From: Candidatus Omnitrophota bacterium | GTDB lineage: Bacteria > Omnitrophota > Gorgyraeia > Zapsychrales > JAHFFX01 | Direction: 5' to 3' | Length of the DNA: 64,000 nucleotides | Assembly (NCBI GenBank): GCA_023247725.1 | Contig: JAHFFW010000002.1 | Location: 160-64,159 of the forward strand | Shown: positions 1 to 64,000 of the stretch, one piece after another | How positions within the stretch are numbered: position 1 is the first letter of the stretch | Layout: the number at the start of each line of letters is the position of its first letter | Position numbers and translations under genes: made by a program | Notes under the pieces: model-generated | What the model was told of the DNA's origin: nothing | Databases searched by the model: none | The model's input: only the letters and a program-made list of their open reading frames with translations

Positions 1-170
1 TTACGACCCAGAAGTCCTGCATCCTTCTGATCTCCCCGATTCCAAAAAGCAGCACTATATCTTCGTCAGCCCCACCTGCTTCGTCATCAAAAAACGCTGG
101 CAGTTAGACGACGAGACTCCGCCCCAACCGTAAAATTGATTTTGAATGTGTTTTCTTGCAAGCGATTGAT

Positions 171-2198
171 TCAGCGGCGAACCGCACCCAGGCGGTCAAT
201 AAGCTCCCGGCAGATTTTCTCGTGGGCGGCGGTGACTTCTTCTTCGCGCAACGTGCGGCGGGCCGATTGATAAACGAGAGAGAAAACGATCCCGCGCTGG
301 CCGGCGGGAATTTTTTCCCCGATATACTCTTCCAGAAAATGCACCGCGTGCAGGAATTCCACCTTCTGTTGGGCGATCAGCTCCTCGACGCGGGAAAAAG
401 GGATATCTTTTCTGACAGCCAAACTCACATCGCGGACGACCGCGGGAAATTCCGGCAGCGGCTGAAAACGCCCCGGAGGCTGAATCTGCTGGAATACTTT
501 TCCAAGATCCAGGCCGACAAAATAAACATCGCGATGCTTGATGTCCCAGTGACTGAGGACTTTTGGCGAGACTTTACCGACGATACCGACCGCCTCCGCG
601 CCCATCTTCACTTGGGCCGCCAGGCCATTGTGCAAAAAAGGAATCGTGTCCGCCGCAAACTGGGGTGCTTGTATCCTCAATGCCTGTAAAACGCATTCCA
701 GGGCGCCTTTCATATCAAAAAAATCAATCTCTCTTTTGGGACTTTCGCGCCAATCCTGTTGCCTTGCTCCCGTCGCCAGGATGCCCAGGGTTTCCCTTTC
801 TCCGGTCGGGAGATAACGTTTCCCGAGCTCAAAGATCCGGATGGTCCTTTGCCCGCGGTTGAGATTGGTTTGCAAAACCGCCAGCAGACTCGGTAACAGC
901 GAAGGACGCAGGATTTCCTGCTCCTTGGAAAGCGGATTTTGGATTTTGACGGTTCCGTCGATCGGAATGAGCGTCTTTTCCAGATCGCTACGGCTGACCA
1001 TAGAAAAAGTGATCGCTTCATCAAAGCCCAAACCTAACAACGTCTGGGCCACGATTTTCTTTCGGTCCCGTGCGGGCGAGTGTGGGATCGAAGAAGCTCT
1101 GAGCATCGGCAAGGACGATGGAAGTTTATCATAACCATAAACCCGGGCCACTTCCTCAATAAGATCGACCGGTTGTTTAAGATCGGCACGGAAACTGGGC
1201 GGAGTGATCTTGAATTGTTTGCCGGCCGCCGCAGCGCGGCAGCCGAGTTTTTGCAAAATCGTTTTGATCCGGGCGGCGGGGATTTCACCACCGAGGCGGT
1301 TGGCGATTTCGTCCGCGGAAATTTTAATCATCGGCGGCGTCTTCGCAACAGGGCCGGCTTTGATATCGTTAAAAGCAGCTATCTTCCCGCCGGCGTTTTT
1401 TGCGATCAGTTGCAGCGCCCGCAGAGCGCCAGTTTCCACCGTCGAGAAATCTACCCCGCGTTCAAAACGATACGACGAATCGCTGCTCAATCCGAGCTTA
1501 CGACTGCTCAAGCGGATCAGAATCGGATCAAAGTACGCGCTTTCCAAAAGGATATTCTTCGTTTGCGCTGAAACCTCAGTCTCTTTGCCACCCATGATGC
1601 CGGCGATCGCGACCGGACGCCGTGCGTCGGCGATGACGAGGACCGAAGGGTCAAGGATTCGCTCCACGGCATCGATCGTTACAATCTTTTCACCTGCCTT
1701 CGCCCGGCGGACCACGATTTTCCCTCCAATGAGCTTGTCATAATCAAAGGCGTGCAGGGGTTGGCCCCATTCCATTAAACAGAAATTGGTGATATCAACG
1801 ACACTATTAATGGACCTAGCGCCAATCGAATGCAGTTTTTGACTAAGCCACGCCGGTGAGTCTTTGATCGAAAGGTTATTGATGATAACGCCGATGTAAC
1901 GGGAACAGTCTTTTTTATCTTCCAGGTTAATATCTGTTTTCCTAGGCGGGAATTTTATCGCCTTAACGGAAGGAGTTTTGAGGGGCTTATTTGAAACCGC
2001 TGCGATATCCCGGGCACAACCGATATAACTCAAGCAATCGGGCCGATTGGGAGTCACCTCAACTTCGAACATGGTGTCGTTCTGGATCTCATATTGTTTT
2101 TCTACGCCAAGACCCAGCCTATTGAGGAGCTGGCCTAACCTCTCCGGGGAAATCTTACCATCGACGTATTCTTGCAGCCATTGTAAACTGATTTTCAT
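171..2198 (-). CDS. pheT: phenylalanine--tRNA ligase beta subunit
   Basis: 675-aa ORF (MKISLQWLQEYVDGKISPERLGQLL...) with PheT-like domain order; lies directly downstream of pheS in the same minus-strand operon. Confidence 0.85.
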   Translation of the reverse strand: MKISLQWLQEYVDGKISPERLGQLLNRLGLGVEKQYEIQNDTMFEVEVTPNRPDCLSYIGCARDIAAVSNKPLKTPSVKAIKFPPRKTDINLEDKKDCSRYIGVIINNLSIKDSPAWLSQKLHSIGARSINSVVDITNFCLMEWGQPLHAFDYDKLIGGKIVVRRAKAGEKIVTIDAVERILDPSVLVIADARRPVAIAGIMGGKETEVSAQTKNILLESAYFDPILIRLSSRKLGLSSDSSYRFERGVDFSTVETGALRALQLIAKNAGGKIAAFNDIKAGPVAKTPPMIKISADEIANRLGGEIPAARIKTILQKLGCRAAAAGKQFKITPPSFRADLKQPVDLIEEVARVYGYDKLPSSLPMLRASSIPHSPARDRKKIVAQTLLGLGFDEAITFSMVSRSDLEKTLIPIDGTVKIQNPLSKEQEILRPSLLPSLLAVLQTNLNRGQRTIRIFELGKRYLPTGERETLGILATGARQQDWRESPKREIDFFDMKGALECVLQALRIQAPQFAADTIPFLHNGLAAQVKMGAEAVGIVGKVSPKVLSHWDIKHRDVYFVGLDLGKVFQQIQPPGRFQPLPEFPAVVRDVSLAVRKDIPFSRVEELIAQQKVEFLHAVHFLEEYIGEKIPAGQRGIVFSLVYQSARRTLREEEVTAAHEKICRELIDRLGAVRR

Positions 2199-2758
2199 CT
2201 CTGTCGAACCATTTCTTTTTCATGGCAGGTCTTTTCCGCTTGGATCAATCGCCGAATGTGATCGTTGATTTCTTCCTGCCGACGCGAGACGGGGCCTTCG
2301 AGAAACCAAACAATATTCATGTCCCCAATCCATTCGGGCCTGACCGCAGCCGTGCCGCGCCAATCGCCCTCATAAAAAATAATCCTTAGATAAATCCCAT
2401 CCTCGGAAAATTTTTTAATTGATTTAGGATTCCCGCCTTTTTTGCACTCTTTAGGCCAGTTAGCTTTTCCACACTCAAGGTTAGGAATATATTCTGGATT
2501 CGGAACATAGGTCATTCCCCGAGCATATTCCAATTCAAACCAGAAATGCTCTTCGATTTCACTCTGCTGAATTTTAGCCGTTGTCTCAACTTCTTTAAAC
2601 TCCGGGAAGTGGGTTTTAAGGGCTTTAATTTCGTCAATGATCTTTTGGGCAATCGGAAGATATTGTTGCTTGAATTCGGAACCGGCAAAAACTTCTGATG
2701 AAGAAGCAAAATGCAAACAAAGGACGGCCCAAACGATGATCGATAATACTCTTTGCAT
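2195..2758 (-). CDS. hypothetical secreted protein embedded in the pheS-pheT operon
   Basis: 187-aa ORF with N-terminal signal peptide (MQRVLSIIVWAVLCLHFASSSEVFA); its ATG overlaps the pheS stop (TAATG) and its stop overlaps the pheT ATG (ATGA). Confidence 0.55.
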   Translation of the reverse strand: MQRVLSIIVWAVLCLHFASSSEVFAGSEFKQQYLPIAQKIIDEIKALKTHFPEFKEVETTAKIQQSEIEEHFWFELEYARGMTYVPNPEYIPNLECGKANWPKECKKGGNPKSIKKFSEDGIYLRIIFYEGDWRGTAAVRPEWIGDMNIVWFLEGPVSRRQEEINDHIRRLIQAEKTCHEKEMVRQR

Positions 2759-3792
2759 TAGAATTGTTTCAAGAATCGTAAATCGTTCTCGAAAAAAAGC
2801 CGAATATCCGAAATCCCATGCTTGAGCATGGCCAGGCGCTCCACGCCCATTCCGAAAGCCAATCCGGTATATTTTCCTTTCGGATATCCGACGGCTTCAA
2901 ACACTTTCGGATGCACCAACCCGCAGCCCATGACCTCAAGCCAGCCTTTTTTCTTGCACACCGAACATCCTTTCCCGTCGCATAAATAACAAGAAATGTC
3001 CACATCGGCGGAAGGCTCCGTAAACGGGAAAAAGTGAGGGCGTAACCGCAATCGAATTTTTTCTCCAAAAAGATGTCGACAGAAAGTCTCTAGCATGCCT
3101 TTTAAATCCGAAAATTTCACATTGTCATCGACGAGTAATCCTTCGATCTGGTGAAACATAAAGCAATGACTGGCATCGACTGCATCGGGTCGATAGACCC
3201 GCCCCGGGATAACGACCGCCAATGGAGGTCTATACTTTTTCATAACGTGAATTTGCCCGGGCGAAGTATGGCTGCGCAGCAAAAGATATCGTCCGGGATT
3301 CTGGGGGTCGGGGACATCGAGATAAAAAGTGTCGAAGGCATCACGGGCCGGATGATCGACCGGAATATTGAGCGCGGTGAAATTGTTGAATTCGTTTTCG
3401 ATTTCAGGCCCTTCTTCGACGACGAACCCGAGGCGTTCAAAAATCGTACATATTTCATCGATCGTTTGGGTCAAAATGTGCGGCCGCCCCAAAGGAAAGC
3501 TAACGCCAGGCAAAGAGACATCGAGGGCCTTCACCTCAGACTTCTCTTGGGACCTTAATTCTGTTTGCTTAGTCTGTAAAAGACCGGTCACCAAATCCTT
3601 TAGCTCATTAGCACCTTTACCTATGCGAGGTTTTTCTTCAGCGGAACTACCGGCGAGACTGGAATAGATTTGCGCGATGAGCCCTTTACGGCCCAAATAT
3701 TTTTGCCGGATGGCTTCTAGGACCGGGAGACTATTGGCCTGGGCGATCTGGGTTTGGGCACTGACCTCAAGGGCTTTAAAATCCCATGACAT
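2758..3792 (-). CDS. pheS: phenylalanine--tRNA ligase alpha subunit
   Basis: 344-aa ORF with class II aaRS core motifs (FRPxxFPFTEP, GxGxER-like GMGVERLAML). Confidence 0.9.
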   Translation of the reverse strand: MSWDFKALEVSAQTQIAQANSLPVLEAIRQKYLGRKGLIAQIYSSLAGSSAEEKPRIGKGANELKDLVTGLLQTKQTELRSQEKSEVKALDVSLPGVSFPLGRPHILTQTIDEICTIFERLGFVVEEGPEIENEFNNFTALNIPVDHPARDAFDTFYLDVPDPQNPGRYLLLRSHTSPGQIHVMKKYRPPLAVVIPGRVYRPDAVDASHCFMFHQIEGLLVDDNVKFSDLKGMLETFCRHLFGEKIRLRLRPHFFPFTEPSADVDISCYLCDGKGCSVCKKKGWLEVMGCGLVHPKVFEAVGYPKGKYTGLAFGMGVERLAMLKHGISDIRLFFENDLRFLKQF

Positions 3793-3886
3793 GAACGTTA
3801 TCCTTTAAAACCAAAATCCCAAACCGGCTTAAAGGCCCGATTTGGGATTCAGGTCGACGGCATGATTAAAAAATCGAATAAAATTT

Positions 3887-4270
3887 CTATTTGGCGGATT
3901 TGTTGACAGCCGCGACCGGGCGGGCTTCTTGCGCCATTTGCACTAGCCTTTTAAAGGCAACCGGAGAGTTAACCGCCAATTCTGCCATCATCTTTCGATT
4001 GATTCCGACCTTGGCTTCTTGCAGGCCTTTGATAAAACGACTGTACGAGATTCCCGATTCTCGACAAGCGGCATTGATCCGAATGATCCAAAGGCTGCGC
4101 AACTCTCTTTTGCGGACCTTCCGATCGCGGTACGCGTAGACCATCGCTTTCATAAGCGATCGGCGAGCCTGCTGATAGCGTCGGCTCTTTTGACCAAACT
4201 GGCCCTTGGCCTGTTTGAGCACCCTTTTCTTCCGTCGGTGAGTCGAAACCGAATGTTTGATTCTAACCAT
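3887..4270 (-). CDS. rplT: 50S ribosomal protein L20
   Basis: 127-aa basic protein (MVRIKHSVSTHRRKKRVLKQAKG...) in the infC-rpmI-rplT arrangement. Confidence 0.9.
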   Translation of the reverse strand: MVRIKHSVSTHRRKKRVLKQAKGQFGQKSRRYQQARRSLMKAMVYAYRDRKVRKRELRSLWIIRINAACRESGISYSRFIKGLQEAKVGINRKMMAELAVNSPVAFKRLVQMAQEARPVAAVNKSAK

Positions 4271-4460
4271 AAGGCATAATCCTCCTGATCACTTTCGCCG
4301 AAGCGGCCGTAAGATAGCCGGGTTGACGCAGATGCCGTTTGCGTTTCCGGGCTTTTTTGCCCAGAATGTGGCCTCGACCGGCATTTCGTTTCTTAATCTT
4401 TCCTTTTTTCGTAAACCGGAAACGCTTGGCCGCGGCCCGATTCGTCTTGAGTTTGGGCAT
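4263..4460 (-). CDS. rpmI: 50S ribosomal protein L35
   Basis: 65-aa highly basic protein MPKLKTNRAAAKRFRFTKKGKIKKR...; 8-nt overlap with rplT. Confidence 0.85.
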   Translation of the reverse strand: MPKLKTNRAAAKRFRFTKKGKIKKRNAGRGHILGKKARKRKRHLRQPGYLTAASAKVIRRIMPYG

Positions 4461-4462
4461 GT

Positions 4463-5053
4463 TTATTTCCTTTCTCCACTTTCACTGGCAAGGCTGGCGG
4501 CTTCTTTGTCGGGCTCTGCCGGCTGATGCTTTTTTTCCGAACGCGGACCAATCACCACCGACATGACGCGGCCTTCTAGCATCGGATTGCCTTCGGCGGT
4601 ACCGTAATGATTCAAATCGGCAATGATCCTTTCCAAGACCTGCCGACCCTGTTCCTTAAAAGACATTTCCCGGCCGCGAAAAAACATGTTGACCTTCACC
4701 TTATCTTTTTTCCCCAGGAAAGAAATGGCCTGGCGGATTTTCACCTGGTAATCATGCTCGTCAATGTGAGGCTTAAAGCGAATCTGTTTCAAATGCGTGA
4801 TCCGCTGGTTCTTTTTGACTCGGCGTTCCTTTTTTTCCTGATCATATTTATATTTGCTAAAATCCATGATGCGGCAGACCGGAGGCTTGCCGTTGGGAGA
4901 AACCTCGACGAGGTCGAGACCATTTTCTTCCGCCAACTCTAGGGCTCTTTTTAAAGCCACGACCCCCAATTGTTCGGAATCAGGTCCAATGACGCGCACT
5001 TCCAAAGCCTTAATACGGTAATTGACACGGATGTTTTTCTGAATATGAACCAC
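4463..5053 (-). CDS. infC: translation initiation factor IF-3
   Basis: IF-3 N- and C-domain signature (EVRVIGPDSEQLGVV...DLVEVSPNGKPPVCRIMDF...); the true start may be a non-ATG codon inside the listed ORF, as is common for infC. Confidence 0.85.
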   Translation of the reverse strand: MVHIQKNIRVNYRIKALEVRVIGPDSEQLGVVALKRALELAEENGLDLVEVSPNGKPPVCRIMDFSKYKYDQEKKERRVKKNQRITHLKQIRFKPHIDEHDYQVKIRQAISFLGKKDKVKVNMFFRGREMSFKEQGRQVLERIIADLNHYGTAEGNPMLEGRVMSVVIGPRSEKKHQPAEPDKEAASLASESGERK

Positions 5054-5066
5054 CTCCTGGCCAAAA

Positions 5067-6797
5067 CTACTTTTTTTGTTCGATTTCCGCTGTTAGGTTC
5101 GAGAGGAATTCTTTCAAGGGTATGCTTCCCTGATCACCCACTCCTCTTTTTCGGACAGCGACCCCGCCTTTGGTCATTTCCTTATCCCCGACAATGAGGA
5201 GATAGGGAATCTTTTTGATGATTCCTTCACGGATGCGCTTATTGAGCGTCTCATGACTGTCGTCCATTATAACCCTGACGTTAACTTGTTGTAAATCTTG
5301 TTTTACCTTTTGCGCATAGGAGCGATGCTCGCTGCGAAAAGGAATGATCATGGCCTGGACTGGTGATAGCCACGTCGGAAATGCGCCACCGTAATGTTCA
5401 ATGAGGGTGCCCATAAATCGCTCGATGCTTCCCAGAATGGCTCGGTGAAGCATGATCGGACGCCGGGATTCCCCGGCTTCATTAATATAGGTAAGATCAA
5501 AGCGGACAGGCAAAAAGAGATCACACTGGATCGTCGCGCATTGCCAAGCCCGGCCTAAGGCGTCCTTCAATTTGATATCAATCTTGGGACCATAAAAAGC
5601 CCCCTCGCCGGCATTGACCAAATACGGTAAATTCTTTTCCTTTAGAGATTCTTCCAGGGCTTGGGTGGCTGTATCCCAATCCTGCGGGCTGCCTATATAT
5701 TTCTCGGGCCGGGTGCTCAATTCGACCTCAAGATCCTGAAATCCAAAATCCTTCATCGTTGCAAAGACAAAATCCATGACATCCATGACTTCCGTTTTGA
5801 TTTGGTCCGGACGGCAAAAGATATGCGCATCATCTTGAGTGAACCCGCGGACCCGCAAAAGACCATGGAGAACGCCGGCCTTTTCTTGACGGTAAACCGT
5901 GCCTAATTCAAAAAACCTGACTGGTAAATCGCGGTAGGATCGCAACCTTGATTTGTAGATGAGCATGTGGCCGGGACAATTCATTGGTTTTATGACATAT
6001 TCTTCTTCATCCACTTTGAAATAATACATGTGTTCGCGATAATGTTGTGCATGACCGCTTTGTTCCCAAAGCTTCCCCTTGAGCAGGTGAGGAGTCATGA
6101 CGAACTCGTAACCGCGTTTCAGATGCTGCTCGCGAATGTAGTCTTCGATGGTTTTTCGCAGCATGGCTCCGTTCGGATGATAGAAAACCAAACCAGCGCC
6201 AGCGGTTTCATGATAAATATTAAAAAGATCGAGGGCCACGCCAAGTTTTCGGTGATCGCGCTGCTGAGCCTCCTCCAGCATTTTAAGGAATCCGTCGAGC
6301 TCTTTTTGAGAAAAGAAGGCCGTCCCATAAATCCGTTGCAACATGGGATTTTTCTCATCTCCGCGCCAATAAGCCCCTGCGACTGATAATAATTTAAAGG
6401 CCTTGATCTGCCCAGCGTCTGCGACGTGCGGGCCTTTGCAAAGATCAAACCATTCATCACCGGTTTTAAAAATGGACACTTCGGGATCGGGAAGCCGTTC
6501 GATGATTTCGACCTTGTAATCTTCCTTCATTTTTTTGAAAAGGTCGATGGCTTCCTGGCGGGGCATAAAGGATTGGGTGAATTTCGGTTTGCGATTGATG
6601 ATCTCCTGCATCACCTTTTCAATCTTGGCCAAATCCTCGTCGGTAAAGGGCTCTTTCTTATCGAAATCGTAATAAAATCCGCTTTCGATGGCCGGACCGA
6701 TGGTCACTCTGACGTCCGGCCATAATTTCTGGACGGCTTCGGCCATGATGTGGGAGCAGCTGTGGCGTAGCTTATCTAACTCAGTTTTGTATTCCAT
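5067..6797 (-). CDS. thrS: threonine--tRNA ligase
   Basis: ThrRS catalytic and anticodon-binding domains. The listed ORF (to 6875) runs over tRNA-Val, so the start was moved to the internal ATG (MEYKTELDKL..., rc of cat at 6795-6797). Confidence 0.85.
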   Translation of the reverse strand: MEYKTELDKLRHSCSHIMAEAVQKLWPDVRVTIGPAIESGFYYDFDKKEPFTDEDLAKIEKVMQEIINRKPKFTQSFMPRQEAIDLFKKMKEDYKVEIIERLPDPEVSIFKTGDEWFDLCKGPHVADAGQIKAFKLLSVAGAYWRGDEKNPMLQRIYGTAFFSQKELDGFLKMLEEAQQRDHRKLGVALDLFNIYHETAGAGLVFYHPNGAMLRKTIEDYIREQHLKRGYEFVMTPHLLKGKLWEQSGHAQHYREHMYYFKVDEEEYVIKPMNCPGHMLIYKSRLRSYRDLPVRFFELGTVYRQEKAGVLHGLLRVRGFTQDDAHIFCRPDQIKTEVMDVMDFVFATMKDFGFQDLEVELSTRPEKYIGSPQDWDTATQALEESLKEKNLPYLVNAGEGAFYGPKIDIKLKDALGRAWQCATIQCDLFLPVRFDLTYINEAGESRRPIMLHRAILGSIERFMGTLIEHYGGAFPTWLSPVQAMIIPFRSEHRSYAQKVKQDLQQVNVRVIMDDSHETLNKRIREGIIKKIPYLLIVGDKEMTKGGVAVRKRGVGDQGSIPLKEFLSNLTAEIEQKK

Positions 6798-6835
6798 AAA
6801 AAATTGCGGTCGTCGGCACGTCCACCAACTTAATC

Positions 6836-6912
6836 TGGTGGACCCAAGAGGACTCGAACCTCTGACCTTCTCCATGTCAAGGAGACACTCTAACCAGCTG
6901 AGCTATGGGTCC
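6836..6912 (-). tRNA. tRNA-Val (anticodon GAC)
   Basis: rc reads ggacccatagctcagctggttagagtgtctccttGACatggaga...ggttcgagtcctcttgggtccacca; cloverleaf with 7-bp acceptor stem, T-loop, encoded CCA. Confidence 0.85.
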
Positions 6913-7150
6913 ACAATATTCAGACCAAGTCGGCGCTGCACCAACTTCCACAAAATCTTTAAGGAAAGTTGGTGGACGCCTTTTCCATGTCAAGTCCCGA
7001 CGCTTTCTATATTGCTTTATGGTAGTCGGGATCCCGACTTCAACAAAACATTCCAGAAAGCGTCGGGAGAAACGCTCTAACCCCCGCCGCAAAACATGGC
7101 GGGTCTCCGCCAAGCTTTTTGGCGGAAACTGAGCTACGGATACATCAATC
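6913..7150 (-). pseudogene. scrambled tRNA-Val-derived fragments (pseudo-tRNA)
   Basis: On the minus strand the region contains gtatccgtagctcagtt...ggttagagcg (a D-arm-like 5' half split by a two-hairpin insertion) and gacttgacatggaaaaggcgtccacca (anticodon-loop and 3'-CCA-like piece). They closely match the adjacent tRNA-Val, but the acceptor arms do not pair. Confidence 0.35.
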
Positions 7151-7687
7151 TTAATTGATTTTAATAGAACTAATGATGGCTTTGGCTTGTGGCAAAAAAG
7201 TTTCAAATTTATCTTGCTGGGCTGTGTATGTCACCAGGTAAGCCTTATTGTTTTGAATTGCCCAAACACCCAGATATTTTAATGAAAGCTGGGCCTGCTT
7301 TGAAGAATAAATCATCGCCTTGGCCGGAAGGCCGGACAAGGTAAAATCCTCGATATTGAAAACTTTCCCCTCTGGTAGAAGCGTCTTGATCTGATTTTCG
7401 GAAAGCTTTGTATAATCCTCAAGCGTCATCGGACTTGCACTTAAATCCTGAATGATCACATTCACATTCTCTTGAAAAACATCCTCCACTGACTCTCGCG
7501 GCGCAAGGACGGCAATCACGACACCGACGCCCATAGCGTTTTCCCGTTTTTGCCAGTCCGACGGGTACTGAAGCGAAATTCCGGCGGAGGGATTTTGAAA
7601 GGCGACGGTCGTTTCCTCGGCCGAAACCAATAAAATTGGAGTAAAAACCAAGGTCGAAATTACCATGATTGCAAAATTTTTTTTCAT
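7151..7687 (-). CDS. hypothetical secreted protein
   Basis: 178-aa ORF with signal peptide MKKNFAIMVISTLVFTPILLVSAEE; no recognisable catalytic motif. Confidence 0.5.
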   Translation of the reverse strand: MKKNFAIMVISTLVFTPILLVSAEETTVAFQNPSAGISLQYPSDWQKRENAMGVGVVIAVLAPRESVEDVFQENVNVIIQDLSASPMTLEDYTKLSENQIKTLLPEGKVFNIEDFTLSGLPAKAMIYSSKQAQLSLKYLGVWAIQNNKAYLVTYTAQQDKFETFLPQAKAIISSIKIN

Positions 7688-7817
7688 AATAAGAACCCAT
7701 ATGGATCGGCTGCCAAAACAAAAATTTTTGACGAGCCTAATCTGCGCAGCAACATTCTATGCCACAGGGGACTGTTTCGGCGAAGCCCAAACACGAAAGT
7801 TTTTGAGCGAAGTAGAA

Positions 7818-7900
7818 TGGGCAAGGAGGGAGTCGAACCCTCACAGCCTTACGGCCAAAGGATTTTAAGTCCTTCGTGTATGCCATTCCACCACTTGCCC
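7818..7900 (-). tRNA. tRNA-Leu (anticodon TAA)
   Basis: rc reads gggcaagtggtggaatggcatacacgaaggactTAAaatcctttggccgtaaggctgtgagggttcgactccctccttgccca; long variable arm, class II tRNA. Confidence 0.8.
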
Positions 7901-8097
7901 GTCTTCGTTCAATTACTTGCGTGTTGAACGCCGGGCTTCCGACGAAGCCAATCCTGAGCGTAGTCGAAGGATTGGCCCTGAGCAGAGTCGAAGGGCCAAA
8001 CGCGAAAGCAATTCGGCGAAGGGGCCCGGGGTTAATATCTTTTAGAAACGTCGGGAGACTAAATAACGTTTTTGCCCCTGGCTTCTAAACCTCATTA

Positions 8098-8169
8098 AGG
8101 CGGCAATCGGAATCGAACCGATGAATAGCAGTTTTGCAGACTGCTGCCTTACCACTTGGCTATGCCGCC
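8098..8169 (-). tRNA. tRNA-Cys (anticodon GCA)
   Basis: rc reads ggcggcatagccaagtggtaaggcagcagtctGCAaaactgctattcatcggttcgattccgattgccgcct. Confidence 0.85.
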
Positions 8170-8491
8170 AATATCGACGCTCAGGATGCCGAGCTTGACT
8201 ATAACAATCAAAAAGGCGAGCCATAGACTGCTGCCTTATCCCGGAATTTTCTTAAAATACATTTTGGTCGTCGGAACTCCGACTTCCTTAATATCTTTCC
8301 TAGAAAACGTCGCAACCACTTGACTATGTCTGCATTGAAACCATCAAAAGGCTTGTACACTCCATAACAATCACGCGATACAGGACTTCCTCGTTTGAGT
8401 TATTAAAAAGACGGAGTTCTACGATGGATCTTCAAAACAGTATCCCATTCGATAAGATTAATGAGGAATCCTCGTCGAAGAGCATATCGGA

Positions 8492-9043
8492 TTATTTCTC
8501 ATGAAGCAAGCGCACAACCGACTCAATGATGTTTTCAACATCCGCGAGATGACCTTCACCATAGACACCGCAGGCCAATTTGCCTTTAGTCGGATCAACA
8601 AACTTTATGCCATTTTTTTTCAGTTTTGCACAATTTTCTTGGACGGCAGGATTCTGGTACATGAGGTCATTCATGGCCGGAGCGATGCATAAAGGGGCTC
8701 GGGTTGCTAGGGCTACACACGTGAGAATATCGTCGGCAAAACCGTGGGCAAGCTTGGCAATGGTATTGGCAGTGGCTGGAGCGATCAGAAGACAATCAGC
8801 GGTTCTGGCTAATTCAATATGACCCATGGATGACCTTTCCTGTTCTCCATGAAACATATCCCTAAAAACTTCTTTTCCGGAAAGACAGGCGAGGGTCAGA
8901 GGCGTAATGAATTTTTCCGCCTCTTTGGTCATAATGACCGAAACTTGAAATCCTTTGTCCTGTAAACGCCGAATAATATCTCCGGCCCGGTAAGCCGCAA
9001 TACTTCCGGTCACACCTAAAACGATGTGTTTAGACCTGGACAC
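8492..9043 (-). CDS. coaC: flavoprotein, phosphopantothenoylcysteine decarboxylase-like
   Basis: 183-aa ORF with the flavoprotein fold of the CoaC/Dfp N-domain (HIVLGVTGSIAAYRAGDIIRRL...PAMN..M); stand-alone, no CoaB domain. Confidence 0.75.
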   Translation of the reverse strand: MSRSKHIVLGVTGSIAAYRAGDIIRRLQDKGFQVSVIMTKEAEKFITPLTLACLSGKEVFRDMFHGEQERSSMGHIELARTADCLLIAPATANTIAKLAHGFADDILTCVALATRAPLCIAPAMNDLMYQNPAVQENCAKLKKNGIKFVDPTKGKLACGVYGEGHLADVENIIESVVRLLHEK

Positions 9044-9308
9044 TTTCTACCCTCTGCGAAGTCCTTTCCGGTTCAAGCGATTTTATGCCCTTGGCGGGGG
9101 AACCTTCTTTAGCGAATTCCTTAAGCTCGACCTTTCCGAGGGCAATTTCTTCTAAGGCAACGCTAGCAGCCTTCTGTGAGGAAGGATTCTCAATCAGCTT
9201 CGGTGCATTGTCGGCCAATTCCATCGCTCTTTTGGAAGCCATGGCCATTAATCGGTAGATGCTATGGCCAGATTTGGGTAACAATTTTTCCAACGGCACA
9301 AATGCCAT
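9030..9308 (-). CDS. rpoZ: DNA-directed RNA polymerase subunit omega
   Basis: SIYRLMAMASKRAMELADN matches the RpoZ core. Start set to the internal ATG (MAFVPLEKLL) preceded by AGGAGG rather than the longer listed ORF. Confidence 0.7.
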   Translation of the reverse strand: MAFVPLEKLLPKSGHSIYRLMAMASKRAMELADNAPKLIENPSSQKAASVALEEIALGKVELKEFAKEGSPAKGIKSLEPERTSQRVESVQV

Positions 9309-9427
9309 GGTTGTCCTCCTCATGATCATGAATTCTTACATGCATCTGCGCCAAAATGGCCCAAATGGATTTTTTTATATAACACATGTTCCTATTCTTG
9401 TCAATGTTCCCTAAATTGGGAAGCTCA

Positions 9428-10042
9428 TCAATTTCTAGACGGAAAAAGCTCTTTAGTCACAATTATTTCTAATTTTCGGAAAGCAGACAGAAGCCGATCG
9501 TTGACAACCATATGATCGTAGTGTTTGGCTTCTCGCATTTCTTTCCGAGCTGTTTCTAGCCGGTGGCGAAGTTCCTTTGGGTCTTCTGTACCTCGTGATT
9601 TCAATCGCTCTTTAAGGATTTTTAGAGAAGGTACGCTTATAAAAATTTTCAAGGCCTCGGGAAATTTCCGTGAAATAACCTTGGCGCCTTTGACGTCAAT
9701 ACACAAAAGAACATTTTTACCTGAGCTTAACAATTTTTTTACAAAACCGATTGGCGTCCCGTAATAATGGACAAAGACTTTCTGCCATTCGAGGAAATAA
9801 CCTCGACGCCGGCGATCTTTGAATTGTCGAGGAGAAATGAATAGATAATCAACTCCATTTTTTTCCTGGGATCGAGGAGGTCGCGTGGTTGCGGAAATGG
9901 ATTTCACCAATGATCCTTTTAACAGGCGGCTTTGCAGAAGCATTTTATGCAGGGTGGTTTTGCCCGAACCGGAAGGCCCCGAAAGGATAATAATCCGACC
10001 TTTTTTCATAAAGTTGGGGCGTTCGGAAAAAATTTCATTCAA
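9428..10042 (-). CDS. gmk: guanylate kinase
   Basis: P-loop GPSGSGKTT plus guanylate kinase signature in a 204-aa ORF. Confidence 0.9.
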   Translation of the reverse strand: MNEIFSERPNFMKKGRIIILSGPSGSGKTTLHKMLLQSRLLKGSLVKSISATTRPPRSQEKNGVDYLFISPRQFKDRRRRGYFLEWQKVFVHYYGTPIGFVKKLLSSGKNVLLCIDVKGAKVISRKFPEALKIFISVPSLKILKERLKSRGTEDPKELRHRLETARKEMREAKHYDHMVVNDRLLSAFRKLEIIVTKELFPSRN

Positions 10043-10862
10043 TATTCTGAGATAATTCGCGGATTTTTTCTATTTTGCTTTTGAGAGCGATGACCGCGTT
10101 GGATACGATTTTATCTTGGAGTTTCGATCCAATGGTGTTTGTTTCCCGCTGCATTTCTTGAGCGATAAAATCAAGTTTTTTTCCGACGGCCAAATCGATT
10201 TTTAGCTGTTGCTTGAATTCATCAATGTAATGATTAAGGCGGGAAATTTCCTCATAGACGTCCGTGGATTTTTGGATAGAGGAAAATTCGTCAGGGTTCA
10301 AAACCTTTTTGCGTTCCGAAAGAATTTTTTTGGCCCTTACCTGAATTTCTCTAGTGAGACCCAACATGCGCTTCAATTGATTTATTAATTCAGTGGCCAG
10401 GCTTCGGCCTTCCCGAAAACGCATATTCACCACGCTTTTAATGGAGGCCGCCAGGCACCGTTCTGCTGAAGGCCAAAGTGCCAATGGATCCACATTGGCC
10501 TCCTTGGTCTCAATCACGCCGGGTAAACGAAAAAGATCTTCCAGCTCTAAGCCCTCTTTCAATTTGAATTCTCTTTTTAATATTTGGGCATACTTTAAGT
10601 ACATTCCGGCCACCTCTTTGTTCAATTCTAAGGCCACCGTCGGCTTATCAGTAATTTTGATTGAGACGGTGACCCGTCCGCGCTCAAGACGTTTTTGCAC
10701 CATTTGTCGGATTTTATCTTCAAAAGGCGAAAAGCCCGCCGGCAAATAACAGGTGAGATCCAAATATCGATGGTTCAGACTCTTGACTTCGACGACTCCT
10801 CGAATCTTATTCATTTGGAAAGGAGCAGTTCCAAACCCAGTCATGCCCTTAATCATGCCCAC
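10035..10862 (-). CDS. yicC: YicC family stress-induced protein
   Basis: 275-aa ORF starting MIKGMTGFG...; conserved YicC N- and C-terminal regions; classical gmk-yicC neighbourhood. Confidence 0.8.
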   Translation of the reverse strand: MGMIKGMTGFGTAPFQMNKIRGVVEVKSLNHRYLDLTCYLPAGFSPFEDKIRQMVQKRLERGRVTVSIKITDKPTVALELNKEVAGMYLKYAQILKREFKLKEGLELEDLFRLPGVIETKEANVDPLALWPSAERCLAASIKSVVNMRFREGRSLATELINQLKRMLGLTREIQVRAKKILSERKKVLNPDEFSSIQKSTDVYEEISRLNHYIDEFKQQLKIDLAVGKKLDFIAQEMQRETNTIGSKLQDKIVSNAVIALKSKIEKIRELSQNIE

Positions 10863-11356
10863 ACCTTTTCTTTTCTATTTTTCAGGAAATCTATTTTTGT
10901 TTTGTAAACTTTTACCAAAATATCGTCGGGTTTAAACCAAAGTTTAATCTCCCGTTCGGCCTCCTTTGCTGTTGCGGAGACATGAATCACATTCTCATAA
11001 ATTCCTTTTGTGGTGACTCGTCCACAGGAACCTCGGATGCTTTTGAAATCGGCCTCTTCCGGATTAGTCGCGCCAGCGATATCCCGACATTTTTGGTTGG
11101 CATTTCTTCCCCAATATACAAAGACAAAAACGCCCGCACAATGATGAATTTTACCAGAAAGATATGAGACAATTTCTTTAAAGAAAAATTTCTTTCTATG
11201 GGAAAAGTAATGCTCTTCGGCCAAAGGCCGAATTACTTTAACCAACTTGGCACCAACGAGTTCAAGACCTGATTCTTCCAGACGAGTGAGCACGTACCCG
11301 GCCAAGCGCTTAACCATAGCGTCGGGTTTAAGAATAACGAGTGCCGCTTCTTTCAT
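10853..11356 (-). CDS. ndk: nucleoside diphosphate kinase
   Basis: 167-aa ORF with NDK fold motifs (ALVILKPDAM..., ...IRGSCG..., NVIHVSA). Confidence 0.75.
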   Translation of the reverse strand: MKEAALVILKPDAMVKRLAGYVLTRLEESGLELVGAKLVKVIRPLAEEHYFSHRKKFFFKEIVSYLSGKIHHCAGVFVFVYWGRNANQKCRDIAGATNPEEADFKSIRGSCGRVTTKGIYENVIHVSATAKEAEREIKLWFKPDDILVKVYKTKIDFLKNRKEKVWA

Positions 11357-12216
11357 TTTTTGATAATCCCTAAAATCCTTTCCAAATCCCCTGTCGAATA
11401 ATACTCCACAATAATTTTGCCTCGCTTTTTGGCAGCGACAATTCTAACCTTTGTTCCCAAAAGTCGCTGCAATTCTTCTTCCATGAATTGCAAATGCTGA
11501 TCTTGCCCCGCTGACTTTGCTTTTTTCCGACGGGAAAATTTTTTAGTAACGGTTTTTAAAAGATTCTCCAACTCTCGCACTGAAAGATCTTTTTTTAAAA
11601 CTTCTTCAAATAAGCGTTTTTGTTCCTGAAGATCTTCAATTCCAACGAGGGCTCTGGCATGGCCCATACTCAGTTGCCCATCAAGAACACTTTGTTGGAT
11701 AACGGCCGGTAATTTTAATAAACGAATTAGATTTGCAATAGTTGTTCTATCTTTCCCAACTAATTGTGCCACAACATCTTGAGTAATATTAAATTCGCTC
11801 ATTAAGCGTTGGAAGGCCTGCGCTTCTTCAATTGCATTGAGCTCTTGTCTTTGAATGTTTTCCACTAATGCCAATACTAGGGCTTCTTGGTCATCGACAT
11901 TTTTAATAATAATAGGGACCTCTTCCAGGCCTAAAGCCTTTGCCGCGCGCAATCTTCTTTCCCCGGCGATGACTTCATATCCTTGATCTTTCTGGCGTAC
12001 AATGATTGGCTGTAAAACTCCTTTTTCTTTTATAGAAGAAATGAGTTCGGCCAGCTTCTCGTCGTCAAAATTCGAGCGCGGTTGAAAAATATTTTCTTTG
12101 ATGTCGGCAGTTTTAGCCCGACTCGATTCCGCATGGACAAATTCAGTTCTTTTTGGTATTAATGCCGAAAGACCTTTACCAAGCGCTCGATTTTCCATTT
12201 GGCCTCCTAAAGGCAC
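11353..12216 (-). CDS. parB: chromosome partitioning protein ParB (Spo0J)
   Basis: ParB N-terminal box (IIVRQKDQGYEVIAGERRLRAAKALG) and HTH; adjacent to parA. Confidence 0.85.
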   Translation of the reverse strand: MPLGGQMENRALGKGLSALIPKRTEFVHAESSRAKTADIKENIFQPRSNFDDEKLAELISSIKEKGVLQPIIVRQKDQGYEVIAGERRLRAAKALGLEEVPIIIKNVDDQEALVLALVENIQRQELNAIEEAQAFQRLMSEFNITQDVVAQLVGKDRTTIANLIRLLKLPAVIQQSVLDGQLSMGHARALVGIEDLQEQKRLFEEVLKKDLSVRELENLLKTVTKKFSRRKKAKSAGQDQHLQFMEEELQRLLGTKVRIVAAKKRGKIIVEYYSTGDLERILGIIKK

Positions 12217-12227
12217 TGATTCGAATA

Positions 12228-13040
12228 CTATCCTACAGCGGGTTTTACCTCATTGGATTCTAAAGATTTTAATTCCTGGGGGGCCTCTCCAATAAATTCT
12301 CGGGCAAATTCTTCATATTTCTTGGCACCGATAGAATTTTTGTCATAAAAACTAATTGGTTTGCCGAAACTAGGTGCTTCACTAAGTTTAATATTTCTTG
12401 GTATGATTGTTTGATAAACCTTCTGCTTAAAATACCCTTTTATCTCACTAATGACTTCGTTAGTAAGATTTGTCCGAAAATCGGCCATAGTTAGCAAAAC
12501 CCCCTCAATGGACAAATTTGCATTTAATCCATCTTTAACGAGATTAATCGTATTGAGCAATTGAGAGACCCCTTCCAATGCATAAAACTCACATTGAATA
12601 GGAATTAAAACAGAATCACTTGCTACAAAAGAATTTAAGGTGAGCAATCCTAATGATGGCGGGGAATCCACGAACACATAGTCGTATTGATTTTTAATTG
12701 GATTTAAAATTTTTTTCAGCTTTGTTTCTCTAGATAATGCACCAACTAATTCAATCTCAGCCCCAGTCAAATTTATGTTGCATGGCACAACATTAAGTCC
12801 ATCCGTAGAAGTTTTTAACACGACCTTTTCTATGTTTATATGGCCCAATAAAACATTGTAAACAGATTGTTCAATTGTATTTTTATTAATACCAACTCCA
12901 CTAGTTGCGTTCCCTTGAGGATCTATATCAACCAATAAAATTTTTTTTCCCATTAAAGCAAGGGCAGCAGATAAATTAATAGCAGTTGTTGTTTTACCTG
13001 TTCCCCCCTTTTGATTACAAATCGACACTATTTTTCCCAT
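12228..13040 (-). CDS. parA: chromosome partitioning ATPase ParA (Soj)
   Basis: Deviant Walker A KGGTGKTT; 270 aa. Confidence 0.85.
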   Translation of the reverse strand: MGKIVSICNQKGGTGKTTTAINLSAALALMGKKILLVDIDPQGNATSGVGINKNTIEQSVYNVLLGHINIEKVVLKTSTDGLNVVPCNINLTGAEIELVGALSRETKLKKILNPIKNQYDYVFVDSPPSLGLLTLNSFVASDSVLIPIQCEFYALEGVSQLLNTINLVKDGLNANLSIEGVLLTMADFRTNLTNEVISEIKGYFKQKVYQTIIPRNIKLSEAPSFGKPISFYDKNSIGAKKYEEFAREFIGEAPQELKSLESNEVKPAVG

Positions 13041-13081
13041 GGGACCATTTTCACGTGGAAATTATACAGTGAATTTTCTTA

Positions 13082-13309
13082 TTATTTTTTCTTTCTGTCC
13101 TTGTCCAAATCAATTGACTTTCCAAAAAGGGTAACCTTTATTTTGGCTGGCTTTTGCCCCTCCATACCAAATAAGCCCCTTTGTTCTTCCGAAACTACTT
13201 TAACAGAAATAGAATTTCTCGGCACTTTAAAAAATTCTAAGGCTTTCTTTATTGCCTCTTCCACTGTTCCACCTTCAAACTCAATAAATTTTTTATTATC
13301 CGCCATCAT
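13082..13309 (-). CDS. Jag-like KH-domain protein (short)
   Basis: 75-aa ORF; EEAIKKALEFFKVPRNSISVKVV resembles the Jag N-terminal/KH region; lies in the canonical position after yidC. Confidence 0.45.
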   Translation of the reverse strand: MMADNKKFIEFEGGTVEEAIKKALEFFKVPRNSISVKVVSEEQRGLFGMEGQKPAKIKVTLFGKSIDLDKDRKKK

Positions 13310-14889
13310 TGGACATTATAATTTATTTTCGACATTCGAATTTGAGTCAGAGTGGACAATAAATAAAAAGTTATCATATAAATGGAAAGCCCGCTGGAAA
13401 ATTTATAAAAAATAAAACCAAACATAAATGGCAAAATTGTCGTCATTATTTTTTGTTGAGAGGCTTGACTAGGATCAGTAATGACTGCGCTTTTTGCAGT
13501 TATTTTCTGCTGAAAGAACATCACTATTGCAACTATGATTGGTAGAATATTTAACTCATTGCCAATGATAGGCAAAGTGAATGGAAAAACTAGTAGTCGG
13601 TCAGGCTCTGATAAATCTTTAATCCAAAGAAAATGAGCTCCTTTAAAGTAAATAGATCTCCAAAGAACCTGGTAAAACGAAATAAAAATCGGCATTTGAA
13701 TTAAGAATGGTAGGCATCCACCTAAAGGATTAATTTGATGTTGTTTATACAATTCCATCATTTCCATATTCAATTTCTGCGGATTATTGCTGTATTGTTC
13801 CCTTAATTTTGAAATTTTTGGCTGAAGTGATTGCATTTTTTTCATCGACGACATAGCTCTGAATGTCAATGGGTACAAGGAAAGATAGATAATCATGCTT
13901 ATAATTATTATGCAGAGTCCCCAGCTTGGAATCACCTTGTGAAGAAAACCAATCATATTATAAATAAATAAGGCAATAGCATTAAATAACCCAATGCTGC
14001 TAAAGCTAACAATATTTTCGAATTCCTGATTATATTTTTTTAAAAAAGCGACATCTTGGGGGCCAATAAATACATTTGTAGAAAAGGAATAATGCCCATT
14101 TTGATTATATTTAATTGGCACATTTAATAAAGCAATATCTAAAATTTTTTCGCTCGCAGGATTAATGGAAAATTTCTGGACTTCAAATTCGGGTTTAAAA
14201 ATGGCGCAAAAATACCGATCACGAAAACCAATCCACTTAATTAAATTAATTATATCCTGCTTTTTTTCCTTTTGAGTAAAACTAAAGGCACTGCCTTTTC
14301 TGTAAATTCCAGATTCTGTTGAAAGCGAGTATTCAAGCAAAGATTTTTCATTTTGTGAATATTTATTGTCCAATTTGGAAGAATGAATAGAAAATATATT
14401 AATGTCCAAATTGGAGGTTAGTGCTTGCTTATGCTGAAAATCAATATTAACTTCCAATAAATTGCTATCCAAAAATTTGAAGGTTTTAATAATAACAATA
14501 TCTTCATCTTCATATCCATATTTAATAAAGCTTTCGGATTGTTCTAGAACATTAAAAATAGCATCCTTGAATTTTATCAAACTAAATGAATTCGTGAGCG
14601 GAAACAACAAATTGTAATCACGTATTTTGATTGTTTTTAAATAAGCCCCCTTATTAGAGATTTCTAACTCAACTTTTGCAGAGCGAATAAGATCCACTTT
14701 TTCGCTTAAATCGGTATTTTTTTCTGGCTCATTTTGGTGATTCAAATATGAGTACTCATTAAGTTCTTTATTTACAAAATTTTGTGAATAATTGAACGCT
14801 GGTTGGATTTTACTTTTAGGCAAGGCAAAATTGTAAACCACAAGAACAAGTAAAGAAAGGGTGAGTGCGAGCAGAGTTCTCTGTTCCAT
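13306..14889 (-). CDS. yidC: membrane protein insertase YidC
   Basis: 527-aa ORF with N-terminal TM, large periplasmic domain and the conserved C-terminal 5-TM core (…PLGGCLPFLIQMPIFISFY…); very AT-rich (about 30% GC). Confidence 0.85.
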   Translation of the reverse strand: MEQRTLLALTLSLLVLVVYNFALPKSKIQPAFNYSQNFVNKELNEYSYLNHQNEPEKNTDLSEKVDLIRSAKVELEISNKGAYLKTIKIRDYNLLFPLTNSFSLIKFKDAIFNVLEQSESFIKYGYEDEDIVIIKTFKFLDSNLLEVNIDFQHKQALTSNLDINIFSIHSSKLDNKYSQNEKSLLEYSLSTESGIYRKGSAFSFTQKEKKQDIINLIKWIGFRDRYFCAIFKPEFEVQKFSINPASEKILDIALLNVPIKYNQNGHYSFSTNVFIGPQDVAFLKKYNQEFENIVSFSSIGLFNAIALFIYNMIGFLHKVIPSWGLCIIIISMIIYLSLYPLTFRAMSSMKKMQSLQPKISKLREQYSNNPQKLNMEMMELYKQHQINPLGGCLPFLIQMPIFISFYQVLWRSIYFKGAHFLWIKDLSEPDRLLVFPFTLPIIGNELNILPIIVAIVMFFQQKITAKSAVITDPSQASQQKIMTTILPFMFGFIFYKFSSGLSIYMITFYLLSTLTQIRMSKINYNVQ

Positions 14890-14892
14890 AGA

Positions 14893-15099
14893 CTATTTAA
14901 CTGAATCAAATCCGCCTTTAAAAAATGGGCAGCAACGGATAACGCGTAACATCGTTAGCGATAATCCTTTAAAAGCACCATACTTATGTATGGCATCAAT
15001 GGCATATTGCGAACATGTGGGGTAAAAGCGGCAGTTAGGGAGGAAAATGAGGTGACTTATCTTTTGATAGATCTTTATTATATTAACCAAAAGGGCCAT
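14893..15099 (-). CDS. yidD: membrane protein insertion efficiency factor YidD
   Basis: 68 aa, conserved YPTCSQY motif. Confidence 0.8.
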   Translation of the reverse strand: MALLVNIIKIYQKISHLIFLPNCRFYPTCSQYAIDAIHKYGAFKGLSLTMLRVIRCCPFFKGGFDSVK

Positions 15100-15117
15100 A
15101 TTATGGCTAATCAGTCA

Positions 15118-15255
15118 TTAAATACTCAGTCGCTTACGGCCCTTGGCCCGGCGCCTTTTAAGTATTATTTGCCCATTTCGTGTTTTCATGCGAAGACGAA
15201 AACCGTGCTTGCGTTTTCCTTTCAAAAGCGTCAAGGTCTTAAGATGTTTTTTCAT
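15118..15255 (-). CDS. rpmH: 50S ribosomal protein L34
   Basis: 45-aa ORF missed by the ORF track (below its size cut-off): [45 protein letters not shown]. Only 18 nt separate it from yidD, so no rnpA lies between them. Confidence 0.8.
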
Positions 15256-15620
15256 AGTTGCAGAATTATAACATAAGAAGATGGGTAGTCAAGCCTTTTC
15301 AATTTTGTTACGTCCTAAAAATGCATCATGACAATAGGTTATAAGCTGAGGGCTTTCAAATCATAAAGGATTTCCTCTCCGACGGTAAATAAAATTTTCT
15401 AGCCATATTTTAAAAGTGTCAAAATTTCCCATAGGCCTTTAAATTGAAGTTGAAATAAAAATTTTCTTTGTTATAATACCACAACGATCTAAACAAATCA
15501 TCGTCGTTTATTGAATAAATTATTTAATGATGCAAGTAATCCACTGGTGTGGATAACTTGTGAATTCCCATCCCACAATCGATTGTTAAAAACTTTTAGA
15601 TTTTCGGTAAAAATGAATCC
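15256..15620. promoter_or_regulatory. putative oriC / dnaA promoter region
   Basis: 365-bp AT-rich intergenic region at the minus/plus strand switch; perfect DnaA box TTATCCACA (rc of tgtggataa at 15548-15556) 65 bp upstream of dnaA. Confidence 0.5.
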
Positions 15621-16952
15621 ATGACCCTCTCCTCTTTTTGGGAAAAAGCCCAGAATACCATTAGAGAAAAAGTTGGAGCAACGAGCTACGAAACTTGGTT
15701 TAGCACTCTCGGCATTAAAGAAGAGGCTCCCCATACTCTTGTTATTGAAACTCCGGATGAATTTTTTAAGAATTGGATTATTGAACATTATCTTGGAATT
15801 ATTCAAGACTCTCTTCGGTCCATTACCTCTGACTCCTTCAGCCTCCAGTTTGATGTCAATCCTCATATTCTTAAGCAAGGGACCCAGACTCGTTTAACCG
15901 AATTCGAAAAAAATTTTACTTCAGTTGATCGGCATTCGAATATTAATCCTCGTTTCAATTTTGAAAATTTTGTTATCGGTCCGTCCAACCGGTTTGCCCA
16001 CGCTGCCTGTATGGCGGTAGCAGAATCCCCGGCAAAAGCATATAATCCTCTTTTTATCTATGGTAGAGTTGGTCTGGGAAAAACGCATCTCATGCAAGCA
16101 ATCACCCACCGCTTGCAAATGAATAATCCCAATCTTAAACATTCCTATCTAACTTCGGAGCGCTTTACTAACGAATTGATTGATGCCATTCGGCATCGCT
16201 CAACGACCCAATTTCGCCAAAAGTACCGGTCAATTGATGTGCTTTTGATCGATGATATCCATTTTATCGCTGGAAAGGAATCAACCCAGGAAGAATTTTT
16301 TCATACATTTAATACCTTGCATGAAAATCGCAAACAGATCATCATCTCTTCGGATCGGCCGCCAAAAGAAATTTCTAATCTCGAAGAAAGATTGAGTTCT
16401 CGTTTTGCCTGGGGATTAATTACGGATATTCAGCCACCGGATTTTGAAACTCGCGTTGCCATTTTGAGAAAAAAAATTGAACGCGAACCAGTTCGCGTTC
16501 CGGATGATGTTATCTTTTTTATTGCTCAAGAGATTAAGAGTAATATCCGCGAATTAGAAGGAGCCTTGATCAGGGTTGTGGCGTATTCTCTCTTGGAAGA
16601 AAAACCGGTTTCATTGGATCTGGCTAAAATAATTCTGAAGGATATGGTCAAAGAAACCCTAAAATCTATCAGCATCGAGCATATTCAAAAAACGGTGGCC
16701 GAATTTTTTAATATTCAAACAAATGAATTAAAAAATACGCGGCGTAATAAAAATATTGTTTTACCTAGGCAAATCGCCATGTATCTGTCCCGACAATTAA
16801 CCAATTTGTCTTTACCAGAAATCGGCCAAGCGTTTGGTGGAAAAGACCACACGACTGTCTTGCATTCTTGCAAAAAAATTTACCGGGATTCAACCGCGAA
16901 TAAGGAATTAAAAAATACTCTCGAAAAGTTAACCACAACGATTAAACAGTAA
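15621..16952 (+). CDS. dnaA: chromosomal replication initiator DnaA
   Basis: 443 aa; AAA+ Walker A GRVGLGKTHLMQA, sensor motifs, C-terminal DNA-binding signature (VLPRQIAMYLSRQLT...). Confidence 0.95.
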   Translation: MTLSSFWEKAQNTIREKVGATSYETWFSTLGIKEEAPHTLVIETPDEFFKNWIIEHYLGIIQDSLRSITSDSFSLQFDVNPHILKQGTQTRLTEFEKNFTSVDRHSNINPRFNFENFVIGPSNRFAHAACMAVAESPAKAYNPLFIYGRVGLGKTHLMQAITHRLQMNNPNLKHSYLTSERFTNELIDAIRHRSTTQFRQKYRSIDVLLIDDIHFIAGKESTQEEFFHTFNTLHENRKQIIISSDRPPKEISNLEERLSSRFAWGLITDIQPPDFETRVAILRKKIEREPVRVPDDVIFFIAQEIKSNIRELEGALIRVVAYSLLEEKPVSLDLAKIILKDMVKETLKSISIEHIQKTVAEFFNIQTNELKNTRRNKNIVLPRQIAMYLSRQLTNLSLPEIGQAFGGKDHTTVLHSCKKIYRDSTANKELKNTLEKLTTTIKQ

Positions 16953-17108
16953 TTCATTGATTATTGGGTATTTATTCACAGTTTAAAATTCTATAAATTT
17001 TTAAACTACAATGGGTTGAGAACTTATAAATTTTATCAACAGCCCTTAATACTATGACTACGATTTTAAATTTAAAAATAGAAACCATTTTGGTGGAAAA
17101 CAAAAATT
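16953..17108. promoter_or_regulatory. AT-rich dnaA-dnaN spacer, possible DNA-unwinding element
   Basis: About 80% AT; contains a DnaA-box-like ttatcaaca. Confidence 0.3.
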
Positions 17109-18197
17109 ATGAAAATTAAAACAAATAAGGATGAGCTTTTACTGGGAATTCAAACAGTACAAAATGTTGTTTCTTCAAAATCCACATTGCCGATTTTATC
17201 CAATATGTTGATCGAAACAAAAAATGACAGCATAAAGCTTAATACGACTGATTTGGATATTGGAATTTCATGTGAACTTCCTGTGAATATTCAAGAACAA
17301 GGTGGAATAACAATACCAGCAAAAAGATTTAGCGATATCATTAAAGAATTGCCTTCCGGGGAAGTGGTTATCACGACTCGCAAAAATAATCAAGTCGACA
17401 TTGAAGGTGCGAACTGTCGATTTAAATTGCTTGGCCTTCCGAAGGATGAGTTTCCTAAATTTCCAGAATTTAAAGAAAAGGATTCAGTCCGACTTGAGCA
17501 AAGTGTATTAAAGGAAATGTTAAGAATGACTTCATTTGCCGTGTCCCATGAAGAATCACGATATGTCTTAAATGGAATTTTGTTGGAAATTTTTGATAAA
17601 ACATTTCGAATTGTAGCGACGGATGGAAGGCGATTGGCCAAAATCGAAAAAGAAATAATTAATACAGTCAAGGATGACGTGAAAGTGATTATTCCTTTGA
17701 AGGCTGTACAGGAATTGAATCGCAATCTAAAGGACACGGGAGAGGTTGCTTTTGTTCCTGGCCATAATCAAGTTTTGTTTGATATCGACGGGATTTTGAT
17801 TGCAACGAGGGTCATAGAGGGAGAATTCCCTAATTATAACCAGGTTATTCCCAAGGCCATTTCGCCTAAAATTGAAGTTTTCACTCAGGATTTGTTGGCG
17901 GCTATCCGCAGAGCGAATCTTTTATCGACCCCGGATTTTCAAGCCGTGAAATTTGAGGTTTTTGGTGACAAAATCATCGTTTCTAAAACTACCCCCGAGG
18001 TCGGTGAATCCCGGGAGGAGATTCCTGTTACTTACGGTGGCGCAGAATTCATTGTTGGATTCAATCCGCACTTTTTGATTGATGTGCTTAAAAACCTCAA
18101 CGAGGAAAAAATAGAATTAGAACTTTTAGGATCCGATAAGCCTGCCGTCATCCGCTTAGGCGATTACCTCTACCTGGCACTTCCCATGCGGATTTAA
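17109..18197 (+). CDS. dnaN: DNA polymerase III beta sliding clamp
   Basis: 362-aa ORF with three-domain clamp architecture and the conserved dnaA-dnaN position. Confidence 0.9.
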   Translation: MKIKTNKDELLLGIQTVQNVVSSKSTLPILSNMLIETKNDSIKLNTTDLDIGISCELPVNIQEQGGITIPAKRFSDIIKELPSGEVVITTRKNNQVDIEGANCRFKLLGLPKDEFPKFPEFKEKDSVRLEQSVLKEMLRMTSFAVSHEESRYVLNGILLEIFDKTFRIVATDGRRLAKIEKEIINTVKDDVKVIIPLKAVQELNRNLKDTGEVAFVPGHNQVLFDIDGILIATRVIEGEFPNYNQVIPKAISPKIEVFTQDLLAAIRRANLLSTPDFQAVKFEVFGDKIIVSKTTPEVGESREEIPVTYGGAEFIVGFNPHFLIDVLKNLNEEKIELELLGSDKPAVIRLGDYLYLALPMRI

Positions 18198-18236
18198 AGT
18201 TGCTTTTGCATTTTTTCCAGATACAATAATCCATTC

Positions 18237-20995
<2,759 letters not shown>

Positions 20996-21028
20996 GTTTA
21001 AAGGCGAGCGAAGAAAGGCCTGCAGTTT

Positions 21029-23482
21029 ATGAAAGATTTAGGAGCTAAAGAAAAGATCATTCCGGTCCCCATTGAAGAGGAGATGAAGGATTCTTATCTT
21101 TCTTATTCGATGAGTGTTATTGTCGGTCGGGCTTTGCCGGATGTCCGTGATGGACTCAAACCCGTACATCGGCGAATACTGTACGCCATGCAGGAATTGA
21201 ATTTAGAACACAATAAGCCTTATAAAAAAAGTGCCCGTATTGTCGGCGAGGTCTTGGGAAAATATCATCCCCATGGCGATGCGGCTGTTTACGAAACCAT
21301 GGTGCGCATGGTTCAGGACTTTTCCCTACGCTATCCTTTGATTGACGGACAAGGAAATTTTGGCTCCATTGACGGGGATGCGGCGGCGGCGATGCGTTAT
21401 ACGGAGGCCCGCATGGCGGCCGTGGCGGAAGAACTGTTGGCGGATATCGAGAAAGAAACGATTGATTTTACGCCGAATTTTGATTCGACGTTGAAGGAAC
21501 CAAGAATTTTACCCGGCATGATCCCCAATTTGTTGATCAACGGTTCTAGCGGGATTGCTGTCGGTATGGCAACCAATATGGCGCCGCACAATATGGCCGA
21601 GGTGGTAGAGGGTATTATTTATTTGTTGGACAATCCCGAAGCGCCGATTAAAGAAATTGTAAAATATGTCAAGGGGCCGGATTTTCCGACGGGCGGAATT
21701 ATTTGCGGACGTGAAGGCATTGTGGAAGCCTACAACACCGGTCGCGGCAAGGTGCTTTTGCGGGCTCGCGCTTCCATTGAGCGACAAAAAGGCAATAAGG
21801 ATTCCATTGTTATCACCGAGATTTCCTATCAAGTGAATAAGGCCAATCTCATTGAATCCATCGCCGACTTAGTTCAGAACAAAAGCGTTGATGGTATCAC
21901 TGATATCCGGGATGAATCAGACAAAGATGGCATTCGTGTGGTCATCGAGTTGCGCCGAGATGTCGAACCCCAGATTGTGCTCAATTATCTTTATAAGCAC
22001 ACTCAATTGGAAACCACCTTCGGTATCATCAATCTGGCCTTGGTGAACAATAGCCCGCAGGTATTGAATTTAAAGCAGTTGATTGAGCAATACATTGCCC
22101 ATCGAAGAGTGGTGATTCGTCGAAGGACGCAGTTTGACCTTGACCGCGCTCTCAAGCGGGCCCACATTTTGGAAGGCCTGAGAATTGCGCTTAAATTCAT
22201 CAATCAAATCATCAAGGTGATCAAGGAGTCCAAAACCACTCCGGAAGCCAAGGTGAACTTGATGAAGCATTTCGAGTTAAGTGAAATCCAGGCCCAGGCC
22301 ATTTTAGAAATGCAACTTCAACGGCTCGTTGCCTTAGAGCAGGATAAAATTGAATCGGAATATAAGGTGTTATTAGAAAATATTGAGATGTTCCGCGCTA
22401 TCCTGGCTTCGGAAAAAAAGATTGATGATCTTATTAAAGAGGATCTCTTGACGATCAAAAAGAAATATGCCGACGAACGCCGCACCGAAATTGCCGCCAA
22501 GGCCGAAGAAATTGAAGTGGAGGATCTGATTGCTGAGGAAGATATGGCGATCACGATCAGCAACACTGGTTATATCAAACGTTTGGCCGTCGACGCTTAT
22601 CGAAAGCAGAAAAGAGGTGGTAAAGGGGTTACCGCCATGGAAACCCGGGAAGAAGATTTTGTGAAGCACCTCTTTGTGGCTTCTTCTAAAGATTATCTTT
22701 TGATTTTTTCTAATAAAGGAATTGTCCGGTGGTTGAAGGTTTATGAGATTCCAATTGCTTCACGCAGCGCCAAAGGCAAGGCGATTGTGAATCTGCTTTC
22801 TATGGGCAACGATGAAGCGATCAGTTCCATTGTTGCGGTCAAAGAATTTAGCGAGGACCAATTTTTGGTGATGGCTTCCGCCCAAGGCAATGTCAAGAAG
22901 ACCAAATTGTCGGAATTTAGCAATCCGCGTAAAGGCGGGATTATCGGAATCACCTTAGAGAAGGGGGACTTCCTCATTGGAACGGCTTTGAGCGGAGGCA
23001 AGTACGACATTCTTCTAGCCACTCAACAAGGAAAGTCCCTGCGTTTTTCAGAAAAGCAGTTGCGCGATATGGGCCGGGCGGCTAAAGGTGTGCGGGGAAT
23101 TAAGTTAGGCAAGGATGATATCGTGGTGAGCCTCGTCGTTTTTCCCGTCGATATTGAAAAAACCGGTAGCACTCTTTTGTCCGTGACCTCGTTGGGTTTT
23201 GCCAAACGTTCCATGTTTAGCGCTTATCGGACACAGTCCCGCGGGGGAAAAGGCATTATCAACGTCAAGGTCACCGAAAGAAATGGTTTAGTCATCGGAG
23301 TTCTTGTTGTCACGCAAGATGATGAAATCATGGCCGTCACAAAGAAAGGAATGATGGTGCGCTGTGCGGTTAAGGACATCCGCGAAACTGGCCGCAGCAC
23401 CCAGGGTGTCCGTTTGATTTCCATGGAAAAGGATGATTCCGTCAGCTCGGTGGCAAATATTGCCGCCCGGGACGAGGAATAG
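21029..23482 (+). CDS. gyrA: DNA gyrase subunit A
   Basis: 817 aa; active-site region AAMRYTE, GyrA-box-like C-terminal beta-pinwheel repeats. Confidence 0.95.
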
Positions 23483-23508
23483 GGCGATTAATTTCTTGAC
23501 CATTGTGA

Positions 23509-23540
23509 GGGCGCAATTTTATAATAGCGCCCCTTTTGTA
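23509..23540 (+). terminator. putative rho-independent terminator after gyrA
   Basis: GC stem gggcgc(N12)gcgccc followed by cttttgtatt, 27 nt after the gyrA stop. Confidence 0.45.
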
Positions 23541-23603
23541 TTGTGGCAGTCCCTCGGCCCTTTGAAGCGGGCCTCAGGACGACAATTCGCTTCGCTCGTT
23601 GTC

Positions 23604-23680
23604 GACCCCATCGTCTAGCCCGGTCAGGACAAGAGCTTTTCAAGCTCTCGGCGCGGGTTCAAATCCCGCTGGGGTCGCCA
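23604..23680 (+). tRNA. tRNA-Glu (anticodon TTC)
   Basis: gaccccatcgtctagcccggtcaggacaagagctTTCaagctct...gcgggttcaaatcccgctggggtcgcca; matches the canonical tRNA-Glu D-loop (tcgtctag) and encodes CCA. Confidence 0.85.
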
Positions 23681-23732
23681 AGTTGTACCATAGAGAGAAC
23701 ATTACCTAAACCGCATTCCCCACCATTTCATA

Positions 23733-23751
23733 CAGGACATAATTGTTTTAT
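23733..23751. repeat. left copy of 19-bp direct repeat (target-site duplication) flanking the IS
   Basis: caggacataattgttttat is repeated exactly at 25182-25200, immediately outside the inverted repeats. Confidence 0.7.
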
Positions 23752-25181
23752 GTTACGTAACTTTTAAAAGTAGACATTGGGAACAGAAAGAATAGACATA
23801 GCCGTAGCCTTTCTTTCTTTTTGCTACTTTTTCTTTCTTTGTTAATTCTGTGAATATGTGGATAACTTTAGCGATAGCCCTCCAGGTGATATTGCCAGAC
23901 CTTCTGGTTGTTAATGAGCGCCATGAGTTTTTTGCCAGGGATAAAGGCGACGATGATTTTGCGGCCGGGGCGCTGACCGATCTTATAAGTTTTGCTCATA
24001 AATTTGATGGAATCGTCGTTATAGACCGTTCTTTCAAAGTGCAAAGAGAAGATAGCATCAAGGTCTCTATCTTTGGGAAGCTTTCTTAGCTTGGAACGTT
24101 TTTCCTGGATGGCTCTTTTCCAGCGTTCGTTGGGAATCTCGTGAGTTTCAAGATGCACTCTTTTTTCGTTATAAAAATAGACTAGATCAGCTAAGATTTT
24201 AGTCGCTTCCTTGAGAATTTTGATCTTAAAGCGTTCGCACTCTAGCGGAAGTCGGCGTTGGAAGTAATCGAACTGTTTTTCGATTTTGCCCTTGGATTTG
24301 GCATCCTGGGCGTAAAGGACAGTGACGTCCAATGAATTCATCACCCGTTTGAATTGGACTTTGCCTTCTTCTTCGGAGATACGGCGGGTGTAATGGATGC
24401 ACTCATCGGCCAGGTTAAATCTAAAGATGCTGTGTCTATCAACGTAATAGGCCAAGGGCAAGCCGTTTTCCTCGGCGATCTGACGCTCAAGACGGATATG
24501 CTCCCAGGCGCTTTCGGCTTCTTTCAGTGAGAAGCCAACGACTTTACGGGAATGGTCATCTTTGGTCATGATCAGATCATGATAACGGCCTGAGGATGGC
24601 AGCCAGACGTGATGCGAGGTATCGTGCTGATATAAAGCGCCGATACAATCCATTTCAAAACGAATACAGGGTTTTTGTTTTTCTTCCGAGGTCTGTTCAT
24701 AGTAGCCTTTGACGATGGCAAAACGTCTGATGGTATTGCGATGAAGGGTGAGTTCATAATTCTTTTGGACCTTCTCGGCCAGGTAAGCAAAATTGAATTT
24801 GTTGTGATAATGCTTGGCGTCATTTTTTAGATACGAAAGTTCACTGTGAAGAAAGCATTGGATATTGTGAGGGAGAGTGCGCTTTTTATTCTCCCCGGAG
24901 ACCTGAAGCTTGAAAGGTTGATCCTTTAAACTGGCCCGAAGCCATCTTTTACGGATTTTATAAAGACTCGCTCGCTTTACACCTAAAAGTTCGCAGGCTT
25001 CCTTCTCAGAAATCGTATGGTTATTAAACTGTTCTAACACTTGTATGACCCATTGTTTTGTTGACCGCTTGGCTAGTTGTGTCGTCATGGGACACCTCCT
25101 TTTTTAAAAGGATGTCCCAGAAAAAACTAAGAACCTATGTCTACTTTCTTGTTCCCCATGTCTACTTTCTAAGTTACGCAT
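23752..25181 (-). mobile_element. insertion sequence with rve-type DDE transposase (IS481 / ISNCY-IS1202-like)
   Basis: About 1.43-kb element bounded by imperfect terminal inverted repeats about 45-50 bp long (23753-23800, ttacgtaacttttaaaagtagacattgggaacagaaagaatagacata, versus the rc of 25135-25180, gcgtaacttagaaagtagacatggggaacaagaaagtagacata). It has a single transposase ORF and a flanking 19-bp direct repeat; inserted 52 bp downstream of tRNA-Glu. Confidence 0.7.
23868..25088 (-). CDS. DDE transposase (integrase catalytic core, N-terminal HTH)
   Basis: 406 aa; N-terminal HTH (ISEKEACELLGVKRASLYKIRKRW) and rve-like core with candidate D (YQHDTSHH), D (YYVDRHSIF) and a downstream E; intact ORF. 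Confidence 0.85.
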   Translation of the reverse strand: MTTQLAKRSTKQWVIQVLEQFNNHTISEKEACELLGVKRASLYKIRKRWLRASLKDQPFKLQVSGENKKRTLPHNIQCFLHSELSYLKNDAKHYHNKFNFAYLAEKVQKNYELTLHRNTIRRFAIVKGYYEQTSEEKQKPCIRFEMDCIGALYQHDTSHHVWLPSSGRYHDLIMTKDDHSRKVVGFSLKEAESAWEHIRLERQIAEENGLPLAYYVDRHSIFRFNLADECIHYTRRISEEEGKVQFKRVMNSLDVTVLYAQDAKSKGKIEKQFDYFQRRLPLECERFKIKILKEATKILADLVYFYNEKRVHLETHEIPNERWKRAIQEKRSKLRKLPKDRDLDAIFSLHFERTVYNDDSIKFMSKTYKIGQRPGRKIIVAFIPGKKLMALINNQKVWQYHLEGYR

Positions 25182-25200
25182 CAGGACATAATTGTTTTAT
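25182..25200. repeat. right copy of 19-bp direct repeat (target-site duplication)
   Basis: Identical to 23733-23751. Confidence 0.7.
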
Positions 25201-25282
25201 TGAATTTTCAATAAACCTTTGATATATTAAATTACTTTTTATAAGCATAGTGTTGGGAGACAACAGCAAATAAGGAGGGTTT

Positions 25283-25768
25283 ATGAAAAAAGTCGCAATA
25301 ATGATGCTATTGGTGGGGATGATGATCGCAGCAACTTCAAGCAGTTATGCCACAGAGACAAAAGATTTACAAGGGATTTATGAGCAGTGTGGTCTGGGCG
25401 GACTTTTATTTCCCCGCTGGCCAGTAGGGGCAAGCGTCAGTAATTTTACCTGGGATTTTGGTTCAACGGCATCAACATCAGGATTGACGACTCCGGATGC
25501 CTGCAAAGGGGGACAAGCAAAGCTGGCGGCCTATATCTACAATTCCTATGATTCGATCGAAAAGGACCTTGCCAAAGGCGACGGCAAGTATTTGGACATG
25601 TTGTCCATGTTGTCCGGAAAAACAACGGAAGAGAAAGATGCGTTCATCCAAGATGTGAGGACACAGTTCCGCGCGATCGTCGCGAGAGATAACTATTCTT
25701 CCCTGAGCCGTCTTGAAAAGGCAAAATTAGTATTCGCATTGGTCACGGGTGTAACGAACAATTCTTAA
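25283..25768 (+). CDS. hypothetical secreted protein
   Basis: 161-aa ORF with signal peptide MKKVAIMMLLVGMMIAATSSSYA; RBS aaggaggg upstream. Confidence 0.5.
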   Translation: MKKVAIMMLLVGMMIAATSSSYATETKDLQGIYEQCGLGGLLFPRWPVGASVSNFTWDFGSTASTSGLTTPDACKGGQAKLAAYIYNSYDSIEKDLAKGDGKYLDMLSMLSGKTTEEKDAFIQDVRTQFRAIVARDNYSSLSRLEKAKLVFALVTGVTNNS

Positions 25769-25816
25769 TCCGGGGAAATTCATCATTTCACGAAGCCGTA
25801 CTTTAAAGATTAAAGT

Positions 25817-27701
25817 ATGGCTTCTTTTTTTTCTCTTCTTCTGCGCTTTATTCACATCCGTAACTCATGCCTCGGAGAGCGAGTCTTATATCGAAAAAGC
25901 GAACGCGCTGCATCTGGCAGATGATCAGATGTGGAAAGACCTTCTTCACTTTCACCGGGGCCACAGCCTGATCCTGGATAAGGACTTCTTTTTGTCCGGT
26001 AGGGGCCGCCTCGATCCCCAAGCGGAAATGGAAGCAACGATCGAAGTCTATTTTATCCGGGAACATAAAATCAAGAGAGAATCGGGTGACACGGACATCG
26101 TCTGCATCTATCCGGCCAGATATACATGGCTTAACGAAAAGCTGGGTCTTCCGAATTTCAGGATCGACGCGGATGTTTGCCCGGTGCTAACCCAGTGGGC
26201 CCGCCTTGACCAAATCGAATCGGTCAGCGTACTCTATGTTAGTGGTTATCTGGGTAACCCTGCGTCTTCTTTCGGGCACGTCCTTTTAAACCTGAAGATT
26301 AAAGGCCAGGATGAGCTGATGGGCCTTTTCGACACCTCGATCACTTACGGCGCCACCGTCCCTCTTAATGAAAATATTCTCTTGTATGTCCTCAAAGGGC
26401 TCTTCGGCGGTTACTATGCTACCTTTTCAGACAAATTCTTCTACACTCATGACCAGGTTTATACCAATCGGGAGTTTAGGGACATGTGGGAGTATACGCT
26501 CGAACTGACAGACTTTGAGAAAAAGATGCTTATCTATCACATAGCCGAACTGCTCACGAAGAAATTCAGATATTATTTTCTCAGCGCCAACTGCGCCCAG
26601 CGCATGGCCGTCCTCCTTGACATCTTTCTCGATGAAAATTTGCACAGTTACCGTTACCCAGCATACGTTCCGGAAGAACTTTTCCACCAGATGGAGATCA
26701 TCGACACAGAAAGGCGCAATAAAAACAAATCCGGATTAATAAAAAGCATTAGATATATTCCATCCGCACAGCGTTACTTATTTTACGAGACCGAGCGCTT
26801 AACGGGCGAAGAGCGAAAGACCTTCCGGGATGTTATGAAAAGCCAACAAGAAGATTTCAGCCCTCTGCTTGATGAGCTGGACACCCAGAGCCGCATCAAT
26901 ATTTTGAACGCACTGCTGGCTTACCAGTATTACAAGCTGATGGCGAGTAATGAAGCGGAGGCCGATCAACGCTTGAAAGAATTCAAAAATAAGATCCTTT
27001 TGGCGCGGTTGGGGTTGCCGGCGCAAAAGGAAAATCCGGTGACCATTCCGGAAATCCCGTCACCCAGAGAGGTCTCGCCGCCCTCTTCGTTCAACACCGG
27101 GCTTGTCTTTGAGAGGGGTAACGACCCGTTCCCATCAGCGGGAGTGACTGTTTTCCGTAAGGAATCGGTAGGAATGAATGCCCTGGAATATAACGAACTA
27201 GTCGCGTTAAACCTGGTCATCGGGGTCCGTTCCGACTCTGGAAGAGTTTTTGTCGATACCTTTGATTTTCTCAAGATAAGCGATTTCAAGACGTACTGTA
27301 TCAAGGAGACGAAAGAGAACCCGTTGTCCTAGAGGGTTCGGGCGGGCCTTGACCGATATAGCACGGATGATGACGTTTCCTATGATTATATGCTGGATGG
27401 AGGTATCGGGTTGGCCCAAAAAACCGGCGAGATTGGTATTTTTTACGGATTTATGAACGCTTCTTTGCACTCACTTGATCAGCAATACCGGGCAGGGCCT
27501 TCAGTCGGACTTATTGTCGGTCACGATGCCCTGAAACTTCAGCTGGAATCCGGACTGGAGTTCGGGCTGGAGAAATACGGCTATATCGAAACCGGGCAAG
27601 TCAAACTTCAGTACCAGATCAATCGGCAAAATGCCATACAGTTATCTTTTGAAAAAACATCCCGTGAGCGTCTGACATTGAATTATATTTTCTACTGGTG
27701 A
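25817..27701 (+). pseudogene. DUF4105 (Lnb N-terminal domain) family outer-membrane/lipoprotein-like gene with two lesions
   Basis: The listed ORF 25929-27332 (MWKDLLHFHRG..., DUF4105-like) continues in the same frame after a single TAG (27330-27332) into ORF 27390-27701, which ends ...LTLNYIFYW (an aromatic terminus as found in OMP beta-barrels). Upstream, the ATG at 25817 encodes a signal peptide (MASFF...) that is out of frame by 1 nt within a T8 homopolymer (25825-25832). Deleting one T gives MASFFLFFCALFTSVTHASESESYIEKANALHLADDQMWKDLLHF. Confidence 0.5.
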
Positions 27702-28091
27702 TTTCATGCCTGCTTTTTCATTCTCCCTGCCATAAATTTGTCTCACGGGTAAAAATGACGTTCACACACTCATTCAATCTGCTCCTCTGTGGGCCGCTTT
27801 TTATGGCTCTCCCCCTGTTTTGAGGACCCTATTTTAGTAGAAAATTCTACTTGGGAATGGTCCAGAATTCAGGGAACAGGTCACCTTTGAAAAGAAACTC
27901 TCCGAATACGGTGCGGGGAGTAGACAAAATCAAAATACACCTTGTCTCACCCGCTCAATACTTCAAATGCGTATTTTTTTAACTGATGACACCCCGCTAC
28001 TCATAATCCCCCATTGATTTTTTCTCAATTATCTCTTCTCGTCTTTTCAACAATCGGGTATGATATGCTTAAACTACAGAGGCGGAATAAT

Positions 28092-28538
28092 ATGCAAAAC
28101 GATTATGTTTTATATACAATCGGCTATGAAGGCCGGAATATCGACGAATTTATCGTCAGATTAAAAAATTTTGGGGTCACTCGCCTTATCGATGTCCGGG
28201 AAATTCCTCTTTCACGAAAAAAGGGATTCTCAAAAACGGCTTTAGGGCGAAGATTAAACGAGGAAAATATCGAGTATGTCCATTATAAGGCTTTGGGAAG
28301 TCCGTCGGAAATAAGACACAAGTTAAAAGCGGATTGGGATTATGATTATTTCTTTAAGGTTTTTTCAAAATATCTTGCCAGCCAGAAGGATGTTATAGAG
28401 GAAGTTTATAATCGTTTATTTGACGGCGTAAATTGTTTGATGTGTTTTGAGTATAACCATGAACAATGTCATCGCTCGTGTGTGGCTACCAAGATAAAGG
28501 AATTTAACGGGAGTTTAGTCTCGGTAGAACACATTTAA
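28092..28538 (+). CDS. DUF488 family protein
   Basis: 148 aa from the internal Met (MQNDYVLYTIGYEGRNIDEF...), which resembles the conserved DUF488 N-terminus; RBS upstream. Confidence 0.65.
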   Translation: MQNDYVLYTIGYEGRNIDEFIVRLKNFGVTRLIDVREIPLSRKKGFSKTALGRRLNEENIEYVHYKALGSPSEIRHKLKADWDYDYFFKVFSKYLASQKDVIEEVYNRLFDGVNCLMCFEYNHEQCHRSCVATKIKEFNGSLVSVEHI

Positions 28539-28546
28539 AATGCAGA

Positions 28547-29329
28547 ATGCAATTTCAAACCAAGAAAATCCTCGTCACTGTTAAAACCTACCCCAATCCA
28601 AGCAAAAAATACGGTGAAACAGTTTGTTGTGCAGGCATTGATTTAGAAACGAACCAGTGGGTTCGCTTATATCCTATTCCTTTTCGTGATTTAGATCAGT
28701 ATAAGGCATTTAAAAAATATTCCGTCATAACTGTAAGTTGTTCCCACCCTCGTGATGATAAAAGACCAGAGAGTTTTCATGTGGATCGGGATAGCATTAA
28801 AATTCTGGAACACTGGGATACTATAAAGGACAAAAAATGGCAACGGAGAAAAGATGTGGTTTTTAAACTGCCGGTCAAATCAATGTGTCAGGTTTATAGA
28901 GAGCAACAGGAAAAAGATTTGTCTTTAGCAATGATTAGGCCGGTTGACATATCATTTGAATGTAAAAAGAAAAGTTCGACCGATATGCAATCAAGAGAGG
29001 CTTGTTATTCGCAGTTCAGCTTTTTGGATAAGCCTAAAGCGCCTATTGAAGTGATTCTGTATGATTTTTATTACAATTTTAAATGTTTAAATGAACCAGA
29101 TTGCGATTCGCATAAATTATCAATTATTGATTGGGAGATAGGGGCCTTATATAGAACCTTGCGGGATAGGTGTTCCTCAGAAAAAGAGTTATTGGAGAAA
29201 ATTGAGCAGAAATGGCGTGAAATCTCTGATACAAATAAGAAAGATGTCCATTTTTATGTCGGCAACATAAAGAGATTGCGAGATATTTTTATGGTATTGG
29301 GTGTCTTTTATCCGCCTAAAAACATTTGA
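28547..29329 (+). CDS. hypothetical cysteine-containing protein, co-operonic with DUF488
   Basis: 260 aa (MQFQTKKILVTVKTYPNPSKKYGETVCCAGIDLETNQWVRLYPIPF...); about 13 Cys (CC pair, C-x-H, CxxxxxC near LNEPDCDSH); 8-nt gap after the DUF488 gene; no family recognised. Confidence 0.5.
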   Translation: MQFQTKKILVTVKTYPNPSKKYGETVCCAGIDLETNQWVRLYPIPFRDLDQYKAFKKYSVITVSCSHPRDDKRPESFHVDRDSIKILEHWDTIKDKKWQRRKDVVFKLPVKSMCQVYREQQEKDLSLAMIRPVDISFECKKKSSTDMQSREACYSQFSFLDKPKAPIEVILYDFYYNFKCLNEPDCDSHKLSIIDWEIGALYRTLRDRCSSEKELLEKIEQKWREISDTNKKDVHFYVGNIKRLRDIFMVLGVFYPPKNI

Positions 29330-29477
29330 GTTGCGTCAATGTGTTTAAAACGGTATCATGGCCCTGATTGTAAAGGTTCGTTGTATTGTACAGCTGGGGT
29401 CGTTCTTCTTCGCCTCCGAATTTGCATTCAGGGGTTCGTCTTGTTTTTTAATTGATTTCTAATCGAAGGAGGAAACT

Positions 29478-30134
29478 ATGTTAAAGATTTACGGAAGTGA
29501 CCTTTCGGCCCCATCCAATAAGGTGCGTTTCACAGCAAATTATCTGGGCCTTCAGTATGAATATGTGAAGGTCGATCTGCGCTCCGGCGACCATATGAAA
29601 CCGGAATATAAAAAGTTGCATCCCGCCAATAAAGTTCCCTCGATCGACGACGACGGCTTTGTTTTATTTGAAAGTAACGCCATTATTCGTTATCTCGCCG
29701 ACAAAAAAGGCTCACCACTTTACCCCAAGGGGCTCAAGGAACGGGGACTCGTCGACCAATGGATTGATTTTGGCAGCATGCACGTGGGCGCTGCTTTAAT
29801 GAAGGTAGTTTATAATCGAATCTTTGCCCCCCTGCGCGGCATCCCCATTGATGAGAATTCGCTCAAAGAGGGGCTTTCTTTCCTCGACCGGTTCTTGCCC
29901 GTCGTGGATGAACAGCTTTCCAGGCACACATATCTCGTGGGAGAGAATTTTACGTTGGCCGATATCAATCTTTTGGCCTTGATGGATCCCTGTGAACCTG
30001 CACAAGTTGATATTTCAAAATATAAAAATCTCACCCGTTGGAGAAACGCTCTTCGCAAGGAATCGTTCTATACCAAGTGTCATCCAGATTATACCCACGT
30101 TTTGCAGAGCCTGCAGACGCCGGCAAAAAAATAA
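29478..30134 (+). CDS. glutathione S-transferase
   Basis: 218 aa; GST N-terminal thioredoxin-like motif (KVPSIDDDGFVLFESNAIIRYL) and C-terminal helical domain. Confidence 0.8.
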   Translation: MLKIYGSDLSAPSNKVRFTANYLGLQYEYVKVDLRSGDHMKPEYKKLHPANKVPSIDDDGFVLFESNAIIRYLADKKGSPLYPKGLKERGLVDQWIDFGSMHVGAALMKVVYNRIFAPLRGIPIDENSLKEGLSFLDRFLPVVDEQLSRHTYLVGENFTLADINLLALMDPCEPAQVDISKYKNLTRWRNALRKESFYTKCHPDYTHVLQSLQTPAKK

Positions 30135-30157
30135 CTCAACCTTTTCTTTAAATCATT

Positions 30158-30958
30158 ATGAAGATTGCCCTGGTTCAAATGAATTCCGGCCCCGATAAAG
30201 ATCGGAATATCGCCAGGGCAATTTTATTTGTCCGACGAGCCATTCAAAAAAAAGCCGAATTCATTTTGCTGCCGGAGGTTTTTCATTTCCGCGGGGCGCT
30301 GGATAAAGAGGCGGCTCTTCAGCATGTGGCAGAATCAATTCCTGGAAAAACCACGTGCTGCTTTCAGGAAATAGCCAGAAAAGATAAAGTTTTCATCCTT
30401 TTGGGATCCATTTATGAACTTCCGTTTAAAGGGGCAAAAAAAATTTATAATACTTCCGTCTTGATTGATAATCAGGGTCGAATTTCGACAACATATCGTA
30501 AAAGAAAATTGTTTAAAGTTCGACTCCCTCAAAAGCACATTGACGAATCAAAGATTTTATCCGCTGGACACAATTTCGTTACGGCGAACGTCAAAGGCTG
30601 GCGTGTGGGTTTGTCCATCTGTTACGATTTGCGTTTTTCCGAAATTTATCGAACCTATGCCCGAGGGGGCGCTCAGATTATTTGTGTCCCCTCTTCCTTT
30701 ACTTTTCCGACGGGAAAAGCACACTTTGAAATTTTATTACGCGCCCGCGCCATTGAAAACCTGTGTTACATTGTGGCCCCGAATCAGGTCGGCTCAAGCA
30801 GCAATGGCATTGCCGCCTATGGCAACAGCATGGTGATCGATCCTTGGGGAAAGATCTTGGCGCGGGCTGGCGCCCGAAAGGAAGGAATTATTTTTGCCAA
30901 CCTGGATCGGGGAAACATTGTTGCGAAAAGGAAATCCCTTCCGGGCATTTTGAAATGA
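30158..30958 (+). CDS. carbon-nitrogen hydrolase (nitrilase superfamily)
   Basis: 266 aa; E-K-C catalytic triad context (LPEVF..., RKRKLF, GLSICYDLRFSEIYR). Confidence 0.8.
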   Translation: MKIALVQMNSGPDKDRNIARAILFVRRAIQKKAEFILLPEVFHFRGALDKEAALQHVAESIPGKTTCCFQEIARKDKVFILLGSIYELPFKGAKKIYNTSVLIDNQGRISTTYRKRKLFKVRLPQKHIDESKILSAGHNFVTANVKGWRVGLSICYDLRFSEIYRTYARGGAQIICVPSSFTFPTGKAHFEILLRARAIENLCYIVAPNQVGSSSNGIAAYGNSMVIDPWGKILARAGARKEGIIFANLDRGNIVAKRKSLPGILK

Positions 30959-31037
30959 TTCTAAGATTGTCTTGTCGGCCCATTGTTTTTAGGTGTAAGA
31001 TGAAATCAATTTCAACAATCTAAATAAGGAACAAACG

Positions 31038-32018
31038 ATGGCCTCTCTCAAAGTGGCTGTGACCGGCGCCGCTGGCCAAATTGGTTATGCCTTATTGTTC
31101 CGAATTGCCGCCGGAGAAATGTTCGGCCAGGAAACCAGCGTCGAATTAAACCTCCTTGAATTAGAAACAGTCCTTCCCGCTCTGGAAGGTGTCGTCATGG
31201 AGTTGCAGGATTGCGCCTTTCCTTTATTAAAATCCACGACGGTTACTTCCGATCCAAAAGTTGCCTTCAAGGAAATTGATTGGGCCTTATTGGTGGGCAG
31301 CGTGCCCCGAAAAGCGGGTATGGAAAGAGGCGAACTTTTAAAAATTAATGGCGGTGTCTTTGTTACGCAGGGCAAGGCCTTAAATGAATCGGCAAAACCG
31401 ACTTGCAAGGTCTTGGTCGTTGGGAATCCATGCAACACCAATGCCACCATCGCAAAAAGTACTGCCAAGAATCTTTCCGAGCGCAATTTTTTTGCCATGA
31501 CCATGCTGGACCAAAATCGGGCGGTGGCTCAAATCGCTTTAAAGGCCGGAGTCGATATCGGTCAAGTCAAGCGAATGGCCATCTGGGGTAATCATTCTGC
31601 CACCCAATTCCCGGATTTTTATCATGCCACCATTCAGGGAAAACTTGTCCCCTCCGTGATTCAGGATGAACAGTGGCTTAAAACGACTTTTATTCAAACC
31701 GTCCAGCAAAGAGGCGCGGCCATCATTAAAGCCCGCGGCCTTTCCTCCGCTGCCTCTGCGGCAAATGCCATTATCGATAGCGTGAAGAATCTGACCACTC
31801 CGACAAAGGCGGAGGAATTTTTTTCCGTGGCCGTCTCTTCCGATGGAAGTTATGGAATTCCTTCCGGCCTGATGTTCAGTTTTCCTGTACGGAATAATGG
31901 ACGGGACTGGGAAATTGTGCAGGGGATCAGTCATAATGATTTTGCCAAAGAAAAATTGGCTGCGACTTTGAAAGAGTTGCAGGAAGAAAAGACGATCGTT
32001 CAATCATTGTTAGTTTAG
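31038..32018 (+). CDS. mdh: malate dehydrogenase (LDH-like MDH type 2)
   Basis: 326 aa; NAD-binding [33 protein letters not shown] signature, catalytic His region. Confidence 0.85.
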
Positions 32019-32036
32019 GTTAACCGGTGATTTTTA

Positions 32037-32507
32037 ATGGATTCAACGAACCCAAGACAATCCCCCCCAAATCCATTAGAAAATCTTAAACAGATCCTTT
32101 CGCAAGCCGATCGTCTGGCCGCTAGCTATTTTAGACAAGATAAATCCTCCAGTGCACCACCATCACTCAAGCCTGATTTCCTCGTCGAAGAAATTAAAAA
32201 TGAGGTTTCGAAAGAGGAAAAGATGCTCGATCGTGAAAAAACTTTTCCCTCCACGGCATTCGCTGAAAGGTCAAAATCTTCGGAGGATAAAAATTTAGGT
32301 TCTGCAAAATTTTTCTTAGAGTTTGCGGACCGGGTTGCAAAAAAAACTATCGAAGATTTAGTCCATCGAATCCAATCGATTCCAGAGCAAAACTTAAATC
32401 CAGCAACCCTAGAAGCATTGTTGACTTCCTTGATGAGCGAAACTTCCCATATTCGAAAATTGGATGAATTGATTCAATCCAATCGCCCTTCCAAGCCTTC
32501 CCCTTGA
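32037..32507 (+). CDS. hypothetical protein
   Basis: 156-aa ORF, hydrophilic, no motif recognised. Confidence 0.35.
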   Translation: MDSTNPRQSPPNPLENLKQILSQADRLAASYFRQDKSSSAPPSLKPDFLVEEIKNEVSKEEKMLDREKTFPSTAFAERSKSSEDKNLGSAKFFLEFADRVAKKTIEDLVHRIQSIPEQNLNPATLEALLTSLMSETSHIRKLDELIQSNRPSKPSP

Positions 32508-32588
32508 GAAAACCTTATTGCAGTCATCGGGATTATAAGGTAAACTTAAATAGCCTTCAGTAAATCATTCTTTTCTAGCCTAATAATA

Positions 32589-33593
32589 ATGATGCGATTA
32601 TCGCAAAAAGCCCAAACCATTCTCGAATACACCCTCCTCATCACTCTGGTTATCCTTGGGATTGTTGTCATGTCCCGCTATGTGATTTATTCCGTCAATG
32701 CCCATTTGAAGTCTTGGGACGATGCCGCCGAGGATGCAACGACTGATCCCATGATGAACTTTGATGATATAACCAGCCTGCCAGGTGTTGCCTGCACTTG
32801 CGGCAATTTTCTTCCGCAGGCCTGCGGTGTATCCACGTGTGCGCCGACCGAGATGTATTCTAAGAAATTTTGTACCCCCGCTGATTGCGGCTGTGTCAAT
32901 CCCGGTGATTGCGATCAATGTACAGCCGATCCTTCCTGCTGTACGAGAACGCCGAACGGAGGTTGTGGAGCTGGCGGTTGTGCCCCCACGGCTATTCTCA
33001 TGACCGTGACCTGCGGGACTAATCCGCCGTCTAATCAGTGTGAGGATTCGGAGACGTGTGGTCCTTTTAGCTGTCAGGGCCCGGTCCCTGCCAACGCAAC
33101 GCTTTGCCCAGGAGATAACACGGGTTTAACCAGCAATGACTTCAATAAAATTGTATCGGCATGCTCGGCGGCAAAATGCGAATACACCTGCGATGCCGGG
33201 TTCATCCTTGTTAATGGTGCGTGCGAGGAGGATACCGGCCCTTGCCCAGGGGGGCAAGTTCAATGTTGGTCTTGCAGCGCAGAGATTATTTTTAGCGAAG
33301 CGCCCAGCGGTTGTAGCGGTTTTAACGGTTGTGTGGGTAGAAACATCGTGGCGGTCATCGATCATATTTGCGCTGCCTGTCCAGCTCCTCCGACTTGTTC
33401 TTCTTGTGAAGGATTTTCGTTGGGTGGGGGATATATTGATGAAAATTTTGCTTGTTCGGCGGCCAGGACCGACGCTGAAACTCGCCCTTGTTCCGGGAGA
33501 AGTCAGCCGGTTCGGTGCGGATATGCCCAATATTCTGGAAATCCGGCTGATTGCATCTGCTCCTATACCTGTGAGAACTCCTGCGCTCGTTAA
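32589..33593 (+). CDS. Flp/TadE-like prepilin fused to a cysteine-rich extracellular domain
   Basis: 334 aa; N-terminal class-III-like prepilin signal (KAQTILEYTLLITLVILGIVVM) followed by about 250 aa containing about 50 Cys (CTCGNF..CGVSTC..CGCVNPGDCDQC..). Confidence 0.6.
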   Translation: MMRLSQKAQTILEYTLLITLVILGIVVMSRYVIYSVNAHLKSWDDAAEDATTDPMMNFDDITSLPGVACTCGNFLPQACGVSTCAPTEMYSKKFCTPADCGCVNPGDCDQCTADPSCCTRTPNGGCGAGGCAPTAILMTVTCGTNPPSNQCEDSETCGPFSCQGPVPANATLCPGDNTGLTSNDFNKIVSACSAAKCEYTCDAGFILVNGACEEDTGPCPGGQVQCWSCSAEIIFSEAPSGCSGFNGCVGRNIVAVIDHICAACPAPPTCSSCEGFSLGGGYIDENFACSAARTDAETRPCSGRSQPVRCGYAQYSGNPADCICSYTCENSCAR

Positions 33594-33685
33594 AGAGGGT
33601 CTATCATTCGGAAGTTGACATTAACCCGACGAAAAAATTTGAAAAAACTTGTTTTTTCACAGAGCACCCAGTATACTTATTCATC

Positions 33686-34696
33686 ATGTTAAGAAGGGAG
33701 AGAGTTTTGAATAAAGCCAAACAATGTTTAGGATTGTTGGTTCCTTTGGTATTTACGCTTGCCACCTTGTCTGGATGTGATCAGATTTCGTCATTCTTCA
33801 ATAAGTCCGGTTCCAAATCTAACCTCAATAAAGAAAAAATTTCTTCAACTCCCGTCGAGTCTACACCGGTCCCTTCCCTGGCACCTCCTTCCATAGATTC
33901 TAATGTGCCTTTACCTGCTGATGTGCTGGCCAGGGTGGGCAATTGGACCCTCACGGCTAAAGATTTTGAAGAGCGCCTTAAGGGGCTTAAAGAAGTCTTC
34001 CCTGACTTCGATGTGAATGTTCCGGAAAATAAGCGGTTGATTTTAGAAGAATTGGTTCGCCAACAATTGCTAGTCAGGGAAGCGGAAGAGACTGGAGCTG
34101 CCAAAAAGAAGGAGATTGTGGATGCCGTGGAAGAATTTCGCCGGTCCCTCCTGGTTCGGGACGCGGCCACGAAATTGACCGAAGGCATCAAGGTGACGGA
34201 TTTGGAGGCGCAGGAATTTTATAACCAAAATAAAGACAACCCGGCATTAACCGAACCGGCGGAATATCATTTGCGCGAAATTGTGATGTCCACTCAGTCG
34301 GGCGCTAAAGAAGTTCTCGTCGATCTTTTAAAAGGAGCGGATTTTGCGGAGATGGCCAAGGCTCGCTCCAAAGGAAAAACGGCAGCCAATGGCGGGGACT
34401 TGGGGACGGTGAAGACTTTCGAATTTCCGCAAATGGAGGCGGCGGTGGCCTCGTTGGAAGCGGGAGATATTAGCAATGTATTCAAAGGGCCCAGCGGAGA
34501 TTACTACATCGTTAAGGTGGAAGAAAAAAAGGGTGGCAAACAAAAGGATTTTGCTGCCGTCAAAGAGGACATCATTACCTTTTTAACTCAATCCAAGCAG
34601 CAATCTGTGATTGAAAGCCACCTGAAAGAATTGCAACAAAAATATGGGGCAAAGATCAATGAAAATTTCTTGTCCGATAAAGGAGTAAAACCATGA
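33686..34696 (+). CDS. parvulin-type peptidyl-prolyl isomerase lipoprotein (SurA/PrsA-like)
   Basis: 336 aa; lipobox LATLSGC; PpiC domain (GGDLGTVKTFEFPQMEAAVASLEAGDISNVFKGPSGDYYIV). Confidence 0.75.
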   Translation: MLRRERVLNKAKQCLGLLVPLVFTLATLSGCDQISSFFNKSGSKSNLNKEKISSTPVESTPVPSLAPPSIDSNVPLPADVLARVGNWTLTAKDFEERLKGLKEVFPDFDVNVPENKRLILEELVRQQLLVREAEETGAAKKKEIVDAVEEFRRSLLVRDAATKLTEGIKVTDLEAQEFYNQNKDNPALTEPAEYHLREIVMSTQSGAKEVLVDLLKGADFAEMAKARSKGKTAANGGDLGTVKTFEFPQMEAAVASLEAGDISNVFKGPSGDYYIVKVEEKKGGKQKDFAAVKEDIITFLTQSKQQSVIESHLKELQQKYGAKINENFLSDKGVKP

Positions 34697-35514
34697 ATAC
34701 CGATGATAAGAAAAAACTAGGTGTGATTATCCTTGCCGTGAGTGCCGGTATTGTGGCGTCGATTTTGGCCGGTAATTACATCAAGCAAAGTGTTCAGGAA
34801 CAAACGGCCTCGCTCGCCAAGGAATACGAAAAAAAGCGCAAGCAAGAAATGGATGCCCTGAGGCAGGATTACGAGCGTTTTAAAATGGAGACCGCTCAAG
34901 CCATTGCCCAGCAGCAGCAATTGGCGGCGACCTTCAGAGAGCAAGCGGGAAGCGCAAAAAATCAGCAAGTGATTACGCCCGCCCAACAGGCCTCGCTGGC
35001 GATTAAGACTCCGCCGGGAAAAAGAGCCATTACGATCCAATTGGATTCTTTATCGGCAGTTGGAGGAATGATTGGCGCTGGCGATTTTGTGGATGTCTTG
35101 GCTCATTTGAATGTGCCCAATCCTGCGGAGCCCGCAGCTAAAGAAACCGTGACCGTGATGGTTTTCCAAAATATTGAAGTTTTGGCCGTTGGAACAAGCC
35201 TGCAGTCGGTTCCCGGCCAGTATCCCTTGCAGCAACAGTCGACTAATCTGAATGTCACCTTCGCGGTTGAACCAGAGGAAACTGGTTTACTGACCTTCGC
35301 CCAAAGAAATGGAAAACTGCAGTTAGTTCTGCGCTCGCCCCAAGAATTGGAAACGCGCATGCTGCAGGCCGCGAATTGGCAAACGCTCTCCGATTATGTT
35401 TTAGAAAAACAGGGAACCGATATCAGCGCTCCTAAATCCAAGGCTTTGATCGAACCCGCTGCCGAGGAGGTCAAACCCTTTATTCAAATCTTCCGGGGAG
35501 GAAAGTCATTATAA
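34693..35514 (+). CDS. cpaB: Flp pilus assembly protein CpaB/RcpC
   Basis: 273 aa; N-terminal TM, then SAF/RcpC-like beta domain (GDFVDVLAHL...VFQNIEVLAVG); start overlaps the PPIase stop. Confidence 0.75.
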   Translation: MNTDDKKKLGVIILAVSAGIVASILAGNYIKQSVQEQTASLAKEYEKKRKQEMDALRQDYERFKMETAQAIAQQQQLAATFREQAGSAKNQQVITPAQQASLAIKTPPGKRAITIQLDSLSAVGGMIGAGDFVDVLAHLNVPNPAEPAAKETVTVMVFQNIEVLAVGTSLQSVPGQYPLQQQSTNLNVTFAVEPEETGLLTFAQRNGKLQLVLRSPQELETRMLQAANWQTLSDYVLEKQGTDISAPKSKALIEPAAEEVKPFIQIFRGGKSL

Positions 35515-35526
35515 TCGTTAGGAGTC

Positions 35527-37839
35527 ATGGTCATGGAAATTATGCTTAGACAGTCGAGAAGAATCGTTTTTTGCATCAGCCTCTTAGCATTATCTGCATG
35601 GTTGGTTTCTTCATCCGCATTGTTTGCTCAAGATCCCATCGATCCAGGACCGACGCCGGAAAAATCGGTGGAGCAAACCGGCGGCATGGTCGCTAGAGAT
35701 GTCAAGAACAACGAAGATATTTACATCATACGGGGCGATTTGGAAGCCATTAAGGTTTATGCCTTGACGAGGATCTCGGTTACGAATCCGGAAATTGCCG
35801 ACATAGCCAACGTCGATAGCAATCAGGTTTTAATGTTGGCTAAAAAGTCGGGACGAACGACCCTGATTATTTGGGATGAGTATGGAAAGCGTTCGATTCT
35901 TATTCATGTGTTTGAAGAAGATTTGGACTTGGTTTATCGTCGTTTAAGTCAGATGTTAGAAACCCTGCGCATTGAAGGGGTGAGTTTGGAAATTAATAAA
36001 ACCGAAGGCAAGGTCGTAGCGACGGGTCGGATTCCTCCCGAAAAAAAGGCGGAATTTGAAAAGGCTCTGGATCCTTATTCGGCCAGTGTTCTCAATTTGG
36101 TTAAAACCTCGCCGGTGGATGATTTGATTCAAATTGATATCCAAATTGCGGAGTTAAATCAAACCCTCAGCAAATCGATCGGGATTGAATGGAATAGTGC
36201 CGTGACCTACGCGGAAAGAAACTTCGTAGCCAATGCGGCGCGAGATATTTTTAAAGTAGGGCCTTTAAGTCGTACAACTCAGATTATCGCCACGGTCAAT
36301 GCCTTAATTACGGAAGGCAAAGGTCGTATTCTTTCTAAGCCTAAACTCGTCGTGATTAATGGCAAGGAGGCGAGTTTCCAGGTCGGAGGGGAGATTCCGA
36401 TTTCCACAACCACGACGACATCCGGCGGCAACGTCCAGCAAAATATCGAATTTAAGGAATATGGCATCACCCTGACCGTTAAACCCACGATCCGCGACGG
36501 GAAAGTCGATGTGATTTTGACGGTGGAGGTCAGCGACATTGATGAGGCTAATGCGGTAGGACAAAATGTGGCGTTTACAACCCGCAATGCTCAAACCCAA
36601 ATCCTTTTGGATAATGGTCAGACGGTGGTTATTGCGGGTTTGATTAAGCAACAGGGAGGCGAGGAGATCAGAAAGGTTCCTTTCCTCGGCGACATTCCCA
36701 TTGTTGGGATGGTATTCCGTAAGCGTAGAACGCCCACCCTTAATCAGGACACGGAATTGGTTATTTCTTTAACGCCAACGATTATTCCCCAAAGAGAGTC
36801 CACCCGGAGTGTTGCCAAAAAGGTTGTTGAAACGCCAACAGAGGCGGGGCCAGGAAAACCAGAATTAATGGAAATCTCTCAAGGTTCTACCGAAACACCG
36901 GCCGAATCCACGGGAACGTCCGGTACCGTGAAAGAGAATACAGATGCGCCGTCGGCGAGCGTGGGAGAGACTCCCCCAAAAATGGAACCTTCTGTCCAGG
37001 CTCCGGCGCCTTCTGCACAAGTGACTCAACCCTCGACGGCAATGACCGAGCCTGCGCCGGAAAAGACCGCCCCGGTTGCTAATGAAAATGCTCCCGCGCT
37101 TGGGAAGATACAGGAGCCATCACCCGAAGGAGAGAAGGCTTCTGAGGTTGCCGCCGTCTCGGAAGAAGCCACCAAGGTTCCGGCCGAGATGGCTCCTTAC
37201 ATTCAGTCCATCCAGAAAAAAATTTCTGAATCCGTCGCTTATCCTTATGAAGCCAAAGAAAAAGGTTGGGAGGGGACGGTGAAATTGGCCTTGCATATTT
37301 TAAGAGATGGAACTTTAGCCGATGTCACGGTCAAGGAGTCATCTGGATATGAGATTTTTGATAATGATGCTTTGAATACAGCTCAAATTTTAGCTCCTTA
37401 TGCCGCTTTTCCGACGGGAATGAAGTTGGAAGAATTGATTGTCACGATTCCAATTGTTTACAGTCAGAAGGCGGCATTGCAAGAAGGAGTTTGCGAACCC
37501 AGCGTTCAAGTAGACGACAATGCCGCTGCAAGGGTTTTTCTTCCCGGTGGAATGGCTTATTCCGAGATGATCCAGAAGCGGCTTGCTGAGTCCATTGTTT
37601 ATCCAGAAGAGGCAAGGGAAAACGGCTGGGAAGGGACGGTCAAATTGACCCTGCAAATCCTTCGCGACGGAACCCTAGCCTATGCCTCCGTGAAAGAATC
37701 TTCCGGTTACCAGCTATTTGATGAATGCGCATTAAAGACAGCCAAAAGCCTGGCACCTTACTCTGAATTTCCTACCGAATCTGAACTTCAGGAAGTCAAT
37801 CTCACGGTTCCGATTGTCTACAGCCTCAAACATAATTAG
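35527..37839 (+). CDS. cpaC: Tad secretin RcpA/CpaC with C-terminal tandem TonB_C domains
   Basis: 770 aa; signal peptide; CpaC N-domain; secretin domain (…GKEASFQVGGEIPIS…VPFLGDIPIVGMVFRKRR…); Pro/Ala/Thr/Glu-rich linker; two TonB C-terminal-like domains (…YPYEAKEKGWEGTVKLALHILRDGTLADVTVKESSGYEIFDNDAL… and …YPEEARENGWEGTVKLTLQILRDGTLAYASVKESSGYQLFDECAL…). Confidence 0.8.
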   Translation: MVMEIMLRQSRRIVFCISLLALSAWLVSSSALFAQDPIDPGPTPEKSVEQTGGMVARDVKNNEDIYIIRGDLEAIKVYALTRISVTNPEIADIANVDSNQVLMLAKKSGRTTLIIWDEYGKRSILIHVFEEDLDLVYRRLSQMLETLRIEGVSLEINKTEGKVVATGRIPPEKKAEFEKALDPYSASVLNLVKTSPVDDLIQIDIQIAELNQTLSKSIGIEWNSAVTYAERNFVANAARDIFKVGPLSRTTQIIATVNALITEGKGRILSKPKLVVINGKEASFQVGGEIPISTTTTTSGGNVQQNIEFKEYGITLTVKPTIRDGKVDVILTVEVSDIDEANAVGQNVAFTTRNAQTQILLDNGQTVVIAGLIKQQGGEEIRKVPFLGDIPIVGMVFRKRRTPTLNQDTELVISLTPTIIPQRESTRSVAKKVVETPTEAGPGKPELMEISQGSTETPAESTGTSGTVKENTDAPSASVGETPPKMEPSVQAPAPSAQVTQPSTAMTEPAPEKTAPVANENAPALGKIQEPSPEGEKASEVAAVSEEATKVPAEMAPYIQSIQKKISESVAYPYEAKEKGWEGTVKLALHILRDGTLADVTVKESSGYEIFDNDALNTAQILAPYAAFPTGMKLEELIVTIPIVYSQKAALQEGVCEPSVQVDDNAAARVFLPGGMAYSEMIQKRLAESIVYPEEARENGWEGTVKLTLQILRDGTLAYASVKESSGYQLFDECALKTAKSLAPYSEFPTESELQEVNLTVPIVYSLKHN

Positions 37840-37863
37840 ACCTTAGGGAAAGTCAGTATTGTC

Positions 37864-40029
37864 ATGGATTCTCGGACAATCACGATTTTTAGCAATAAGG
37901 GTGGTGTCGGTAAGACCTTTGTTACGGTTAATTTGGCTACGACCTTGGCGCTTAATGGAAAGCGCGTTTTCCTTTTGGACATGGATTTTCAGGCGGTCCA
38001 AGATATGGCGCGCATGCTTAATTTGGCCCCGCGTTATGCCGTCGTGGATATGCTGCGCGACGTCGAGGAATCGTCCGACCCGAACATCATCAAAAAATAT
38101 GTGATCTCTCATTCCAGTGGCTTGGATTTTTTGCCCGCCGTTATTCACACCAAGCAGATCGGCCACATCACTCCAGATAACATCAAACCGTTTTTAAAAA
38201 AAGCCGCTCAGGCCTACGATTATATCGTCATTGATGCAGGCAAGGCCTTTAGTGAGACCCTCATAACGGTCCTGGACTATTCCAACTTAATTTTTTTAGT
38301 CGCAACCCCCGATATCCTGGCGGTCTACCAGATCCGTTGGGCCATGGAGGTCTTACAAAGCCTGCACTTCCCTTTGAAGATGGTGAAACTTATTCTCAAT
38401 AGAGCCGAAAGTCGAGGTGGTGTGGCATGGCAGGAAGTGCGTTCAGCCTTGACTTGTGAAATCTTTTCTCGAATTCCGTCGGATGGAAGGGCCGTTGGGA
38501 TGGCGCTGAACCGCGGAATCCCTCTGGTGATCGACAGTCCCAAAAGTCTAGTGGCCGATTCCTTTAATGCTATGATCCGGGATTTGTCCAGGGACGGGAT
38601 GTTTGTTCAGGCAACGGAAGTTGCGAAGTTAAGGACGACGGAGGATTTGGTCAAACCCGGCGAGTTTTGGGAAAAATTTGGTGTTTCTTCCGGTGCAGCT
38701 AAGGCGGGAGTCTATGCCGGCTATTCGGCGGAAGAAGATGAAATTATAAAATTGAAGAAAAAGATACATGAAAAGCTCGTCGATCGGCTTGATATCAAGG
38801 ATCTTTCCGCCGAGGCATTGAGTAATCCCCAGCAATTTGCCAAGATTAAACAAAATGCGGAAAAAATTGTCAGCAACCTTCTCACCGAAGAGGCTGGGGC
38901 CATGATTTCCTCTCATGAAGAACGTGCCCGGATGGTCAAAGAGGTGGTTAATGAAGCCTTGGGGTTGGGCGCGATCGAAGAATTCCTCGCTGATCCGGAA
39001 GTCACCGATATCATGGTCAATAATAAGGAAGAGATTTACATCGAGAAAAATGGCAAATTGATTTTAACGAATAAACGGTTTGTTTCTGAAACTCAAGTGA
39101 GAACTGTTATTGATCGGATTGTCGCGCCTTTAGGTCGACGGATTGATGAATCAGTTCCCATGGTGGATGCGCGTCTGCCCGATGGATCTCGGATCAATGC
39201 GGTGATCCGGCCTATTTCCCTCAACGGCCCGATGATCACCATCCGTAAATTCAGCACTGAGCGTTTGACCGTTGAAGATCTCCTTCTCAAATATAAAAGT
39301 TTGTCGGAACCGATGGGAGAGTTTTTAAATGCTTGTGTATTAGGGCGCAAGAACATCATTGTTTCGGGAGGAACTGGCGCGGGGAAAACCACGCTTTTAA
39401 ATGTTATTTCGTTGTTTATTCCTGATGGAGAAAGAATTATTACAATCGAAGATGCTGCGGAGCTTAGGCTTAAGGCCCATAGTCATTGGGGCCGCATGGA
39501 ATCCCGGGTGCCCAATGTAGAGGGGAAAGGCGCGATTACCATTCGCGATTTATTTATTAATTGCTTGAGAATGCGCCCGGATCGCATCATCATCGGTGAA
39601 TGCCGCGGGGCTGAGGTCATGGACATGCTTCAAGCCATGAACACGGGTCACGACGGCTCCTTAACGACCGTACACGCGAACTCAACTAGAGATGTATTGG
39701 TGCGCTTGTGTTCTATGATGCTTTTATCCGGCATTGATCTCCCTTTACGGGCTATGCACGAGATGATTGCCTCGGCTATTCACCTCATTGTCCATGTGGC
39801 AAGATTCTCCGATGGGACTCGTAAAATTACTGGTATTACCGAAGTGGCTGGCTTGGCAGAAGGGTATCAGCTCAATCTTAAGGATGTTTTTACTTTTGAC
39901 CGCCAAGGGATTGACAACGAAGGGCGCGTGATCGGTCAATATAGGGCCACGGGTTATATCCCCACTGGTTATCAGGATCTCGTAGCGCGCGGAATTCCCC
40001 TCGACAAAGCCATTTTTACTCCCAGATAA
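37864..40029 (+). CDS. fused TadZ/CpaE-like (MinD/ParA ATPase) - TadA/CpaF (secretion ATPase) protein
   Basis: 721 aa; N-terminal deviant Walker A SNKGGVGKTF plus MinD-like fold; C-terminal CpaF N-domain and core (GGTGAGKTTLLN, ...IIIGECRGAEVMDMLQAMNTGHDGSLTTVHANS). Confidence 0.8.
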   Translation: MDSRTITIFSNKGGVGKTFVTVNLATTLALNGKRVFLLDMDFQAVQDMARMLNLAPRYAVVDMLRDVEESSDPNIIKKYVISHSSGLDFLPAVIHTKQIGHITPDNIKPFLKKAAQAYDYIVIDAGKAFSETLITVLDYSNLIFLVATPDILAVYQIRWAMEVLQSLHFPLKMVKLILNRAESRGGVAWQEVRSALTCEIFSRIPSDGRAVGMALNRGIPLVIDSPKSLVADSFNAMIRDLSRDGMFVQATEVAKLRTTEDLVKPGEFWEKFGVSSGAAKAGVYAGYSAEEDEIIKLKKKIHEKLVDRLDIKDLSAEALSNPQQFAKIKQNAEKIVSNLLTEEAGAMISSHEERARMVKEVVNEALGLGAIEEFLADPEVTDIMVNNKEEIYIEKNGKLILTNKRFVSETQVRTVIDRIVAPLGRRIDESVPMVDARLPDGSRINAVIRPISLNGPMITIRKFSTERLTVEDLLLKYKSLSEPMGEFLNACVLGRKNIIVSGGTGAGKTTLLNVISLFIPDGERIITIEDAAELRLKAHSHWGRMESRVPNVEGKGAITIRDLFINCLRMRPDRIIIGECRGAEVMDMLQAMNTGHDGSLTTVHANSTRDVLVRLCSMMLLSGIDLPLRAMHEMIASAIHLIVHVARFSDGTRKITGITEVAGLAEGYQLNLKDVFTFDRQGIDNEGRVIGQYRATGYIPTGYQDLVARGIPLDKAIFTPR

Positions 40030-40032
40030 GTC

Positions 40033-40386
40033 TTGGCTATCCTCAATCTTACCCGCAACACCATCCTCAGTACAAAAGTAACGATTGCTCAGACAACCTC
40101 TCAACGGATGCAAGGGCTGCTTGGTCGTAAATCCATGGGGCTTGATGAGGCCTTAGTCATTTTCCACTGCCAAGCCATCCACATGTTTTTTATGAATTTT
40201 TCAATCGACGTGATTTTTGTGGGTAAGGAAAATCGGGTGGTTGGATTGGTGGAAAATATTCAGCCGTTTCATCTAAGCCCTATTTTTTGGCGTGCCGATA
40301 AAGCCATCGAAGTAGCCCCGGGCACAATCAAGTCGTCTTTAACCTCTCTTTTTGATCTTCTCGTCATCGAAGGTCAAGCCAACTAA
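40033..40386 (+). CDS. DUF192 family protein
   Basis: 117 aa; starts 4 nt after the ATPase gene. Confidence 0.55.
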   Translation: MAILNLTRNTILSTKVTIAQTTSQRMQGLLGRKSMGLDEALVIFHCQAIHMFFMNFSIDVIFVGKENRVVGLVENIQPFHLSPIFWRADKAIEVAPGTIKSSLTSLFDLLVIEGQAN

Positions 40387-40406
40387 TCTCTTCATAGGCA
40401 AATAGC

Positions 40407-40619
40407 TTATTCGTTTGATTCCGCTTCATCGACCCAACGGTGACAGTATCGGCAAATAATAGATTCCACAAGAATATCCATCCCGCAGAAGATGCATTTT
40501 TTTTTGTCGGTTGGTTGGTAATCAATATCCAAAAGATCCTCAATTAAAAATTGGTTGCAAAAAGGACAGATGGACGGCCTAGAATCGAGGGATTCGAAAC
40601 AGTAGGGGCATCGTTTCAT
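40407..40619 (-). CDS. double zinc-ribbon protein
   Basis: 70 aa with CPYC...CPFC...CIFC...CRYC. Confidence 0.5.
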   Translation of the reverse strand: MKRCPYCFESLDSRPSICPFCNQFLIEDLLDIDYQPTDKKKCIFCGMDILVESIICRYCHRWVDEAESNE

Positions 40620-40782
40620 GGAGCCTCCAGATTGAGTGCTTACCTCTCATTAAACACTCAAGACATTCGCATTGCAAGAATAATTGCATAGATTTTTATA
40701 GCGGATATGAACTTGACGCCATTAATATTGGTGTGATACTATAAAAATGTCCAATTAAAATCACATTTGTCCAATTTGACCC

Positions 40783-42720
40783 ATGGGCGTTGTCCATAAA
40801 CTAAGACAAGAGGTGGTTGATTTTATTATCACCTTAAAAAAAGAAAACCCTTCACACAGTTGCCGGGGGCTCGTCGGCCTAATCCAGCAAAGATTTCAAA
40901 TTGAGGTTTCCAAATCATCGGTTAATGCAGTCATTAAAGGGGCCCAATTGAGCAGTTCTATTGGAAGAAAATTGGGCTCCGGAAAAAAGCAAAATAAATT
41001 TAAAATTCCAATAGAAAAAAAACAACAACTCTTTTCAATTGATGTCAAAAAAATACCATCGTCTCCATCAGAATTCCCTGTTTCATTCCCTTCCCCCACC
41101 CCAGACATAAAAGAAGTTACCCATTTAAGTGCAGAAACCGTTAATGAAGGAATTTTTTTAAAAGCACCAGCATCAGAGCAAGAAATTGAAAAATACGTTG
41201 CTAAAACCGACGCTCCTTCAAAAAAAGCAAAACAAGGAGCAGCAATTACAAAAGGTGTTAAGACTCAAAAAGAATTTTTTCCGACGGAGAAGAAGGATGG
41301 AAAAGGGTTCACTGCGATTGAACAGATTGAACGCTATGAGAGTCCAATGCCGACCGCTTTGCCAGATAATAATAATTCGTCGGTCAGAATGGCCGAACCT
41401 TTATTCGACTGCATGGGAAGCATTTTTTTGCGAGCGGCAGAATGGGAATTAGGCGTCTCATCGATTTGGGGACCCTTATTGAGTAAATTTATTCCACGCA
41501 TCAATACGGATATCCACACTTTAAGTAGTTTGCTTCTTTATTCCAGATTATTTGGTATTGAAGAGCCAGATAAAATTGACAATTATCCGCAATCAGAGAT
41601 TTGCTCCCTTTTAGGCATAAAGAACGGGATTGATGCTCATGACTTCTTTATAGTTTTAAAAGAGATTGAAAACAATGCTTCCCTGAGATTAGGACTGACT
41701 ATGGAACGAATACAACTTTTTTCAGAAGTGAATTTTTTGAAGCTCCAATTAGAGGACGGAAGAGAAGTCTTTTTGGATGCTCAGATGCATTCCATTTGGA
41801 ATCAGGATATACCGCCTCAATTTTGTTGCCCTTCAAATAAAATAATGTCCATTCTAATGAGCAAAATAATTGATAATGTCCAATCTGTAATAATTCAAAA
41901 AATTCCTGAGGACGCCAATTCATCCCATTTTTCGGATTTTATACAAGGTTTTGAAAATTTCCCCGGAAAACGAATTAAGACAATTATCCTGTATGATTCC
42001 CAAAAGCGCGAATTTGCCAATTTTCCTTATTTGCTGAACAAAAGAAGACATTTTATCATTGGATTGTGGCCATGGCAAAAAGAGTTTGCCCAATTGTCGC
42101 AAAGTTTGGAAGAAAAATCGCCGATAACAATGATGAATGAAAAATTCTTTTATGATGTGAAGGAATTAAATTTGATCACGCAAATGGGGCAACCTTTGTC
42201 CAGCTTGCGAGTATTTTGTTTGTATTCGACTCAATCTGATTCCCCTTTCCTCGCCGTTGCCACCAATATTCTCGACGATAAAAATAAGCCGGAAAAAATC
42301 ATATCGGAATATTGCAGCCGCTGGCCAAATTGGCAATGGGAACCGGAGTTGTTTATTCCTCGCGCGATCTCGGCTGAGCCCTCTCTCAATCTTGAAGAGG
42401 AATTAAACCTGAAATCTTCGCAGCAATATGAACAGTCGAACTTAAAGGCAATTCAACAGCTATTGCTTAACGATTTGAATACACACTGCAAAAAATATTT
42501 TTTCCCTCCTTATTACGCCGATTTGGGATTCGATGAACTTAATCGCCGATTTTATCAAATAAAAGGTTCTTTACAGCAAAGTCAAAACCAATTGAAAATT
42601 AAACTGATTCCTCCGAAGAGCTTTCCATATCATCAGGATCTCATGTGGGCAGCTAAAAGGCTCAATGAAAGTGCGATCGTGAGCCCAGAGGGGTTAGCTC
42701 TAACCATCTCAGTCAATTGA
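40783..42720 (+). CDS. hypothetical 645-aa protein with N-terminal transposase-like HTH
   Basis: N-terminus (LRQEVVDFIITLKKENPSHSCRGLVGLIQQRFQIEVSKSSVNAVIK) resembles transposase/homeodomain-like HTH; the remainder is unassignable; AT-rich and unrelated to the surrounding Tad genes. Confidence 0.4.
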   Translation: MGVVHKLRQEVVDFIITLKKENPSHSCRGLVGLIQQRFQIEVSKSSVNAVIKGAQLSSSIGRKLGSGKKQNKFKIPIEKKQQLFSIDVKKIPSSPSEFPVSFPSPTPDIKEVTHLSAETVNEGIFLKAPASEQEIEKYVAKTDAPSKKAKQGAAITKGVKTQKEFFPTEKKDGKGFTAIEQIERYESPMPTALPDNNNSSVRMAEPLFDCMGSIFLRAAEWELGVSSIWGPLLSKFIPRINTDIHTLSSLLLYSRLFGIEEPDKIDNYPQSEICSLLGIKNGIDAHDFFIVLKEIENNASLRLGLTMERIQLFSEVNFLKLQLEDGREVFLDAQMHSIWNQDIPPQFCCPSNKIMSILMSKIIDNVQSVIIQKIPEDANSSHFSDFIQGFENFPGKRIKTIILYDSQKREFANFPYLLNKRRHFIIGLWPWQKEFAQLSQSLEEKSPITMMNEKFFYDVKELNLITQMGQPLSSLRVFCLYSTQSDSPFLAVATNILDDKNKPEKIISEYCSRWPNWQWEPELFIPRAISAEPSLNLEEELNLKSSQQYEQSNLKAIQQLLLNDLNTHCKKYFFPPYYADLGFDELNRRFYQIKGSLQQSQNQLKIKLIPPKSFPYHQDLMWAAKRLNESAIVSPEGLALTISVN

Positions 42721-43238
42721 ACCCGCAATTTTTGTCCGCTCTACCTTTTTCTGACAATATTCTCGGTTTTGTTTATTTTTCTGCACAATTTTTCCTGTCC
42801 ATAAAAGATTGTCTCTTGACATTCAAAAGAGGCCCATGTTATATTTATAGAGCCATTTAAAACCAAATAATTTTATTAGAAAAAGACTACATATGAGAGT
42901 ACTTTTGCATATCACCATTTGTATCCGGGCAATTTTAAGACAAAAAATGCGGGTTTCAGATCTTCAAGGCATCATCCTTGAAGATTTTTTATTTTCAGGA
43001 AAGACAAAAATGGCTTTGACACCGTAAGGTGTTTTACCCGGGTCGGCGCGATTGGCCAAGGATCGTTATATGGACGAGATCGGCGAAAAGCGAGCCTCCG
43101 GTACCGACCATCGAAAGATGATCGGTATATATACAGCCCAGTCGTGGAGTTCACCCTCCTCTTGGTTTGGAGGAGGAAAGGGCTAAATTTATCTTCCGAA
43201 CACGGTAAGGAGAGGTTCATGATGGGGCAAAAATGCGA

Positions 43239-43382
43239 ATGAACAAAAAAGGTCAAAACATAATAGAATATGCCCTCGTCGCAGCCTTAGTCTCAGCGGC
43301 TATGATTGCCATGAGTACCTACGTGTTTCGTTCGTTTCAAGCAAACCAGAAGATGATTGAGGATGAATTCCAGAACAATTGA
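43239..43382 (+). CDS. flp: Flp-family pilin (47 aa)
   Basis: MNKKGQNIIEYALVAALVSAAMIAM...; G/xxxxEY class III prepilin motif; below the ORF-track cut-off. Confidence 0.6.
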   Translation: MNKKGQNIIEYALVAALVSAAMIAMSTYVFRSFQANQKMIEDEFQNN

Positions 43383-43438
43383 GGGGCAGCTTGCATCTGC
43401 CACTCGTCATTTTAAAGGTTTAGTAAGGAGGAACCATA

Positions 43439-43624
43439 ATGTTGAAAAACAAAAAAGGTCAAAGCACCTTGGAGTACATTATTTTGGTTACAGCGGTGAT
43501 TGCGATCATCATAGTCTTTTTAGGGCCATTCGGTATTTTCCGGCCGAAGCTGAATCAGGTCTTGGAAGACACGTCGAATTCGATGCTCAATATGTCAAAT
43601 CGACTTATGAATTCTCGCCGCTAG
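43439..43624 (+). CDS. flp: Flp-family pilin
   Basis: MLKNKKGQSTLEYIILVTAVIAIIIVFLG; strong RBS taaggagg. Confidence 0.7.
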   Translation: MLKNKKGQSTLEYIILVTAVIAIIIVFLGPFGIFRPKLNQVLEDTSNSMLNMSNRLMNSRR

Positions 43625-43667
43625 ATCGCAATTTTTAACTGAGGATTATTTACGGAGGTGACAATAA

Positions 43668-44015
43668 ATGTTTAGAAAATTGATGCGAATTAAAAAAGGA
43701 CAGACGACCGCCGAATATGCGCTGCTGATCGCATTGGTTGTGGCGGCGATTATTGCCATGCAGACATATGCCCAACGGACCTTGCAAGGCAGGATCCGGG
43801 ATGCTTCACAGTATCTCGTTAATGGGACTAGTGAGTTGGGAAACACGACTCATTATGAACCTTATTATCTGCAGACCGACTACGGCATCAGACGCAATGT
43901 GACGGACAATACCCGGTTAGGACTTAACCAGGTCGCCTATGACGAGGTTTCCAACCGCGTCAGGGAAACCTCGGGTTTTCAGTCGTCCGAGTATAGAGGG
44001 ATCAATGCCGAATAA
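43668..44015 (+). CDS. Flp/TadE-like pilin
   Basis: KKGQTTAEYALLIALVVAAIIAM prepilin motif; 115 aa. Confidence 0.6.
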   Translation: MFRKLMRIKKGQTTAEYALLIALVVAAIIAMQTYAQRTLQGRIRDASQYLVNGTSELGNTTHYEPYYLQTDYGIRRNVTDNTRLGLNQVAYDEVSNRVRETSGFQSSEYRGINAE

Positions 44016-44063
44016 TTCCCTGGTACGATTTTCAACTGTCATTTGTGATAAGGAGGACATTAA

Positions 44064-44390
44064 ATGTTCAAATACATAAGGAAGATTAAAGGGCAGAGCA
44101 CTCTCGAGTTCGCCATTTTAATCGTCATTATTATCGGTGCACTGTTGGCCATTCAGGTCTACATTAAAAGAGGGATTCAGGGCCGGTTGCGCAGTGCCGC
44201 CGATGATATCGGTGATCAATTCTCCCCAGGAAATACCAATTACACGAAAACCACCGTGACGAAAAGCAGCACAAAAGACACCTTCAAGAGCGGTGTTACC
44301 AACTCTTCGTTGCGGTCGGACGAAACAACCGATGTTTCTATGAATCAGAACATCAATAACACCGAGCAGGAATTCTGGGGTGGCAGGTAA
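44064..44390 (+). CDS. Flp/TadE-like pilin
   Basis: KIKGQSTLEFAILIVIIIGALLAI; 108 aa. Confidence 0.6.
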   Translation: MFKYIRKIKGQSTLEFAILIVIIIGALLAIQVYIKRGIQGRLRSAADDIGDQFSPGNTNYTKTTVTKSSTKDTFKSGVTNSSLRSDETTDVSMNQNINNTEQEFWGGR

Positions 44391-44411
44391 TCCGAATGGC
44401 GCAAATCCAAC

Positions 44412-44447
44412 ATGGCTTACTCGAGAGATTTTTCTCGGGTAAGCCAT
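44412..44447 (+). terminator. intra-operon hairpin (attenuator/terminator) after the fourth pilin gene
   Basis: atggcttactcgaga-gatttt-tctcgggtaagccat: a 15-bp stem with one mismatch. Confidence 0.4.
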
Positions 44448-44505
44448 GTTTCATTATGGCACATAATTTTTAGAGGACTAGGTAGGATTCAACTTTATCA
44501 AAAAA

Positions 44506-44864
44506 TGGACCCGGTCAAAAAAACCAAAAAGGCGCAAATCATCGGTGAATATGCCGTTACTTTTTTTGTCGTGACCAGCGTCATTATTGCCATGTCTGTT
44601 TTTATGATTCGGGTGTTTCAGGCCCGGATCTTCGATGCCCGGCGCTATATGGTCAACACCGTCAAGAGTGCTCCGCACATCGGAAAAATCAGATTAGAGT
44701 ATGAGCCCTATTATACGAATACCGACACCTTGACCGACCGGACAAGCTCGGAGGAAAAAAGTCTTCTCGAAGGAGGCCATACCGGAATCTTTCGAAAAGT
44801 TTGGGATGATCATACCGCGGCGCAAACCACGAGCGAACAGCGACCACCCAAAGATGCTGATTAA
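44506..44864 (+). CDS. Flp/TadE-like pilin
   Basis: Start moved to the Met of MDPVKKTKKAQIIGEYAVTFFVVTSVIIAM (listed ORF starts at 44412, inside the hairpin). Confidence 0.5.
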
Positions 44865-44891
44865 GTGTGATCAGTAAAGTGCGGTGGAACA

Positions 44892-45236
44892 ATGCGAAGA
44901 CATCTCCAGAAACAAAATCAAGCGCAAAACCTTTCCGAGTACGTCATTGTTCTCGGACTGGTGACGGCGGTGTTTTTTGCCCTAGGGCCACTTTTTCGCC
45001 GGGGCACTCAGGCAGTGATTAAACTAACGGCTGATCAGATCGGAAATCAGGTCAATGCAGAACAGCGAGTGACTCCTCGAAGCGGTTATTTGGAAAGTTT
45101 ATATACAACGACTCGATCTGCGCAAAATAATAATACGAACGAATCTTTAGGCGTTCTGACCTATACTTACGGTGAATCGGAAGGCGCCTCATCGGATTCG
45201 ATGGTGAATCTGGGTTTCACAAACAGGTACGAATGA
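44892..45236 (+). CDS. Flp/TadE-like pilin
   Basis: NQAQNLSEYVIVLGLVTAVFFAL; 114 aa. Confidence 0.5.
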   Translation: MRRHLQKQNQAQNLSEYVIVLGLVTAVFFALGPLFRRGTQAVIKLTADQIGNQVNAEQRVTPRSGYLESLYTTTRSAQNNNTNESLGVLTYTYGESEGASSDSMVNLGFTNRYE

Positions 45237-45544
45237 TGTTGAAAAATAAAGGTCAATCAACCCTGGAGTATGTCGTCCTTATCATTGTGGTCATGGGAGC
45301 GCTCATTGCGACGAGTGATTATGTGAAACGGGCCATTCAAGGACGTTGGAAAACCTCCGTCGACGATTTGGGGGACCAATACGATCCGGCGTACGCCAAC
45401 TCAACGATCACTCATGCAACAAACGGCACCTCCATTACCAGTATCACCACCATCAATGCGACTGGCGGTTTTTGGACGAAACGACTGGATTCCTCTAATA
45501 TGGAAGAGTCCAAGGCGGGATTTACGGCGATCGGGGCCTATTGA
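45233..45544 (+). CDS. Flp/TadE-like pilin
   Basis: MMLKNKGQSTLEYVVLIIVVMGALIA; start overlaps the previous stop. Confidence 0.6.
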   Translation: MMLKNKGQSTLEYVVLIIVVMGALIATSDYVKRAIQGRWKTSVDDLGDQYDPAYANSTITHATNGTSITSITTINATGGFWTKRLDSSNMEESKAGFTAIGAY

Positions 45545-45718
45545 GTTATTCGGCCTTCTGTAGAAGTGTCAAGGCTAAAGAGCCTCATGGGTCTAACATT
45601 TACATAACACTTGACACTCGGTTAACGCCCGCAGGGCAAGCCCTGACTGCTCATGACTCCCGACGATAAAATTCCCGCGGGGTCTATTTAGGGGCAATAT
45701 TTTTGGCCAATCAAATTC

Positions 45719-47353
45719 ATGGGGAACAAAAATAGAATACAATTTTCGGAAAAGGCCCAGACGGCCATGGAACTGGCCGTTTTCGGAAGTATTTTCGTTT
45801 TCATTTTGGGAGCCATGATCCGAGCCTCGGTTAACAATAGTTTCACCCAAAACGAATACTTAAGAGCCCTGCGCCTGGCGATGCAAAGGTCCTTCGAGTC
45901 TTCGACGAGCAGTTTTGATGATAATACGGGTGACATGTCCCGCGCCACCGCCAGTTTGGCTTTTATCGAAGACCGCACCTCTCCTGATGCCAACAAATAT
46001 GGGTCTTTGACGCGCAATCCTTATGTAGTCAGCGTCTCTGCCTCTTTTTCCAAGAATCTTTTTAAGACGATGGATTATGGGGACAAGCCAGATCTCCCCA
46101 TCGAAGACATGTTCATTAATGGACAGCATTTTACATTTTCGATTGCGGGTTATCGTTGGTATATTGTTGCCCAAAGCAATTCGCAACCCAACGCCGCAAA
46201 ATATACAGATCCACTCGGGACCTCGGTTTGGGTTCCCATTCCCCCCAACAGTCCTTTCGGTCCCGGGGTTAGTGATTGGAGTAACGGCTGTGGAAAATTA
46301 GGAGCCGCCTCGGCGGATGGCGGATGTCGCCGTTTTTATGTGCTGGTGGCCAATGGACGGACCGCCGTCAGCAGTTCTGAACCCAGTAGTACACAGCCGG
46401 CATTTTGTTCGGCCGATCCCTGCCAATGCGCCGGGGGGTCTTGTGACACGACGTGCCAGAACCGAAAAAATAACTGTGAAGCGGGGTGTCCTCCGGCCGG
46501 AGATCTTTATCGAGCCACCTGTCTTTTTGGTTGTCAGTTGGGAATGGCTGTTTGTGTGCAATATAACCCCAACAATGATTTGACCGCGGCTCAACGCTTT
46601 GATTTGAACAGGGACGGCATTGTGGATGTGACTGATCCCGGGTTGCGTTCCCTCTTTTCCTGGCAATGGAATACGGTTTATGCCAATACGATTGAAATCA
46701 ATCTGGAAGTGGGCGACAATACTACGGTCGATGTCGACGGGGATCTGAAAGAAGAGCAGATCCTGGAGATGATTGATAATGCCGGACGGATTTATAAGCC
46801 CGATGATGAAGCCAATGGAAAAAGCAAAGCAAAGATCAAGGCTCCGATTCGAGCGGTCAAGGTCCTGGATTTTAATCAAGGGGACTTTGATATGAGCGAT
46901 CCACCGGGACAGGCCGATCCTCCGGTCGGTCCCGGACCCTTAAACCCTCCCCCTCCCCGTTCTGGATTAAAAGAAGAAATGATCATGTACACCTATACAA
47001 GGGAAGGGACGTATTTGCAAATTCGCGAGGGCAAGCTTTTTAATCCCGAGAGCGAAACCACGGTTCGCAGTTGGCAGAAACGCGATCAGGTGGATGTGAT
47101 CGAGCGGCAGATTCAGTTAAGCACGGACACGGGGCGTTTTTGTGAAAATGATCCCGGTTGGGAACAAAATCCGGTGAAAAGACACACAGGGCGTCCTAGT
47201 GCTACTAACCCGGCGGTGGAGGCCTGTAACGACTGTTACAGTGCGGCCAATATTTATAAAACCTGTTTTGACGAAACCTCGCTTATGCTTTATGTCCGCA
47301 GCCGGATTCAAGATCGTCGGGGCCGTCACTGGATTACGGATGTTTCGCCATGA
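45719..47353 (+). CDS. large pilin-like protein with Cys-rich region and dockerin/TSP3-like Ca-binding loop
   Basis: 544 aa; N-terminal SEKAQTAMELAVFGSIFVFILGAMI prepilin-like segment; Cys cluster (CSADPCQCAGGSCDTTCQNRKNNCEAGCPPAGDLYRATCLFGCQLGMAVC); DLNRDGIVDVTD loop (46601-46636). Confidence 0.6.
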   Translation: MGNKNRIQFSEKAQTAMELAVFGSIFVFILGAMIRASVNNSFTQNEYLRALRLAMQRSFESSTSSFDDNTGDMSRATASLAFIEDRTSPDANKYGSLTRNPYVVSVSASFSKNLFKTMDYGDKPDLPIEDMFINGQHFTFSIAGYRWYIVAQSNSQPNAAKYTDPLGTSVWVPIPPNSPFGPGVSDWSNGCGKLGAASADGGCRRFYVLVANGRTAVSSSEPSSTQPAFCSADPCQCAGGSCDTTCQNRKNNCEAGCPPAGDLYRATCLFGCQLGMAVCVQYNPNNDLTAAQRFDLNRDGIVDVTDPGLRSLFSWQWNTVYANTIEINLEVGDNTTVDVDGDLKEEQILEMIDNAGRIYKPDDEANGKSKAKIKAPIRAVKVLDFNQGDFDMSDPPGQADPPVGPGPLNPPPPRSGLKEEMIMYTYTREGTYLQIREGKLFNPESETTVRSWQKRDQVDVIERQIQLSTDTGRFCENDPGWEQNPVKRHTGRPSATNPAVEACNDCYSAANIYKTCFDETSLMLYVRSRIQDRRGRHWITDVSP

Positions 47354-47709
47354 AAATGAAACGATGGCTAGCGACAAAATCGGTTCCTCTCACCCCGGGG
47401 GTGAGAGTGCCCTTCTCTCACCCCCGGGGTGAGAGGGTGGCTCGAAGGCGGCCACGGTCAGCCCAGGTCACCATTGAATTTGCTTTTTGCTTGATCATTG
47501 TGGCGGTCCTGGTCTATGGTTTAGTCCGGGCTTTCCGTTGGGCCGGATTGGATCTGGCCGAGCGAAGGGCCAAGGCCGATGAGTCCATTATGGCGCCGAT
47601 TGATGAAGATTGGCAACCTCCGGATAAGTTCAAAACTGGTCCGCCGGCGCAGCTGAAGACCACTTATTACCGAACGAATAAAATGGGCCTGGTTTTCAAT
47701 AATTGGTAA
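47350..47709 (+). CDS. tadE: TadE-like pseudopilin
   Basis: RSAQVTIEFAFCLIIVAVLVYGL is a TadE/TadG-type N-terminal motif. The ATG at 47350 overlaps the upstream stop, and an alternative GTG start lies at 47437, just after two palindromes. Confidence 0.55.
   Translation: MKMKRWLATKSVPLTPGVRVPFSHPRGERVARRRPRSAQVTIEFAFCLIIVAVLVYGLVRAFRWAGLDLAERRAKADESIMAPIDEDWQPPDKFKTGPPAQLKTTYYRTNKMGLVFNNW
47387..47435. repeat. two tandem copies of a 21-nt palindrome
   Basis: ctctcaccccgggggtgagag (47387-47407) and ctctcacccccggggtgagag (47415-47435), 7-nt spacer; inside the leader-coding part of the tadE-like ORF. Confidence 0.6.
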
Positions 47710-47711
47710 TC

Positions 47712-47749
47712 CTTCTACGCCCCAATGTTTTCACGTTGGGGCGTAGAAG
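47712..47749 (+). terminator. strong hairpin between the tadE-like and giant tadG-like genes
   Basis: cttctacgccccaa-tgttttcacg-ttggggcgtagaag: a perfect 14-bp stem beginning 3 nt after the stop. Confidence 0.45.
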
Positions 47750-47812
47750 AACCGTTCCTTCGAAGCTCAAACGCCCTGCTCACGGCGGGGCGAAGGAGAA
47801 TAGGAGAGCGAT

Positions 47813-50800
47813 TTGATTCGTTTTCTCCATAAGATTTTTGCAAAATTTTCCCGCACCAAACTCCGTTCCGGAGGGCAGGTGGCCGTGATCCTCATCTTGA
47901 TTACGGCCATTGCCCTTATTCTTTACGCCGTGGTTTTAAATCTGGGCCGAATTTCCACCCACAAAACCCTCGTCACGATGGCTTCTTCCGTCGGCACGAG
48001 TTTCCTTGCCTCGGAAATGGCCAGTTACGCCGAGTCCATGTACCAGGTTCAATTGGGCGGAGAAAAGGGAGCGAAGGATGATACCAGCGTTTGTGCCTTC
48101 ACCGGTTGGTTTGCTGCCCTCATCAAGGTTGCTCTGGTGGTTGCGGCCCTGGTCATCATCATTGTTACGCACGGATCAGGTTGGATGATTGCGATGGCCA
48201 TCATTGGTTTGGTCGTGGCTGGCATTGGTGCTTTTATGCAGATCGCCTTTATCCAGCCCGGGATCACCAAACTCTGGAACAAACAGATGGCCGATATGTC
48301 CGAGCCGGATAATTTTGTCGAGTCGGGCATTCGCACCGCCTTGCAGGCCGTCGTGACGGACAACGAATATGTCCCGGATGTCTATGATCAGGATCTGGAT
48401 CGAAAAACCTTTGCCGCCGACGGAGATAAGATCAACCGTTTTGCGTATTATTACACGGACCGGTTGAGCCGGCACCCTAGTAACGATCCCCGGGTTGCCC
48501 GCGAATTTCAAAAAGATTTGCGCCGGCTTTTGATCACCCTGTATCTTCCGGCCGATTGCTCCGATCCCAGCAACCCGAGTGCCCATCCCTGCTGTTTTGA
48601 TCCGGCCAATAATTGGAAAGTTTTGCCGTCCTATTGCAATCAATGCTGTGTCTTTAGTGATCTGGACACTCGGATTGATCCCAACACAGGAACCTTTGTC
48701 AAAGACGAATTTGGCCGGCGGCTTTACAAAAATACTGCCCGGCCGCAGTGTTGTTATGATCCTTTGAACGAGCCCGGCGGAGCCGGGACTCGCGCCGCCC
48801 CTGACACTTATTATTGCGGCACAACCGAGACTTGTGGAAACTTGAACGGAAATGACAAGGATCCTTTTAATGCCGCAACGCACCCGGTTGCGGCTGATCC
48901 CAATGATTTGCGTTGGATTTATGATCCTTTTTGGGAAGATGAACGCAATTTTAACGTTTTATCCATGCGAGCCCGGATCGGCCGTGATGATGAAACCAAG
49001 ACCTATCGATTACCCTTTAAAGGAGGATACGATTTTCCGCCGACGATGACGCCGGATGCCCTGGGTGTTTCTCCCGGAGATATGTGGCGATTAAATGATA
49101 CCAAATATTGGGACTTAACGACTCCCATTACGACGGAGCTTCCCGACCTTAATATATTTCCCTTTCTGTACCGGTTGACCTGGGGAGTGGACCTGCGCGA
49201 TCGAACGGTATACGATGCAGAAATGACGCCCAATACCTGGCCCGTTGGGGAGCCGGAGAAGTGCCATTGGTACAATATGAATCAGTTTTTCGGTGGGGCC
49301 CCGTGTCCGCCTCCTTACAGTGACGATCCTGTGACTATGAACACCGCCGACCTGAAGGGTAATCTTCCCCTCGGGTATCCAGTTCAATTGTATCTTTCCC
49401 TTGACCCGGCGACCCTGACTTATACCAAGGCCGGGTGGGTGGAGGGGCTCGGCCAGGGCATGTGTCAGGGCTCCGCATGCGTTTCCGACAAAATTCTGAA
49501 TATCCCTGGTCTAATAACCAAGAACGATGATTGCGCTTTGGATGATGCGGCTCACCGAGATTGTGACCACGCCCTCGATCCTCCCTGGGATTGCATTCAA
49601 TATTATTCCTGGAAGCCCGGCGCGGATCGGTATTGCAATTTGAACTGGCCATACTTTGCGCGATGCGCCAAATATGGAGTTTGTTGTTTTGGCGATAGCG
49701 AGGTCGAATGTGACTGCGGCGATGGCGTTGGCGGCCCTAATTCTGCCCTGGTGGCCAGTTGTTCCGACGAAGTGCCCGGGAAATTAAGGTATATCAGTGC
49801 GCCGGACCCAGGCGATGCGTGGGCAGACGATCCGTTGGATGAATTTATTTATGGTTCCGGTGAATTTATCGCCTGGGCCAAGGCCATCGTTGAGAGTTCT
49901 CCTCAGAATTTAAACGAGAATCTGAGAAATTGGTACAGCGAAGCGGCGACCTGGATTGAACCGGGGTGTCCTCGTCCGCCTTGTTCCAGCGGTTTTGTGA
50001 ACCAATTGAATCCCGGCGCCTTGTTTCGATGGATTGATCAGTTTGATTCTTATCAAAGGAATCTGGCATTTTGGTTGGGAATGGAACGCCGCGCCGGTAG
50101 CCGTGACGAACTAGGTGATCTTTGCAACGAGGTCTGGTGTGTTCCCGGAAATCCGGATGGCAGCGTCGGAGACCCCACCGGAAAGGAGCTGCGCGATATT
50201 TGTGATGCGGCCTCCTGCCCCGCGATTTGTCCCGGCGTCAAAAAAGGAGGAACCGAAACCCTTCTGGGAGTGATCACCGACTACGTCGGAGAAGGCGCTC
50301 CGCGGCCGACGGGAAGTTTTTTTGGCGTCGATGCAGAGGGACTTCCCGCAGTGGGCAATCCCACCGGCGTGATCAATTGTTTGAATTTCAATGCCCTCGA
50401 CGGCGATGTGATTGATCCTTATACGGATCCATTTACCGGCCAAATTTTTTCCGATGCCAATGATCCTGCCAATGCCCTTTCGGGAAATTCCGCTAAATTC
50501 GTGCGGGCCTGGGAAACCTGCGATGAGACGACCACACTCATGCTGCCGCGCTCCTTGCTTCATCCCGACCGGAATTTTGACACCAATGAATTCGTGCCTC
50601 CGCATCATCCGAAAAAAAGGGTTGATCTCGGAGTCAATGGCCAGTATAGCGATCCGGAGTTTTTCAAAAAATGTTTGGACGATTGCAATCCGGGACCAGG
50701 TAGTGGAGACTGGGGGAAGTATTGTGAGCCAGCGACTGAGTATGGGGAGCCCACGCCTTTCCGCGGACCAGCGAAGGCAACGATTCCCACGTACCCGGTC

Positions 50801-52987
50801 TTTGATGCCCCTCACGTTATACCGGATTGGGATAAGGCTTTAGCGTTGGAGGCTTGCAGGCAGAATGCAGGGCCGGATTCATGCGGGGTTAAATATACCA
50901 CGTGTGCGAACAACGAAGCTCAATGCGAGCTCGATGTGCAGAATTGCAATAACTGCCTTACAGGCACCATCCCTCCAGGCTGTGATCTTCAAAGGACCCA
51001 ATGTAACAGTAATTGCACCCGGTGCTGGAATACCGCTTACGTACCCTGCTATAACAGCTGCAATACGAGCTGTACAAATTTTCCTTGCCCAAGTGATCCG
51101 TCATGCTCAACACCAAATCCGGCGTATTGTTGTGATCCAGCTAATTATTATAAGCCTTACCCCGATTGCTCGACATATTGCGCTCAGGGCTGCTCCTGTA
51201 ATCCCGGATACTCGAACTGCTCTGACTATTGTCAGGCATTCTACATTAGCTGCTTTTCAGGATGTACGGGGGGGTGTTCTCCAAGTCTTTGGGCTGGCTG
51301 TGCAAATAGAAAGGCTGGGGGAAGCTGTGATGGCAGTCCACCTCATTCTTGCGCGTGTAATGAACAAGCGTGCCGCGATCAGGCCCAATGTACCATCACG
51401 GTGGGCAGTTATACCGCCAATAAAGACTGCGATGATATTGTGATGAGGACTTGCCCCTGCACCGGCACTTATGAAACCTGTGCAGCCCTATGTCCTGACA
51501 AAGCCGCCTGCGAGGCAGCCTGTCTTGATATCGCTATTGATTCCTCCGTGGAATTGCCCGGCGTGCAATTACGGCCAGGCTTTCAACCCGACCCGGTTTG
51601 TTTAAAAAACTGCCGCGATATAAATAAAACCTGTCTGAATAATTGTCGAACTACATATCAAGACTGCATGGCAACAGATTCGGCCCTTCCCGGCCTTCCA
51701 TCGGGAGGATTCGTCGACTGCGCTTGCGGTGATGCCTATTGTTCCTTTGGCTGTAGTGACTGCCCGCCGGCGGGTGGTCCTAACTGTCAGTTGCAACAGG
51801 AAATCGATAATGCCTATGGAAGCTGTCTTCAGTGGGGTGACGGCAATCCCTTTTATGAGATGGTCTGGCGCTCGTGGATTTTGTCCCAGGGTGACTGCGT
51901 GGAGCAGGAACCTCAGCTGGCGTCACCCGACGGAGATGGGTTCTCACGTTGGGATTTTGATCCGCTCATTTATGACAGCTATCGCGAAGCCATCAGCCAA
52001 GTCGAAAAGTTCAAACACCGGGCAAAGTTTCTTCAAAAAGTGGATTTAGGGGCACGCAAGGTACTCCCCATGGCCGGACGCATCATGGATGAGTTCAAGA
52101 TGTTTGTCTACGGGCCGGATTTGAATTTTTCCATTAATGGGACGGTGGACAGCGGCGTGGAAAAATTGATTTGCCAGCGAAAAAGCCTGGAAGGGAGACT
52201 CACGCCCGGACAATGCGCCTGCGAAGTGATGGAAGACGGATCAACCCAGTGCGGCACCTTCTTCGGCAACGCCGGCGGCGGGACCGAATTGCCCTATCAT
52301 GTTGTTTATGGCTGGCAAAGCGAACGCCAGCCCGGAAAGGCGCGCGGGACCTGGCACTTTGTGCGCGTGGACGCCAAAATTCCCGGGCGCTGCAAGGGCC
52401 AATGCTATACCGATCGGGCGGCCGCCGAACAAAAAGCTGGAGTTCCCGTTGAGGAATTGGAGCCAGGATTTCCGATTGTCAAGTCCTATACCCGTCATTG
52501 GGGAACCCGGCGCTGCTATTCTCTCGGCGACAGTTTTGATAAGGTCAATACCTGCGACGATGAAGGAAAATATGACGATGCGAAGCAGTGCTTCCAAGGC
52601 GGGGTGGTTATGACCCAGGTTGTTCGTTATGATGAAGATGCGGATCTGTTGTTCAAATTTGCCAACAATTTCAATATTTGGAAGGCAAAATTTTTCCATC
52701 CCCAGGTGGGCCCGCCGATGGGATCGTTGGATAATTTGGAGAGCATCTGTCCTCCGCTCACGGACCCCGCCATCGGCGGCAATCCACCCATCGTCCAGAA
52801 AGGGGCTTTTATGCTGAATCGTGTCAGTGACAATGAGGCTTGTTGGAATACGGTTAAGTCCTATTTGAAGCGCGGCGTGGCCTCCAAAACGTGCGCCCAA
52901 TATTACTTCCATAATGAAACCCCGCGCGGGATGAATCTCAAATTTATTCCCTGTCCGGGGAGAATCACGGTTGATGACGTGAATTAA
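47813..52987 (+). CDS. giant TadG-like pilin-fusion protein with extremely cysteine-rich extracellular region
   Basis: 1724 aa; N-terminal TadE/TadG-type segment (RSGGQVAVILILITAIALILYAVVLNLG) plus further TM helices, then about 1500 aa with well over 150 Cys in CxxC/CxC/CC arrays (e.g. CNNCLTGTIPPGCDLQRTQCNSNCTRCWNTAYVPCYNSCNTSCTNFPC...). The long antisense ORFs in this region are artefacts of its GC-rich codon usage. Confidence 0.7.
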   Translation: MIRFLHKIFAKFSRTKLRSGGQVAVILILITAIALILYAVVLNLGRISTHKTLVTMASSVGTSFLASEMASYAESMYQVQLGGEKGAKDDTSVCAFTGWFAALIKVALVVAALVIIIVTHGSGWMIAMAIIGLVVAGIGAFMQIAFIQPGITKLWNKQMADMSEPDNFVESGIRTALQAVVTDNEYVPDVYDQDLDRKTFAADGDKINRFAYYYTDRLSRHPSNDPRVAREFQKDLRRLLITLYLPADCSDPSNPSAHPCCFDPANNWKVLPSYCNQCCVFSDLDTRIDPNTGTFVKDEFGRRLYKNTARPQCCYDPLNEPGGAGTRAAPDTYYCGTTETCGNLNGNDKDPFNAATHPVAADPNDLRWIYDPFWEDERNFNVLSMRARIGRDDETKTYRLPFKGGYDFPPTMTPDALGVSPGDMWRLNDTKYWDLTTPITTELPDLNIFPFLYRLTWGVDLRDRTVYDAEMTPNTWPVGEPEKCHWYNMNQFFGGAPCPPPYSDDPVTMNTADLKGNLPLGYPVQLYLSLDPATLTYTKAGWVEGLGQGMCQGSACVSDKILNIPGLITKNDDCALDDAAHRDCDHALDPPWDCIQYYSWKPGADRYCNLNWPYFARCAKYGVCCFGDSEVECDCGDGVGGPNSALVASCSDEVPGKLRYISAPDPGDAWADDPLDEFIYGSGEFIAWAKAIVESSPQNLNENLRNWYSEAATWIEPGCPRPPCSSGFVNQLNPGALFRWIDQFDSYQRNLAFWLGMERRAGSRDELGDLCNEVWCVPGNPDGSVGDPTGKELRDICDAASCPAICPGVKKGGTETLLGVITDYVGEGAPRPTGSFFGVDAEGLPAVGNPTGVINCLNFNALDGDVIDPYTDPFTGQIFSDANDPANALSGNSAKFVRAWETCDETTTLMLPRSLLHPDRNFDTNEFVPPHHPKKRVDLGVNGQYSDPEFFKKCLDDCNPGPGSGDWGKYCEPATEYGEPTPFRGPAKATIPTYPVFDAPHVIPDWDKALALEACRQNAGPDSCGVKYTTCANNEAQCELDVQNCNNCLTGTIPPGCDLQRTQCNSNCTRCWNTAYVPCYNSCNTSCTNFPCPSDPSCSTPNPAYCCDPANYYKPYPDCSTYCAQGCSCNPGYSNCSDYCQAFYISCFSGCTGGCSPSLWAGCANRKAGGSCDGSPPHSCACNEQACRDQAQCTITVGSYTANKDCDDIVMRTCPCTGTYETCAALCPDKAACEAACLDIAIDSSVELPGVQLRPGFQPDPVCLKNCRDINKTCLNNCRTTYQDCMATDSALPGLPSGGFVDCACGDAYCSFGCSDCPPAGGPNCQLQQEIDNAYGSCLQWGDGNPFYEMVWRSWILSQGDCVEQEPQLASPDGDGFSRWDFDPLIYDSYREAISQVEKFKHRAKFLQKVDLGARKVLPMAGRIMDEFKMFVYGPDLNFSINGTVDSGVEKLICQRKSLEGRLTPGQCACEVMEDGSTQCGTFFGNAGGGTELPYHVVYGWQSERQPGKARGTWHFVRVDAKIPGRCKGQCYTDRAAAEQKAGVPVEELEPGFPIVKSYTRHWGTRRCYSLGDSFDKVNTCDDEGKYDDAKQCFQGGVVMTQVVRYDEDADLLFKFANNFNIWKAKFFHPQVGPPMGSLDNLESICPPLTDPAIGGNPPIVQKGAFMLNRVSDNEACWNTVKSYLKRGVASKTCAQYYFHNETPRGMNLKFIPCPGRITVDDVN

Positions 52988-53003
52988 AAAGCGAAAAGGT
53001 TGA

Positions 53004-53345
53004 ATGTCATTCGCAAGATTTCTTATGAAACGATTTGATTTTTTAACGAAAGGCGCTTCAACACTTGAATATGCCACGATGATCGTGGTCCTTATTGCGG
53101 TTATGTTGATCATGCAGAAGTATGTCTGGCAGGCGATCTCGGGTCGCTGGAGGGCGGCCGGTGATTCCTTTGGTTTTGGCCGGCAATACCTGCCCTCCAG
53201 AACAAAGGAATACGCCGTTTTTATGGTGAGCCCCGATCCGTCGAAAGATTTTTGGTACGATACGAATTGTGCGGAAAAAGCGGGTTGCTTGCCGGGAAAT
53301 CAAACGTGTTTTCAAGGATGTCTGAGCACCGTGACGCTCCCTTAG
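53004..53345 (+). CDS. Flp/TadE-like pilin with C-terminal Cys pairs
   Basis: KGASTLEYATMIVVLIAVMLIM prepilin motif; C-terminal CAEKAGCLPGNQTCFQGC. Confidence 0.55.
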   Translation: MSFARFLMKRFDFLTKGASTLEYATMIVVLIAVMLIMQKYVWQAISGRWRAAGDSFGFGRQYLPSRTKEYAVFMVSPDPSKDFWYDTNCAEKAGCLPGNQTCFQGCLSTVTLP

Positions 53346-53369
53346 TACAATGGAAAGAAAGGATAATGC

Positions 53370-54227
53370 ATGATTTTTATTATTATCGGAATGGTCTTTG
53401 GCGCCGTCGGGGTTCTTTGTTATGCGGCGGTTCCATTATTTTTGAATACCACGGTCGCCATTAGTCAGAGGCGGTCCCAAACGTTTGCCAATAAAATGCA
53501 GCGCGTGGTGATGAAGTCCGAAATTCAACGGATGTCGCAATTTTATGTGATCGCGCCGGTTCTGTTTGGCGCTCTTGGCTATTTTGTTTTACCTCCGGAG
53601 TTGAGGGTGATCGGTGTCGTGGTCGGCATCGTGCTCGGGTTCGTGGGCCCGAGCATCTACATCAAATTTTTGGTCAGACGCCGGAAGGATAAATTTAATC
53701 ACCAGCTCATCGATGCCTTGATGATCATGTCAAGTTCCTTTCGCGGGGGATTGAGTTTGATTCAGGCCATGGAGGCCGTCGTCGAGGAAATGCCCGACCC
53801 CATCAGCCAGGAAATTGGCACAGTTCTGAACGAAAATAAAATGGGTGTGTCTCTGGAAGAGGCCTTGAACCATTTGTATGAACGCATCCCTTCCCCGGCC
53901 CTGCAACAAACGATCACGGCCATTCTTTTGGCGAGGGAAACCGGGGGTAATCTGCCGGTTATTTTTTCCCGCATCGTCAATTCCATCCGGGAACACAATA
54001 AAATTCAGCAAAATATTGACACCTTGACTTTACAGGGAAAGATTCAGGGCTCGGTGATGAGTCTGTTGCCCATTGGTTTCGCTTTTATCGTTTATTCAAC
54101 TAACCCGAAATTTTTTGACAGCATGGTGAATACAGAAATGGGACGCATGCTCCTTGTCTATGCGGCGTTTTCGGAGTGCATCGGCGCTTACTTGATCTGG
54201 AAGATCAGTACGTTTAAGGATTTTTAA
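53370..54227 (+). CDS. tadB: Flp pilus assembly inner-membrane protein TadB
   Basis: 285 aa; T2SS-F domain (…ALMIMSSSFRGGLSLIQAMEAV…); polytopic membrane protein. Confidence 0.8.
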   Translation: MIFIIIGMVFGAVGVLCYAAVPLFLNTTVAISQRRSQTFANKMQRVVMKSEIQRMSQFYVIAPVLFGALGYFVLPPELRVIGVVVGIVLGFVGPSIYIKFLVRRRKDKFNHQLIDALMIMSSSFRGGLSLIQAMEAVVEEMPDPISQEIGTVLNENKMGVSLEEALNHLYERIPSPALQQTITAILLARETGGNLPVIFSRIVNSIREHNKIQQNIDTLTLQGKIQGSVMSLLPIGFAFIVYSTNPKFFDSMVNTEMGRMLLVYAAFSECIGAYLIWKISTFKDF

Positions 54228-54306
54228 TGAGCGCATAAGTTACGCGACTGCTAAGGAGCGTAACTTAGCGCGCGAATTAATCCCCGAAGGGGATAATGAA
54301 AAGGGA

Positions 54307-55203
54307 TTGACTATGATAACCGTCATTTTAATGATGATCTTCTTGTCCGTTTTCAGCTTTATCCTGGGTGTGGCGCCGGTGGATTGGGAGAATCGGCCGC
54401 GGCTGCATTTGTTTGGCGAGGAAATGATCCAGGCGAAACGAAAGAAAAGTCCTTTAACGCCAGTTCTAAGTTTGACGCGCAAGATCGCGCTCATTAACAA
54501 ACCCTTCACCATCGGGCATCTGGGTAAGAGGATTAGCCGGGATCTGGCCATGGCCAGGGTCAACCTCACTCCAGAAGAGTTCTTCTTTATTAAGGAAGTG
54601 ACGATCATCGGAACATTGGCTTTATCTTACCCTTACGTTGAACCGGATATGCTGGTGTTCTGGGTTCTCATTGGAATCGCCTTCGGGTATATGTTGCCCG
54701 AGTTTTGGTTAAAGGGAAAGATCAAGAAGGTCAGAAATACCATTGTTAAGGAATTGCCGGATTCCATCGATCTTTTGACACTGTGCGTTAATGCGGGATT
54801 AGATTTCATGTTGGCCCTCAAGTGGGTCGTGGAAAAATCACCGCCTTCGGTCATGATCAGTGAATTCAACACACTGATGCAAGAAATTAATCTGGGCAAA
54901 ACCCGTCGAGACGCCATCCGAGATCTTGCCACCAAATATGAATTGCCAGATTTATCCACCTTGGCCCGCACCCTCATTCAGGCGGATAAAATGGGAACAT
55001 CCGTAGCGGAGGCCTTAAATATTCTTTCCGAAGATATGCGGCTGGCCCGATTCCGTCGAGGCGAGCAATTGGCCTTGAAGGCCCCCCTTAAGATGCTTGT
55101 GCCTTTGCTGCTTTTTATTTTCCCGGTTGTGGGAGTTCTCGTCGCCGGGCCCATCTTTCTCGATTTTATTCAAAATAATCCTCTGCAAGGTCTCGCGCAG
55201 TAA
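54307..55203 (+). CDS. tadC: Flp pilus assembly inner-membrane protein TadC
   Basis: 298 aa; T2SS-F domain (…LPDSIDLLTLCVNAGLDFMLALKWV…). Confidence 0.8.
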   Translation: MTMITVILMMIFLSVFSFILGVAPVDWENRPRLHLFGEEMIQAKRKKSPLTPVLSLTRKIALINKPFTIGHLGKRISRDLAMARVNLTPEEFFFIKEVTIIGTLALSYPYVEPDMLVFWVLIGIAFGYMLPEFWLKGKIKKVRNTIVKELPDSIDLLTLCVNAGLDFMLALKWVVEKSPPSVMISEFNTLMQEINLGKTRRDAIRDLATKYELPDLSTLARTLIQADKMGTSVAEALNILSEDMRLARFRRGEQLALKAPLKMLVPLLLFIFPVVGVLVAGPIFLDFIQNNPLQGLAQ

Positions 55204-55225
55204 ACCCCGTAAAATTTCTAGATAA

Positions 55226-55252
55226 GCCGCGACTTCGTCGGCGGCTTTTTTT
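55226..55252 (+). terminator. rho-independent terminator after tadC
   Basis: GC-rich stem gccgcgac/gtcggcggc followed by T7. Confidence 0.5.
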
Positions 55253-55281
55253 CTACGCGGTAAAATATTTTTTTTACCAAT

Positions 55282-55319
55282 CCCGCATTGGTATTGAGAC
55301 AGGCTAATGCGGGTTTTTT
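55282..55319 (+). terminator. second terminator-like hairpin
   Basis: cccgcatt(N16)aatgcggg followed by T6. Confidence 0.45.
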
Positions 55320-56143
55320 ACGACTTTATTTTCCCCCGAGAAAAAGATCCATTTTTTGCATGGATTACCTGGCGCAGCGAAGCCGCAACCAAAAGGAATT
55401 CGGTTATGGTTAGGATGCCCGTTTCGGGTTTCGGTGGCGTCTAGCGGCTTTTTAAAACCGTTACCGATGGACGCATAACGATACCGGGATCGTTACCGAT
55501 CAACGACAAACCAAAAACTTTGCTAAAAAAAAGTTTTATGCATTTGGCAATGCAGATTCCCAGAGTAATTGATTTTAAATCAAAAAGATCGGTAATGCAG
55601 GGTTAATCTATGTCCATTCTAATAAATAATGTCCATTAATAAAAAATTTTGAATTATGGTTTCAGAAATTTGAGGAAATGATGGAATGGAGACCCTTGCC
55701 GTGCTTCGCATAAAAAATTGTAAGCGCTGTTAATATCTCTTGGTCCTCCTTACACGGCATTTTTTTAAAACTCAATGAACCACCCCGCAGCAAGCTGACG
55801 GGGTATCCACAGCAAACTGCCAAAAGGAAGCGCAGCAAGCTGCGGGGAATTATACCCAAAGAGAATTAAACTTTGAATAAAAAAAATCTCACGCAAAATT
55901 AATATTTGGCAGTGGAAGTCAGGAATCGCGTGATTTTCCTGGTTGAAATTTTTTTGCGGTTTGTTTTGCCACGCTCGACGGAAAAAATTTAAAAAGATAA
56001 AAGTCATTTTAAAAAAATAGAAATTCCTTTACACGTTCGAAACAAAAAATCTCCCATTGGAGGTTATTTTTTTGATTTTTTTAAGAGACATGTAAGTTGT
56101 TGATATATTTAAACATTTATCTCTAAATTAGCTTGCCCCTGGC

Positions 56144-56172
56144 TTGTCACACTTTTACAATAATGTTATACT
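56144..56172 (+). promoter_or_regulatory. sigma70-like promoter candidate for the giant ORF
   Basis: TTGTCA -35 (56144-56149), 17-nt spacer, TATACT -10 (56167-56172); about 320 nt upstream of the ORF start. Confidence 0.3.
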
Positions 56173-56490
56173 TTCACTGCATCGCCCGAGGGATCTCTTT
56201 CGAAGGGCATTTCCGACGGGAAAAATGAGAAACCCTCCTCTTTAATTCAAAAGGCTTTTTGAATTCCAACTGTTTTACCAAGCTCATACAAAATTGAATC
56301 GACCCCATCAAAACAACCAGCCGCTTCACTTAATTTTTGATAATACTAATACTACTTTAATTGACTGTTTGTTTTCGATGGGGAATTTGATTCGCAGCTG
56401 GCTCATCCTCCGAGCCTCAATGGTTTTTTGTCCTTACCGAATAGAGCCCGTATAGTCCAATTTAGATTGGACAATAATGGGATTAGGTGG

Positions 56491-59400
56491 ATGGATAACA
56501 GAATGGACAAAAAAGATCCTGCGATCGCTGAAGATGGCGAAAGTATCGAAAGTCCTATTAATGATTATATTGGACAATTAGATATCCATCTTAGCAAAGA
56601 GCGCAAGCGCTTCAAAAGCCGCTTTAAACAATGGATTCGAAATGTGGCTTTTGTGGTGGTCTTCGTTTTTACTCCGGAGCAGATCAGCTGGGCATTCAAT
56701 TACGACCCCACGGTTTTATGGCGCGATAAATTCGCTCACCAAGCCCAGGTTGCTTCCTCTGTGGCCTCTGCCGAAGAAATCTCCTCTGCCAATATTGCTG
56801 CCAGCGTTGAGCAGCTTCTCAACCAAATCGCCTACAAAGAAAAATCCCGCATCCAATTAAAGATCACCAATTCCGCCATCGCCAATTCCGAACTCAACAC
56901 TCGTGATCTGGCCATTGACTCGAATGTCTTTTTTACCAAAAACCGCATTAAAGAGATCTATGATTGGTTAAAAAGTCCCGACATCCATCCGCTTAATTGC
57001 GGTATTTATGCCCTTCGCGATATCCTTTCGAGCCACCAAATTGAAATTTCCCTCGAAGAGCTCTCCGTTGCGACCTTGATGGTCGATCTCATGAATAATA
57101 TCGTCCGTCCCGGCGAGGAAAAACTCAAGACCTCGCTTTACGCGATTAATAAAGTCGTCGATGCCTATGGACTGAATCTTGAGCCTTTTAAATTGGATCC
57201 CAAAAATGTTCTTAAAGTCAAGCCACCCTTCATTGCCAATTTTGGATCTGAACACTTTGTGACGGTCACTCGCTTCGAAGGCAATACAGTTTATTTTATG
57301 GACATTGGCCGTTCCATGTCTTTGCCTCAAGACGAGTTTGTTTCCCAGCTGAGCGGCTTTATCCTGGCGGCAGAACCCACCGACTTGGGAATCGCTTATG
57401 AGCCGGTTCCCGACCAGATGATGGCCTTCATCTGGGGCAATCGCTGGCACAGCCGGCACCATCTGCTTCCTGGCCTTATCAGCGGCAAATCACTGGCCAT
57501 CAGCACGGCCATCAATGTGGGCATGATGTTTGGCGGTGCCTGGCTTGGCTCTGTCACGATGGGAAAAAACTTTACCACTCTTTTAGAGATTGCTATGACG
57601 CTTGGACAGGGAGCAAGCATTCTTGGCGAAAGCGTCGCCACCATGTGTGTCATGGCGGGCAAGTGTAGTGCGAAGACTGCCTTTTTGCTCAATATGGGAA
57701 TCAGTGCCGGTATAACGATGGGCGTCAGTGCCATGGCTTCGGCGGGAGCCTTTGGGCCCTATAGCAATCCGACAAGTTCCGTCAGTGCCCTGACCCAGAT
57801 TAACGCCCTTCTCGATAAACTTGGTATCGTGGGAGACGTGATCCAGCACATTGCCGGGGGTTTCAGCCACATTGCTAAAATTTTTGGAAGATTTTTTGGT
57901 ATCGGTCAAGGAAGGATTTTTGCTCAAAGTCCTTTCGGTTCATTTTTACAAAATATGGGGATGATCGGGCCTCATCAAACTTTTGTTGGGCAAATATTAG
58001 AAGGGGTCGCCAAAGGGATAGGCTGGGGCTTTAAACAATTGGCCAAGGTCTTTGGCTATAAAGAAAAACCAGCGCCTTCGGTTGACCCGACCGCGACAGT
58101 TGATCCTACGGCCGTATTGGAAAAAGGAGTGGTCGTCAAAGCCGGGGCCGTCGTGGAATCCGATGTTGTTTTAAAATCCGGGGCGGTCGTCGAAGCCGGT
58201 GCCATTATCAAAACGGGAAGCGTAGTTGGATCTGGAGCCCATATTGGCGAACACGCGATGATCGGAGCTAATTCACAGATTGGCGCCAATGCAACTATTG
58301 CAACCGATGCCATCGTAGGAGCACACGCCGTGATCGAAAAAGGCGCTACTGTTATGGCAGGCGCGACGGTGAGAGCGCAGGCCCGAGTTTTAGCGGGCGC
58401 GACCGTCGGGGGGGGCGAAAACGTGCCCATGGGAGCAATATTTACCGGCGAAGTGGCCGAGAAAGTTGCCAATGTTGCCCAGATTAGTGTGGTCCAGGCC
58501 TTGGGTCGATTTGGCGTTGGGTTTACCAAGGGTTTTGCCTTGGGGGTTGGGGTGGGCTATGTTGAGTATGAAATCGCCCAGATGATCCAAGATGCCCTGG
58601 GGGAAGATGCAAACCCCATTATCGTTCAGACCATCCTCACGATTGGAACCTCGGTTGGCGGCGCTCTGGCGATGACGGCGATCACGCATTTTGCGGATAA
58701 GGCGTTCCATGTGGGTTACGGAAAATTGACCGGCGACGATAAAGCGAAGGCAAAGGCAACAGAGGCGGCTGAACAAAAGGCCATGCGAGCTACATATGTT
58801 TATCAGTCTAGTGAGTCTAATTTGGAAGACCCTAATGATGTTTTTGGCAAAGCGATACTCAAAATGGAGAGGGATGAATTCGTGTTCCAAAAGGAGTTCA
58901 GCAAAGTCAATTCCCAATTTAGTTTCATCGGTCAGTTGTTCGCGGCCTTTAAGGGTGAATTGCCTAATATTGTTGGTCAATTGAGCGGCATGGCTATTCG
59001 TCTTTTGGCTTATCGATTAGCCGGCGGAAAAAATGCGAAGAAAAATATTGCGGATGCGGATACGAATTTTTCCCAGGCCCTGGGCCAGATCGGCAACACC
59101 ATCGGTTCCTTGGGATATTCTGGGTTGAGTCCCGCAGCCCGTCGGCAGATGCAAGAAAAACAACAAACATCGTGGGGACGTTTGCTTCTTCGACGACTCA
59201 CGCAGGGCGCCCTTGCTGCAGCCCTGTATCTTGGCCTGGACAAAATTGAAGATGGGTTAATTAGAAATCAAGGTTTTTCGGGGCTGGGCCCAGGGATGGA
59301 TGCCTTGGAGGTCCGGGCATTGTTGTTTTTGGGGTCAGCGGTTGTGGTTGGCTTTTCTAAGGCCTTGACCCTGAAGCTGGTGGGATATTTTCCCGTTATA

Positions 59401-62400
59401 TCGCTTACGCAAGCCCCCCAAGGTTCAAACCCCGGCGATGTTATTGAGATAGACGGGAAAAAATATATCGTGACGAAGGATCACCAAAAGATTCAGGAAG
59501 GGCAACGGGCCTCTTCCGGACTCTTCGACCAGATTTTCTACAATACCGGTAAACAATTCCAATTGGCCATGCAGAATTATTTTTCGGGTGGCGGGGCCTT
59601 CGGGTATCTGGATGAAGACGAGGACGGCAATGTTATATTCCGATGGGATCGCGGCAAAAGGGGTGAACCAGGATACATTCCTGCCACTAATCAGATGCTG
59701 GAATTTGCCACGGCATTGACCCGCATGAGCGGCTTCAGTGTGGAAACAGCCCTGGAAGCAGACAGTGTCTGGAAAACCATGCTCAAAGAAAATACCGAGG
59801 CCAAAGGCGACGAAGTCTTACCGACCCAGGAGGAAATCAATGATCCGGCCAAATGGGCCGCGTTTATTAAGCGGGTGCGCAAGGACGACAAGAAACGGGC
59901 GAAGAATTTTGAAGCCATGGTGGCCCAAGGCAAGAAAGACCAGATTATGACTCTGGAAGACCAGTTCAGGATGACGTGGCTTCGCAGCCATAACCCTGGG
60001 ACAGCCGAGATGAGTTATCTGGCCAATATCACTCTTCCTGCCTCGATCATTACGAATATGGAAACGACCATGGGAGTTATTTTATCAACCTTACCCGCCG
60101 GCGCCCGTCAGGCGTTCTACAATTTAGGATTCACTCTTTACGACACGGTTGGATTAACAACAGACAATGGCACCATTATTCTTTATAACGCTGACAAGGA
60201 CCCATCGATTCCAGGAGTGATTACCGGTGATTTGGTAGGGACACGTTTTCTTTTGTTTGGTCAAAATCTGGGTCAACTTCAAGGCCAGATGGCTAGTAGA
60301 ATTGTGACGACGGTCCAGGTCAATGAAGAGGACTGGGAGAGTTTTCAAGACAAGGCGAAGCAATTAGGCATCAAAATAAAAAAAGGCAAGAAAGAAGGTC
60401 ATAAACAGACCGTCAATTTGTTGTTATCTCCGGAGCAGTTTGAGCAAATTGTGCGAACGGCAAAAGACAAAAAAGGAAATGTGGTTTATAGCGTAGCCCT
60501 CAATCCGGTAACGAAAGACAATGCTCTCACGTCCAAAAAAGACGGAGCAAATTTGGCTTTGGGAGATATCTTGGCCATTACAGAATCCGGTGGCGGGGGA
60601 AGCATTACGAAAATTACAAAGAAAAAGGATCAATCGTTCGAGATTGAGATTGCCATGCCCGGCGGTAAAACTATGACCAGAATCCTCTCCGCCGGTGAAA
60701 CAGTTTCCATTCTCGGCTCGGGCTTGGCTTTAGGTGATACGGTCGCTACGACTGAGTCAGAAGGGGCTTTGGGCAAAATTAATAAAATTACGAAATTGCC
60801 TAATGGGAAATTCCAGGTGGAAATCTTGATGCCAAACGGCGGCATTATCACAAAGACCTTGTCCGCCGATAGCCATATTAAAATTGTGTCCAATGAACTT
60901 TCTTCCGCAATCTCCCCGCTGGCTGCCAAGGTCAGCGTCTCCTATGACGTGAATGACTGGTACAGTATGAACTTCTCTACGCCTGTTTTAAGCCTCGCTG
61001 CACAAAAGAAGTTAGGCTTATCTTATAAGGACACCTATCTGCGGTATCGTGATCAAGTCGGTAAGATCAAGCAGTTTGATCAGGAAGTTCCGGTCCTGGT
61101 TAAGTCCACCGATGACAACAAATTAAATTTTTTGCTCAATGTAGATAATGCCTATGTTGCGATGGGTCAGGATGAAAGTTATGTGGTGGATCAGAAGGGG
61201 GAGATTGCTGCCCAAAGGCTAGGCAAAAGCCTCAGCTTTGATCTTCAATTTAAACACCCTGGCGGTCTGGTCGATCAAATTTTATATTCGTTCGGTGGTC
61301 CGGCGGGAAAACAGTTTGTGCAATACATGAACAACAGGCGTATTGGTCGTACGGGTCTGGAAATCTACCGTATTGTCGCCGGAAAAGTTACGGGAGACCG
61401 ATTGAATTCTTATGCCAGGGTCATGGAAGGGGAGAATCCAAAGGAGGTTTATAAGAACCTTTCTCAGCAAGAGGCGATTATTTATGCTGGTGGATATTTT
61501 ACCTTGCCTGGAACTTCTGCCAACGTTTCCAATGCCGGGTTTTCCTTTATGATCGGTATATTGAATGGACAAAGGGAGATCGCCCTCGAGCCAGGTTTCA
61601 ATAAGCCACTTTCTGTGCACATCGGACGCCTTCCTTTAATTGGTCGGTTGAAGACCGCGATTTTGATTGGAGGAAAACCGGTCGCCATGCAGATTCCAGG
61701 AGAAGGAAAAGCCGCCGAGGTCCAAGAAATCGGCGTGCAGGGGGTTGATTTGTCGTTAAGCGGTAACGCCGAAAATTTTGGAGCGCAGATTTCCCATTTC
61801 GTCAAAGGCGGTTCAACGCTTACTTCGATGGACTACATTAAGCGGCGCTATTTTCGTGAATTGGCCAGTAATCAACGAGCTGGGGAAAATGCTTATACTG
61901 GCAATGACCAGGATAAAGCCGTCTCTTCGGGAACCGCTAATGCAGAGGAGTCCGGCAAGCCAAAGGCTGGTTTCAAGGTTGATGAAAAAAATGAATTTTT
62001 CCTTTTTACCGCTGGAGAGGGCGAGGCCGGAATGGGAATCGATCTGGGAGGTCTGGCTGATCTCAGTGGACGGATGCGCAATGATATGCTTCCCGGAATT
62101 CAGGTGCTGTTGCCAGATCATATTAAGAGGGTTGTTACAAAGAATGCCAAGGGAGAGATCGTCTATGCCAAAACCAATGCCCGGGGAGAACCACTCTATG
62201 AAGAAGATAGCGTGGCCCTGGCAACGGTTATGAAGCTCACCGATGATCAGAAGGTTTATCGTCGCAAAAAAGACGGACAGCTTGTGTCAGCGGGCGAACG
62301 AGTCAAGGGAGAGGAATATGATGCAGGTTTGTGGGTGATGAATGATAAGGGTGAAATTGAATTTAAAATACCACGACATAATTCTCTCGTCGAGGTCGGG

Positions 62401-64000
62401 GCCTTTGGAACCCGATATGGCGGAGGTCAGGCGTTTCTTCACCACGGAGCAGAAGAGGCCGATAAGTTTCTTTTAGCAAGTTTGCATAACCGGCGCGTGC
62501 ATGTCTCGCTGGGACTAGGACCCGGGGATGAACCGGCTTTCGTGAGCGGCATTGGACCAAAGCAAGGCCTCATCTTAGATACCCAGGAGTTTGAAAAAAA
62601 TAGTTTTATTGAAGCCAAGGGGGTCAAAGATCGCTTTACTGCAGATTATCTCAGCACGCATGGGTCATGGAATGTCATGATTACCGGTGTTCTTAAGAAC
62701 ATGAATGTGGAAGAGCTCGCTAAGCTTTTGGGGAAGGACGGGGGCGTGCGAGGTTATATCCAAGGCCTCGAGGCACTTTCTCCGGAAGAAATGAAGACGA
62801 TTGCTGTCGTCAGTCAAATTTTGGGGACGAATCCTGAGGACCCAGAACAAATGCGTCGGTTTGAATCCTGGTTTGGCAAAATCGCACCGGATCGCCAGAA
62901 AAAACTTCTTGCTGAGATTGACAGTTTGATGGCCGAGGTCGAGGCGCAGCGAACCGGCGCTCCTCAATTGACGGCGGAGCAACGCGAACAGCTGGCCAAG
63001 CTTTTGCCGGAAGTGAATAGTCATATCCAAGGTCGGGCGGAGATTTCCCCAGAGGATAAAGATTTGCTCAATCGTGTCAATCAGGCCTTTCAGGAGAGCC
63101 TCAATGATCCAGAAGAGATGGCTCGGCTGAGATCTCTGTTTGGAAAAATCACATCAGGCTCGCAAGACGACGTGATCAATCAGATAGCCAGCTTAATAGT
63201 GGGGAAGGCGTCTTTAACCCCACAGCAACGAGTGGCCTCAGCCAATGATATCGTGGACGCCCTTAATGCGGATGAGATGGAACCCCTGCGAGTTCGCTTC
63301 ATGAATGCCTTGGGTGATAAGGATTATATTGGCCAGACGATTGCTTTACAAGTAAAAGGGAAGGATCAGCTTTTTGCGCAGGCCATTAAGAGTGGGAATA
63401 AGACCAGCAATGCCGCTTCGACGCAAGATAATTCTGGCCTGCTGGAAGATTACATCATGCTGACGAAGTCGAAGGGACAAATTGCCAATACGGCTTCCGT
63501 GGATTTGGCGATTTCCGCTAAAGAAGGCGAAGCCGTCTTGGAGATCAATACGCAAGGGGATCTTTCGACCCATCAATTCACCCCGGGGGCGATTTGGAGG
63601 CTACCGCGGGCGGGGCCGTCGTATCTATATCAGGTGGCCTCTACGGATTTAAGAGGCAACACGGTGACGCCACTCGGAACGTTCAAAGGCAACGACGCCT
63701 TAAGTAAGATTTTAGATGGTAATATTCCCGATCTTCCTCTCCCGGCGCTGCAGTTGGCCGGAAGAACGCCTAAAGAGGAAGTAACCGTTAAGCTAACTTC
63801 TAGTGGTGAAGAGGTTCCATCAACTGCCGATCAATCTGCCGGCATCTTATCAAACCAGCCAACGGGAGCAGGCGCTTTCAATAATCCATTTACATCGTTC
63901 ATTCGAGTTGCAACCGGCCCGACGCAAAACAATAATCAAGAACCGGTTTCTGAAGTAGATTTTGCTAAGATTATCAACAAGGATGTGAATGCTGCCGGCG
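56491..64000 (+). CDS. giant membrane-anchored protein (partial, over 2500 aa, runs off window end) with C39/papain-like peptidase domain
   Basis: Frame 1 is open from the ATG at 56491 (SD-like aggtgg upstream) to the window end. The ORF track omitted it because it has no stop in the window, and the track lists no other frame-1 ORF there. Hand translation shows a TM helix (WIRNVAFVVVFVFTPEQISWAF); a C39-like Cys/His region (HPLNCGIYALRDIL ... GSEHFVTVTRFEGNTVYFMD); a hydrophobic Gly/Ala/Met-rich membrane region; hexapeptide beta-helix-like repeats (GAVVESDVVLKSGAVVEAGAIIKTGSVVGSGAHIGEHAMIGANSQIGANATIATDAIVGAHAVIEKGATVMAGATV); and an internal tandem duplication (ITKITKKKDQSFEIEIAMPGGKTMTRILSAGETVSILG / INKITKLPNGKFQVEILMPNGGIITKTLSADSHIKIVS). 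Confidence 0.7.
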   Translation, partial: MDNRMDKKDPAIAEDGESIESPINDYIGQLDIHLSKERKRFKSRFKQWIRNVAFVVVFVFTPEQISWAFNYDPTVLWRDKFAHQAQVASSVASAEEISSANIAASVEQLLNQIAYKEKSRIQLKITNSAIANSELNTRDLAIDSNVFFTKNRIKEIYDWLKSPDIHPLNCGIYALRDILSSHQIEISLEELSVATLMVDLMNNIVRPGEEKLKTSLYAINKVVDAYGLNLEPFKLDPKNVLKVKPPFIANFGSEHFVTVTRFEGNTVYFMDIGRSMSLPQDEFVSQLSGFILAAEPTDLGIAYEPVPDQMMAFIWGNRWHSRHHLLPGLISGKSLAISTAINVGMMFGGAWLGSVTMGKNFTTLLEIAMTLGQGASILGESVATMCVMAGKCSAKTAFLLNMGISAGITMGVSAMASAGAFGPYSNPTSSVSALTQINALLDKLGIVGDVIQHIAGGFSHIAKIFGRFFGIGQGRIFAQSPFGSFLQNMGMIGPHQTFVGQILEGVAKGIGWGFKQLAKVFGYKEKPAPSVDPTATVDPTAVLEKGVVVKAGAVVESDVVLKSGAVVEAGAIIKTGSVVGSGAHIGEHAMIGANSQIGANATIATDAIVGAHAVIEKGATVMAGATVRAQARVLAGATVGGGENVPMGAIFTGEVAEKVANVAQISVVQALGRFGVGFTKGFALGVGVGYVEYEIAQMIQDALGEDANPIIVQTILTIGTSVGGALAMTAITHFADKAFHVGYGKLTGDDKAKAKATEAAEQKAMRATYVYQSSESNLEDPNDVFGKAILKMERDEFVFQKEFSKVNSQFSFIGQLFAAFKGELPNIVGQLSGMAIRLLAYRLAGGKNAKKNIADADTNFSQALGQIGNTIGSLGYSGLSPAARRQMQEKQQTSWGRLLLRRLTQGALAAALYLGLDKIEDGLIRNQGFSGLGPGMDALEVRALLFLGSAVVVGFSKALTLKLVGYFPVISLTQAPQGSNPGDVIEIDGKKYIVTKDHQKIQEGQRASSGLFDQIFYNTGKQFQLAMQNYFSGGGAFGYLDEDEDGNVIFRWDRGKRGEPGYIPATNQMLEFATALTRMSGFSVETALEADSVWKTMLKENTEAKGDEVLPTQEEINDPAKWAAFIKRVRKDDKKRAKNFEAMVAQGKKDQIMTLEDQFRMTWLRSHNPGTAEMSYLANITLPASIITNMETTMGVILSTLPAGARQAFYNLGFTLYDTVGLTTDNGTIILYNADKDPSIPGVITGDLVGTRFLLFGQNLGQLQGQMASRIVTTVQVNEEDWESFQDKAKQLGIKIKKGKKEGHKQTVNLLLSPEQFEQIVRTAKDKKGNVVYSVALNPVTKDNALTSKKDGANLALGDILAITESGGGGSITKITKKKDQSFEIEIAMPGGKTMTRILSAGETVSILGSGLALGDTVATTESEGALGKINKITKLPNGKFQVEILMPNGGIITKTLSADSHIKIVSNELSSAISPLAAKVSVSYDVNDWYSMNFSTPVLSLAAQKKLGLSYKDTYLRYRDQVGKIKQFDQEVPVLVKSTDDNKLNFLLNVDNAYVAMGQDESYVVDQKGEIAAQRLGKSLSFDLQFKHPGGLVDQILYSFGGPAGKQFVQYMNNRRIGRTGLEIYRIVAGKVTGDRLNSYARVMEGENPKEVYKNLSQQEAIIYAGGYFTLPGTSANVSNAGFSFMIGILNGQREIALEPGFNKPLSVHIGRLPLIGRLKTAILIGGKPVAMQIPGEGKAAEVQEIGVQGVDLSLSGNAENFGAQISHFVKGGSTLTSMDYIKRRYFRELASNQRAGENAYTGNDQDKAVSSGTANAEESGKPKAGFKVDEKNEFFLFTAGEGEAGMGIDLGGLADLSGRMRNDMLPGIQVLLPDHIKRVVTKNAKGEIVYAKTNARGEPLYEEDSVALATVMKLTDDQKVYRRKKDGQLVSAGERVKGEEYDAGLWVMNDKGEIEFKIPRHNSLVEVGAFGTRYGGGQAFLHHGAEEADKFLLASLHNRRVHVSLGLGPGDEPAFVSGIGPKQGLILDTQEFEKNSFIEAKGVKDRFTADYLSTHGSWNVMITGVLKNMNVEELAKLLGKDGGVRGYIQGLEALSPEEMKTIAVVSQILGTNPEDPEQMRRFESWFGKIAPDRQKKLLAEIDSLMAEVEAQRTGAPQLTAEQREQLAKLLPEVNSHIQGRAEISPEDKDLLNRVNQAFQESLNDPEEMARLRSLFGKITSGSQDDVINQIASLIVGKASLTPQQRVASANDIVDALNADEMEPLRVRFMNALGDKDYIGQTIALQVKGKDQLFAQAIKSGNKTSNAASTQDNSGLLEDYIMLTKSKGQIANTASVDLAISAKEGEAVLEINTQGDLSTHQFTPGAIWRLPRAGPSYLYQVASTDLRGNTVTPLGTFKGNDALSKILDGNIPDLPLPALQLAGRTPKEEVTVKLTSSGEEVPSTADQSAGILSNQPTGAGAFNNPFTSFIRVATGPTQNNNQEPVSEVDFAKIINKDVNAAG

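Follow-up and report, generated by a model that had tools for sequence, protein, structure and literature searches.

Nature of the machine

We begin by considering what kind of machine is encoded at positions 32589 to 55203 (+) of the window, by which we mean the whole 64,000-nucleotide stretch of DNA that was analysed. Sequence comparison of the locus places the host in Omnitrophota, a phylum of very small bacteria that are probably predatory. The locus encodes RcpC, a secretin, a ParA/TadZ-like::TadA(CpaF) fusion, a DUF192 protein, TadB, TadC, a lipoprotein PPIase, 11 prepilin-type proteins and a TadG-like protein. A first-pass annotation had read these genes as a highly elaborated and probably undescribed Tad variant; the gene positions it gave are all borne out by the gene calls, as are the fusions it listed and the multiplicity of pilin-like genes. 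The cluster is a genuine, unusually elaborate Tad-type pilus locus of Omnitrophota. The core genes are as follows.

33686 to 34696 (+): lipoprotein parvulin-type PPIase with Rotamase_2, a weak SurA_N_3 and the lipobox LSGC (Pfam, NCBIfam)
34693 to 35514 (+): RcpC/CpaB (PF16976, E=5e-24)
35527 to 37839 (+): RcpA/CpaC-type secretin with T2SS-T3SS_pil_N, Secretin, a low-complexity linker and, at the C-terminus, TonB_C twice (Pfam, NCBIfam)
37864 to 40029 (+): fusion ATPase of 721 aa, ParA/MinD/TadZ-like P-loop domain plus TadA/CpaF (Pfam, NCBIfam, CpaF match)
40033 to 40386 (+): DUF192 protein (PF02643, E=4e-16)
53370 to 54227 (+): TadB-type platform protein, one T2SSF domain (Pfam)
54307 to 55203 (+): TadC-type platform protein, one T2SSF domain (Pfam)

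An HMM search of the open reading frames, with Pfam matches for RcpC, Secretin, TonB_C, AAA_31/CbiA/ParA, T2SSE and T2SSF, identifies this core as Tad-type (type IVc) rather than that of a type II secretion system or a type IVa pilus. The ATPase scores 321 bits against the TadA family (TIGR03819) versus 42 bits against GspE (TIGR02533) in NCBIfam, and its top match is C. crescentus CpaF (E=6e-107). Present as well are the other Tad hallmarks: RcpC, a secretin resembling RcpA, and a platform encoded by two genes with one T2SSF domain each. These observations bear directly on an alternative, in which the locus encodes a type II secretion-like device: no adhesive fibre is made, and a short pseudopilus assembled from the numerous pilin-like proteins drives cargo out through the secretin, be it hydrolases or the adjoining giant protein, whole or in fragments. 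The numerous minor pilin-like proteins and the very small "major" one do recall a pseudopilus. The ATPase with its low GspE score, the split single-domain platform, RcpC, the TadZ-like domain and the N-domain of the secretin, however, are all Tad-type, and no GspC, GspL or GspM homolog was detected in a Pfam search of the window ORFs.

The single ATPase is, as had been claimed, a fusion within one ORF, with AAA_31/CbiA/ParA at residues 4-240 and T2SSE at residues 367-647; by domains, the P-loop part occupies residues 1-240, lacking the receiver-like N-domain, and the TadA/CpaF part about 330-705. The TadZ-like ParA domain is a permanent part of the enzyme. All 18 Omnitrophota loci carry this fusion, whereas 56 of 61 other loci have a separate TadZ (about 400 aa) and TadA (about 450 aa). 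Identity of the ATPase is 64-85% in loci with the full gene order of the window and 48-55% in more distant Omnitrophota.

The secretin does carry the appended domains that had been reported: Pfam matches Secretin with E=7e-44 and TonB_C with E=6e-37 over two stretches, preceded by a low-complexity linker of roughly 120 aa. Every relative secretin tested (6/6) has one or two copies of TonB_C. In a PDB comparison the best match is 8jvb (E=3e-34), and among named Tad secretins it is RcpA 8odn (E=1e-27). The PPIase, kept in 15 of the 18 Omnitrophota loci, may replace the TPR lipoprotein and serve in a pilotin role. DUF192 is found again in Omnitrophota loci, as well as in numerous Tad loci of Acidobacteria, Christensenellales and Cytophagia.

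The pilin-like proteins

The next question is how many genes of the locus encode prepilin-type proteins. Six-frame translation of the 64 kb was searched for [GAS][QA]x3E[YFL] followed by 10 hydrophobic residues. There are 11 matches, every one on the + strand within the locus, and codon-shuffled windows average 0.04. Together with the TadG-like protein they are listed here (arrow, predicted cleavage site).

32589 to 33593 (+): 334-aa pilin-like protein, N-terminus QK-A↓QTILEY plus a Cys-rich domain (motif, Cys count, orthologs)
43233 to 43382 (+): p49, Flp-type prepilin MRMNKK-G↓QNIIEY, mature length 42 aa (Flp_Fap 30.5 bits, cut-off 32.2)
43439 to 43624 (+): p61, short prepilin KK-G↓QSTLEY (Class_IIIsignal PF04021 28.4 bits, cut-off 23.7; orthologs)
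43668 to 44015 (+): p115, minor pilin-like protein (motif, orthologs)
44064 to 44390 (+): p108, minor pilin-like protein (motif, orthologs)
44505 to 44864 (+): p150, minor pilin-like protein, likely 119 aa (motif, orthologs, start analysis)
44892 to 45236 (+): p114, minor pilin-like protein (motif, orthologs)
45233 to 45544 (+): p103, minor pilin-like protein (motif, orthologs)
45719 to 47353 (+): 544-aa pilin-like protein EK-A↓QTAMEL, conserved blocks and a hypervariable Cys-rich insert
47350 to 47709 (+): TadE-like pseudopilin RS-A↓QVTIEF (Pfam TadE E=0.022, below threshold; orthologs)
47813 to 52987 (+): 1724-aa TadG-like protein (N-terminus; Pfam Tad PF13400 E=0.12, below threshold; orthologs)
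53004 to 53345 (+): p113, pilin-like protein TK-G↓ASTLEY (motif; orthologs in L080 and L081)

The 11 proteins share the N-terminus [G/A]-[Q/A]-x3-E-[Y/F/L], and orthologs swap G and A at position -1. Twelve motif-bearing genes had been counted; the twelfth, the 1724-aa protein, has a conserved K-x-G-Q-V-A-V-I-L N-terminus that lacks Glu5 and is TadG-like. Seven genes had been called short and Flp-like, of which two are Flp-sized (49 and 61 aa) and the other five run to 103-119 aa. For the Flp, TadE and TadG families, the Pfam evidence of membership lies at or below threshold. Two starts affect these lengths: the p150 ORF (150 aa) opens at 44412 and its most likely start is the ATG at 44505, and the TadE-like pseudopilin may start at ATG 47350 or at a more internal GTG.

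Most proteins of this set, the TadG-like protein included, have one-to-one orthologs in related genomes, and in the syntenic Omnitrophota loci every one of the seven small pilins is matched by an ortholog of its own. Among the best conserved is p49, with 66-87% identity and a mature length that is constant in 9 relatives; it is likely the major pilin of the locus, as judged by sequence. The seven small pilins have no Cys. In p113, whose L080 and L081 orthologs also lie 3' of the TadG-like gene, all 4 Cys fall in the C-terminal 25 residues, as expected for the small C-terminal-Cys pilin described earlier. The three pilin-like genes said to carry Cys-rich domains do so: Cys makes up 11.4% of the 334-aa protein (38 residues), 2.9% of the 544-aa protein (16) and 5.9% of the 1724-aa protein (102, in the variable region). 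The 334-aa protein has no match in Pfam or NCBIfam; in L001-L004 and L007 its orthologs, with 41-48% identity, sit at the corresponding place, and in L008 a match lies off position. A model of the 544-aa protein gave no structural match to solved pilins. The 1724-aa protein is made up of a conserved GQVAVILIL N-terminal helix, a further hydrophobic stretch at about 93-145 (judged by eye to contain two more helices), the variable region and a conserved C-terminal domain. Its orthologs, in the same position in L080 and L081, have 1083-1376 aa.

The window holds no prepilin peptidase, in agreement with the first-pass annotation: Peptidase_A24 matches no ORF of at least 80 aa, and G[GAM]GDxK is absent from every frame. 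None was found in 18 related Omnitrophota loci either, while the same search finds one beside rcpC in about 30 classical Tad loci. Prepilin processing is therefore assumed.

Conservation of the locus and the 645-aa gene

We turn our attention to the integrity of the locus. The whole of it is syntenic, gene for gene, in at least 8 other Omnitrophota genomes (seen in L001-L004, L006-L008, L019, L080 and L081). It is chromosomal and vertically inherited, and lies about 17 kb from dnaA. One gene had been regarded as an unrelated HTH gene inserted mid-locus:

40783 to 42720 (+): conserved cytoplasmic protein of 645 aa, with an HTH at the N-terminus (1-58), then a disordered linker (59-200) and an alpha/beta domain at the C-terminus (205-645)

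Could the locus be a mosaic or decaying one, broken by a mobile element? The transposase-like HTH and the weak Tn5-transposase-like fold of the C-terminal domain would fit such an origin, as would the lower GC across 40-44 kb (0.39-0.42). In 8/8 loci with the full gene order, however, and likewise in L009 and L012, an ortholog of the gene occupies the same place, after DUF192 and before the first pilin; in L014 and L015 the gene is found linked to the locus. Its constant position and its identity (27-50% in the 8 full-order loci, 22-56% over all Omnitrophota matches) fit vertical descent. No inverted repeats flank it, the catalytic acidic triad is not conserved, and the flanking genes are all intact. 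The synteny refutes a decaying mosaic, to which we attach next to no probability; the 645-aa HTH gene, from a family of 724 cluster representatives, is a conserved member of the locus and not an insertion.

Transcription signals and the adjoining giant gene

Three signals and the start of a further gene are found on the same strand.

42816 to 42845 (+): promoter-like site TTGACA-18-TATATT, upstream of the pilin operon (11/12 positions, with TG; consensus match only)
43010 to 43232 (+): structured 5' leader, conserved hairpin ACACC-NNNN-GGTGT at 43019-43033 (z=-3.84)
55224 to 55319 (+): tandem intrinsic-terminator-like hairpins with U-tracts (z=-3.41)
56491 to 64000 (+): start of a giant gene with a Peptidase_C39 domain, >2500 aa, continuing past the window end (ortholog in L080)

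The leader lies directly 5' of p49, the likely major pilin gene; it shows compensatory changes in 9 of 22 pairs (5 sequences) and matches no Rfam family. The operon is delimited by the promoter-like site on the 5' side and by the tandem hairpins, predicted terminators that close it, on the 3' side.

Immediately downstream of the locus is the phylum's giant "archaeovorin-type" gene. Its L080 ortholog encodes 85,803 aa (48% identity over the first ~370 aa), and the locus is directly upstream of the giant gene in 3/3 cases with the downstream flank available. This proximity favors secretion of the giant protein by a type II-like device, and West-Roberts et al. 2023 (10.1101/2023.11.21.568195), from whom that framing comes, term the system T2SS-like. 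The giant gene, on the other hand, is its own transcription unit behind the tandem terminators, and the passage of an 85,803-aa multi-pass membrane protein through a secretin is hard to picture. With the Tad-type core in addition, we consider a secretion device unlikely, and a Tad pilus remains the preferred reading.

Relation to described systems

Is the arrangement new? Upstream of the giant genes of Omnitrophota, West-Roberts et al. 2023 (10.1101/2023.11.21.568195) describe a secretion locus that is conserved; it has >10 subunits and comprises homologs of gspD/E/F, rcpC, a PPIase of the Rotamase_2 type and numerous genes with class III signal peptides. According to Seymour et al. 2023 (PMC10066038), Ca. 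Velamenicoccus archaeovorus LiM has a complete Tad complex, expressed in co-culture with Methanosaeta. The two are the same thing; the LiM locus lies at 12382-29832 of the chromosome. The published locus and ours agree in phylum, in components (the secretin and the ATPase, a pair of platform genes, rcpC, the Rotamase_2 PPIase and numerous small genes with class III signal peptides, >10 subunits altogether) and in position, upstream of a giant C39-bearing gene and close to the replication origin; there is no essential difference. The window holds another genome's copy of a published arrangement. Judged by gene content, the gene order is largely already described, although neither paper gives it the name of a tad subtype.

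The idea of an undescribed Tad subtype draws on features not found in the texts of West-Roberts 2023 and Seymour 2023: the phylum-wide fusions of TadZ to TadA and of TonB_C to the secretin, the HTH protein with its conservation, and the orthologous pilin series. The structured leader was not found there either. The locus, its gene content, its phylum-wide conservation and its place upstream of giant genes were nevertheless published by the former, and the Tad assignment and the V. archaeovorus expression by the latter, which largely refutes the idea and makes it very improbable. Clade-specific in the window are the duplicated TonB_C on the secretin and the length of the TadG-like protein (1724 aa versus 1083-1376 aa in relatives).

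Classical Tad/Cpa systems (Aggregatibacter flp-tad-rcp, Caulobacter cpa) share with the window a CpaF/TadA ATPase, TadB and TadC, an RcpC/CpaB homolog, an RcpA/CpaC-type secretin, a G↓XXXXEY Flp-type pilin and a TadE/F/G-like trio in matching relative order. They differ in that the window has TadZ fused to TadA without the receiver-like domain, TonB_C on the secretin, no tadV/cpaA, TadD or RcpB, 11-12 pilin-like genes (classical 3-5), large Cys-rich domains on pseudopilin-like proteins, and the additional conserved PPIase, DUF192 and HTH proteins. The Kil system, the Tad-like apparatus with which Myxococcus xanthus kills prey (Seef et al. 2021, PMC8460266), is likewise a Tad-derived machine of a predator; it too has one ATPase and several pilin-like proteins. 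Features of Kil that the window system does not share are the FHA::ATPase fusion, the many FHA proteins, the short secretin that lacks N0, the division into two gene clusters and the presence of a prepilin peptidase in the cluster. The archaeal Epd (EppA-dependent) pilus, the proposed Tad ancestor (Denise et al. 2019, PMC6668835), has similar short class III signal peptide pilins with Gln at +1 (K-G↓Q-x-x-x-E-[FY]; one window pilin passes PF04021), a platform encoded by two genes of one T2SSF each, and a secondary ATPase that is ParA/FlaH-like. The window system, in contrast, is that of a bacterial diderm with secretin and RcpC, its ATPase is closest to CpaF, and no EppA-type peptidase was found for it.

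Proposed mechanism

Combining this information, we consider it quite probable that the machine, together with the mechanism proposed here, is the Omnitrophota version of the Tad (tight-adherence, type IVc) pilus. Formation of a fibre is a prediction from the genes. A prepilin peptidase encoded elsewhere would cut after G/A of the K-[G/A]↓Q-x3-E-[Y/F] leader, and the fused ATPase on the TadB/TadC platform would build a thin fibre by polymerising p49, which is Flp-like and 42 residues long; the fibre would exit via the secretin. The six other small pilin-like proteins and p113 may prime assembly, and with the Cys-rich 334- and 544-aa proteins they could form a disulfide-stabilised tip or adhesin module, the 1724-aa TadG-like protein remaining in the inner membrane as an anchored protein. 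The roles of the accessory elements, DUF192 among them, are ones that we infer: the lipoprotein PPIase would be a chaperone or pilotin substitute, the TonB_C domains would hold the secretin to peptidoglycan or an outer-membrane partner, and the HTH protein and structured leader may regulate the pilin operon. The likely role of the machine is contact with host or prey cells, alongside the adjoining giant surface protein.

The Tad core machine

We begin by considering the 20 co-directional genes that ORF calling places on the + strand between window positions 32589 and 55203. The first-pass annotation had read them as an elaborate Tad/Flp-like locus, and this reading is borne out by the Pfam and NCBIfam matches and by synteny, which give a conserved and intact set of Tad components, accompanied by an unusually large series of pilin-like proteins and lying beside a giant gene. 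The HMM searches that it proposed as a check identify the core components, while the models for Flp, TadE and TadG stay below threshold. The core genes are the following.

33686-34696, +: lipoprotein parvulin PPIase (Pfam, NCBIfam)
34693-35514, +: RcpC/CpaB (Pfam, NCBIfam)
35527-37839, +: secretin, with the Tad-typical T2SS-T3SS_pil_N domain, a low-complexity linker and two C-terminal TonB_C domains (Pfam, NCBIfam)
37864-40029, +: 721-aa protein, with a ParA/MinD-type P-loop domain in the first 240 residues and a T2SSE ATPase in the C-terminal half (Pfam, NCBIfam)
40033-40386, +: DUF192 protein (Pfam)
53370-54227 and 54307-55203, +: TadB and TadC platform proteins, adjacent genes with one T2SSF domain (PF00482) each (Pfam)

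Two unusual features claimed from the sequence alone, the secretin with appended TonB_C domains and the TadZ-TadA fusion ATPase, are thereby both recovered by Pfam.

To which class does this machine belong? The ATPase half scores 321 bits against TIGR03819 (TadA family) versus 42 bits against the GspE model TIGR02533, with GspE models at 42-46 bits, and it matches the solved structures of C. crescentus CpaF at E=5.6e-107. Residues 4-240 of the same protein match AAA_31, CbiA and ParA in Pfam, and this ParA-like part aligns with the separate TadZ/CpaE genes (~400 aa) of classical loci. The RcpA structure of P. aeruginosa (8odn) is among the nearest solved relatives of the secretin (E=1e-27). 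The ATPase scores, together with the CpaF and RcpA structure matches, point to a Tad-type (type IVc) machine and to neither a T2SS nor a T4aP. Under a TXSScan-type definition (Denise et al. 2019), we find the TadA/CpaF ATPase, TadB with TadC, a TadZ/CpaE-like domain, and the RcpA/CpaC secretin with RcpC/CpaB, and we consider it probable that the locus encodes a Tad-type (type IVc) pilus machine. Neither a TadD-type TPR lipoprotein pilotin nor RcpB is matched by Pfam within the locus; the PPIase lipoprotein is located upstream of rcpC instead.

The known systems that come closest can be set against this assignment. A T2SS has a GspE ATPase, a two-domain GspF, GspC/L/M and GspG-K pseudopilins, whereas here the GspE matches are weak (42-46 bits), two genes of one domain each make up the platform, and Pfam finds no GspC, GspL or GspM domain in the locus, so that T2SS membership is rejected. 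The Myxococcus Kil system is defined by an FHA::ATPase fusion, FHA-rich accessory genes and two separate clusters (PMC8460266); the N-terminal domain of the ATPase in the window is ParA-like instead of FHA and the cluster is contiguous, and Kil membership is rejected on these defining features. Tad systems have been derived from an archaeal Epd-like pilus (Denise et al. 2019, PMC6668835), an ancestry with which the Gln(+1) class III-type leaders in the window fit, although the system itself is not archaeal.

Conservation across Omnitrophota

Hundreds of homologs match the fusion ATPase over nearly its full length at 66-85% identity, and the named ones are labelled Candidatus Omnitrophota/Omnitrophica. 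For the comparison of loci, one genome per species was surveyed (18 Omnitrophota loci and 61 from other phyla), with ORFs called throughout and searched with the proteins of the window. Gene-for-gene order is kept in eight of the related loci (L001-L004, L006-L008, L019): mdh, (334-aa pilin), PPIase, RcpC, secretin, fusion ATPase, DUF192 and the 645-aa HTH protein, followed by the pilin-like proteins p49, p61, p115, p108, p150, p114 and p103, the 544-aa protein, and the TadE-like and TadG-like proteins. The downstream order (TadG-like, p113-like, TadB, TadC) comes from two loci retrieved through TadG-like homologs (L080, L081).

Every one of the 18 Omnitrophota loci has the ParA::TadA fusion, as do five loci from elsewhere (Bdellovibrionales, Lysobacteraceae, and three that are labelled WWE3, Acidobacteria and Deltaproteobacteria, respectively). 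A separate TadZ (~400 aa) beside TadA (~450 aa) is seen in 54 of the remaining 56. The fused protein begins right at the P-loop, so the receiver-like domain of TadZ is absent. TonB_C is carried by all six relative secretins tested, mostly as one copy, with two in the clade of the window. Both fusions are lineage traits and not peculiar to this genome.

Of the fusions from outside Omnitrophota (710-747 aa), three come from groundwater MAGs and the other two from MAGs of Bdellovibrionales and Lysobacteraceae, with matches at ~10001-12100 in L017, L021 and L022, 1663-3714 in L020 and 3600-5663 in L027. Their gene order is different, with TadB immediately after the ATPase. Such sporadic occurrence in a different gene order points to fusions that arose independently or were passed horizontally between predator-like lineages.

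The absence of a prepilin peptidase from the window, also claimed earlier, is confirmed: Peptidase_A24 (TadV/CpaA) has no Pfam match in the window, and the active-site motif GxGDxK is found neither there nor in the 18 Omnitrophota loci. In about 30 classical loci, an ORF of 150-250 aa just upstream of rcpC carries the A24 motif G-x-G-D-x-K. The motif scan complements a Pfam scan of 50 unassigned ORFs of related loci, in which Peptidase_A24 is absent among the 25 of 70 families listed. The lack of this gene in the locus is a lineage trait too.

The DUF192 gene (COG1430) recurs in other Tad loci of the comparison, which come from several phyla (L023, L028, L032-L034, L045, L048, L061, L070, L072-L076, L078, L079). 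In Omnitrophota it comes after the ATPase, in Acidobacteria, Christensenellales and Cytophagia after TadC, and it looks like an unrecognised Tad accessory gene.

Pilin-like proteins and a candidate leader RNA

Twelve genes had been credited with a prepilin motif. Searching six frames of the 64 kb with the expression [GAS][QA]x3E[YFL] with ten hydrophobic residues directly after it gives 11 matches, every one of them N-terminal in a + strand gene inside the locus, where codon-shuffled sequence yields 0.04 on average. The count stands for 11 genes and fails for the 1724-aa TadG-like protein, which lacks Glu5. The matched proteins share a short basic leader, [G/A]|Q-x-x-x-E-[Y/F] and a hydrophobic helix. 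This pattern is the G|XXXXEY motif of Flp, combined with the Gln(+1) typical of archaeal class III signal peptides. By size and by the G|XXXXEY motif, p49 and p61 fit a Flp-type pilin. Flp_Fap gives p49 (49 aa) 30.5 bits, about 2 bits under the cut-off of 32.2, and p61 is the one gene above the Class_IIIsignal threshold (28.4 against 23.7). TadE (PF07811, E=0.022) and Tad (PF13400, TadG; E=0.12) are both below threshold, with gene order and N-terminal motifs that fit. No solved pilin is matched by sequence.

Three large proteins of the set are rich in cysteine.

32589-33593, +: 334-aa protein, 38 Cys
45719-47353, +: 544-aa protein, 16 Cys
47813-52987, +: 1724-aa TadG-like protein, 102 Cys

The 113-aa protein (p113) has 4 Cys and the seven small pilins have 0. 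A single common Cys-rich domain is ruled out by BLAST, which finds no significant mutual similarity among the three past the N-terminus. The 1724-aa protein has a strongly conserved K-x-G-Q-V-A-V-I-L-I-L N-terminus; a hydrophobicity scan flags this segment and a second stretch near residue 100, in which two more helices are seen by eye, and a Cys-rich variable region and a conserved C-terminal domain follow downstream. Only 7 homologs of it were found, which we attribute to fast evolution.

Which of these proteins would form the fibre? Among the relatives, p49 is one of the best conserved pilins (66-87% identity) with a constant mature length of 42 residues, and it is the first gene past a promoter-like site. 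Taking these three features together, we regard p49 as the likely major pilin. At position -1 the pilin orthologs carry either G or A, the pattern that cleavage by a prepilin peptidase would predict. Each small pilin has its own ortholog in the related loci, and by this orthology the small pilins are old paralogs in fixed order rather than recent duplicates. As a separate observation, the p61-p115-p108 triplet is tandemly duplicated in some relatives (L006 15473-17622, L008 10497-13127), bringing the motif-bearing genes to as many as 11 within the visible flank.

The start of the pilin operon and the end of the locus carry further elements.

42816-42845: promoter-like site, upstream of the leader and the first pilin gene
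43010-43232, +: ~220-nt leader, -84.6 kcal/mol, z=-3.84 against shuffled sequence
43219-43242, +: 7-codon uORF (MMGQKCE*), overlapping the annotated p49 start at 43233
55224-55319: tandem terminator-like hairpins that close the locus, z=-3.4

The leader hairpin ACACC-NNNN-GGTGT is conserved in place in four relatives (L001 15489, L002 15090, L006 14953, L019 15775), and RNAalifold on the five leader sequences gives 22 pairs, 9 of them with compensatory changes. The leader has no match in Rfam and may regulate the pilin operon in cis as an RNA not catalogued so far. The gaps from one pilin gene to the next hold hairpins that fold no better than shuffled sequence. The ATG at which the uORF opens, preceded at 7 nt by a good AAGGAG site, is the start codon of the p49 ortholog in relatives but lies out of frame in the window. 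A one-base indel in an A-run, possibly an assembly error, would explain this, and so would translational coupling.

The 645-aa HTH gene

The 645-aa gene (40783-42720, +) had been called an unrelated HTH gene inserted mid-locus, a view that does not hold. It lies between DUF192 and the pilins in 8 of 8 loci with full order (27-50% identity) and no terminal inverted repeats surround it. In Omnitrophota further removed from the window it keeps its linkage to the locus as well, with 22-56% identity over all hits, and its family has 724 representatives at 50% clustering. An IS insertion origin is rejected on the conserved synteny, the lack of terminal repeats and the lack of similarity between the protein and the ISNCY-like transposase of the window. 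In the AF2 model (pLDDT 79.8), a three-helix HTH at the N-terminus is joined by a disordered linker to an alpha/beta domain of 440 residues that is modelled with confidence, and D332 is the sole nearly invariant acidic residue. We infer a domesticated transposase-derived DNA-binding protein, probably catalytically inactive.

The ISNCY-like transposase gene (23868-25088, -; NF033594, E=6e-47) adjoins tRNA-Glu (23604-23680), sits between gyrA and metabolic genes, and is unrelated to the 645-aa protein.

Genomic setting and published descriptions

The window includes the replication origin region (parAB, yidC, dnaA at 15621, dnaN, gyrBA). A GC dip to 0.34 is seen at 12000-16000, with parA/parB and yidC on the - strand; dnaA, dnaN, a DciA-like gene, gyrB and gyrA follow on the + strand. 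The Tad locus starts ~17 kb from dnaA, which is comparable to V. archaeovorus LiM, where 12-30 kb is reported (PMC10066038).

At the other end, 1.2 kb of non-coding DNA separates the locus from the frame of a giant gene, which opens at 56365 (first ATG 56491, +), exceeds 2500 codons and runs off the window end at 64000. It has a Peptidase_C39 domain near the N-terminus and hexapeptide repeats. Over its first ~370 residues it shares 48% identity with the beginning of an L080 gene whose product is called as 85,803 residues and which also lies directly after a Tad locus, and its N-terminus is 44% identical over ~400 residues to a C39 protein of L081.

In West-Roberts et al. 2023 (10.1101/2023.11.21.568195), a locus with gspD/E/F homologs, rcpC, a Rotamase_2 PPIase and many class III signal peptide genes is described as conserved in Omnitrophota and directly upstream of a giant gene. 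The window fits that definition in its components, in its taxon and in the downstream ortholog of the 85,803-aa gene. TadBC/RcpA genes are given for 74 of 116 Velamenicoccia species in Seymour et al. 2023 (PMC10066038), and a 2026 preprint repeats the observation of locus and giant gene and adds TonB-domain flanking genes. The West-Roberts and Seymour locus is the locus of the window, so the earlier suggestion of a probably undescribed variant fails: this is one more example of a locus type already published for Omnitrophota and no new kind of system. Neither fusion, that of the ATPase or that of the secretin with TonB_C, is mentioned in the accessible texts of these descriptions, and we find nothing there on the HTH protein or the series of orthologous pilins. 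What is added here is a component-level dissection plus a few side observations.

Proposed mechanism and its meaning

In the mechanism that we propose, the leaders would be processed by a prepilin peptidase encoded outside the window, and p49 would be polymerised by the fused ATPase on TadB/TadC and exit via the secretin. The six other small pilin-like proteins, p113 and the Cys-rich 334- and 544-aa proteins would prime and cap the fibre, the cap being an adhesive, disulfide-stabilised tip, while the TadG-like protein would stay in the inner membrane. The PPIase lipoprotein could act as chaperone or pilotin substitute, TonB_C may tether the secretin, and the HTH protein with the leader would regulate the pilin operon. 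The role of such a pilus would be contact with host or prey.

The main rival is a secretion-only (pseudopilus) function tied to the giant protein, which we consider improbable, and we keep to the pilus. A more speculative extension, to which we likewise give little credence, joins the Tad machine, the Cys-rich pilin-like proteins, the TadG-like protein and the giant protein into one unit that would position, present or help deploy the giant protein at host or prey contact, under the control of the domesticated transposase-derived HTH regulator and the leader RNA. If true, this would be a dedicated predation organelle and not an ordinary adhesion pilus.

Omnitrophota are abundant, uncultivated and very small bacteria for which predation or parasitism is suspected, and the Tad locus with the adjacent giant gene is the main genomic evidence for such a lifestyle. 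The dissection provides handles for enrichment experiments of the V. archaeovorus type and for better Tad detection models: the candidate major pilin p49, the set of 11-12 pilin-like proteins, for most of which related genomes have a one-to-one ortholog, the phylum-wide TadZ::TadA and secretin-TonB_C fusions, the conserved HTH protein, and a peptidase absent from the locus.

Follow-up and report, generated by a model that had tools for sequence, protein, structure and literature searches.

The locus analysed here raises the question of why an outer-membrane secretin should end in two domains of the type that terminates TonB, and what those domains do. Secretins form the gates in the outer membrane for pili and secretion systems; the means by which they are targeted and anchored vary by system. 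The gene lies at 35527..37839 (+) of the window, which is the whole 64-kb stretch of DNA analysed, and encodes 770 aa. The position matches exactly that given in an earlier note, in which the product had been described as an RcpA/CpaC-type secretin with two C-terminal TonB_C domains. Pfam, NCBIfam, Foldseek and the locus partners all agreed with that description, and the open reading frame, both sets of domain models, an AF2 model of the monomer and its Foldseek matches delimited a Tad-type secretin, a linker and two TonB_C domains.

The protein begins with a predicted signal peptide (residues 1-34; 35527..35628, +), read off the sequence with cleavage after ALFA and modelled by AF2 as a helix at residues 2-28. 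The periplasmic N-terminal domains follow at 35752..36291 (+), comprising a pilus-N/BON-like domain (residues 76-130) and an N-domain (residues 131-255), both modelled with pLDDT >90. T2SS-T3SS_pil_N (PF13629) was matched over residues 80-122 with an E-value of 2.9e-11. The secretin core was assigned to residues 256-424 (36292..36798, +) from Foldseek and from a match to Secretin (PF00263) over residues 259-420 (E 7.4e-44). Foldseek matches of the first half of the model were secretins of T2SS, T4P and Tad systems, including RcpA 8odn (E 2e-12). The N-terminal region carries the pilus-formation domain PF13629, where a GspD-type secretin would have an N0-N3 stack and PilQ its AMIN domains. The GspD equivalog TIGR02517, which covers the N0-N3 domains and the S-domain, aligned over the secretin core only; its score of 149.5 bits fell far below the cutoff (351.35), as did that of the NCBIfam model of PilQ (126 vs 284).

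Assignment to the Tad family agrees with the genes encoded alongside, which specify CpaB/RcpC, TadZ, TadA/CpaF, TadB, TadC and Flp-type pilins. A SurA/PrsA-like PPIase (33686..34696, +), identified by Pfam and NCBIfam and with a conserved lipobox (GCD), is conserved directly upstream in 71-72 of 85 related loci. It is followed by the CpaB/RcpC alignment-ring protein (34693..35514, +; PF16976, TIGR03177 above cutoff; 81-82 of 85 loci). Downstream of the secretin, Pfam and NCBIfam identified a TadZ-like ParA/MinD ATPase fused to a TadA/CpaF secretion ATPase (37864..40029, +), a fusion conserved among the loci of relatives, and then a DUF192 protein (40033..40386, +) that is conserved downstream of the ATPase in 69-70 of 85 loci. 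A run of seven Flp/class-III-signal pilin-like genes spans 43233..45544 (+); their N-termini are of the KGQSTLEY type and their matches to Class_IIIsignal and Flp_Fap were weak. The TadB and TadC platform proteins were located by T2SSF matches at 53370..55203 (+; 53370-54227 and 54307-55203). A giant ORF of at least 2545 aa runs from 56365 to the end of the window, directly downstream of the locus. In the window no gene for the prepilin peptidase TadV was seen, and a conserved 645-aa protein gave no PADLOC match. The genome is Omnitrophota-like, and within its complete Tad/Flp-type pilus locus this gene encodes the outer-membrane secretin. In gene set and order the locus is that reported as conserved upstream of giant genes in Omnitrophota, which runs Rotamase_2 PPIase, rcpC, gspD-like secretin, gspE-like ATPase, class III signal peptide genes, gspF-like genes and giant gene (West-Roberts 2023, bioRxiv 10.1101/2023.11.21.568195).

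Beyond the secretin core the protein continues with a 128-aa linker (residues 425-552; 36799..37182, +) that is rich in Pro, Ala, Glu, Thr and Ser (P 14%, A 14%, E 14%) and is predicted to be disordered (pLDDT <50). TonB_C domain 1 occupies residues 553-648 (37183..37470, +; pLDDT ~90+) and TonB_C domain 2 residues 675-768 (37549..37830, +). Both were found by Pfam, NCBIfam and Foldseek, and their bounds were placed with an HMM built in this analysis. TonB_C (PF03544) was matched twice (E 5.8e-37), as was NCBIfam tonB_Cterm (TIGR01352; E 3e-32); TonB_2 gave a weaker, overlapping Pfam match to the same region. The two domains are 64% identical over 87 aa and are separated by a 26-aa spacer (residues 649-674; 37471..37548, +) that is mostly disordered in the AF2 model and is not Pro-rich. 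The proposal that the periplasmic half of TonB is recapitulated twice therefore holds for the TonB_C fold, which is doubled, and fails for the Pro/Ala/Glu-rich spacer, which occurs once (residues 425-552).

Foldseek matches of the tail were TonB C-terminal domains, 1u07 among them. Superposition on TonB/TolA structures gave target TM-scores of 0.73-0.76 with rmsd values of 1.5-2.3 Å at 26-31% identity, and a PDB sequence search returned the H. pylori TonB-CTD at 31% identity. The canonical TonB motifs are intact (YP, EG-V, DG and the terminal PI-YS strand). Domain scanning could have placed the repeats in an unrelated fold, but Pfam, NCBIfam, the PDB sequence search and Foldseek all returned TonB-CTD. 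The C-terminus is therefore a disordered tether followed by two bona fide TonB/TolA-type C-terminal domains. AF2 predicted the two as independent beads joined by a disordered spacer (pTM 0.47), an arrangement that fits multivalent docking; a packed pseudo-dimer of the two domains, which was also considered, was unsupported by the same model.

The fusion could in principle have arisen by sequencing or assembly error merging adjacent secretin and TonB genes, a prospect that is now negligible. An identical protein (100%) is present in an independent assembly and homologues in the same fused frame, at 39-67% identity and with the same unbroken architecture, occur in more than 100 independent assemblies, which excludes an artefact; the linker also carries no TonB N-terminal anchor sequence. 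A database search for the architecture found secretin plus TonB_C in all 120 homologues among the matches listed, at 79 loci of species-representative genomes from GTDB, and in 100 of the 150 nearest clusters at 50% identity. Named homologues were nearly all from Omnitrophota. Contigs labelled Phycisphaerae, Elusimicrobia, Elulimicrobium and 'uncultured Planctomycetales' were considered as evidence of spread beyond the phylum; this reading was rejected because those contigs share the MDH-PPIase-CpaB-secretin-TadZA-DUF192 synteny at similar identities. The TonB_C fusion is the standard form of the Tad secretin across the phylum Omnitrophota.

Public databases already contain such proteins, under the names 'TonB family protein' or 'CpaC'. 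The architecture is thus not novel in the sense first proposed, although no description of it was found: literature searches for secretins with TonB_C or for Omnitrophota secretins did not return the fusion. In West-Roberts 2023 the word 'TonB' occurs zero times and the module on the secretin goes unmentioned, and a 2026 preprint includes 'TonB-domain' among the flanking genes without tying it to the secretin.

Most family members carry one TonB_C copy, and a subclade that includes the protein of the window carries two. Across 20 proteins, first-domain copies grouped with first-domain copies and second-domain copies with second-domain copies. This separate clustering, and the lack of blastn similarity between the copies, rejected a recent tandem duplication; the two-copy state is the product of one old duplication of which both copies have been maintained. 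Proteins without a secretin that carry 3-5 TonB_C copies also exist. By majority-residue frequency the TonB_C domain (0.66-0.70) is conserved to the same degree as the secretin core (0.70), and the linker is hypervariable in sequence across the family and ranges from 26 to 190 aa. This pattern fits strong selection on a binding domain held by a tether, and not a fixed-length rod spanning the periplasm.

The same fold and motifs are found in the C-terminal domains of TonB and TolA (H. pylori 5lw8/6sly; Neisseria TonB-TbpA 9dc4), and a low-complexity spacer precedes the C-terminal domain in those proteins and in the Omnitrophota secretin alike. TonB is defined by an N-terminal inner-membrane helix with an SHLS motif that engages ExbBD (PMC12204202). 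In contrast, the N-terminus of the secretin is a predicted secretory signal peptide leading into the secretin and not an ExbBD-engaging inner-membrane helix. The TonB membrane anchor and SHLS motif are absent, and none of the first 40 residues is a His. TonB also has a Pro-rich domain II that spans the periplasm; the linker is disordered and 14% Pro, but contains only three EP and one KP dipeptides and varies between 26 and 190 aa in the family. The protein also differs in its outer-membrane location and in its two copies of the domain. It is not a TonB.

These differences bear on the earlier suggestion that the secretin is coupled to an ExbBD/TolQR-like motor. Such coupling would have TonB_C grip a Ton-box-like strand of an inner-membrane protein tied to an ExbBD-, TolQR- or Poc-type motor, so that the proton gradient acted on the gating or placement of the secretin or on the function of the pilus. 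[quoted passage not shown] Both cases functionally link a TonB-family protein to a pilus secretin system. TonB3, however, is a separate, membrane-anchored and motor-associated protein, whereas the TonB_C domains of Omnitrophota are covalently part of the secretin with no motor evident. No exbBD or tolQR genes (MotA_ExbB and ExbD families), of which exbBD are usually linked to a TonB gene, and no genes for TonB-dependent receptors were found in the 64-kb window or among the conserved neighbour families of 85 related loci. The absence of an N-terminal anchor and a His/SHLS motif and the apparent lack of an EP/KP rod, together with a linker length too variable for a defined force-transmitting span, argue further against the suggestion, and we consider motor coupling very unlikely.

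Among canonical Tad secretins, RcpA (P. aeruginosa, 8odn) and CpaC (Caulobacter, rhizobia) share with the Omnitrophota secretin the pilus-N domain, the secretin core and the locus partners, but end in a short unstructured tail in place of the 128-aa disordered linker and two TonB_C domains. Canonical Tad secretins had been said not to carry such domains, and this was confirmed. Among secretin matches in 967 plasmid/chromid records none covered at least 80% of the query, and all 25 among the matches listed ended by residue 513, with TonB_C beginning at residue 553; two canonical CpaC proteins stop ~55 aa past the secretin core. The tail of P. aeruginosa RcpA is a short coil of which the last four residues bind the pilotin TadD, a TPR lipoprotein (PMC10499894). 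A short TadD-binding C-terminal tail is a feature of Tad secretins that was not found in the Omnitrophota protein. Whereas TadD pairs with RcpA, no TPR/TadD-like gene was present in the window locus or in the loci of three relatives within about 10-20 kb. Two unannotated upstream ORFs were considered as TadD-like pilotins and rejected; one of 334 aa encodes a Cys-rich pilin-like protein and the other, of 156 aa, has no recognisable features. The AMIN domains of PilQ and the S-domain of GspD, with its pilotin, are likewise extra modules by which secretins are anchored or targeted in the envelope, although their folds differ from TonB_C and AMIN sits at the opposite end of the protein.

On this basis the TonB_C domains are tentatively read, with somewhat less than even confidence, as a docking module, tethered in the periplasm, that takes the place of the pilotin-binding tail found in canonical Tad secretins and acts by beta-strand addition. 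The C-terminus of the secretin would surface in the periplasm just beneath the outer membrane, and in the Omnitrophota lineage the short pilotin-binding tail would have been swapped for the tethered module. The C-terminal domains of TonB and TolA bind their targets by beta-strand addition (PMC12204202), TonB doing so with the Ton box of a receptor. If the TonB_C domains bind in this way, and if the ring has 13-14 subunits, a stoichiometry assumed from RcpA, each secretin ring would present some 13-28 docking domains round its periplasmic rim. These may hold the secretin to an envelope partner, whether an outer-membrane protein, a lipoprotein or a further component of the machine, and so serve targeting, assembly or anchoring. 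The holding would be static and by avidity, with no force transduced from the proton gradient. The conserved C-terminal strand of CpaB (KPxIQIFRGG) was tried as a docking peptide and rejected because the same motif type occurs in a canonical CpaB whose secretin lacks TonB_C; that strand has been explained as the beta-hairpin completing the RcpA N-domain sheet (PMC12307814). A Ton-box-like motif at the N-terminus of the secretin itself was also rejected, as conservation over residues 36-75 is poor (majority frequency 0.37).

The partner might instead be the cell wall, with TonB_C binding peptidoglycan and fixing the secretin in the envelope, the role that AMIN domains have in PilQ. Older literature has proposed that the TonB C-terminus binds peptidoglycan, and a tether of 26-190 aa could reach the wall layer. 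For Tad systems, moreover, no component that binds or cleaves the wall is known (PMC12307814). Pfam and NCBIfam detected no LysM, OmpA_C, SPOR or AMIN domain in the secretin, and all structural matches were to TonB/TolA domains, which are documented to bind proteins by beta-strand addition, so that a peptidoglycan anchor appears unlikely. The domains of adjacent subunits might alternatively dimerise or oligomerise into a collar that stabilises the secretin. TonB C-terminal fragments are able to crystallise as dimers, and the tandem duplication and the secretin-less multi-copy proteins suggest a tendency to multivalency. The lack of confident packing between the two domains in the AF2 model and the prevalence of single-copy members on a long floppy tether make such a collar highly doubtful.

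A further candidate for the bound strand is cargo, in that TonB_C could catch a Ton-box-like strand on the downstream giant protein or on some other component that is secreted or lies at the surface. The position of the locus directly upstream of the giant ORF, an arrangement conserved in Omnitrophota (West-Roberts 2023; 2026 preprint), favours this, but RcpA and TadBC are reported to be widespread across the phylum (Seymour et al.), and we rate a cargo tether very unlikely. The broader proposition that TonB_C makes the secretin an active part of a predatory apparatus, coupled to force or to cargo through a Ton-box-like strand on either a motor-linked inner-membrane protein or the giant protein, is distinctly unlikely. 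Were it true, the Tad machine would have a physical link to either the giant protein or the proton gradient, and the secretin would be a natural Rosetta-stone fusion supporting TonB-secretin contacts such as that of TonB3 with PilQ.

The locus adjoins giant genes and belongs to the machinery to which the predatory or parasitic lifestyle of Omnitrophota is attributed. The current annotation 'TonB family protein' mislabels the secretins of this phylum. Judging by its sequence the TonB_C domain appears to work here outside its TonB-ExbBD setting, and the fusion lends indirect support to proposed contacts between TonB-family proteins and pilus secretins. It represents a phylum-wide solution, placed at the terminus with which the Pseudomonas secretin binds its pilotin, and the partner of TonB_C could reveal how the machine is put together or how it is coupled to the giant proteins.

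The secretin ORF was located exactly where the earlier note had placed it (35527..37839, + strand, 770 aa). Pfam assigned T2SS-T3SS_pil_N to residues 80-122, Secretin (PF00263) to residues 259-420 (E 7.4e-44) and TonB_C (PF03544) to two stretches (E 5.8e-37); NCBIfam tonB_Cterm also matched twice (E 3e-32). The NCBIfam models for GspD, PilQ, MshL and SctC scored far under their cutoffs, with alignment confined to the secretin core. A family-specific HMM placed the first and second TonB_C copies (D1 and D2) at residues 553-648 and 675-768, with the canonical TonB_C motifs intact. D1 and D2 were 64% identical across 87 aa, with no similarity detectable at the DNA level. The linker between the secretin core and D1 (residues 425-552) contained 14% Pro, 14% Ala, 14% Glu, 12% Thr and 11% Ser. 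The D1-D2 spacer was only 26 aa and was not enriched in Pro, so that the TonB_C fold was duplicated as claimed, but the spacer-plus-domain unit, also claimed to occur twice, was single.

A full-length AlphaFold2 model was built from 73 sequences. The N-domains, the secretin barrel and two alpha-alpha-beta-beta-alpha-beta modules were predicted with confidence, and residues 424-548 were disordered (pLDDT <50). Foldseek searches of the PDB matched the first half to T2SS, T3SS, T4P and Tad secretins, including RcpA-TadD (8odn), and the matches of the full-length model also included TonB C-terminal domains. Modelled alone, the D1-D2 tandem gave pLDDT ∼90 per domain and a disordered inter-domain segment, with no fixed packing of the domains predicted (pTM 0.47). 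Self-association of TonB_C into a collar is considered unlikely. Each of the best 26 PDB matches of the tandem was either the C-terminal domain of a TonB or domain III of TolA. The H. pylori TonB-CTD was the top match (target TM 0.76, 31% identity); the globular domain of Neisseria TonB superposed at 1.5 Å. A PDB sequence search concurred. Since the tail matched TonB/TolA C-terminal domains in both structure and sequence, it was retained as TonB_C rather than reassigned to an unrelated fold.

Both PF00263 and PF03544 were present in 120/120 matches listed from a 5.8-billion-protein database, where named entries were 'TonB family protein [Candidatus Omnitrophota]' or 'pilus assembly protein CpaC'. 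One TonB_C copy was present in 100 of these and two in the remaining 20, which were the closest relatives of the query. Among GTDB species representatives the best 79 loci were almost all aligned over approximately residues 58-768, both halves included, and TonB_C was present in 83 secretin ORFs from the window and 85 related loci. Fusion of the two halves by an assembly artefact was excluded. An exhaustive HMMER search with D1 only (E ≤1e-10) gave 309 clusters at 50% identity; the best 150 comprised 100 with a secretin core and a remainder of mostly short C-terminal fragments. Approximately 10 of the best 150 were secretin-less proteins of 314-796 aa with 3-5 tandem TonB_C (protein matches P0129, P0216, P0254, P0202, P0247, P0250, P0204, P0246, P0256 and P0213).

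Across 73 aligned members TonB_C was conserved like the secretin core (majority-residue frequency 0.66-0.70 versus 0.70), and the linker was gap-rich with a frequency of 0.29. Linkers across the family spanned 26-190 aa; for single-domain members the median was 47.5. Judged from these alignments, TonB_C is strongly constrained, and the tether that carries it has no set length. Mean identity was 62% for D1-D1 and 59% for D2-D2, versus 51% for D1-D2 of different proteins. Because D1 clustered with D1 and D2 with D2, the comparison points to a single old duplication, after which both copies were kept.

The secretin gene was part of a complete Tad-type locus. A SurA/PrsA-like PPIase (33686-34696, +), whose lipobox (GCD) is conserved, lay directly 5' of CpaB in ∼71/85 loci; it could serve the secretin as a dedicated chaperone or pilotin substitute. 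CpaB/RcpC (34693-35514, +) scored over the TIGR03177 cutoff. Its conserved C-terminal strand was considered as a TonB_C partner and rejected, because canonical CpaB function, in which the literature describes the strand as an RcpA N-domain-docking hairpin, already explains its conservation. After the secretin came a 721 aa TadZ-like ParA/MinD ATPase fused N-terminally to TadA/CpaF (37864-40029, +), a fusion present in 72-73/85 loci (719-722 aa in related loci L001 and L003). This was directly followed by a DUF192 protein (40033-40386, +; 69-70/85 loci) and then by a small zinc-ribbon protein (40407-40619, -; conserved in ∼30 loci). A conserved 645-aa protein (40783-42720, +) lay in a stretch of lower GC (0.39-0.42), had no Pfam or PADLOC match and had homologues in the same position in ∼60 loci at only ∼29% identity. 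Seven Flp/class-III-signal pilin-like genes (43233-45544, +) were separated by TadE/G-like proteins and a 1724-aa ORF from TadB and TadC (53370-55203, +). The 1724-aa ORF (47813-52987, +) was without a Pfam match, and none of the 85 related loci, which extend only ∼10 kb from the secretin, had a homologue. A 334-aa protein (32589-33593, +) combined an Flp/class-III-type pilin N-terminus (KAQTILEYTLLITLV) with a large Cys-rich domain; it had no Pfam match and homologues in only 10/85 loci. A role as minor pilin or as tip adhesin is possible.

Just after TadC begins an open frame (56365-64000, +) that encodes at least 2545 aa and extends past the end of the window. In the first 1211 residues a Peptidase_C39 domain was assigned to 211-339, and there were also hexapeptide-repeat/LbH matches; the frame fits the 'giant genes' reported beside this locus in Omnitrophota. 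Tethering of a giant protein or cargo by TonB_C is given little likelihood.

The order MDH, PPIase, CpaB, secretin-TonB_C, TadZ::TadA, DUF192, ∼600-aa protein and pilins was kept in most related loci. The same synteny occurred on contigs labelled Phycisphaerae, Elusimicrobia, Candidatus Elulimicrobium and 'uncultured Planctomycetales' (L005/L019, L065, L083, L068 and many Planctomycetales loci). A distribution beyond Omnitrophota was rejected on this shared Omnitrophota synteny, the labels probably reflecting submitter naming, placeholders or binning errors. The Tad locus lay ∼20 kb from the chromosomal origin, and gyrBA-to-Tad synteny is conserved throughout the phylum. The origin region (11353-23482) carried parB, parA and yidC (minus), then dnaA, dnaN, gyrB and gyrA (plus), with an AT-rich stretch at 12-16 kb (GC 0.34-0.35) where GC skew flips sign. 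A 406-aa ORF (23868-25088, -) had a weak HTH_23 match.

Canonical CpaC differs in that two proteins (466 and 474 aa) stop ∼55 aa beyond the secretin core. None of 967 plasmid/chromid records with a secretin match reached 80% coverage of the query. The 25 matches listed all stopped by residue 513, with TonB_C beginning at 553. In P. aeruginosa RcpA the C-terminal tail is a random coil; the pilotin TadD is docked by the last four residues, an interaction essential for assembly (PMC10499894). No TadD-like gene was seen in this locus or in those of three relatives examined. The C-terminus is the end of the secretin at which accessory partners dock, and it is periplasmic and next to the outer membrane (PMC10499894). 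The C-terminal domains of TonB and TolA engage their targets through beta-strand addition (PMC12204202). On these grounds, and given that the secretin has no membrane anchor, SHLS motif or EP/KP rod and no nearby motor, we tentatively infer as the best-supported reading that the tail would act as a tethered, multivalent docking module in the periplasm. It would take the place of the pilotin-binding tail and may anchor, target or stabilise the secretin via a putative partner. Anchoring to peptidoglycan through TonB_C is doubtful. For coupling of the secretin-borne TonB_C to a motor, PocAB-TonB3 and a TonB3-PilQ contact that has been hypothesised offer a precedent; such coupling is nevertheless improbable, the missing anchor, SHLS motif and rod counting against it, as does the lack of ExbB, ExbD, TolQ, TolR, canonical TonB or TonB-dependent receptor genes in the 64-kb window (essentially all substantial ORFs scanned) and of motor-type families among conserved neighbours in the 85 loci.

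The locus itself is known. A conserved secretion locus upstream of Omnitrophota giant genes (gspD, gspE, gspF, rcpC, Rotamase_2 PPIase, class III signal peptides) was described by West-Roberts et al. 2023, and Tad/RcpA in Omnitrophota by Seymour et al. 2023; neither mentions TonB. A 2026 preprint listed two genes flanking giant genes as 'TonB-domain' and did not recognise a secretin. A 2025 survey of TonB/TolA evolution (PMC12204202) mentions neither secretins nor Omnitrophota, and targeted literature searches gave no further account of the fusion. The architecture called novel in the earlier note is thus undescribed in the literature searched, but it is not categorically new because it is already visible in databases, lineage-wide. 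Secretin-TonB_C is a variant, undescribed and lineage-wide, of a known protein kind, and a secretin specialist would find the fusion noteworthy and testable.

Follow-up and report, generated by a model that had tools for sequence, protein, structure and literature searches.

The window analysed here is a stretch of 64,000 nucleotides from a Candidatus Omnitrophota bacterium (contig JAHFFW010000002.1), and it contains a tad locus whose genes, as described below, all lie on the forward strand. The gene rcpC/cpaB (34693..35514; Pfam RcpC, E 5.4e-24), which is syntenic in related loci, is followed by rcpA (35527..37839), which encodes a secretin (Pfam Secretin, E 7e-44, and T2SS-T3SS_pil_N) that carries TonB_C twice at its C-terminus (E 6e-37, in two stretches). 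The end of rcpA is separated by 24 nt from the start of the gene considered in this report, tadZA (37864..40029, the end including the stop codon), and a DUF192 gene (40033..40386; Pfam DUF192, E 4e-16) starts 3 nt past the tadZA stop. Five tandem genes of Flp-like prepilins (43668..45544) have weak Class_IIIsignal and Flp_Fap matches and N-termini of the type G/Q-T-x-EY; they are syntenic in the loci L001-L008 and L019. The platform genes tadB (53370-54227) and tadC (54307-55203) carry Pfam T2SSF (E 2.5e-16 and 5.7e-14), so that rcpC, rcpA, tadB, tadC and the Flp pilins are all present together with tadZA.

The Omnitrophota gene order is PPIase-rcpC-rcpA-tadZA-DUF192 and onward, and the canonical order is rcpC-rcpA-tadZ-tadA-tadB-tadC. 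Of the 18 Omnitrophota-type loci, 15 have the DUF192 gene after tadZA; in many canonical loci it is found after tadC. Another conserved neighbour codes for a 645-aa protein (40783-42720). The pair tadB/tadC does not adjoin tadZA and lies approximately 13 kb downstream of it. A simple motif scan of the window revealed no TadV-type prepilin peptidase, and no RomR-like partner was identified in the tad locus within the window.

The reading frame of tadZA starts with ATG, is unbroken, and codes for 721 aa: a TadZ-type ParA/MinD ATPase, a linker, and a TadA/CpaF motor ATPase. In Pfam, aa 4-240 match AAA_31/CbiA/ParA (E 5.5e-17 to 5.6e-15) and aa 367-647 match T2SSE (E 1e-55), and the NCBIfam match to the TadA family covers aa 328-658 with 321 bits. 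Considering the unbroken frame and both sets of domains, we agree with the first-pass annotation that this is a genuine fusion of a TadZ-like protein and TadA in one polypeptide within a tad locus. The domain composition it proposed is correct in part: AAA_31/CbiA and T2SSE are found and the motor is complete, but the domain scan of tadZA contains no T2SSE_N (GspE-type) domain, and the N-terminal part of the motor is represented by NTD1/NTD2 of the CpaF type.

The AlphaFold2 model of the product (mean pLDDT 83.9) has two well-folded modules and a disordered joint. The MinD fold extends in it to approximately aa 245, with pLDDT 80-97 across aa 1-245; pLDDT below 50 is limited to aa 258-290; and the three helices of NTD1 (H287-308, H316-343, H351-366) place its onset at about aa 287-290. 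We therefore delimit the TadZ-type ParA/MinD domain as aa 1-245 (37864..38598), the linker as aa 246-290 (38599..38733; aa 258-290 predicted to be disordered), the helical module NTD1 of TadA as aa 291-366 (38734..38961), NTD2 as aa 367-478 (38962..39297), and the catalytic CTD as aa 479-721 (39298..40026). The earlier boundaries, which confined the MinD-like domain to residues 1-190 and left a linker of about 150 aa, do not agree with the model, according to which the flexible tether between the TadZ and TadA modules is about 35-45 aa. The deviant Walker A noticed previously can be read directly in the sequence as 11-NKGGVGKT-18 (37894..37917), with the signature lysine K12 and the P-loop lysine K17. 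The absence of a receiver-like domain also stands: no more than 19 codons separate the upstream in-frame stop from the Walker A motif, which begins at residue 11, and rcpA ends 24 nt upstream, so there is no space for an atypical receiver domain (ARD).

Residues 290-721 constitute a complete CpaF/TadA motor with 43% identity to Caulobacter CpaF (363 bits), and a Foldseek search with the C-terminal part finds CpaF (8rjf/8rkd/9e24) at E about 5e-43 and 41-43% identity. The core catalytic residues of T2SSE, CpaF as the closest solved relative, and both NTD1 and NTD2 are all found. The Walker A of the CTD spans G502-T510; its K508, together with E533 (Asp-box), E579 (Walker B) and H604 (His-box), aligns with CpaF K287, E312, E357 and H382, and the arginine fingers, R437 and R443 of NTD2 and R569 of the CTD, align with CpaF R217, R223 and R347; the roles of the CpaF catalytic residues are taken from PMC11300603. 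All seven residues are invariant across the 40 fused proteins of alignment A1. In CpaF, the three-helix NTD1 occupies residues 80-149, and the disordered N-terminus is dispensable for function (PMC11300603).

The N-terminal domain has the ParA/MinD fold and lies in the slot between rcpA and the TadA module, where TadZ/CpaE is expected. Its closest solved structure is 3ea0 (67 bits by sequence, 22-23% identity), and a fold search gives TM 0.91 and rmsd 2.0 Å over approximately 240 residues; FlhG, FleN and MinD are the other fold matches. The 3ea0 entry is a ParA-family ATPase of Chlorobium tepidum, which we take to be a TadZ fragment; it was crystallised as a stand-alone chain of 245 residues, whereas the N-domain here is fused. 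The same entry is the top match for the ATPase domain of canonical Massilia TadZ (115 bits). The N-domain contains Switch I D39/D41 and Walker B D124, and its Walker A (NKGGVGKT) is invariant in all 12 closest Omnitrophota homologues aligned. The motif KGGVGKT fits the loose consensus K/RGGxGx[S/T] quoted in the Bdellovibrio preprint (bioRxiv 10.64898/2026.07.08.737194), yet it retains the P-loop lysine. Among the 28 more distant fused representatives, 14 lost this lysine or the whole Walker A motif; therefore, the fusion family as a whole cannot be credited with ATP turnover in its TadZ domain.

Within alignment A1, conservation is lowest in the linker. In Omnitrophota, linkers carry a conserved ...RTTEDL..KPGEFWEKFGI motif; the Omnitrophota-specific form FVQATEVAKLRTTEDLVKPGEFWEKFGV (aa 247-274, 38602..38685) is shared by the Omnitrophota rows of A1 and by P0122, which is 52% identical. 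It is missing from more distant fused proteins, and the distant representatives P0142, P0143 and P0150 have low-complexity linkers. Membrane targeting as in MinD was considered for the linker helix and its “FW” motif, but the motif is net acidic.

The fusion is by no means confined to one assembly. More than 115 distinct clusters at 90% identity, 716-735 aa in length, align end to end with the tadZA product at 66-85% identity; they originate from independent NCBI, JGI, ENA and Logan assemblies, and their named members are Omnitrophota. Third-party assemblies list a few close loci as “uncultured Planctomycetales”; we treat this labelling as unreliable. The same fused architecture is present in more than 115 clusters of Bdellovibrionota, and of the best 150 clusters at 50% identity, about 40 have a representative that is a full-length fusion in a single stretch. 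An ORF check of approximately 79 loci with full-length matches, which belong to many phyla, yielded 24 single-ORF fusions in 23 loci: 18 Omnitrophota-type loci and 6 ORFs from other taxa. The possibility that all of these approximately 79 genome matches are fusions was rejected, as the check showed that in about 50 of them tblastn had bridged tadZ and tadA, which are adjacent but distinct genes. None of the 24 fused ORFs has more than 87 open codons upstream. The two Walker A motifs lie 472-496 aa apart in the fused proteins and mostly 484-497 aa apart in the split pairs, and neighbour-joining of the TadA parts (79 loci, no support values) gathers all 24 fused ORFs into one clade.

The frameshift artefact, for which a check had been recommended, is excluded because the protein is conserved at full length across more than 115 independent clusters and 18 loci of the Omnitrophota type. 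The statement that described tad loci keep TadZ and TadA separate is not supported, since an ARD-less TadZA was described in Bdellovibrio bacteriovorus (bioRxiv 10.64898/2026.07.08.737194); our literature searches found no mention of a TadZA fusion in Omnitrophota among the papers covered. The fusion architecture is, accordingly, already described in Bdellovibrio and common in public genomes, and the Omnitrophota tadZA is a further member of this family.

The B. bacteriovorus protein has a flexible linker and binds RomR through TadZ and the linker; the full-length TadZA-msfGFP is seen by immunoblot; and CRISPRi depletion of the tadZA-tadB operon strongly impairs predation (bioRxiv 10.64898/2026.07.08.737194). 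The Omnitrophota gene shares with tad locus 1 of B. bacteriovorus HD100 the architecture, a single ORF in which TadZ, lacking the ARD, is joined to TadA through a flexible linker, and a length of approximately 717-721 aa. The protein MBI2712243.1 of Bdellovibrio sp., a MAG protein and not the HD100 sequence itself, is collinear with the tadZA product over aa 33-721 at 38% identity. The Walker A of the Bdellovibrio-type L017 (KGGVGKS) also retains the P-loop lysine, and the TadA parts of the Omnitrophota and Bdellovibrio-type fusions belong to the same clade of the neighbour-joining tree, which has no support values. TadB and TadC of Omnitrophota likewise group with Bdellovibrionales homologues (PMC10066038). 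The two systems differ in gene order: tadB directly follows tadZA in L017, L020, L021, L022 and L027, and the tadZA-tadB operon is a feature of Bdellovibrio (bioRxiv 10.64898/2026.07.08.737194), whereas in the window the DUF192 gene intervenes and tadB is 13 kb away. The RomR partner is established in Bdellovibrio only.

Canonical TadZ/CpaE and TadA/CpaF (Aggregatibacter, Caulobacter, Pseudomonas; split loci L018, L023-L079) are encoded by two genes, which follow rcpC-rcpA in the same order and have a Walker A spacing of about 490 aa, as in the fused gene. Unlike the N-domain of tadZA, canonical TadZ begins with an ARD (about 140 aa), and its Walker A is atypical (KGGxG[A/T/V/C]T). In Collimonas (L067, L068), a regulatory domain also precedes a TadA of this clade, taking the place of the disordered NTD0; there the added domain is a phosphopeptide-binding FHA, and in Omnitrophota it is a ParA/MinD ATPase.

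We consider it likely that tadZA serves as the motor gene in an Omnitrophota pilus locus of the tight-adherence type (Tad, type IVc), where neighbouring tadZ and tadA merged into one gene. Considering that canonical tadZ and tadA share the Walker A spacing and often the reading frame, one base error could fuse them, and a frameshift or lost stop produced by sequencing or assembly in a single assembly would look the same. We regard the probability of such an artefact as negligible: more than 115 clusters repeat the same architecture and length (716-735 aa), with alignments that continue through the linker, single unbroken ORFs are present in 18 Omnitrophota-type loci and 6 times in other taxa, and the linker motif is conserved at the protein level. 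It is also very unlikely that the gene is fused and the proteins are separate due to internal initiation or proteolysis of the linker, in which case the stoichiometry would not be fixed. The linker is predicted to be disordered, hence protease-accessible; GGAGG stands in front of an in-frame TTG (codon 262); and CpaF does without its disordered N-terminus (PMC11300603). However, just 2 nt separate the end of GGAGG from TTG, an unfavourable distance for initiation, codons 247-300 contain no ATG, the nucleotides at GGAGG/TTG encode the conserved peptide motif RTTEDL, and the B. bacteriovorus TadZA-msfGFP is full-length on the immunoblot (bioRxiv 10.64898/2026.07.08.737194). The fixed 1:1 stoichiometry of TadZ and TadA, to which the first-pass annotation pointed, follows from the fusion only if the protein is intact in the cell.

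The identity of the N-domain calls for more discussion. By sequence alone it could be called simply “MinD-like”, as both the ARD and the lysine-less Walker A are absent, and a MinD/ParA ATPase not derived from TadZ might have been recruited independently for another job, e.g., ATP-dependent tethering to the membrane, nucleoid or divisome. We presume this to be unlikely, although some of the evidence is on its side. The fold and the deviant Walker A with its signature lysine are common to the N-domain and to MinD, FlhG and FleN; the full MinD-type KGGVGKT is present here, whereas every split-locus TadZ with a recognisable Walker A, except L028, shows KGGxG[A/T/V/C][T/S] and is without the P-loop lysine; and the best NCBIfam matches of the N-domain are the archaeal and bacterial minD profiles (aa 4-245, 93 and 84 bits). 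These matches, however, fall far below the curated cut-offs of 202 and 213 bits (for TIGR01968, 83.9 vs. 212.9), and in phmmer the ATPase domains of canonical TadZ proteins score 47-107 bits and exceed MinD, of which any representative in PDB reaches at most 57.5 bits; 3ea0, with its 67 bits, exceeds MinD as well. The N-domain occupies the tadZ slot with the Walker A spacing of tadZ-tadA pairs, and it shares the closest solved relative, 3ea0, with canonical TadZ. MinD ends in a membrane-targeting helix; here a free C-terminal helix of this kind is impossible because the chain continues into TadA. No minC/minE are seen adjoining, and there are no min or flagellar genes among the immediate neighbours, rcpA and the DUF192 gene. 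Finally, the P-loop lysine does not exclude TadZ, since the ARD-bearing TadZ of L028 keeps KGGIGKT.

Under the reading of a merged tadZ and tadA, and by analogy with Caulobacter, the TadA part would form a hexameric motor docked on TadB/TadC and would power polymerisation of the Flp pilins and, probably, their retraction. Each motor subunit would then carry one TadZ domain; these domains may pair as ATP-dependent sandwich dimers of the ParA style, possibly three per hexamer. The TadZ domain and the conserved linker motif would bind a positioning or landmark partner, so that the motor would be brought to, and held at, the assembly site, which would parallel the binding of the polarity hub RomR by the TadZ region and linker in Bdellovibrio. 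Most probably, the stop codon that separated tadZ from tadA was lost, as the same Walker A spacing in split neighbours suggests, and the ARD was lost along with it; the ancestor of the fusion may be shared with Bdellovibrionota-type systems or exchanged between them. A bolder proposal, which we find rather unlikely, is that the Omnitrophota TadZ module does not just mark an address but is a catalytically competent ParA-type switch whose ATP-dependent dimerisation between adjoining subunits of the hexamer, via the clade-specific linker motif at aa 247-274, gates the activity or direction of the motor on contact of the ultra-small cell with its host. The proposal arises because neither of the Walker A lysines varies in the clade, nor do Switch I and Walker B; if true, the fusion would provide a built-in regulator of a bifunctional pilus motor.

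Omnitrophota are uncultured, ultra-small, putatively predatory or parasitic bacteria, and the distinctive architecture they share with Bdellovibrio ties their Tad machinery to the Bdellovibrio type, in addition to the earlier grouping of TadB and TadC. The fused proteins are variously annotated as “MinD”, “CpaF” or “T2SS/T4P/T4SS ATPase”; because of this variation, searches for tadZ by gene name or KEGG orthologue could miss the fusion. The “atypical” TadZA of one model predator proves to belong to an extensive family that spans a wide phylogenetic range and comprises at least about 40 clusters at 50% identity, and the natural variation of this family, with Walker A intact or degenerate and the linker conserved or of low complexity, is useful for dissecting the role of the fused ParA-like module.

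A whole ParA/MinD-type nucleotide-binding domain and a whole TadA motor are joined on one chain by a flexible tether, within a tad locus. The gene, tadZA (37864-40029, +), opens with ATG and continues for 721 codons without interruption. In Pfam, the AAA_31, CbiA and ParA models fall on residues 4-240 (E 5.5e-17 to 5.6e-15) and T2SSE on 367-647 (E 1e-55). In NCBIfam, a TadA-family model covers 328-658 with 321 bits; the archaeal and bacterial minD models cover 4-245, with scores (93 and 84 bits) that fall far short of the respective cut-offs (202 and 213 bits). The single frame with MinD-like and TadA domains proposed by the first-pass annotation is thus confirmed, and the deviant Walker A reported there is present: in the N-terminus, MDSRTITIFSNKGGVGKTF, it begins at residue 11, with the signature lysine K12 and the P-loop lysine K17. 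Switch I (D39, D41) and Walker B (D124) stand beside this intact motif. The atypical receiver domain (ARD) of canonical TadZ is absent, as had also been claimed: just 8 codons separate the ATG from an in-frame stop 5' of it, and 24 nt from the end of the secretin gene, which leaves no place for a domain of ~140 aa.

The predicted structure (mean pLDDT 83.9) comprises a ParA/MinD fold at aa 1-245 (pLDDT 80-97), a short helix at 250-257, a disordered linker at 258-290 (the sole stretch with pLDDT below 50), helices matching NTD1 of CpaF at 287-366 (PMC11300603), NTD2 at 367-478 and the catalytic CTD at 479-721. These boundaries give a tether of ~35-45 residues rather than the ~150 aa initially described, and a MinD domain of ~245 residues rather than 190. 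In Foldseek searches of the PDB, the C-terminal part finds Caulobacter CpaF (8rjf, 8rkd, 9e24; E ~5e-43, 41-43% identity), and the N-terminal part finds the Chlorobium ParA-family ATPase 3ea0 (TM 0.91, rmsd 2.0 Å) ahead of FlhG, FleN and MinD. By HMMER alignment, K508, E533, E579 and H604 correspond to CpaF K287, E312, E357 and H382, and R437, R443 and R569 to R217, R223 and R347, all with catalytic roles assigned in PMC11300603; the seven residues are invariant throughout an alignment of the tadZA protein with 39 full-length homologues.

The Omnitrophota version differs from more distant fused proteins. Its disordered linker contains the motif F/YVQATE(I/V)AKLRTTEDL..KPGEFWEKFGI (aa 247-274; 38602-38685, +), which reads FVQATEVAKLRTTEDLVKPGEFWEKFGV in the Omnitrophota sequences aligned. 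It is kept in the Omnitrophota rows of the alignment and can still be recognised in a 52%-identical cluster representative (P0122); fused proteins further away lack it, and several of those have low-complexity linkers. It may be a short linear motif recognised by a partner. In the Omnitrophota clade, the ParA-type catalytic motifs do not vary (NKGGVGKTF in all of the 12 closest sequences aligned), whereas 14 of 28 more distant fused representatives have lost either the P-loop lysine or the motif altogether.

The tad locus includes a PPIase gene (33686), rcpC (34693), rcpA (35527-37839, +; a secretin with two TonB_C domains in Pfam), tadZA, a DUF192 gene (40033-40386, +), a gene for a conserved 645-aa protein without a Pfam match (40783-42720, +), five tandem Flp-like prepilin paralogues (43668-45544, +; weak Class_IIIsignal and Flp_Fap matches), three genes for proteins with TadE/TadG-like N-termini, tadB (53370) and tadC (54307). 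This order is kept in the closer Omnitrophota loci. Canonical loci retrieved by the same scan read rcpC-rcpA-tadZ-tadA-tadB-tadC, which puts the fused gene exactly where tadZ-tadA would be. The Omnitrophota version is also set apart by the gene that comes next, DUF192 and not tadB; tadB/tadC lie 13 kb downstream.

Several neighbours deserve mention in their own right. The two TonB_C stretches form the C-terminus of RcpA (E 6e-37); an rcpA frame of this length is found only in the closest Omnitrophota loci (L001-L005 of the genome scan), and more distant ones encode ~530-590 aa, so the gain looks recent. DUF192 (COG1430) is a recurrent tad-associated gene: in Omnitrophota it comes immediately after tadZA, and in many loci of Acidobacteria, Chloroflexi and others it comes after tadC (L023, L028, L032-L034, L041, L048, L050, L061, L070, L073-L079). 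In the closer Omnitrophota tad loci (L001-L009, L011, L012 and L019), the gene for the 645-aa protein keeps its place after DUF192 and before the pilin genes; the protein, whose N-terminus resembles a helix-turn-helix, may be a partner or a regulator of the Tad machinery. Hydrophobic N-termini of Flp/TadE/TadG type occur in four proteins of 334, 544, 119 and 1724 aa (32589-33593, 45719-47353, 47350-47709 and 47813-52987, all +), which may be minor-pilin or tip proteins; the large Cys-rich regions of the 334-, 544- and 1724-aa proteins have no Pfam match. Synteny holds for all four genes in L001-L004 and, in L007 and L019, for the three downstream ones. A simple scan of the whole window for the TadV-type prepilin peptidase motif G.GD[VIALF]K returned none, which recalls the absence of TadV from Bdellovibrio tad loci. 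Just 3' of tadC lies a giant frame (56365-63999, +) that is cut off by the window end; its 2545 aa or more include hexapeptide repeats and, at aa 211-339, a Peptidase_C39 domain. It is in keeping with reports of giant proteins encoded beside pilus or secretion genes in Omnitrophota.

Residues 2-720 of tadZA matched ~79 loci in the genome scan (Massilia, Nitrosomonas, Acidobacteriaceae, Myxococcota and others). For ~50 of these a fusion was rejected, the ORF check giving two adjacent genes. In such split loci ~140 aa (the ARD) precede the tadZ Walker A, which reads KGGxG[A/T/V/C][T/S] without the P-loop lysine (L028 is the sole exception), and tadA encodes ~455 aa. Single-frame fusions number 24 in 23 loci; besides the Omnitrophota type, they occur in Bdellovibrionales (L017), Lysobacteraceae (L021), Acidobacteria (L022, two copies) and loci labelled WWE3 (L020) and Deltaproteobacteria (L027). 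In all 24, the nearest ATG upstream of Walker A is 10-22 residues away and at most 87 codons are open upstream, hence none carries an ARD; GK[T/S] is kept in 19. In split pairs the two Walker A motifs are mostly 484-497 aa apart, and in fused genes 472-496 aa, the outcome expected from loss of the intervening stop codon. Given such a loss, the linker would be the TadZ tail plus the disordered NTD0 of TadA.

The two fused genes of L022, an Acidobacteria MAG, are 7 kb apart on one contig (971-3115 and 9998-12130), both with Walker A KGGVGR[S/T]. In Collimonas (9512-11371 in both L067 and L068), a 620-aa TadA carries an FHA domain (Pfam E 2.4e-11) at its N-terminus instead of a TadZ domain and groups with the TadZA fusions in a neighbour-joining tree. 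Attachment of regulatory domains seems to favour the N-terminus of TadA in this clade.

A frameshift could have fused two genes artificially. This is excluded: a protein search found full-length proteins (716-735 aa, 99-100% query cover, 66-85% identity) in more than 115 distinct 90%-identity clusters from NCBI, JGI, ENA and Logan assemblies, named, where the source gives a name, Candidatus Omnitrophota or Omnitrophica, and 18 Omnitrophota-type loci of the genome collection have a single unbroken frame across both domains. The fusion proposed earlier is genuine. Could the fused gene nonetheless yield separate TadZ-like and TadA products? One candidate internal start exists, TTG at codon 262 after GGAGG; however, the spacer is only 2 nt and the TTG overlaps the conserved RTTEDL peptide, and we consider separate products very improbable.

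It can also be supposed that a MinD-like domain was recruited independently of TadZ. Residues 1-255 score 47-107 bits against ATPase domains of canonical ARD-bearing TadZ (phmmer), 67 bits against 3ea0 and at most 57.5 bits against any PDB MinD. The ATPase domain of canonical Massilia TadZ likewise has 3ea0 as its best PDB match (115 bits vs 52 for MinD). The Firmicutes-type TadZ of L028 matches MinD and 3ea0 about equally and E. rectale TadZ (3fkq) weakly, so TadZ is a diverse family for which sequence alone is a blunt tool. Still, the tadZ-tadA slot and the Walker A spacing favour TadZ as well, which leaves independent recruitment unlikely; TadZ ancestry is the best reading of scores, locus position and spacing.

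The first-pass annotation was right about the architecture, but its premise that described tad loci always have separate tadZ and tadA is outdated. In Bdellovibrio bacteriovorus, TadZA is an ARD-less ParA/MinD-like TadZ followed by a flexible linker and TadA (bioRxiv 10.64898/2026.07.08.737194). That preprint, which credits the predicted fusion to previous work (its reference 13), reports severe predation defects when the tadZA-tadB operon is depleted by CRISPRi, binding of the polarity hub RomR by the TadZ region plus linker, and localisation that is dynamic and biased to the invasive pole; a heading terms the core Tad genes essential. Beyond it, our literature search found no mention of such a fusion, including in a 2026 Omnitrophota genome preprint and in the parts consulted of Seymour et al. 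2023 (PMC10066038), which groups TadB and TadC of Omnitrophota with their Bdellovibrionales counterparts. The architecture is already known, and Omnitrophota is a different phylum for it. With the L017 Bdellovibrionales protein as query, clusters of identical domain content and 714-730 aa in length numbered more than 115; the named ones are Bdellovibrionales, Bdellovibrionia, Bdellovibrionota or Bdellovibrio sp., and one is labelled Xanthomonadaceae. Residues 33-721 of the window protein are collinear with Bdellovibrio sp. MBI2712243.1 (38% identity, 9 gaps). An exhaustive search at 50% identity gave ~40 single-stretch full-length proteins of 692-944 aa, mostly 700-760 aa, among the best 150 representatives. 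In the neighbour-joining tree of TadA parts (80 sequences, without support values), all fused genes form one clade, with Chloroflexi split genes as sister group.

Elsewhere in the window, 10035-23482 is a replication-origin neighbourhood with parB (11353-12216, -; putative, by position only), parA/soj (12228-13040, -), dnaA (15621), dnaN (17109), gyrB (18518) and gyrA (21029), the dnaA, dnaN and gyr names resting on position, size and N-terminal sequence rather than a domain scan. Near 12-16 kb there is a stretch of low GC content and the GC skew changes sign. About 17 kb separate dnaA from the start of the tad locus, and the location given for V. archaeovorus LiM (CP019384.1, 12382-29832) is similar. 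The pair at 28014-29329 (+), a DUF488 protein followed by one with a weak Dual-OB (DuOB) match, is unrelated to the fusion.

ParA/MinD ATPases form ATP-dependent sandwich dimers through the signature lysine. From what is known of CpaF (PMC11300603), ParA/MinD ATPases and TadZ/TadZA, we infer that the TadA part would sit as a hexamer under TadB/TadC, where it would drive the polymerisation of Flp and probably also its retraction. Six TadZ domains, each on its tether, could pair with ATP; a tether of 35-45 residues would be long enough to reach a neighbouring subunit. The 1:1 stoichiometry of the two parts holds only if the chain stays intact. We presume that the TadZ domain and linker motif bind a landmark or a machine component, which would couple delivery of the motor to site selection.

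Follow-up and report, generated by a model that had tools for sequence, protein, structure and literature searches.

An unannotated family of large, cysteine-rich, TadG-like proteins encoded in Tad pilus loci of Omnitrophota

Omnitrophota are abundant, uncultured and ultra-small bacteria that are thought to be predators or parasites. The stretch of DNA analysed here, called the window below, is 64,000 nucleotides long and belongs to a contig of one such organism (JAHFFW010000002.1). It carries a Tad-like locus, with the following genes:

32589-33593, + strand: 334-aa pilin-like protein with 38 cysteines (11.4%), of the same functional class as the TadG-like protein and not homologous to it
33686-40386, + strand: Tad machinery, namely PPIase, RcpC/CpaB, secretin with TonB_C domains, TadZ-TadA fusion and DUF192
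43668-45544, + strand: five cysteine-free Flp-type pilin genes with a class III signal peptide, G/A|QxxxE[Y/F]
45719-47353, + strand: 544-aa pilin-like partner with a KA|QTAMEL motif and 16 cysteines, a candidate TadF/KilL analogue (from its motif and from synteny in 16 loci)
47350-47709, + strand: 119-aa TadE-like pseudopilin, SA|QVTIEF (weak PF07811 TadE match, E=0.059, and synteny)
47813-52987, + strand: TadG-like cysteine-rich gene, 1,724 aa, 102 cysteines
53004-53345, + strand: 113-aa pilin-like protein, KG|ASTLEY, with 4 cysteines (8-12 in homologues)
53370-55203, + strand: TadB and TadC platform proteins (T2SSF domains)
56365 onward: giant gene 3' of the cassette, at least 2,545 aa

Sixteen Omnitrophota loci share one fixed gene order, from cysteine-free Flp pilins through a pilin-like gene of about 430-709 aa, a TadE-like gene of about 80-140 aa, the TadG-like gene and a cysteine-rich pilin-like gene of about 110-160 aa to TadB and TadC. 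Giant genes consistently follow the cassette, and in loci L002 and L003 their products measure 10,568 and 85,803 aa. Like a tadG, the TadG-like gene lies in a tad/flp locus, beside tadE/tadF-type pseudopilin genes and tadB/tadC. The association with a pilus made in the initial annotation is supported by this strictly conserved place among minor-pilin-like genes.

For Omnitrophota, a conserved T2SS-like locus on the upstream side of the giant genes has been published (bioRxiv 10.1101/2023.11.21.568195; bioRxiv 10.64898/2026.06.07.730766). By the first of these papers and PMC10066038, it is the same locus as the one described here. Its reported content is a PPIase (Rotamase_2), rcpC, secretin, ATPase, genes with class III signal peptides, two GspF-like genes and the giant gene. 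Both papers are silent on this protein and on its family, cysteines and TadG-like role, and the words 'TadG' and 'cysteine' have zero occurrences in them. A search of the literature for usable V. archaeovorus proteome data on the protein returned nothing. A Tad-like locus beside giant genes was known before, and its largest conserved component was previously undescribed.

The gene of 1,724 residues is real. Its TTG start codon has an AGGAG Shine-Dalgarno sequence 6 nt on its 5' side, and the frame is continuous on the + strand from 47813 to 52987, with one terminal stop and none inside. An independent Logan assembly contig (SRR14366766) matches window positions 47412-54250 at 100% over 6,839 bp, without gaps. 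The identical protein is found on NCBI/ENA contigs of 133,935, 81,506 and 8,380 bp. It is also collinear, from N- to C-terminus, with hundreds of homologues, and the N-terminal 'MIRFLxK' is conserved among homologues. The continuous frame, the independent assembly and this collinearity all argue against an artefact (a chimeric contig, a missed stop or a frameshift). In its favour there is only the odd composition and the disagreement among gene callers over the start codon (1,669, 1,702 or 1,724 aa), and its probability is negligible. The results also correct the gene models in public databases, where the chosen start codon cuts off the leader or the first helix. No DNA tandem repeats were found inside the ORF.

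By its sequence matches the protein is a member of a large unannotated family that is exclusively bacterial. An exhaustive HMMER search of clusters at 50% identity gave 821 matches at E<=1e-3, 597 at E<=1e-10 and 380 at E<=1e-30. The size of the family was revealed by this search and not by word-index searches, which with full-family and C-terminal profiles gave the known matches and two fragments only. Searches of Pfam, NCBIfam and PDB with the single sequence had no match, so neither vWA nor any other known TadG, CpaL or GspK domain was found in Pfam or NCBIfam. When a 60-sequence family profile was run against PDB, nothing but helical noise came up (best E=0.16), and no relative among solved structures.

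Homology to the neighbouring proteins of 334, 544, 113, 119 and 645 aa was considered and rejected. Two of these, at 32589-33593 and 45719-47353, had earlier been taken as cysteine-rich pilin fusions that suggest a family. They are not homologous to the TadG-like protein (BLASTP E>0.1, no match to the family HMM) and share only the pilin-type N-terminus, so the three make up a functional class and not a sequence family.

The protein divides into the following segments, all on the + strand:

47813-47875, + strand: basic leader, aa 1-21, ending at invariant Gly21, with a putative prepilin-peptidase site G|Q (G21/Q22 conservation)
47876-47947, + strand: hydrophobic alpha1N-like helix or TM1, aa 22-45, with Ile and not Glu at position +5 (hydropathy; PF13400 in register)
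47948-48094, + strand: amphipathic loop or helix, aa 46-94, ending at conserved juxtamembrane Cys94 (conservation; covariation with Cys1568)
48095-48256, + strand: conserved hydrophobic helical hairpin TM2-TM3, aa 95-148 (hydropathy)
48257-50557, + strand: conserved ectodomain body, aa 149-915, with about 17 conserved cysteines (alignments, conserved cysteine columns)
50558-51994, + strand: hypervariable cysteine-dense insert, aa 916-1394, 479 aa with 55 cysteines (11.5%) (spacing statistics, family comparison)
51995-52984, + strand: conserved C-terminal region, aa 1395-1724, a long helix and a beta-rich domain with 7 conserved cysteines (alignments; secondary structure from a low-confidence model)
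52514-52516, + strand: Cys1568, the predicted partner of Cys94 (covariation)

The leader, KLRSGG|QVAVILILITAIALILYAVVLNLG, fits the type IV pilin-like pattern: it is short and basic, ends on Gly/Ala and is followed by a hydrophobic helix of some 20 residues. G21 and Q22 are invariant or near-invariant in the family alignments, and the G|Q motif is present in 122 of the 150 members listed. The nine other pilin-like genes of the window share the leader junction. Cleavage would be expected at G21|Q22; a prepilin peptidase gene was found neither in the window nor in the ±10 kb flanks of related loci. All the remaining pilin-like genes in this locus carry [G/A]|Q-x3-E, whereas mature position +5 is I, V, L or M in 120 of the 122 motif-bearing members, and never Glu. 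Glu5 allows a pilin to dock under another subunit. Tip complexes are capped by a subunit that does not have Glu5, and its absence here fits a cap subunit (PMC10191384).

The initial annotation called this a TadE/TadG-type N-terminus. PF13400 is indeed its best match and in register (aa 21-52 on profile positions 1-31, E=0.11), but the score is 13.3 bits against a cut-off of 22.3, and the family consensus at 12.4 bits also falls below. Only 2 of 22 members match PF13400 at E<=1, and this is still the commonest weak match among them. The label is weakly supported and denotes a resemblance, not membership.

Two further hydrophobic helices, also conserved and located at aa ~95-148, had been overlooked. 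Family-wide there are three conserved hydrophobic segments (in the window copy aa 17-49, 91-136 and 120-151), and the hairpin segment is about 55 aa long with a mean Kyte-Doolittle hydropathy of 1.87 and a median of 2 charged residues. To our knowledge this TM2-TM3 hairpin is not a feature of TadG proteins.

Beyond the hairpin, the body (aa 149-915) is recognizable by the motifs HPCC...CNxCC...RPxCC, WKRGxDRFC...WPY, WIEPG, VWCVP and LPRSL. The segment at 916-1394 is a different matter. Across the family it ranges from 3 to 534 aa and from 0 to 55 cysteines, the window copy having the most, and its length drives total protein length (r=0.82). It has almost no similarity to its counterpart in 165 relatives. 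We regard it as a candidate host-recognition module. AF2 models of aa 1-960 and 941-1724, made from 7-9 alignment rows, have a pLDDT of 32.0 and 37.6, too low for the fold to be read from them.

The protein has 102 cysteines (5.9%), far more than the 0-1.2% in those proteins of the locus that are cytoplasmic, in the outer membrane or of the Flp type. In all 150 family members listed the content is 2.6-6.3%. The initial annotation had put the number at well over 150, in dense CxxC/CxC/CC arrays over about 1,500 residues, which is an overstatement. The cysteines are unevenly spread, with 55 of the 102 within the 479-aa variable segment, and the whole protein has 4 CxxC, 6 CxC and 5 CC. In the dense stretch at aa 1000-1340 (51 cysteines in 341 aa), the enriched nearest-neighbour spacings are Cx3C (13 observed, 4.6 expected, P<0.0005), Cx6C (9 against 2.8, P=0.002) and Cx7C (6 against 2.5). 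CC is depleted, at 1 observed where 7.5 are expected, while CxC (4 against 6.4) and CxxC (3 against 5.4) are not enriched. No repeated module was found in the dense region: the best self-match scores 43, with a shuffle maximum of 36.9±4.7 and a highest shuffle of 49.

The state of these cysteines can be read from the family. Total cysteine number is even in 111 of 134 full-length members (p=5e-15), and the number after TM3 alone is odd in 118 of the 134 (p=2e-20). The control residues W, H, M and Q have even counts in about 50% of members. Cysteines also come and go as pairs: 719-724 (phi 0.85), 313-335 (0.84), 771-802 (0.72), and likewise 484-498. Covariation further links Cys94, a residue retained by 93% of members, to Cys1568 (phi=0.84): in each of the 5 members where one is missing, so is the other. 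In the syntenic loci, the partner minor pilins have mostly even cysteine counts and the Flp pilins have no cysteine.

Even parity, paired gain and loss and a long-range covarying pair are the reasons to read the cysteines as disulfides. It is strongly supported by this family-wide pattern that essentially all of them are bonded, with about 51 bonds in the window copy, the most in the family. The 'disulfide-type' label of the initial annotation was well chosen. The Cys94-Cys1568 bond is predicted to staple the C-terminal domain back onto the N-terminal module, and since Cys94 is paired, the cysteine-rich domain would lie on the extracytoplasmic side of the membrane. Some 51 disulfides in one bacterial protein would imply powerful oxidative folding in a reduced-genome and probably anaerobic organism. 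Dsb, thioredoxin-like and VKOR genes were found neither in the window nor in the ±10 kb flanks of related loci. In all, this defines a family of several hundred members with a testable disulfide map and a candidate host-recognition module. Its architecture is clear: a cap signature of prepilin-like type is followed by the additional hydrophobic hairpin, then by the conserved body with its hypervariable insert, and lastly by the C-terminal domain, which is stapled back.

The initial annotation offered three roles: a pilus-displayed adhesin, a metal or mineral binder, or a mimic of host extracellular matrix. The last two do not fare well. In the second, widened to iron-sulfur binding, stripes of cysteines would coordinate metal ions or clusters instead of forming disulfides. 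The 51 cysteines in 341 aa speak for this, as does Cx3C/Cx6C spacing, which would align thiols on one helical face, and many Omnitrophota are anaerobic (PMC10066038). Even counts and pairwise gain and loss, however, are the signature of disulfides and not of sites with 3-4 ligands. The dense region has no CxxCH (heme) or ferredoxin (CxxCxxCxxxC) motifs and only 2 His, aromatics are common in it (16 Tyr), and CC, CxC and CxxC, unlike in metallothioneins, either fall below chance or do not differ from it. The topology implied by the Cys94 pairing also puts the domain outside the cytoplasm. Metal binding is very improbable on these grounds. Mimicry, by a eukaryotic cysteine-rich module (EGF, TNFR, furin-like) acquired for binding host matrix, is harder still to credit. 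There is a superficial likeness in cysteine density, and 2 of 22 members have a weak RET_CRD match (best E=0.072), but the window protein has no EGF, TNFR, furin-like or other eukaryotic cysteine-rich Pfam match, even at E<=1. The absence of a repeated module counts against it too, and the dense region is a lineage-specific expansion of a segment that is present throughout an exclusively bacterial family.

The pilus-displayed adhesin is the most plausible of the three, with a precedent in the TadG/KilN tips of Myxococcus (PMC12075869). In that predatory bacterium, KilM, KilL and KilN (homologues of TadE, TadF and TadG) form a disulfide-rich tip complex, where the large TadG/KilN subunit is the backbone and its modular C-terminal domain is the extremity that sets prey recognition (PMC12075869). 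In Bdellovibrio, prey invasion requires TadG, which is located at the tip, and a TadZA fusion occurs there too (bioRxiv 10.64898/2026.07.08.737194). Pilus preparations of A. actinomycetemcomitans contained TadG, and a tip position has been predicted for CpaL (PMC12607857). A review assigns TadG to the sub-complex of the cytoplasmic membrane and not to the tip (PMC10191384). The initial annotation held so many cysteines to be unusual for minor pilins. Since published Tad tip complexes were already predicted to be disulfide-rich, this is true only of the scale, about 51 disulfides.

Three known systems can be compared. KilN of the Myxococcus xanthus Kil/Tad system is likewise a large minor-pilin-like protein beside TadE-/TadF-like minor pilins, in a predatory or host-dependent bacterium, with a pilin-type N-terminus, many intramolecular disulfides and a variable module that was proposed as the pilus extremity (PMC12075869); the comparison rests on this published description, not on sequence homology. 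For the present protein, many intramolecular disulfides are indicated by parity, paired cysteines and the Cys94-Cys1568 covariation. It differs from KilN in being 2-4 times larger, with about 51 disulfides, and in having an extra conserved hydrophobic hairpin after alpha1, and its locus adds a fourth small cysteine-rich pilin-like gene.

TadG and CpaL usually have just one hydrophobic helix, at the N-terminus, and after it a soluble domain that is often vWA (see PMC12607857). With TadG (A. actinomycetemcomitans, P. aeruginosa) and CpaL (Caulobacter), the present protein has in common a tad locus, a hydrophobic helix that starts from a conserved Gly, no Glu5, a weak in-register PF13400 similarity, and being the largest pilin-like protein of its system. 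It departs from them in its PF13400 score (13.3 against 22.3 bits), its three hydrophobic segments instead of one, the absence of a vWA/MIDAS match, and an ectodomain that matches no known family or structure. Finally, like GspK/PilK-type caps it is the largest of its minor pilin set and the sole one without Glu5, which fits a filament cap with nothing docked above it (PMC10191384). With no Pfam or NCBIfam match there is no GspK family match either, and all that it has in common with that family is the missing Glu5. The context is moreover Tad (type IVc) and not T2SS or T4aP, and the protein is far larger.

From this we conclude that the protein is probably a large minor-pilin-like subunit of the TadG/KilN class in the Omnitrophota Tad (Flp) pilus, with which these bacteria would grip other cells, and that it is probably the cap or adhesive tip. 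The surrounding genes (RcpC, secretin, TadZA, Flp pilins, TadE-like, TadB and TadC) and the conserved order in 16 loci support a role in the pilus, while the location at the tip and the adhesin function are inferred. A possible mechanism is as follows. The protein would be inserted in the inner membrane by its basic class-III-type leader, its alpha1N-like helix and the extra hairpin. The ectodomain of about 1,570 residues would then fold on the oxidising side, with essentially every cysteine in one of some 51 disulfides. The Cys94-Cys1568 staple would make the polypeptide a large loop, with the hypervariable cysteine-dense insert at its far end. Having a G|Q site and no Glu5, the protein would most likely sit as a cap atop the minor pilins of 544, 119 and 113 aa. 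This cap would prime assembly of the cysteine-free Flp filament and would show its own rigid, disulfide-armoured variable module to the surface of host or prey.

Some observations sit uneasily with a cap or tip. PF13400 scores 12-13 bits where 22.3 are needed, and no vWA or known TadG/CpaL/GspK domain was found. Three membrane helices are unprecedented in a subunit that is to be pulled from the membrane into a filament, and the secretin would have to let through an ectodomain of about 175 kDa that is locked by disulfides. Prepilin peptidase, Dsb and VKOR genes are absent from the window and the flanks of related loci. The AF2 pLDDT values are 32 and 38, and there is no PDB relative.

The three helices could instead anchor a permanent inner-membrane component of the Tad system, with the ectodomain in a periplasmic scaffold or alignment sub-complex that never enters the pilus. 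The conservation of the helices, a staple that binds the C-terminal domain to the membrane module, a review whose table groups TadG with the 'CM sub-complex' (PMC10191384) and the presumed difficulty of secretin passage are all in line with this. But a resident protein would have no need of an invariant G|Q junction of prepilin type, the same one that the pilins of the locus have. Its central segment is hypervariable (3-534 aa), which is typical of surface recognition modules and not of internal scaffolds, its gene is embedded among minor pilin genes, and recent work puts TadG, KilN and CpaL at the tip. We therefore consider a permanent membrane component unlikely, though worth keeping in mind. 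Less likely again is a T2SS-like pseudopilus, whose cap without Glu5 would contact, push out or display the giant protein encoded just downstream. The giant genes do consistently come after the cassette (at least 2,545, 10,568 and 85,803 aa), which was published as a conserved T2SS-like locus (bioRxiv 10.1101/2023.11.21.568195; bioRxiv 10.64898/2026.06.07.730766), and the missing Glu5 resembles tip-complex cap subunits (PMC10191384). Yet the parts are Tad-type and not Gsp-type (RcpC, TadZ-TadA, two TadB/C-like platform proteins, Flp-type pilins), and there is no GspK family match. The giant proteins are described, in the abstract of bioRxiv 10.1101/2023.11.21.568195, with many transmembrane regions and are not obvious soluble T2SS cargo, and the analysis gave no evidence that they co-vary with the TadG-like protein.

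If the TadG-like protein is a cap, its hairpin could have a further use. As with a harpoon, the hairpin might leave the predator membrane with the tip complex and insert in the prey or host membrane, in the manner of a translocator; this is speculative, and we rate it as improbable. Equally improbable is the accompanying idea that the hypervariable disulfide module picks the target and works with the neighbouring giant protein. The family consensus at aa 72-166 has a sub-threshold match to SseC/T3SS translocators (E=4.8e-4, 20.3 bits against a cut-off of 30.2).

The protein of 1,724 aa is encoded in a Tad/Flp pilus locus, and is best classified among the TadG-like minor pilins of Tad pili.

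Genes of the Tad/Flp locus (coordinates or position, strand where assigned, product)
33686-34696: PPIase, opening the Tad operon
34693-35514: RcpC/CpaB
35527-37839 (+): RcpA-like secretin with TonB_C domains
37864-40029 (+): TadZ-TadA fusion, 721 aa
40033-40386: DUF192
40783-42720 (+): 645-aa protein of unassigned function, between DUF192 and the pilin genes
43668-45544: five Cys-free Flp-type pilins with class-III signal peptides
3' of the Flp-type pilins, before the 119-aa gene: 544-aa pilin-like protein
Before the 1,724-aa gene: 119-aa TadE-like protein (PF07811, E=0.059)
47813-52987 (+): 1,724-aa protein
Between the 1,724-aa gene and TadB: 113-aa pilin-like protein
After the 113-aa gene: TadB, TadC
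56365-64000 (+): start of a giant ORF, at least 2,545 aa, after TadC and running past the window end

The gene itself is a single ORF with a TTG start, whose translation has one stop, the terminal one, and no internal stops; the continuous frame of the initial annotation therefore stands. An AGGAG Shine-Dalgarno lies 6 nt 5' of the TTG at 47813, and the N-terminal 'MIRFLxK' is kept in the aligned homologues. For these reasons this is a better start than those of the public gene calls. Logan and ENA have a protein of 1,702 aa that begins at V23, and NCBI has one of 1,669 aa, 55 residues below the TTG ORF, which by length difference puts the start at Met56. These public starts (region 47813-47980) cut off the leader with its G|Q site, or the hydrophobic helix that comes first.

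Logan contig SRR14366766_996493 (6,839 bp) matches 47412-54250 of the window at 100% identity without gaps, and the protein is also found on NCBI/ENA contigs of 133,935, 81,506 and 8,380 bp. No DNA tandem repeats were found within the ORF. Given the continuous frame, the agreement of independent contigs and the lack of tandem repeats, the mis-assembly or missed stop that had been raised as a concern is very unlikely, and the chance that the ORF is an artefact is negligible. The feature is real, but the initial annotation partly mis-described it.

The Tad secretin ends in two TonB C-terminal-type domains (PF03544 and PF13103), which are also present in L001 and L002, two of the related loci that carry homologues of the 1,724-aa gene. 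TadZ (ParA/MinD-like) and TadA (a T2SSE ATPase) form one protein, and this fusion is kept in L002 and in L003, another such locus. The same fusion was recently reported in Bdellovibrio, a predator (bioRxiv 10.64898/2026.07.08.737194). The 645-aa protein has no Pfam or NCBIfam match; its place in L001-L003 is taken by a protein of 555-978 aa without a precomputed Pfam domain. The ORF from 56365 is the beginning of an Omnitrophota 'giant gene', with a Peptidase_C39 domain at aa 211-339 and hexapeptide repeats at aa ~586-681. At the same position, homologous loci encode products of 10,568 aa (L002) and 85,803 aa (L003).

The locus is the 'T2SS-like'/Tad cassette upstream of Omnitrophota giant genes that was reported before, in bioRxiv 10.1101/2023.11.21.568195 and likewise in PMC10066038 and bioRxiv 10.64898/2026.06.07.730766. 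These three sources mention neither TadG nor cysteines.

Homologues of the 1,724-aa gene share the gene order of the window in Omnitrophota MAGs, and these relatives point to an Omnitrophota genome as the source of the window. The synteny in 16 loci consists of a pilin-like gene of ~500 aa with Glu at mature position +5 (Glu5), a TadE-like gene of ~100 aa (Glu5), the homologue itself (no Glu5) and a Cys-rich pilin-like gene of ~120 aa (Glu5). This set parallels the TadE/TadF/TadG and KilM/KilL/KilN sets. Throughout the window and the 16 related loci, the Flp-type (candidate major) pilins all have zero cysteines, and the four minor-pilin-like genes are all Cys-rich, most of their counts being even. 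In the 16 related loci, exactly 8 cysteines is the usual count for the small pilin-like gene downstream of the homologue. Genes for a prepilin peptidase or a thiol-disulfide oxidoreductase were found neither in the window nor in the flanks of related loci.

A perfect 11-bp stem-loop, CTACGCCCCAA-N10-TTGGGGCGTAG, lies at ~47716-47747, within the 103 nt that separate the 1,724-aa gene from the TadE-like gene, and has no T-run after it. It could be an element of mRNA processing, stability or attenuation.

The protein represents a large undescribed Omnitrophota family. As a whole it has no sequence match in Pfam, NCBIfam or the PDB. A word-index search yielded 7 relatives, and a genome scan 18 loci with homologues, nearly all labelled Omnitrophota. 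The MAGs of L006, L007, L011, L019 and L020 are publicly labelled 'Planctomycetales' or 'Planctomycetia' despite their Omnitrophota-type locus, which is probably taxonomic mislabelling. An exhaustive HMMER search over 1.84 billion cluster representatives gave 821 matches with E<=1e-3, of which 597 reach E<=1e-10 and 380 reach E<=1e-30. For the 150 best matches, the median length is 1,252 aa and the median cysteine count 47.5 (3.68%, range 2.64-6.27%); among these and the window copy, 151 sequences, the 1,724-aa protein has the most cysteines.

Architecture of the 1,724-aa protein, from alignments and local sequence analysis of family members
Ending at the invariant Gly21-Gln22: basic leader (alignments)
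aa 22-45: hydrophobic helix
Up to conserved Cys94: amphipathic stretch
aa 95-148: conserved hydrophobic hairpin
aa 149-915: conserved body, ~17 conserved Cys
aa 916-1394: variable segment, 479 aa and 55 Cys in the window copy
aa 1395-1724: conserved C-terminal region, 7 conserved Cys

Family-wide, the hairpin is ~55 aa long, its Kyte-Doolittle hydropathy averages 1.87, and the median number of charged residues in it is 2. The variable segment ranges from 3 to 534 aa and from 0 to 55 cysteines across 134 full-length members, the window copy having the most cysteines, and its length drives total protein length (r=0.82). The window copy of the segment shows no significant internal repeats, and comparison with its counterparts in 165 relatives gave almost no similarity. 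What is unusual in this family is the extreme disulfide content, the extra hydrophobic hairpin and the expandable hypervariable module. Predicted structures of the two protein halves have pLDDT values of 32.0 and 37.6, which are low because the alignments had only 7-9 rows. A 60-sequence family profile found no PDB relative.

Well over 150 cysteines in dense CxxC/CxC/CC arrays had been claimed initially. The count is 102 (5.92%), and the whole protein has only 4 CxxC, 6 CxC and 5 CC. The enrichment nevertheless holds up when set beside the neighbouring gene products: within the locus, cysteine makes up 0-1.2% of the cytoplasmic, outer-membrane and Flp proteins, and the downstream giant ORF has 3 cysteines in its first 2,545 aa (0.12%). 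Across most of the protein there are 0-7 cysteines per 100 aa, and 12-17 at aa 1001-1300.

Within aa 1000-1340, which hold 51 cysteines, nearest-neighbour spacing is non-random. Cx3C (13 observed vs 4.6 expected, P<0.0005) and Cx6C (9 vs 2.8, P=0.002) are over-represented, Cx7C occurs 6 times vs 2.5 expected, and CC is depleted (1 vs 7.5). Cx3C also shows a 2.4-fold enrichment in 21 further members of the family. Such an i/i+4/i+7 periodicity would put the cysteines on one helix face.

The cysteines had also been called disulfide-type, and this is borne out. Counted from Gly21, the total is even in 111 of the 134 full-length members (p=5e-15); counted after TM3 alone, the last of the three hydrophobic helices, it is odd in 118 (p=2e-20). 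For W, H, M and Q, taken as controls, the count is even in 60-65 of the 134. In well-aligned regions, pairs of cysteines are gained or lost together: 719-724 (phi 0.85), 313-335 (0.84) and 771-802 (0.72), and more weakly 484-498 (0.62) and 958-971 (0.61). Cys94, the single cysteine of the membrane module, covaries with Cys1568 of the C-terminal domain (phi 0.84), and the five members lacking one of these lack both. By these three independent signals (parity, paired gain and loss, and this covariation), essentially all of the cysteines are paired, which makes for ~51 disulfides in the window copy.

These family-level signals place the loop that precedes TM2 on the oxidising side of the membrane, together with the large domain, and so set the topology as N-in, TM1 out, TM2 in, TM3 out. 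It follows that the C-terminal domain is stapled to the N-terminal module, and that the variable insert lies farthest out on a large loop.

The other pilin-like genes of the locus all carry [G/A]|Q-x-x-x-E-[Y/F/L]. The 1,724-aa protein shares their G|Q junction; position +5 is I, V, L or M in 120 of 122 motif-carrying family members, and never Glu. PF13400 (TadE/G-like) is the top match of the N-terminus, in register from Gly21 (profile position 1), in keeping with the TadE/TadG-type N-terminus first described, but the score is 13.3 bits vs a cut-off of 22.3. Given that score, and a weak match in just 2 of 22 members (the most frequent one among them), the protein falls outside PF13400, and the resemblance is no more than suggestive. 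The protein lacks a vWA domain, and its extra hydrophobic hairpin is no known feature of TadG.

We think it probable that the protein is a TadG/KilN-class, Glu5-less cap subunit of an Omnitrophota Tad pilus. A rigid, disulfide-armoured ectodomain would then hold out a hypervariable module towards host or prey. The locus, family, disulfide status, topology and variability map come from the analysis itself; we infer that the leader is cleaved and that the protein sits at the tip and works as an adhesin. In Myxococcus, a disulfide-rich tip complex is predicted for TadE/F/G-type proteins, with the large TadG/KilN as backbone and a variable C-terminal module as extremity, and these tips determine prey recognition (PMC12075869). 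A TadG tip protein is required for prey invasion by Bdellovibrio (bioRxiv 10.64898/2026.07.08.737194). Aggregatibacter pilus preparations contained TadG, and CpaL has been modelled at the pilus tip (PMC12607857). Tip complexes have a capping subunit without Glu5 (PMC10191384).

The main rival is a periplasmic scaffold permanently anchored in the inner membrane. The three hydrophobic helices and an older assignment of TadG to a 'CM sub-complex' (PMC10191384) speak for it, but the prepilin junction is invariant and the insert hypervariable, and we regard such a scaffold as rather unlikely. A role as a T2SS-like cap for the giant protein next to it is a slim possibility. Metal or mineral binding, once proposed, is disfavoured by the dense region, where CxxCH and ferredoxin motifs are absent, His occurs only twice, CC, CxC and CxxC are depleted or at chance level, and aromatic residues are present; a metal binder is highly improbable. 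The supposed likeness to eukaryotic extracellular modules did not hold up either, as no EGF, TNFR or similar module was detected in the protein, and mimicry of extracellular matrix is scarcely credible.

The proteins at 32589-33593 and 45719-47353, once suggested to form one family with the 1,724-aa protein, are not homologues of it, and have only the pilin-type N-terminus in common. The former (+ strand) is a pilin-like protein of 334 aa with prepilin motif KA|QTILEY, encoded upstream of the PPIase. With 38 cysteines (11.4%) it is denser than the 1,724-aa protein.

The window also contains a chromosomal origin region at 11353-23482, with parB, parA and yidC (-), followed by dnaA, dnaN, gyrB and gyrA (+). 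It includes an AT-rich stretch (GC 0.34-0.35 at 12-16 kb), and the GC skew switches sign at about 16 kb.
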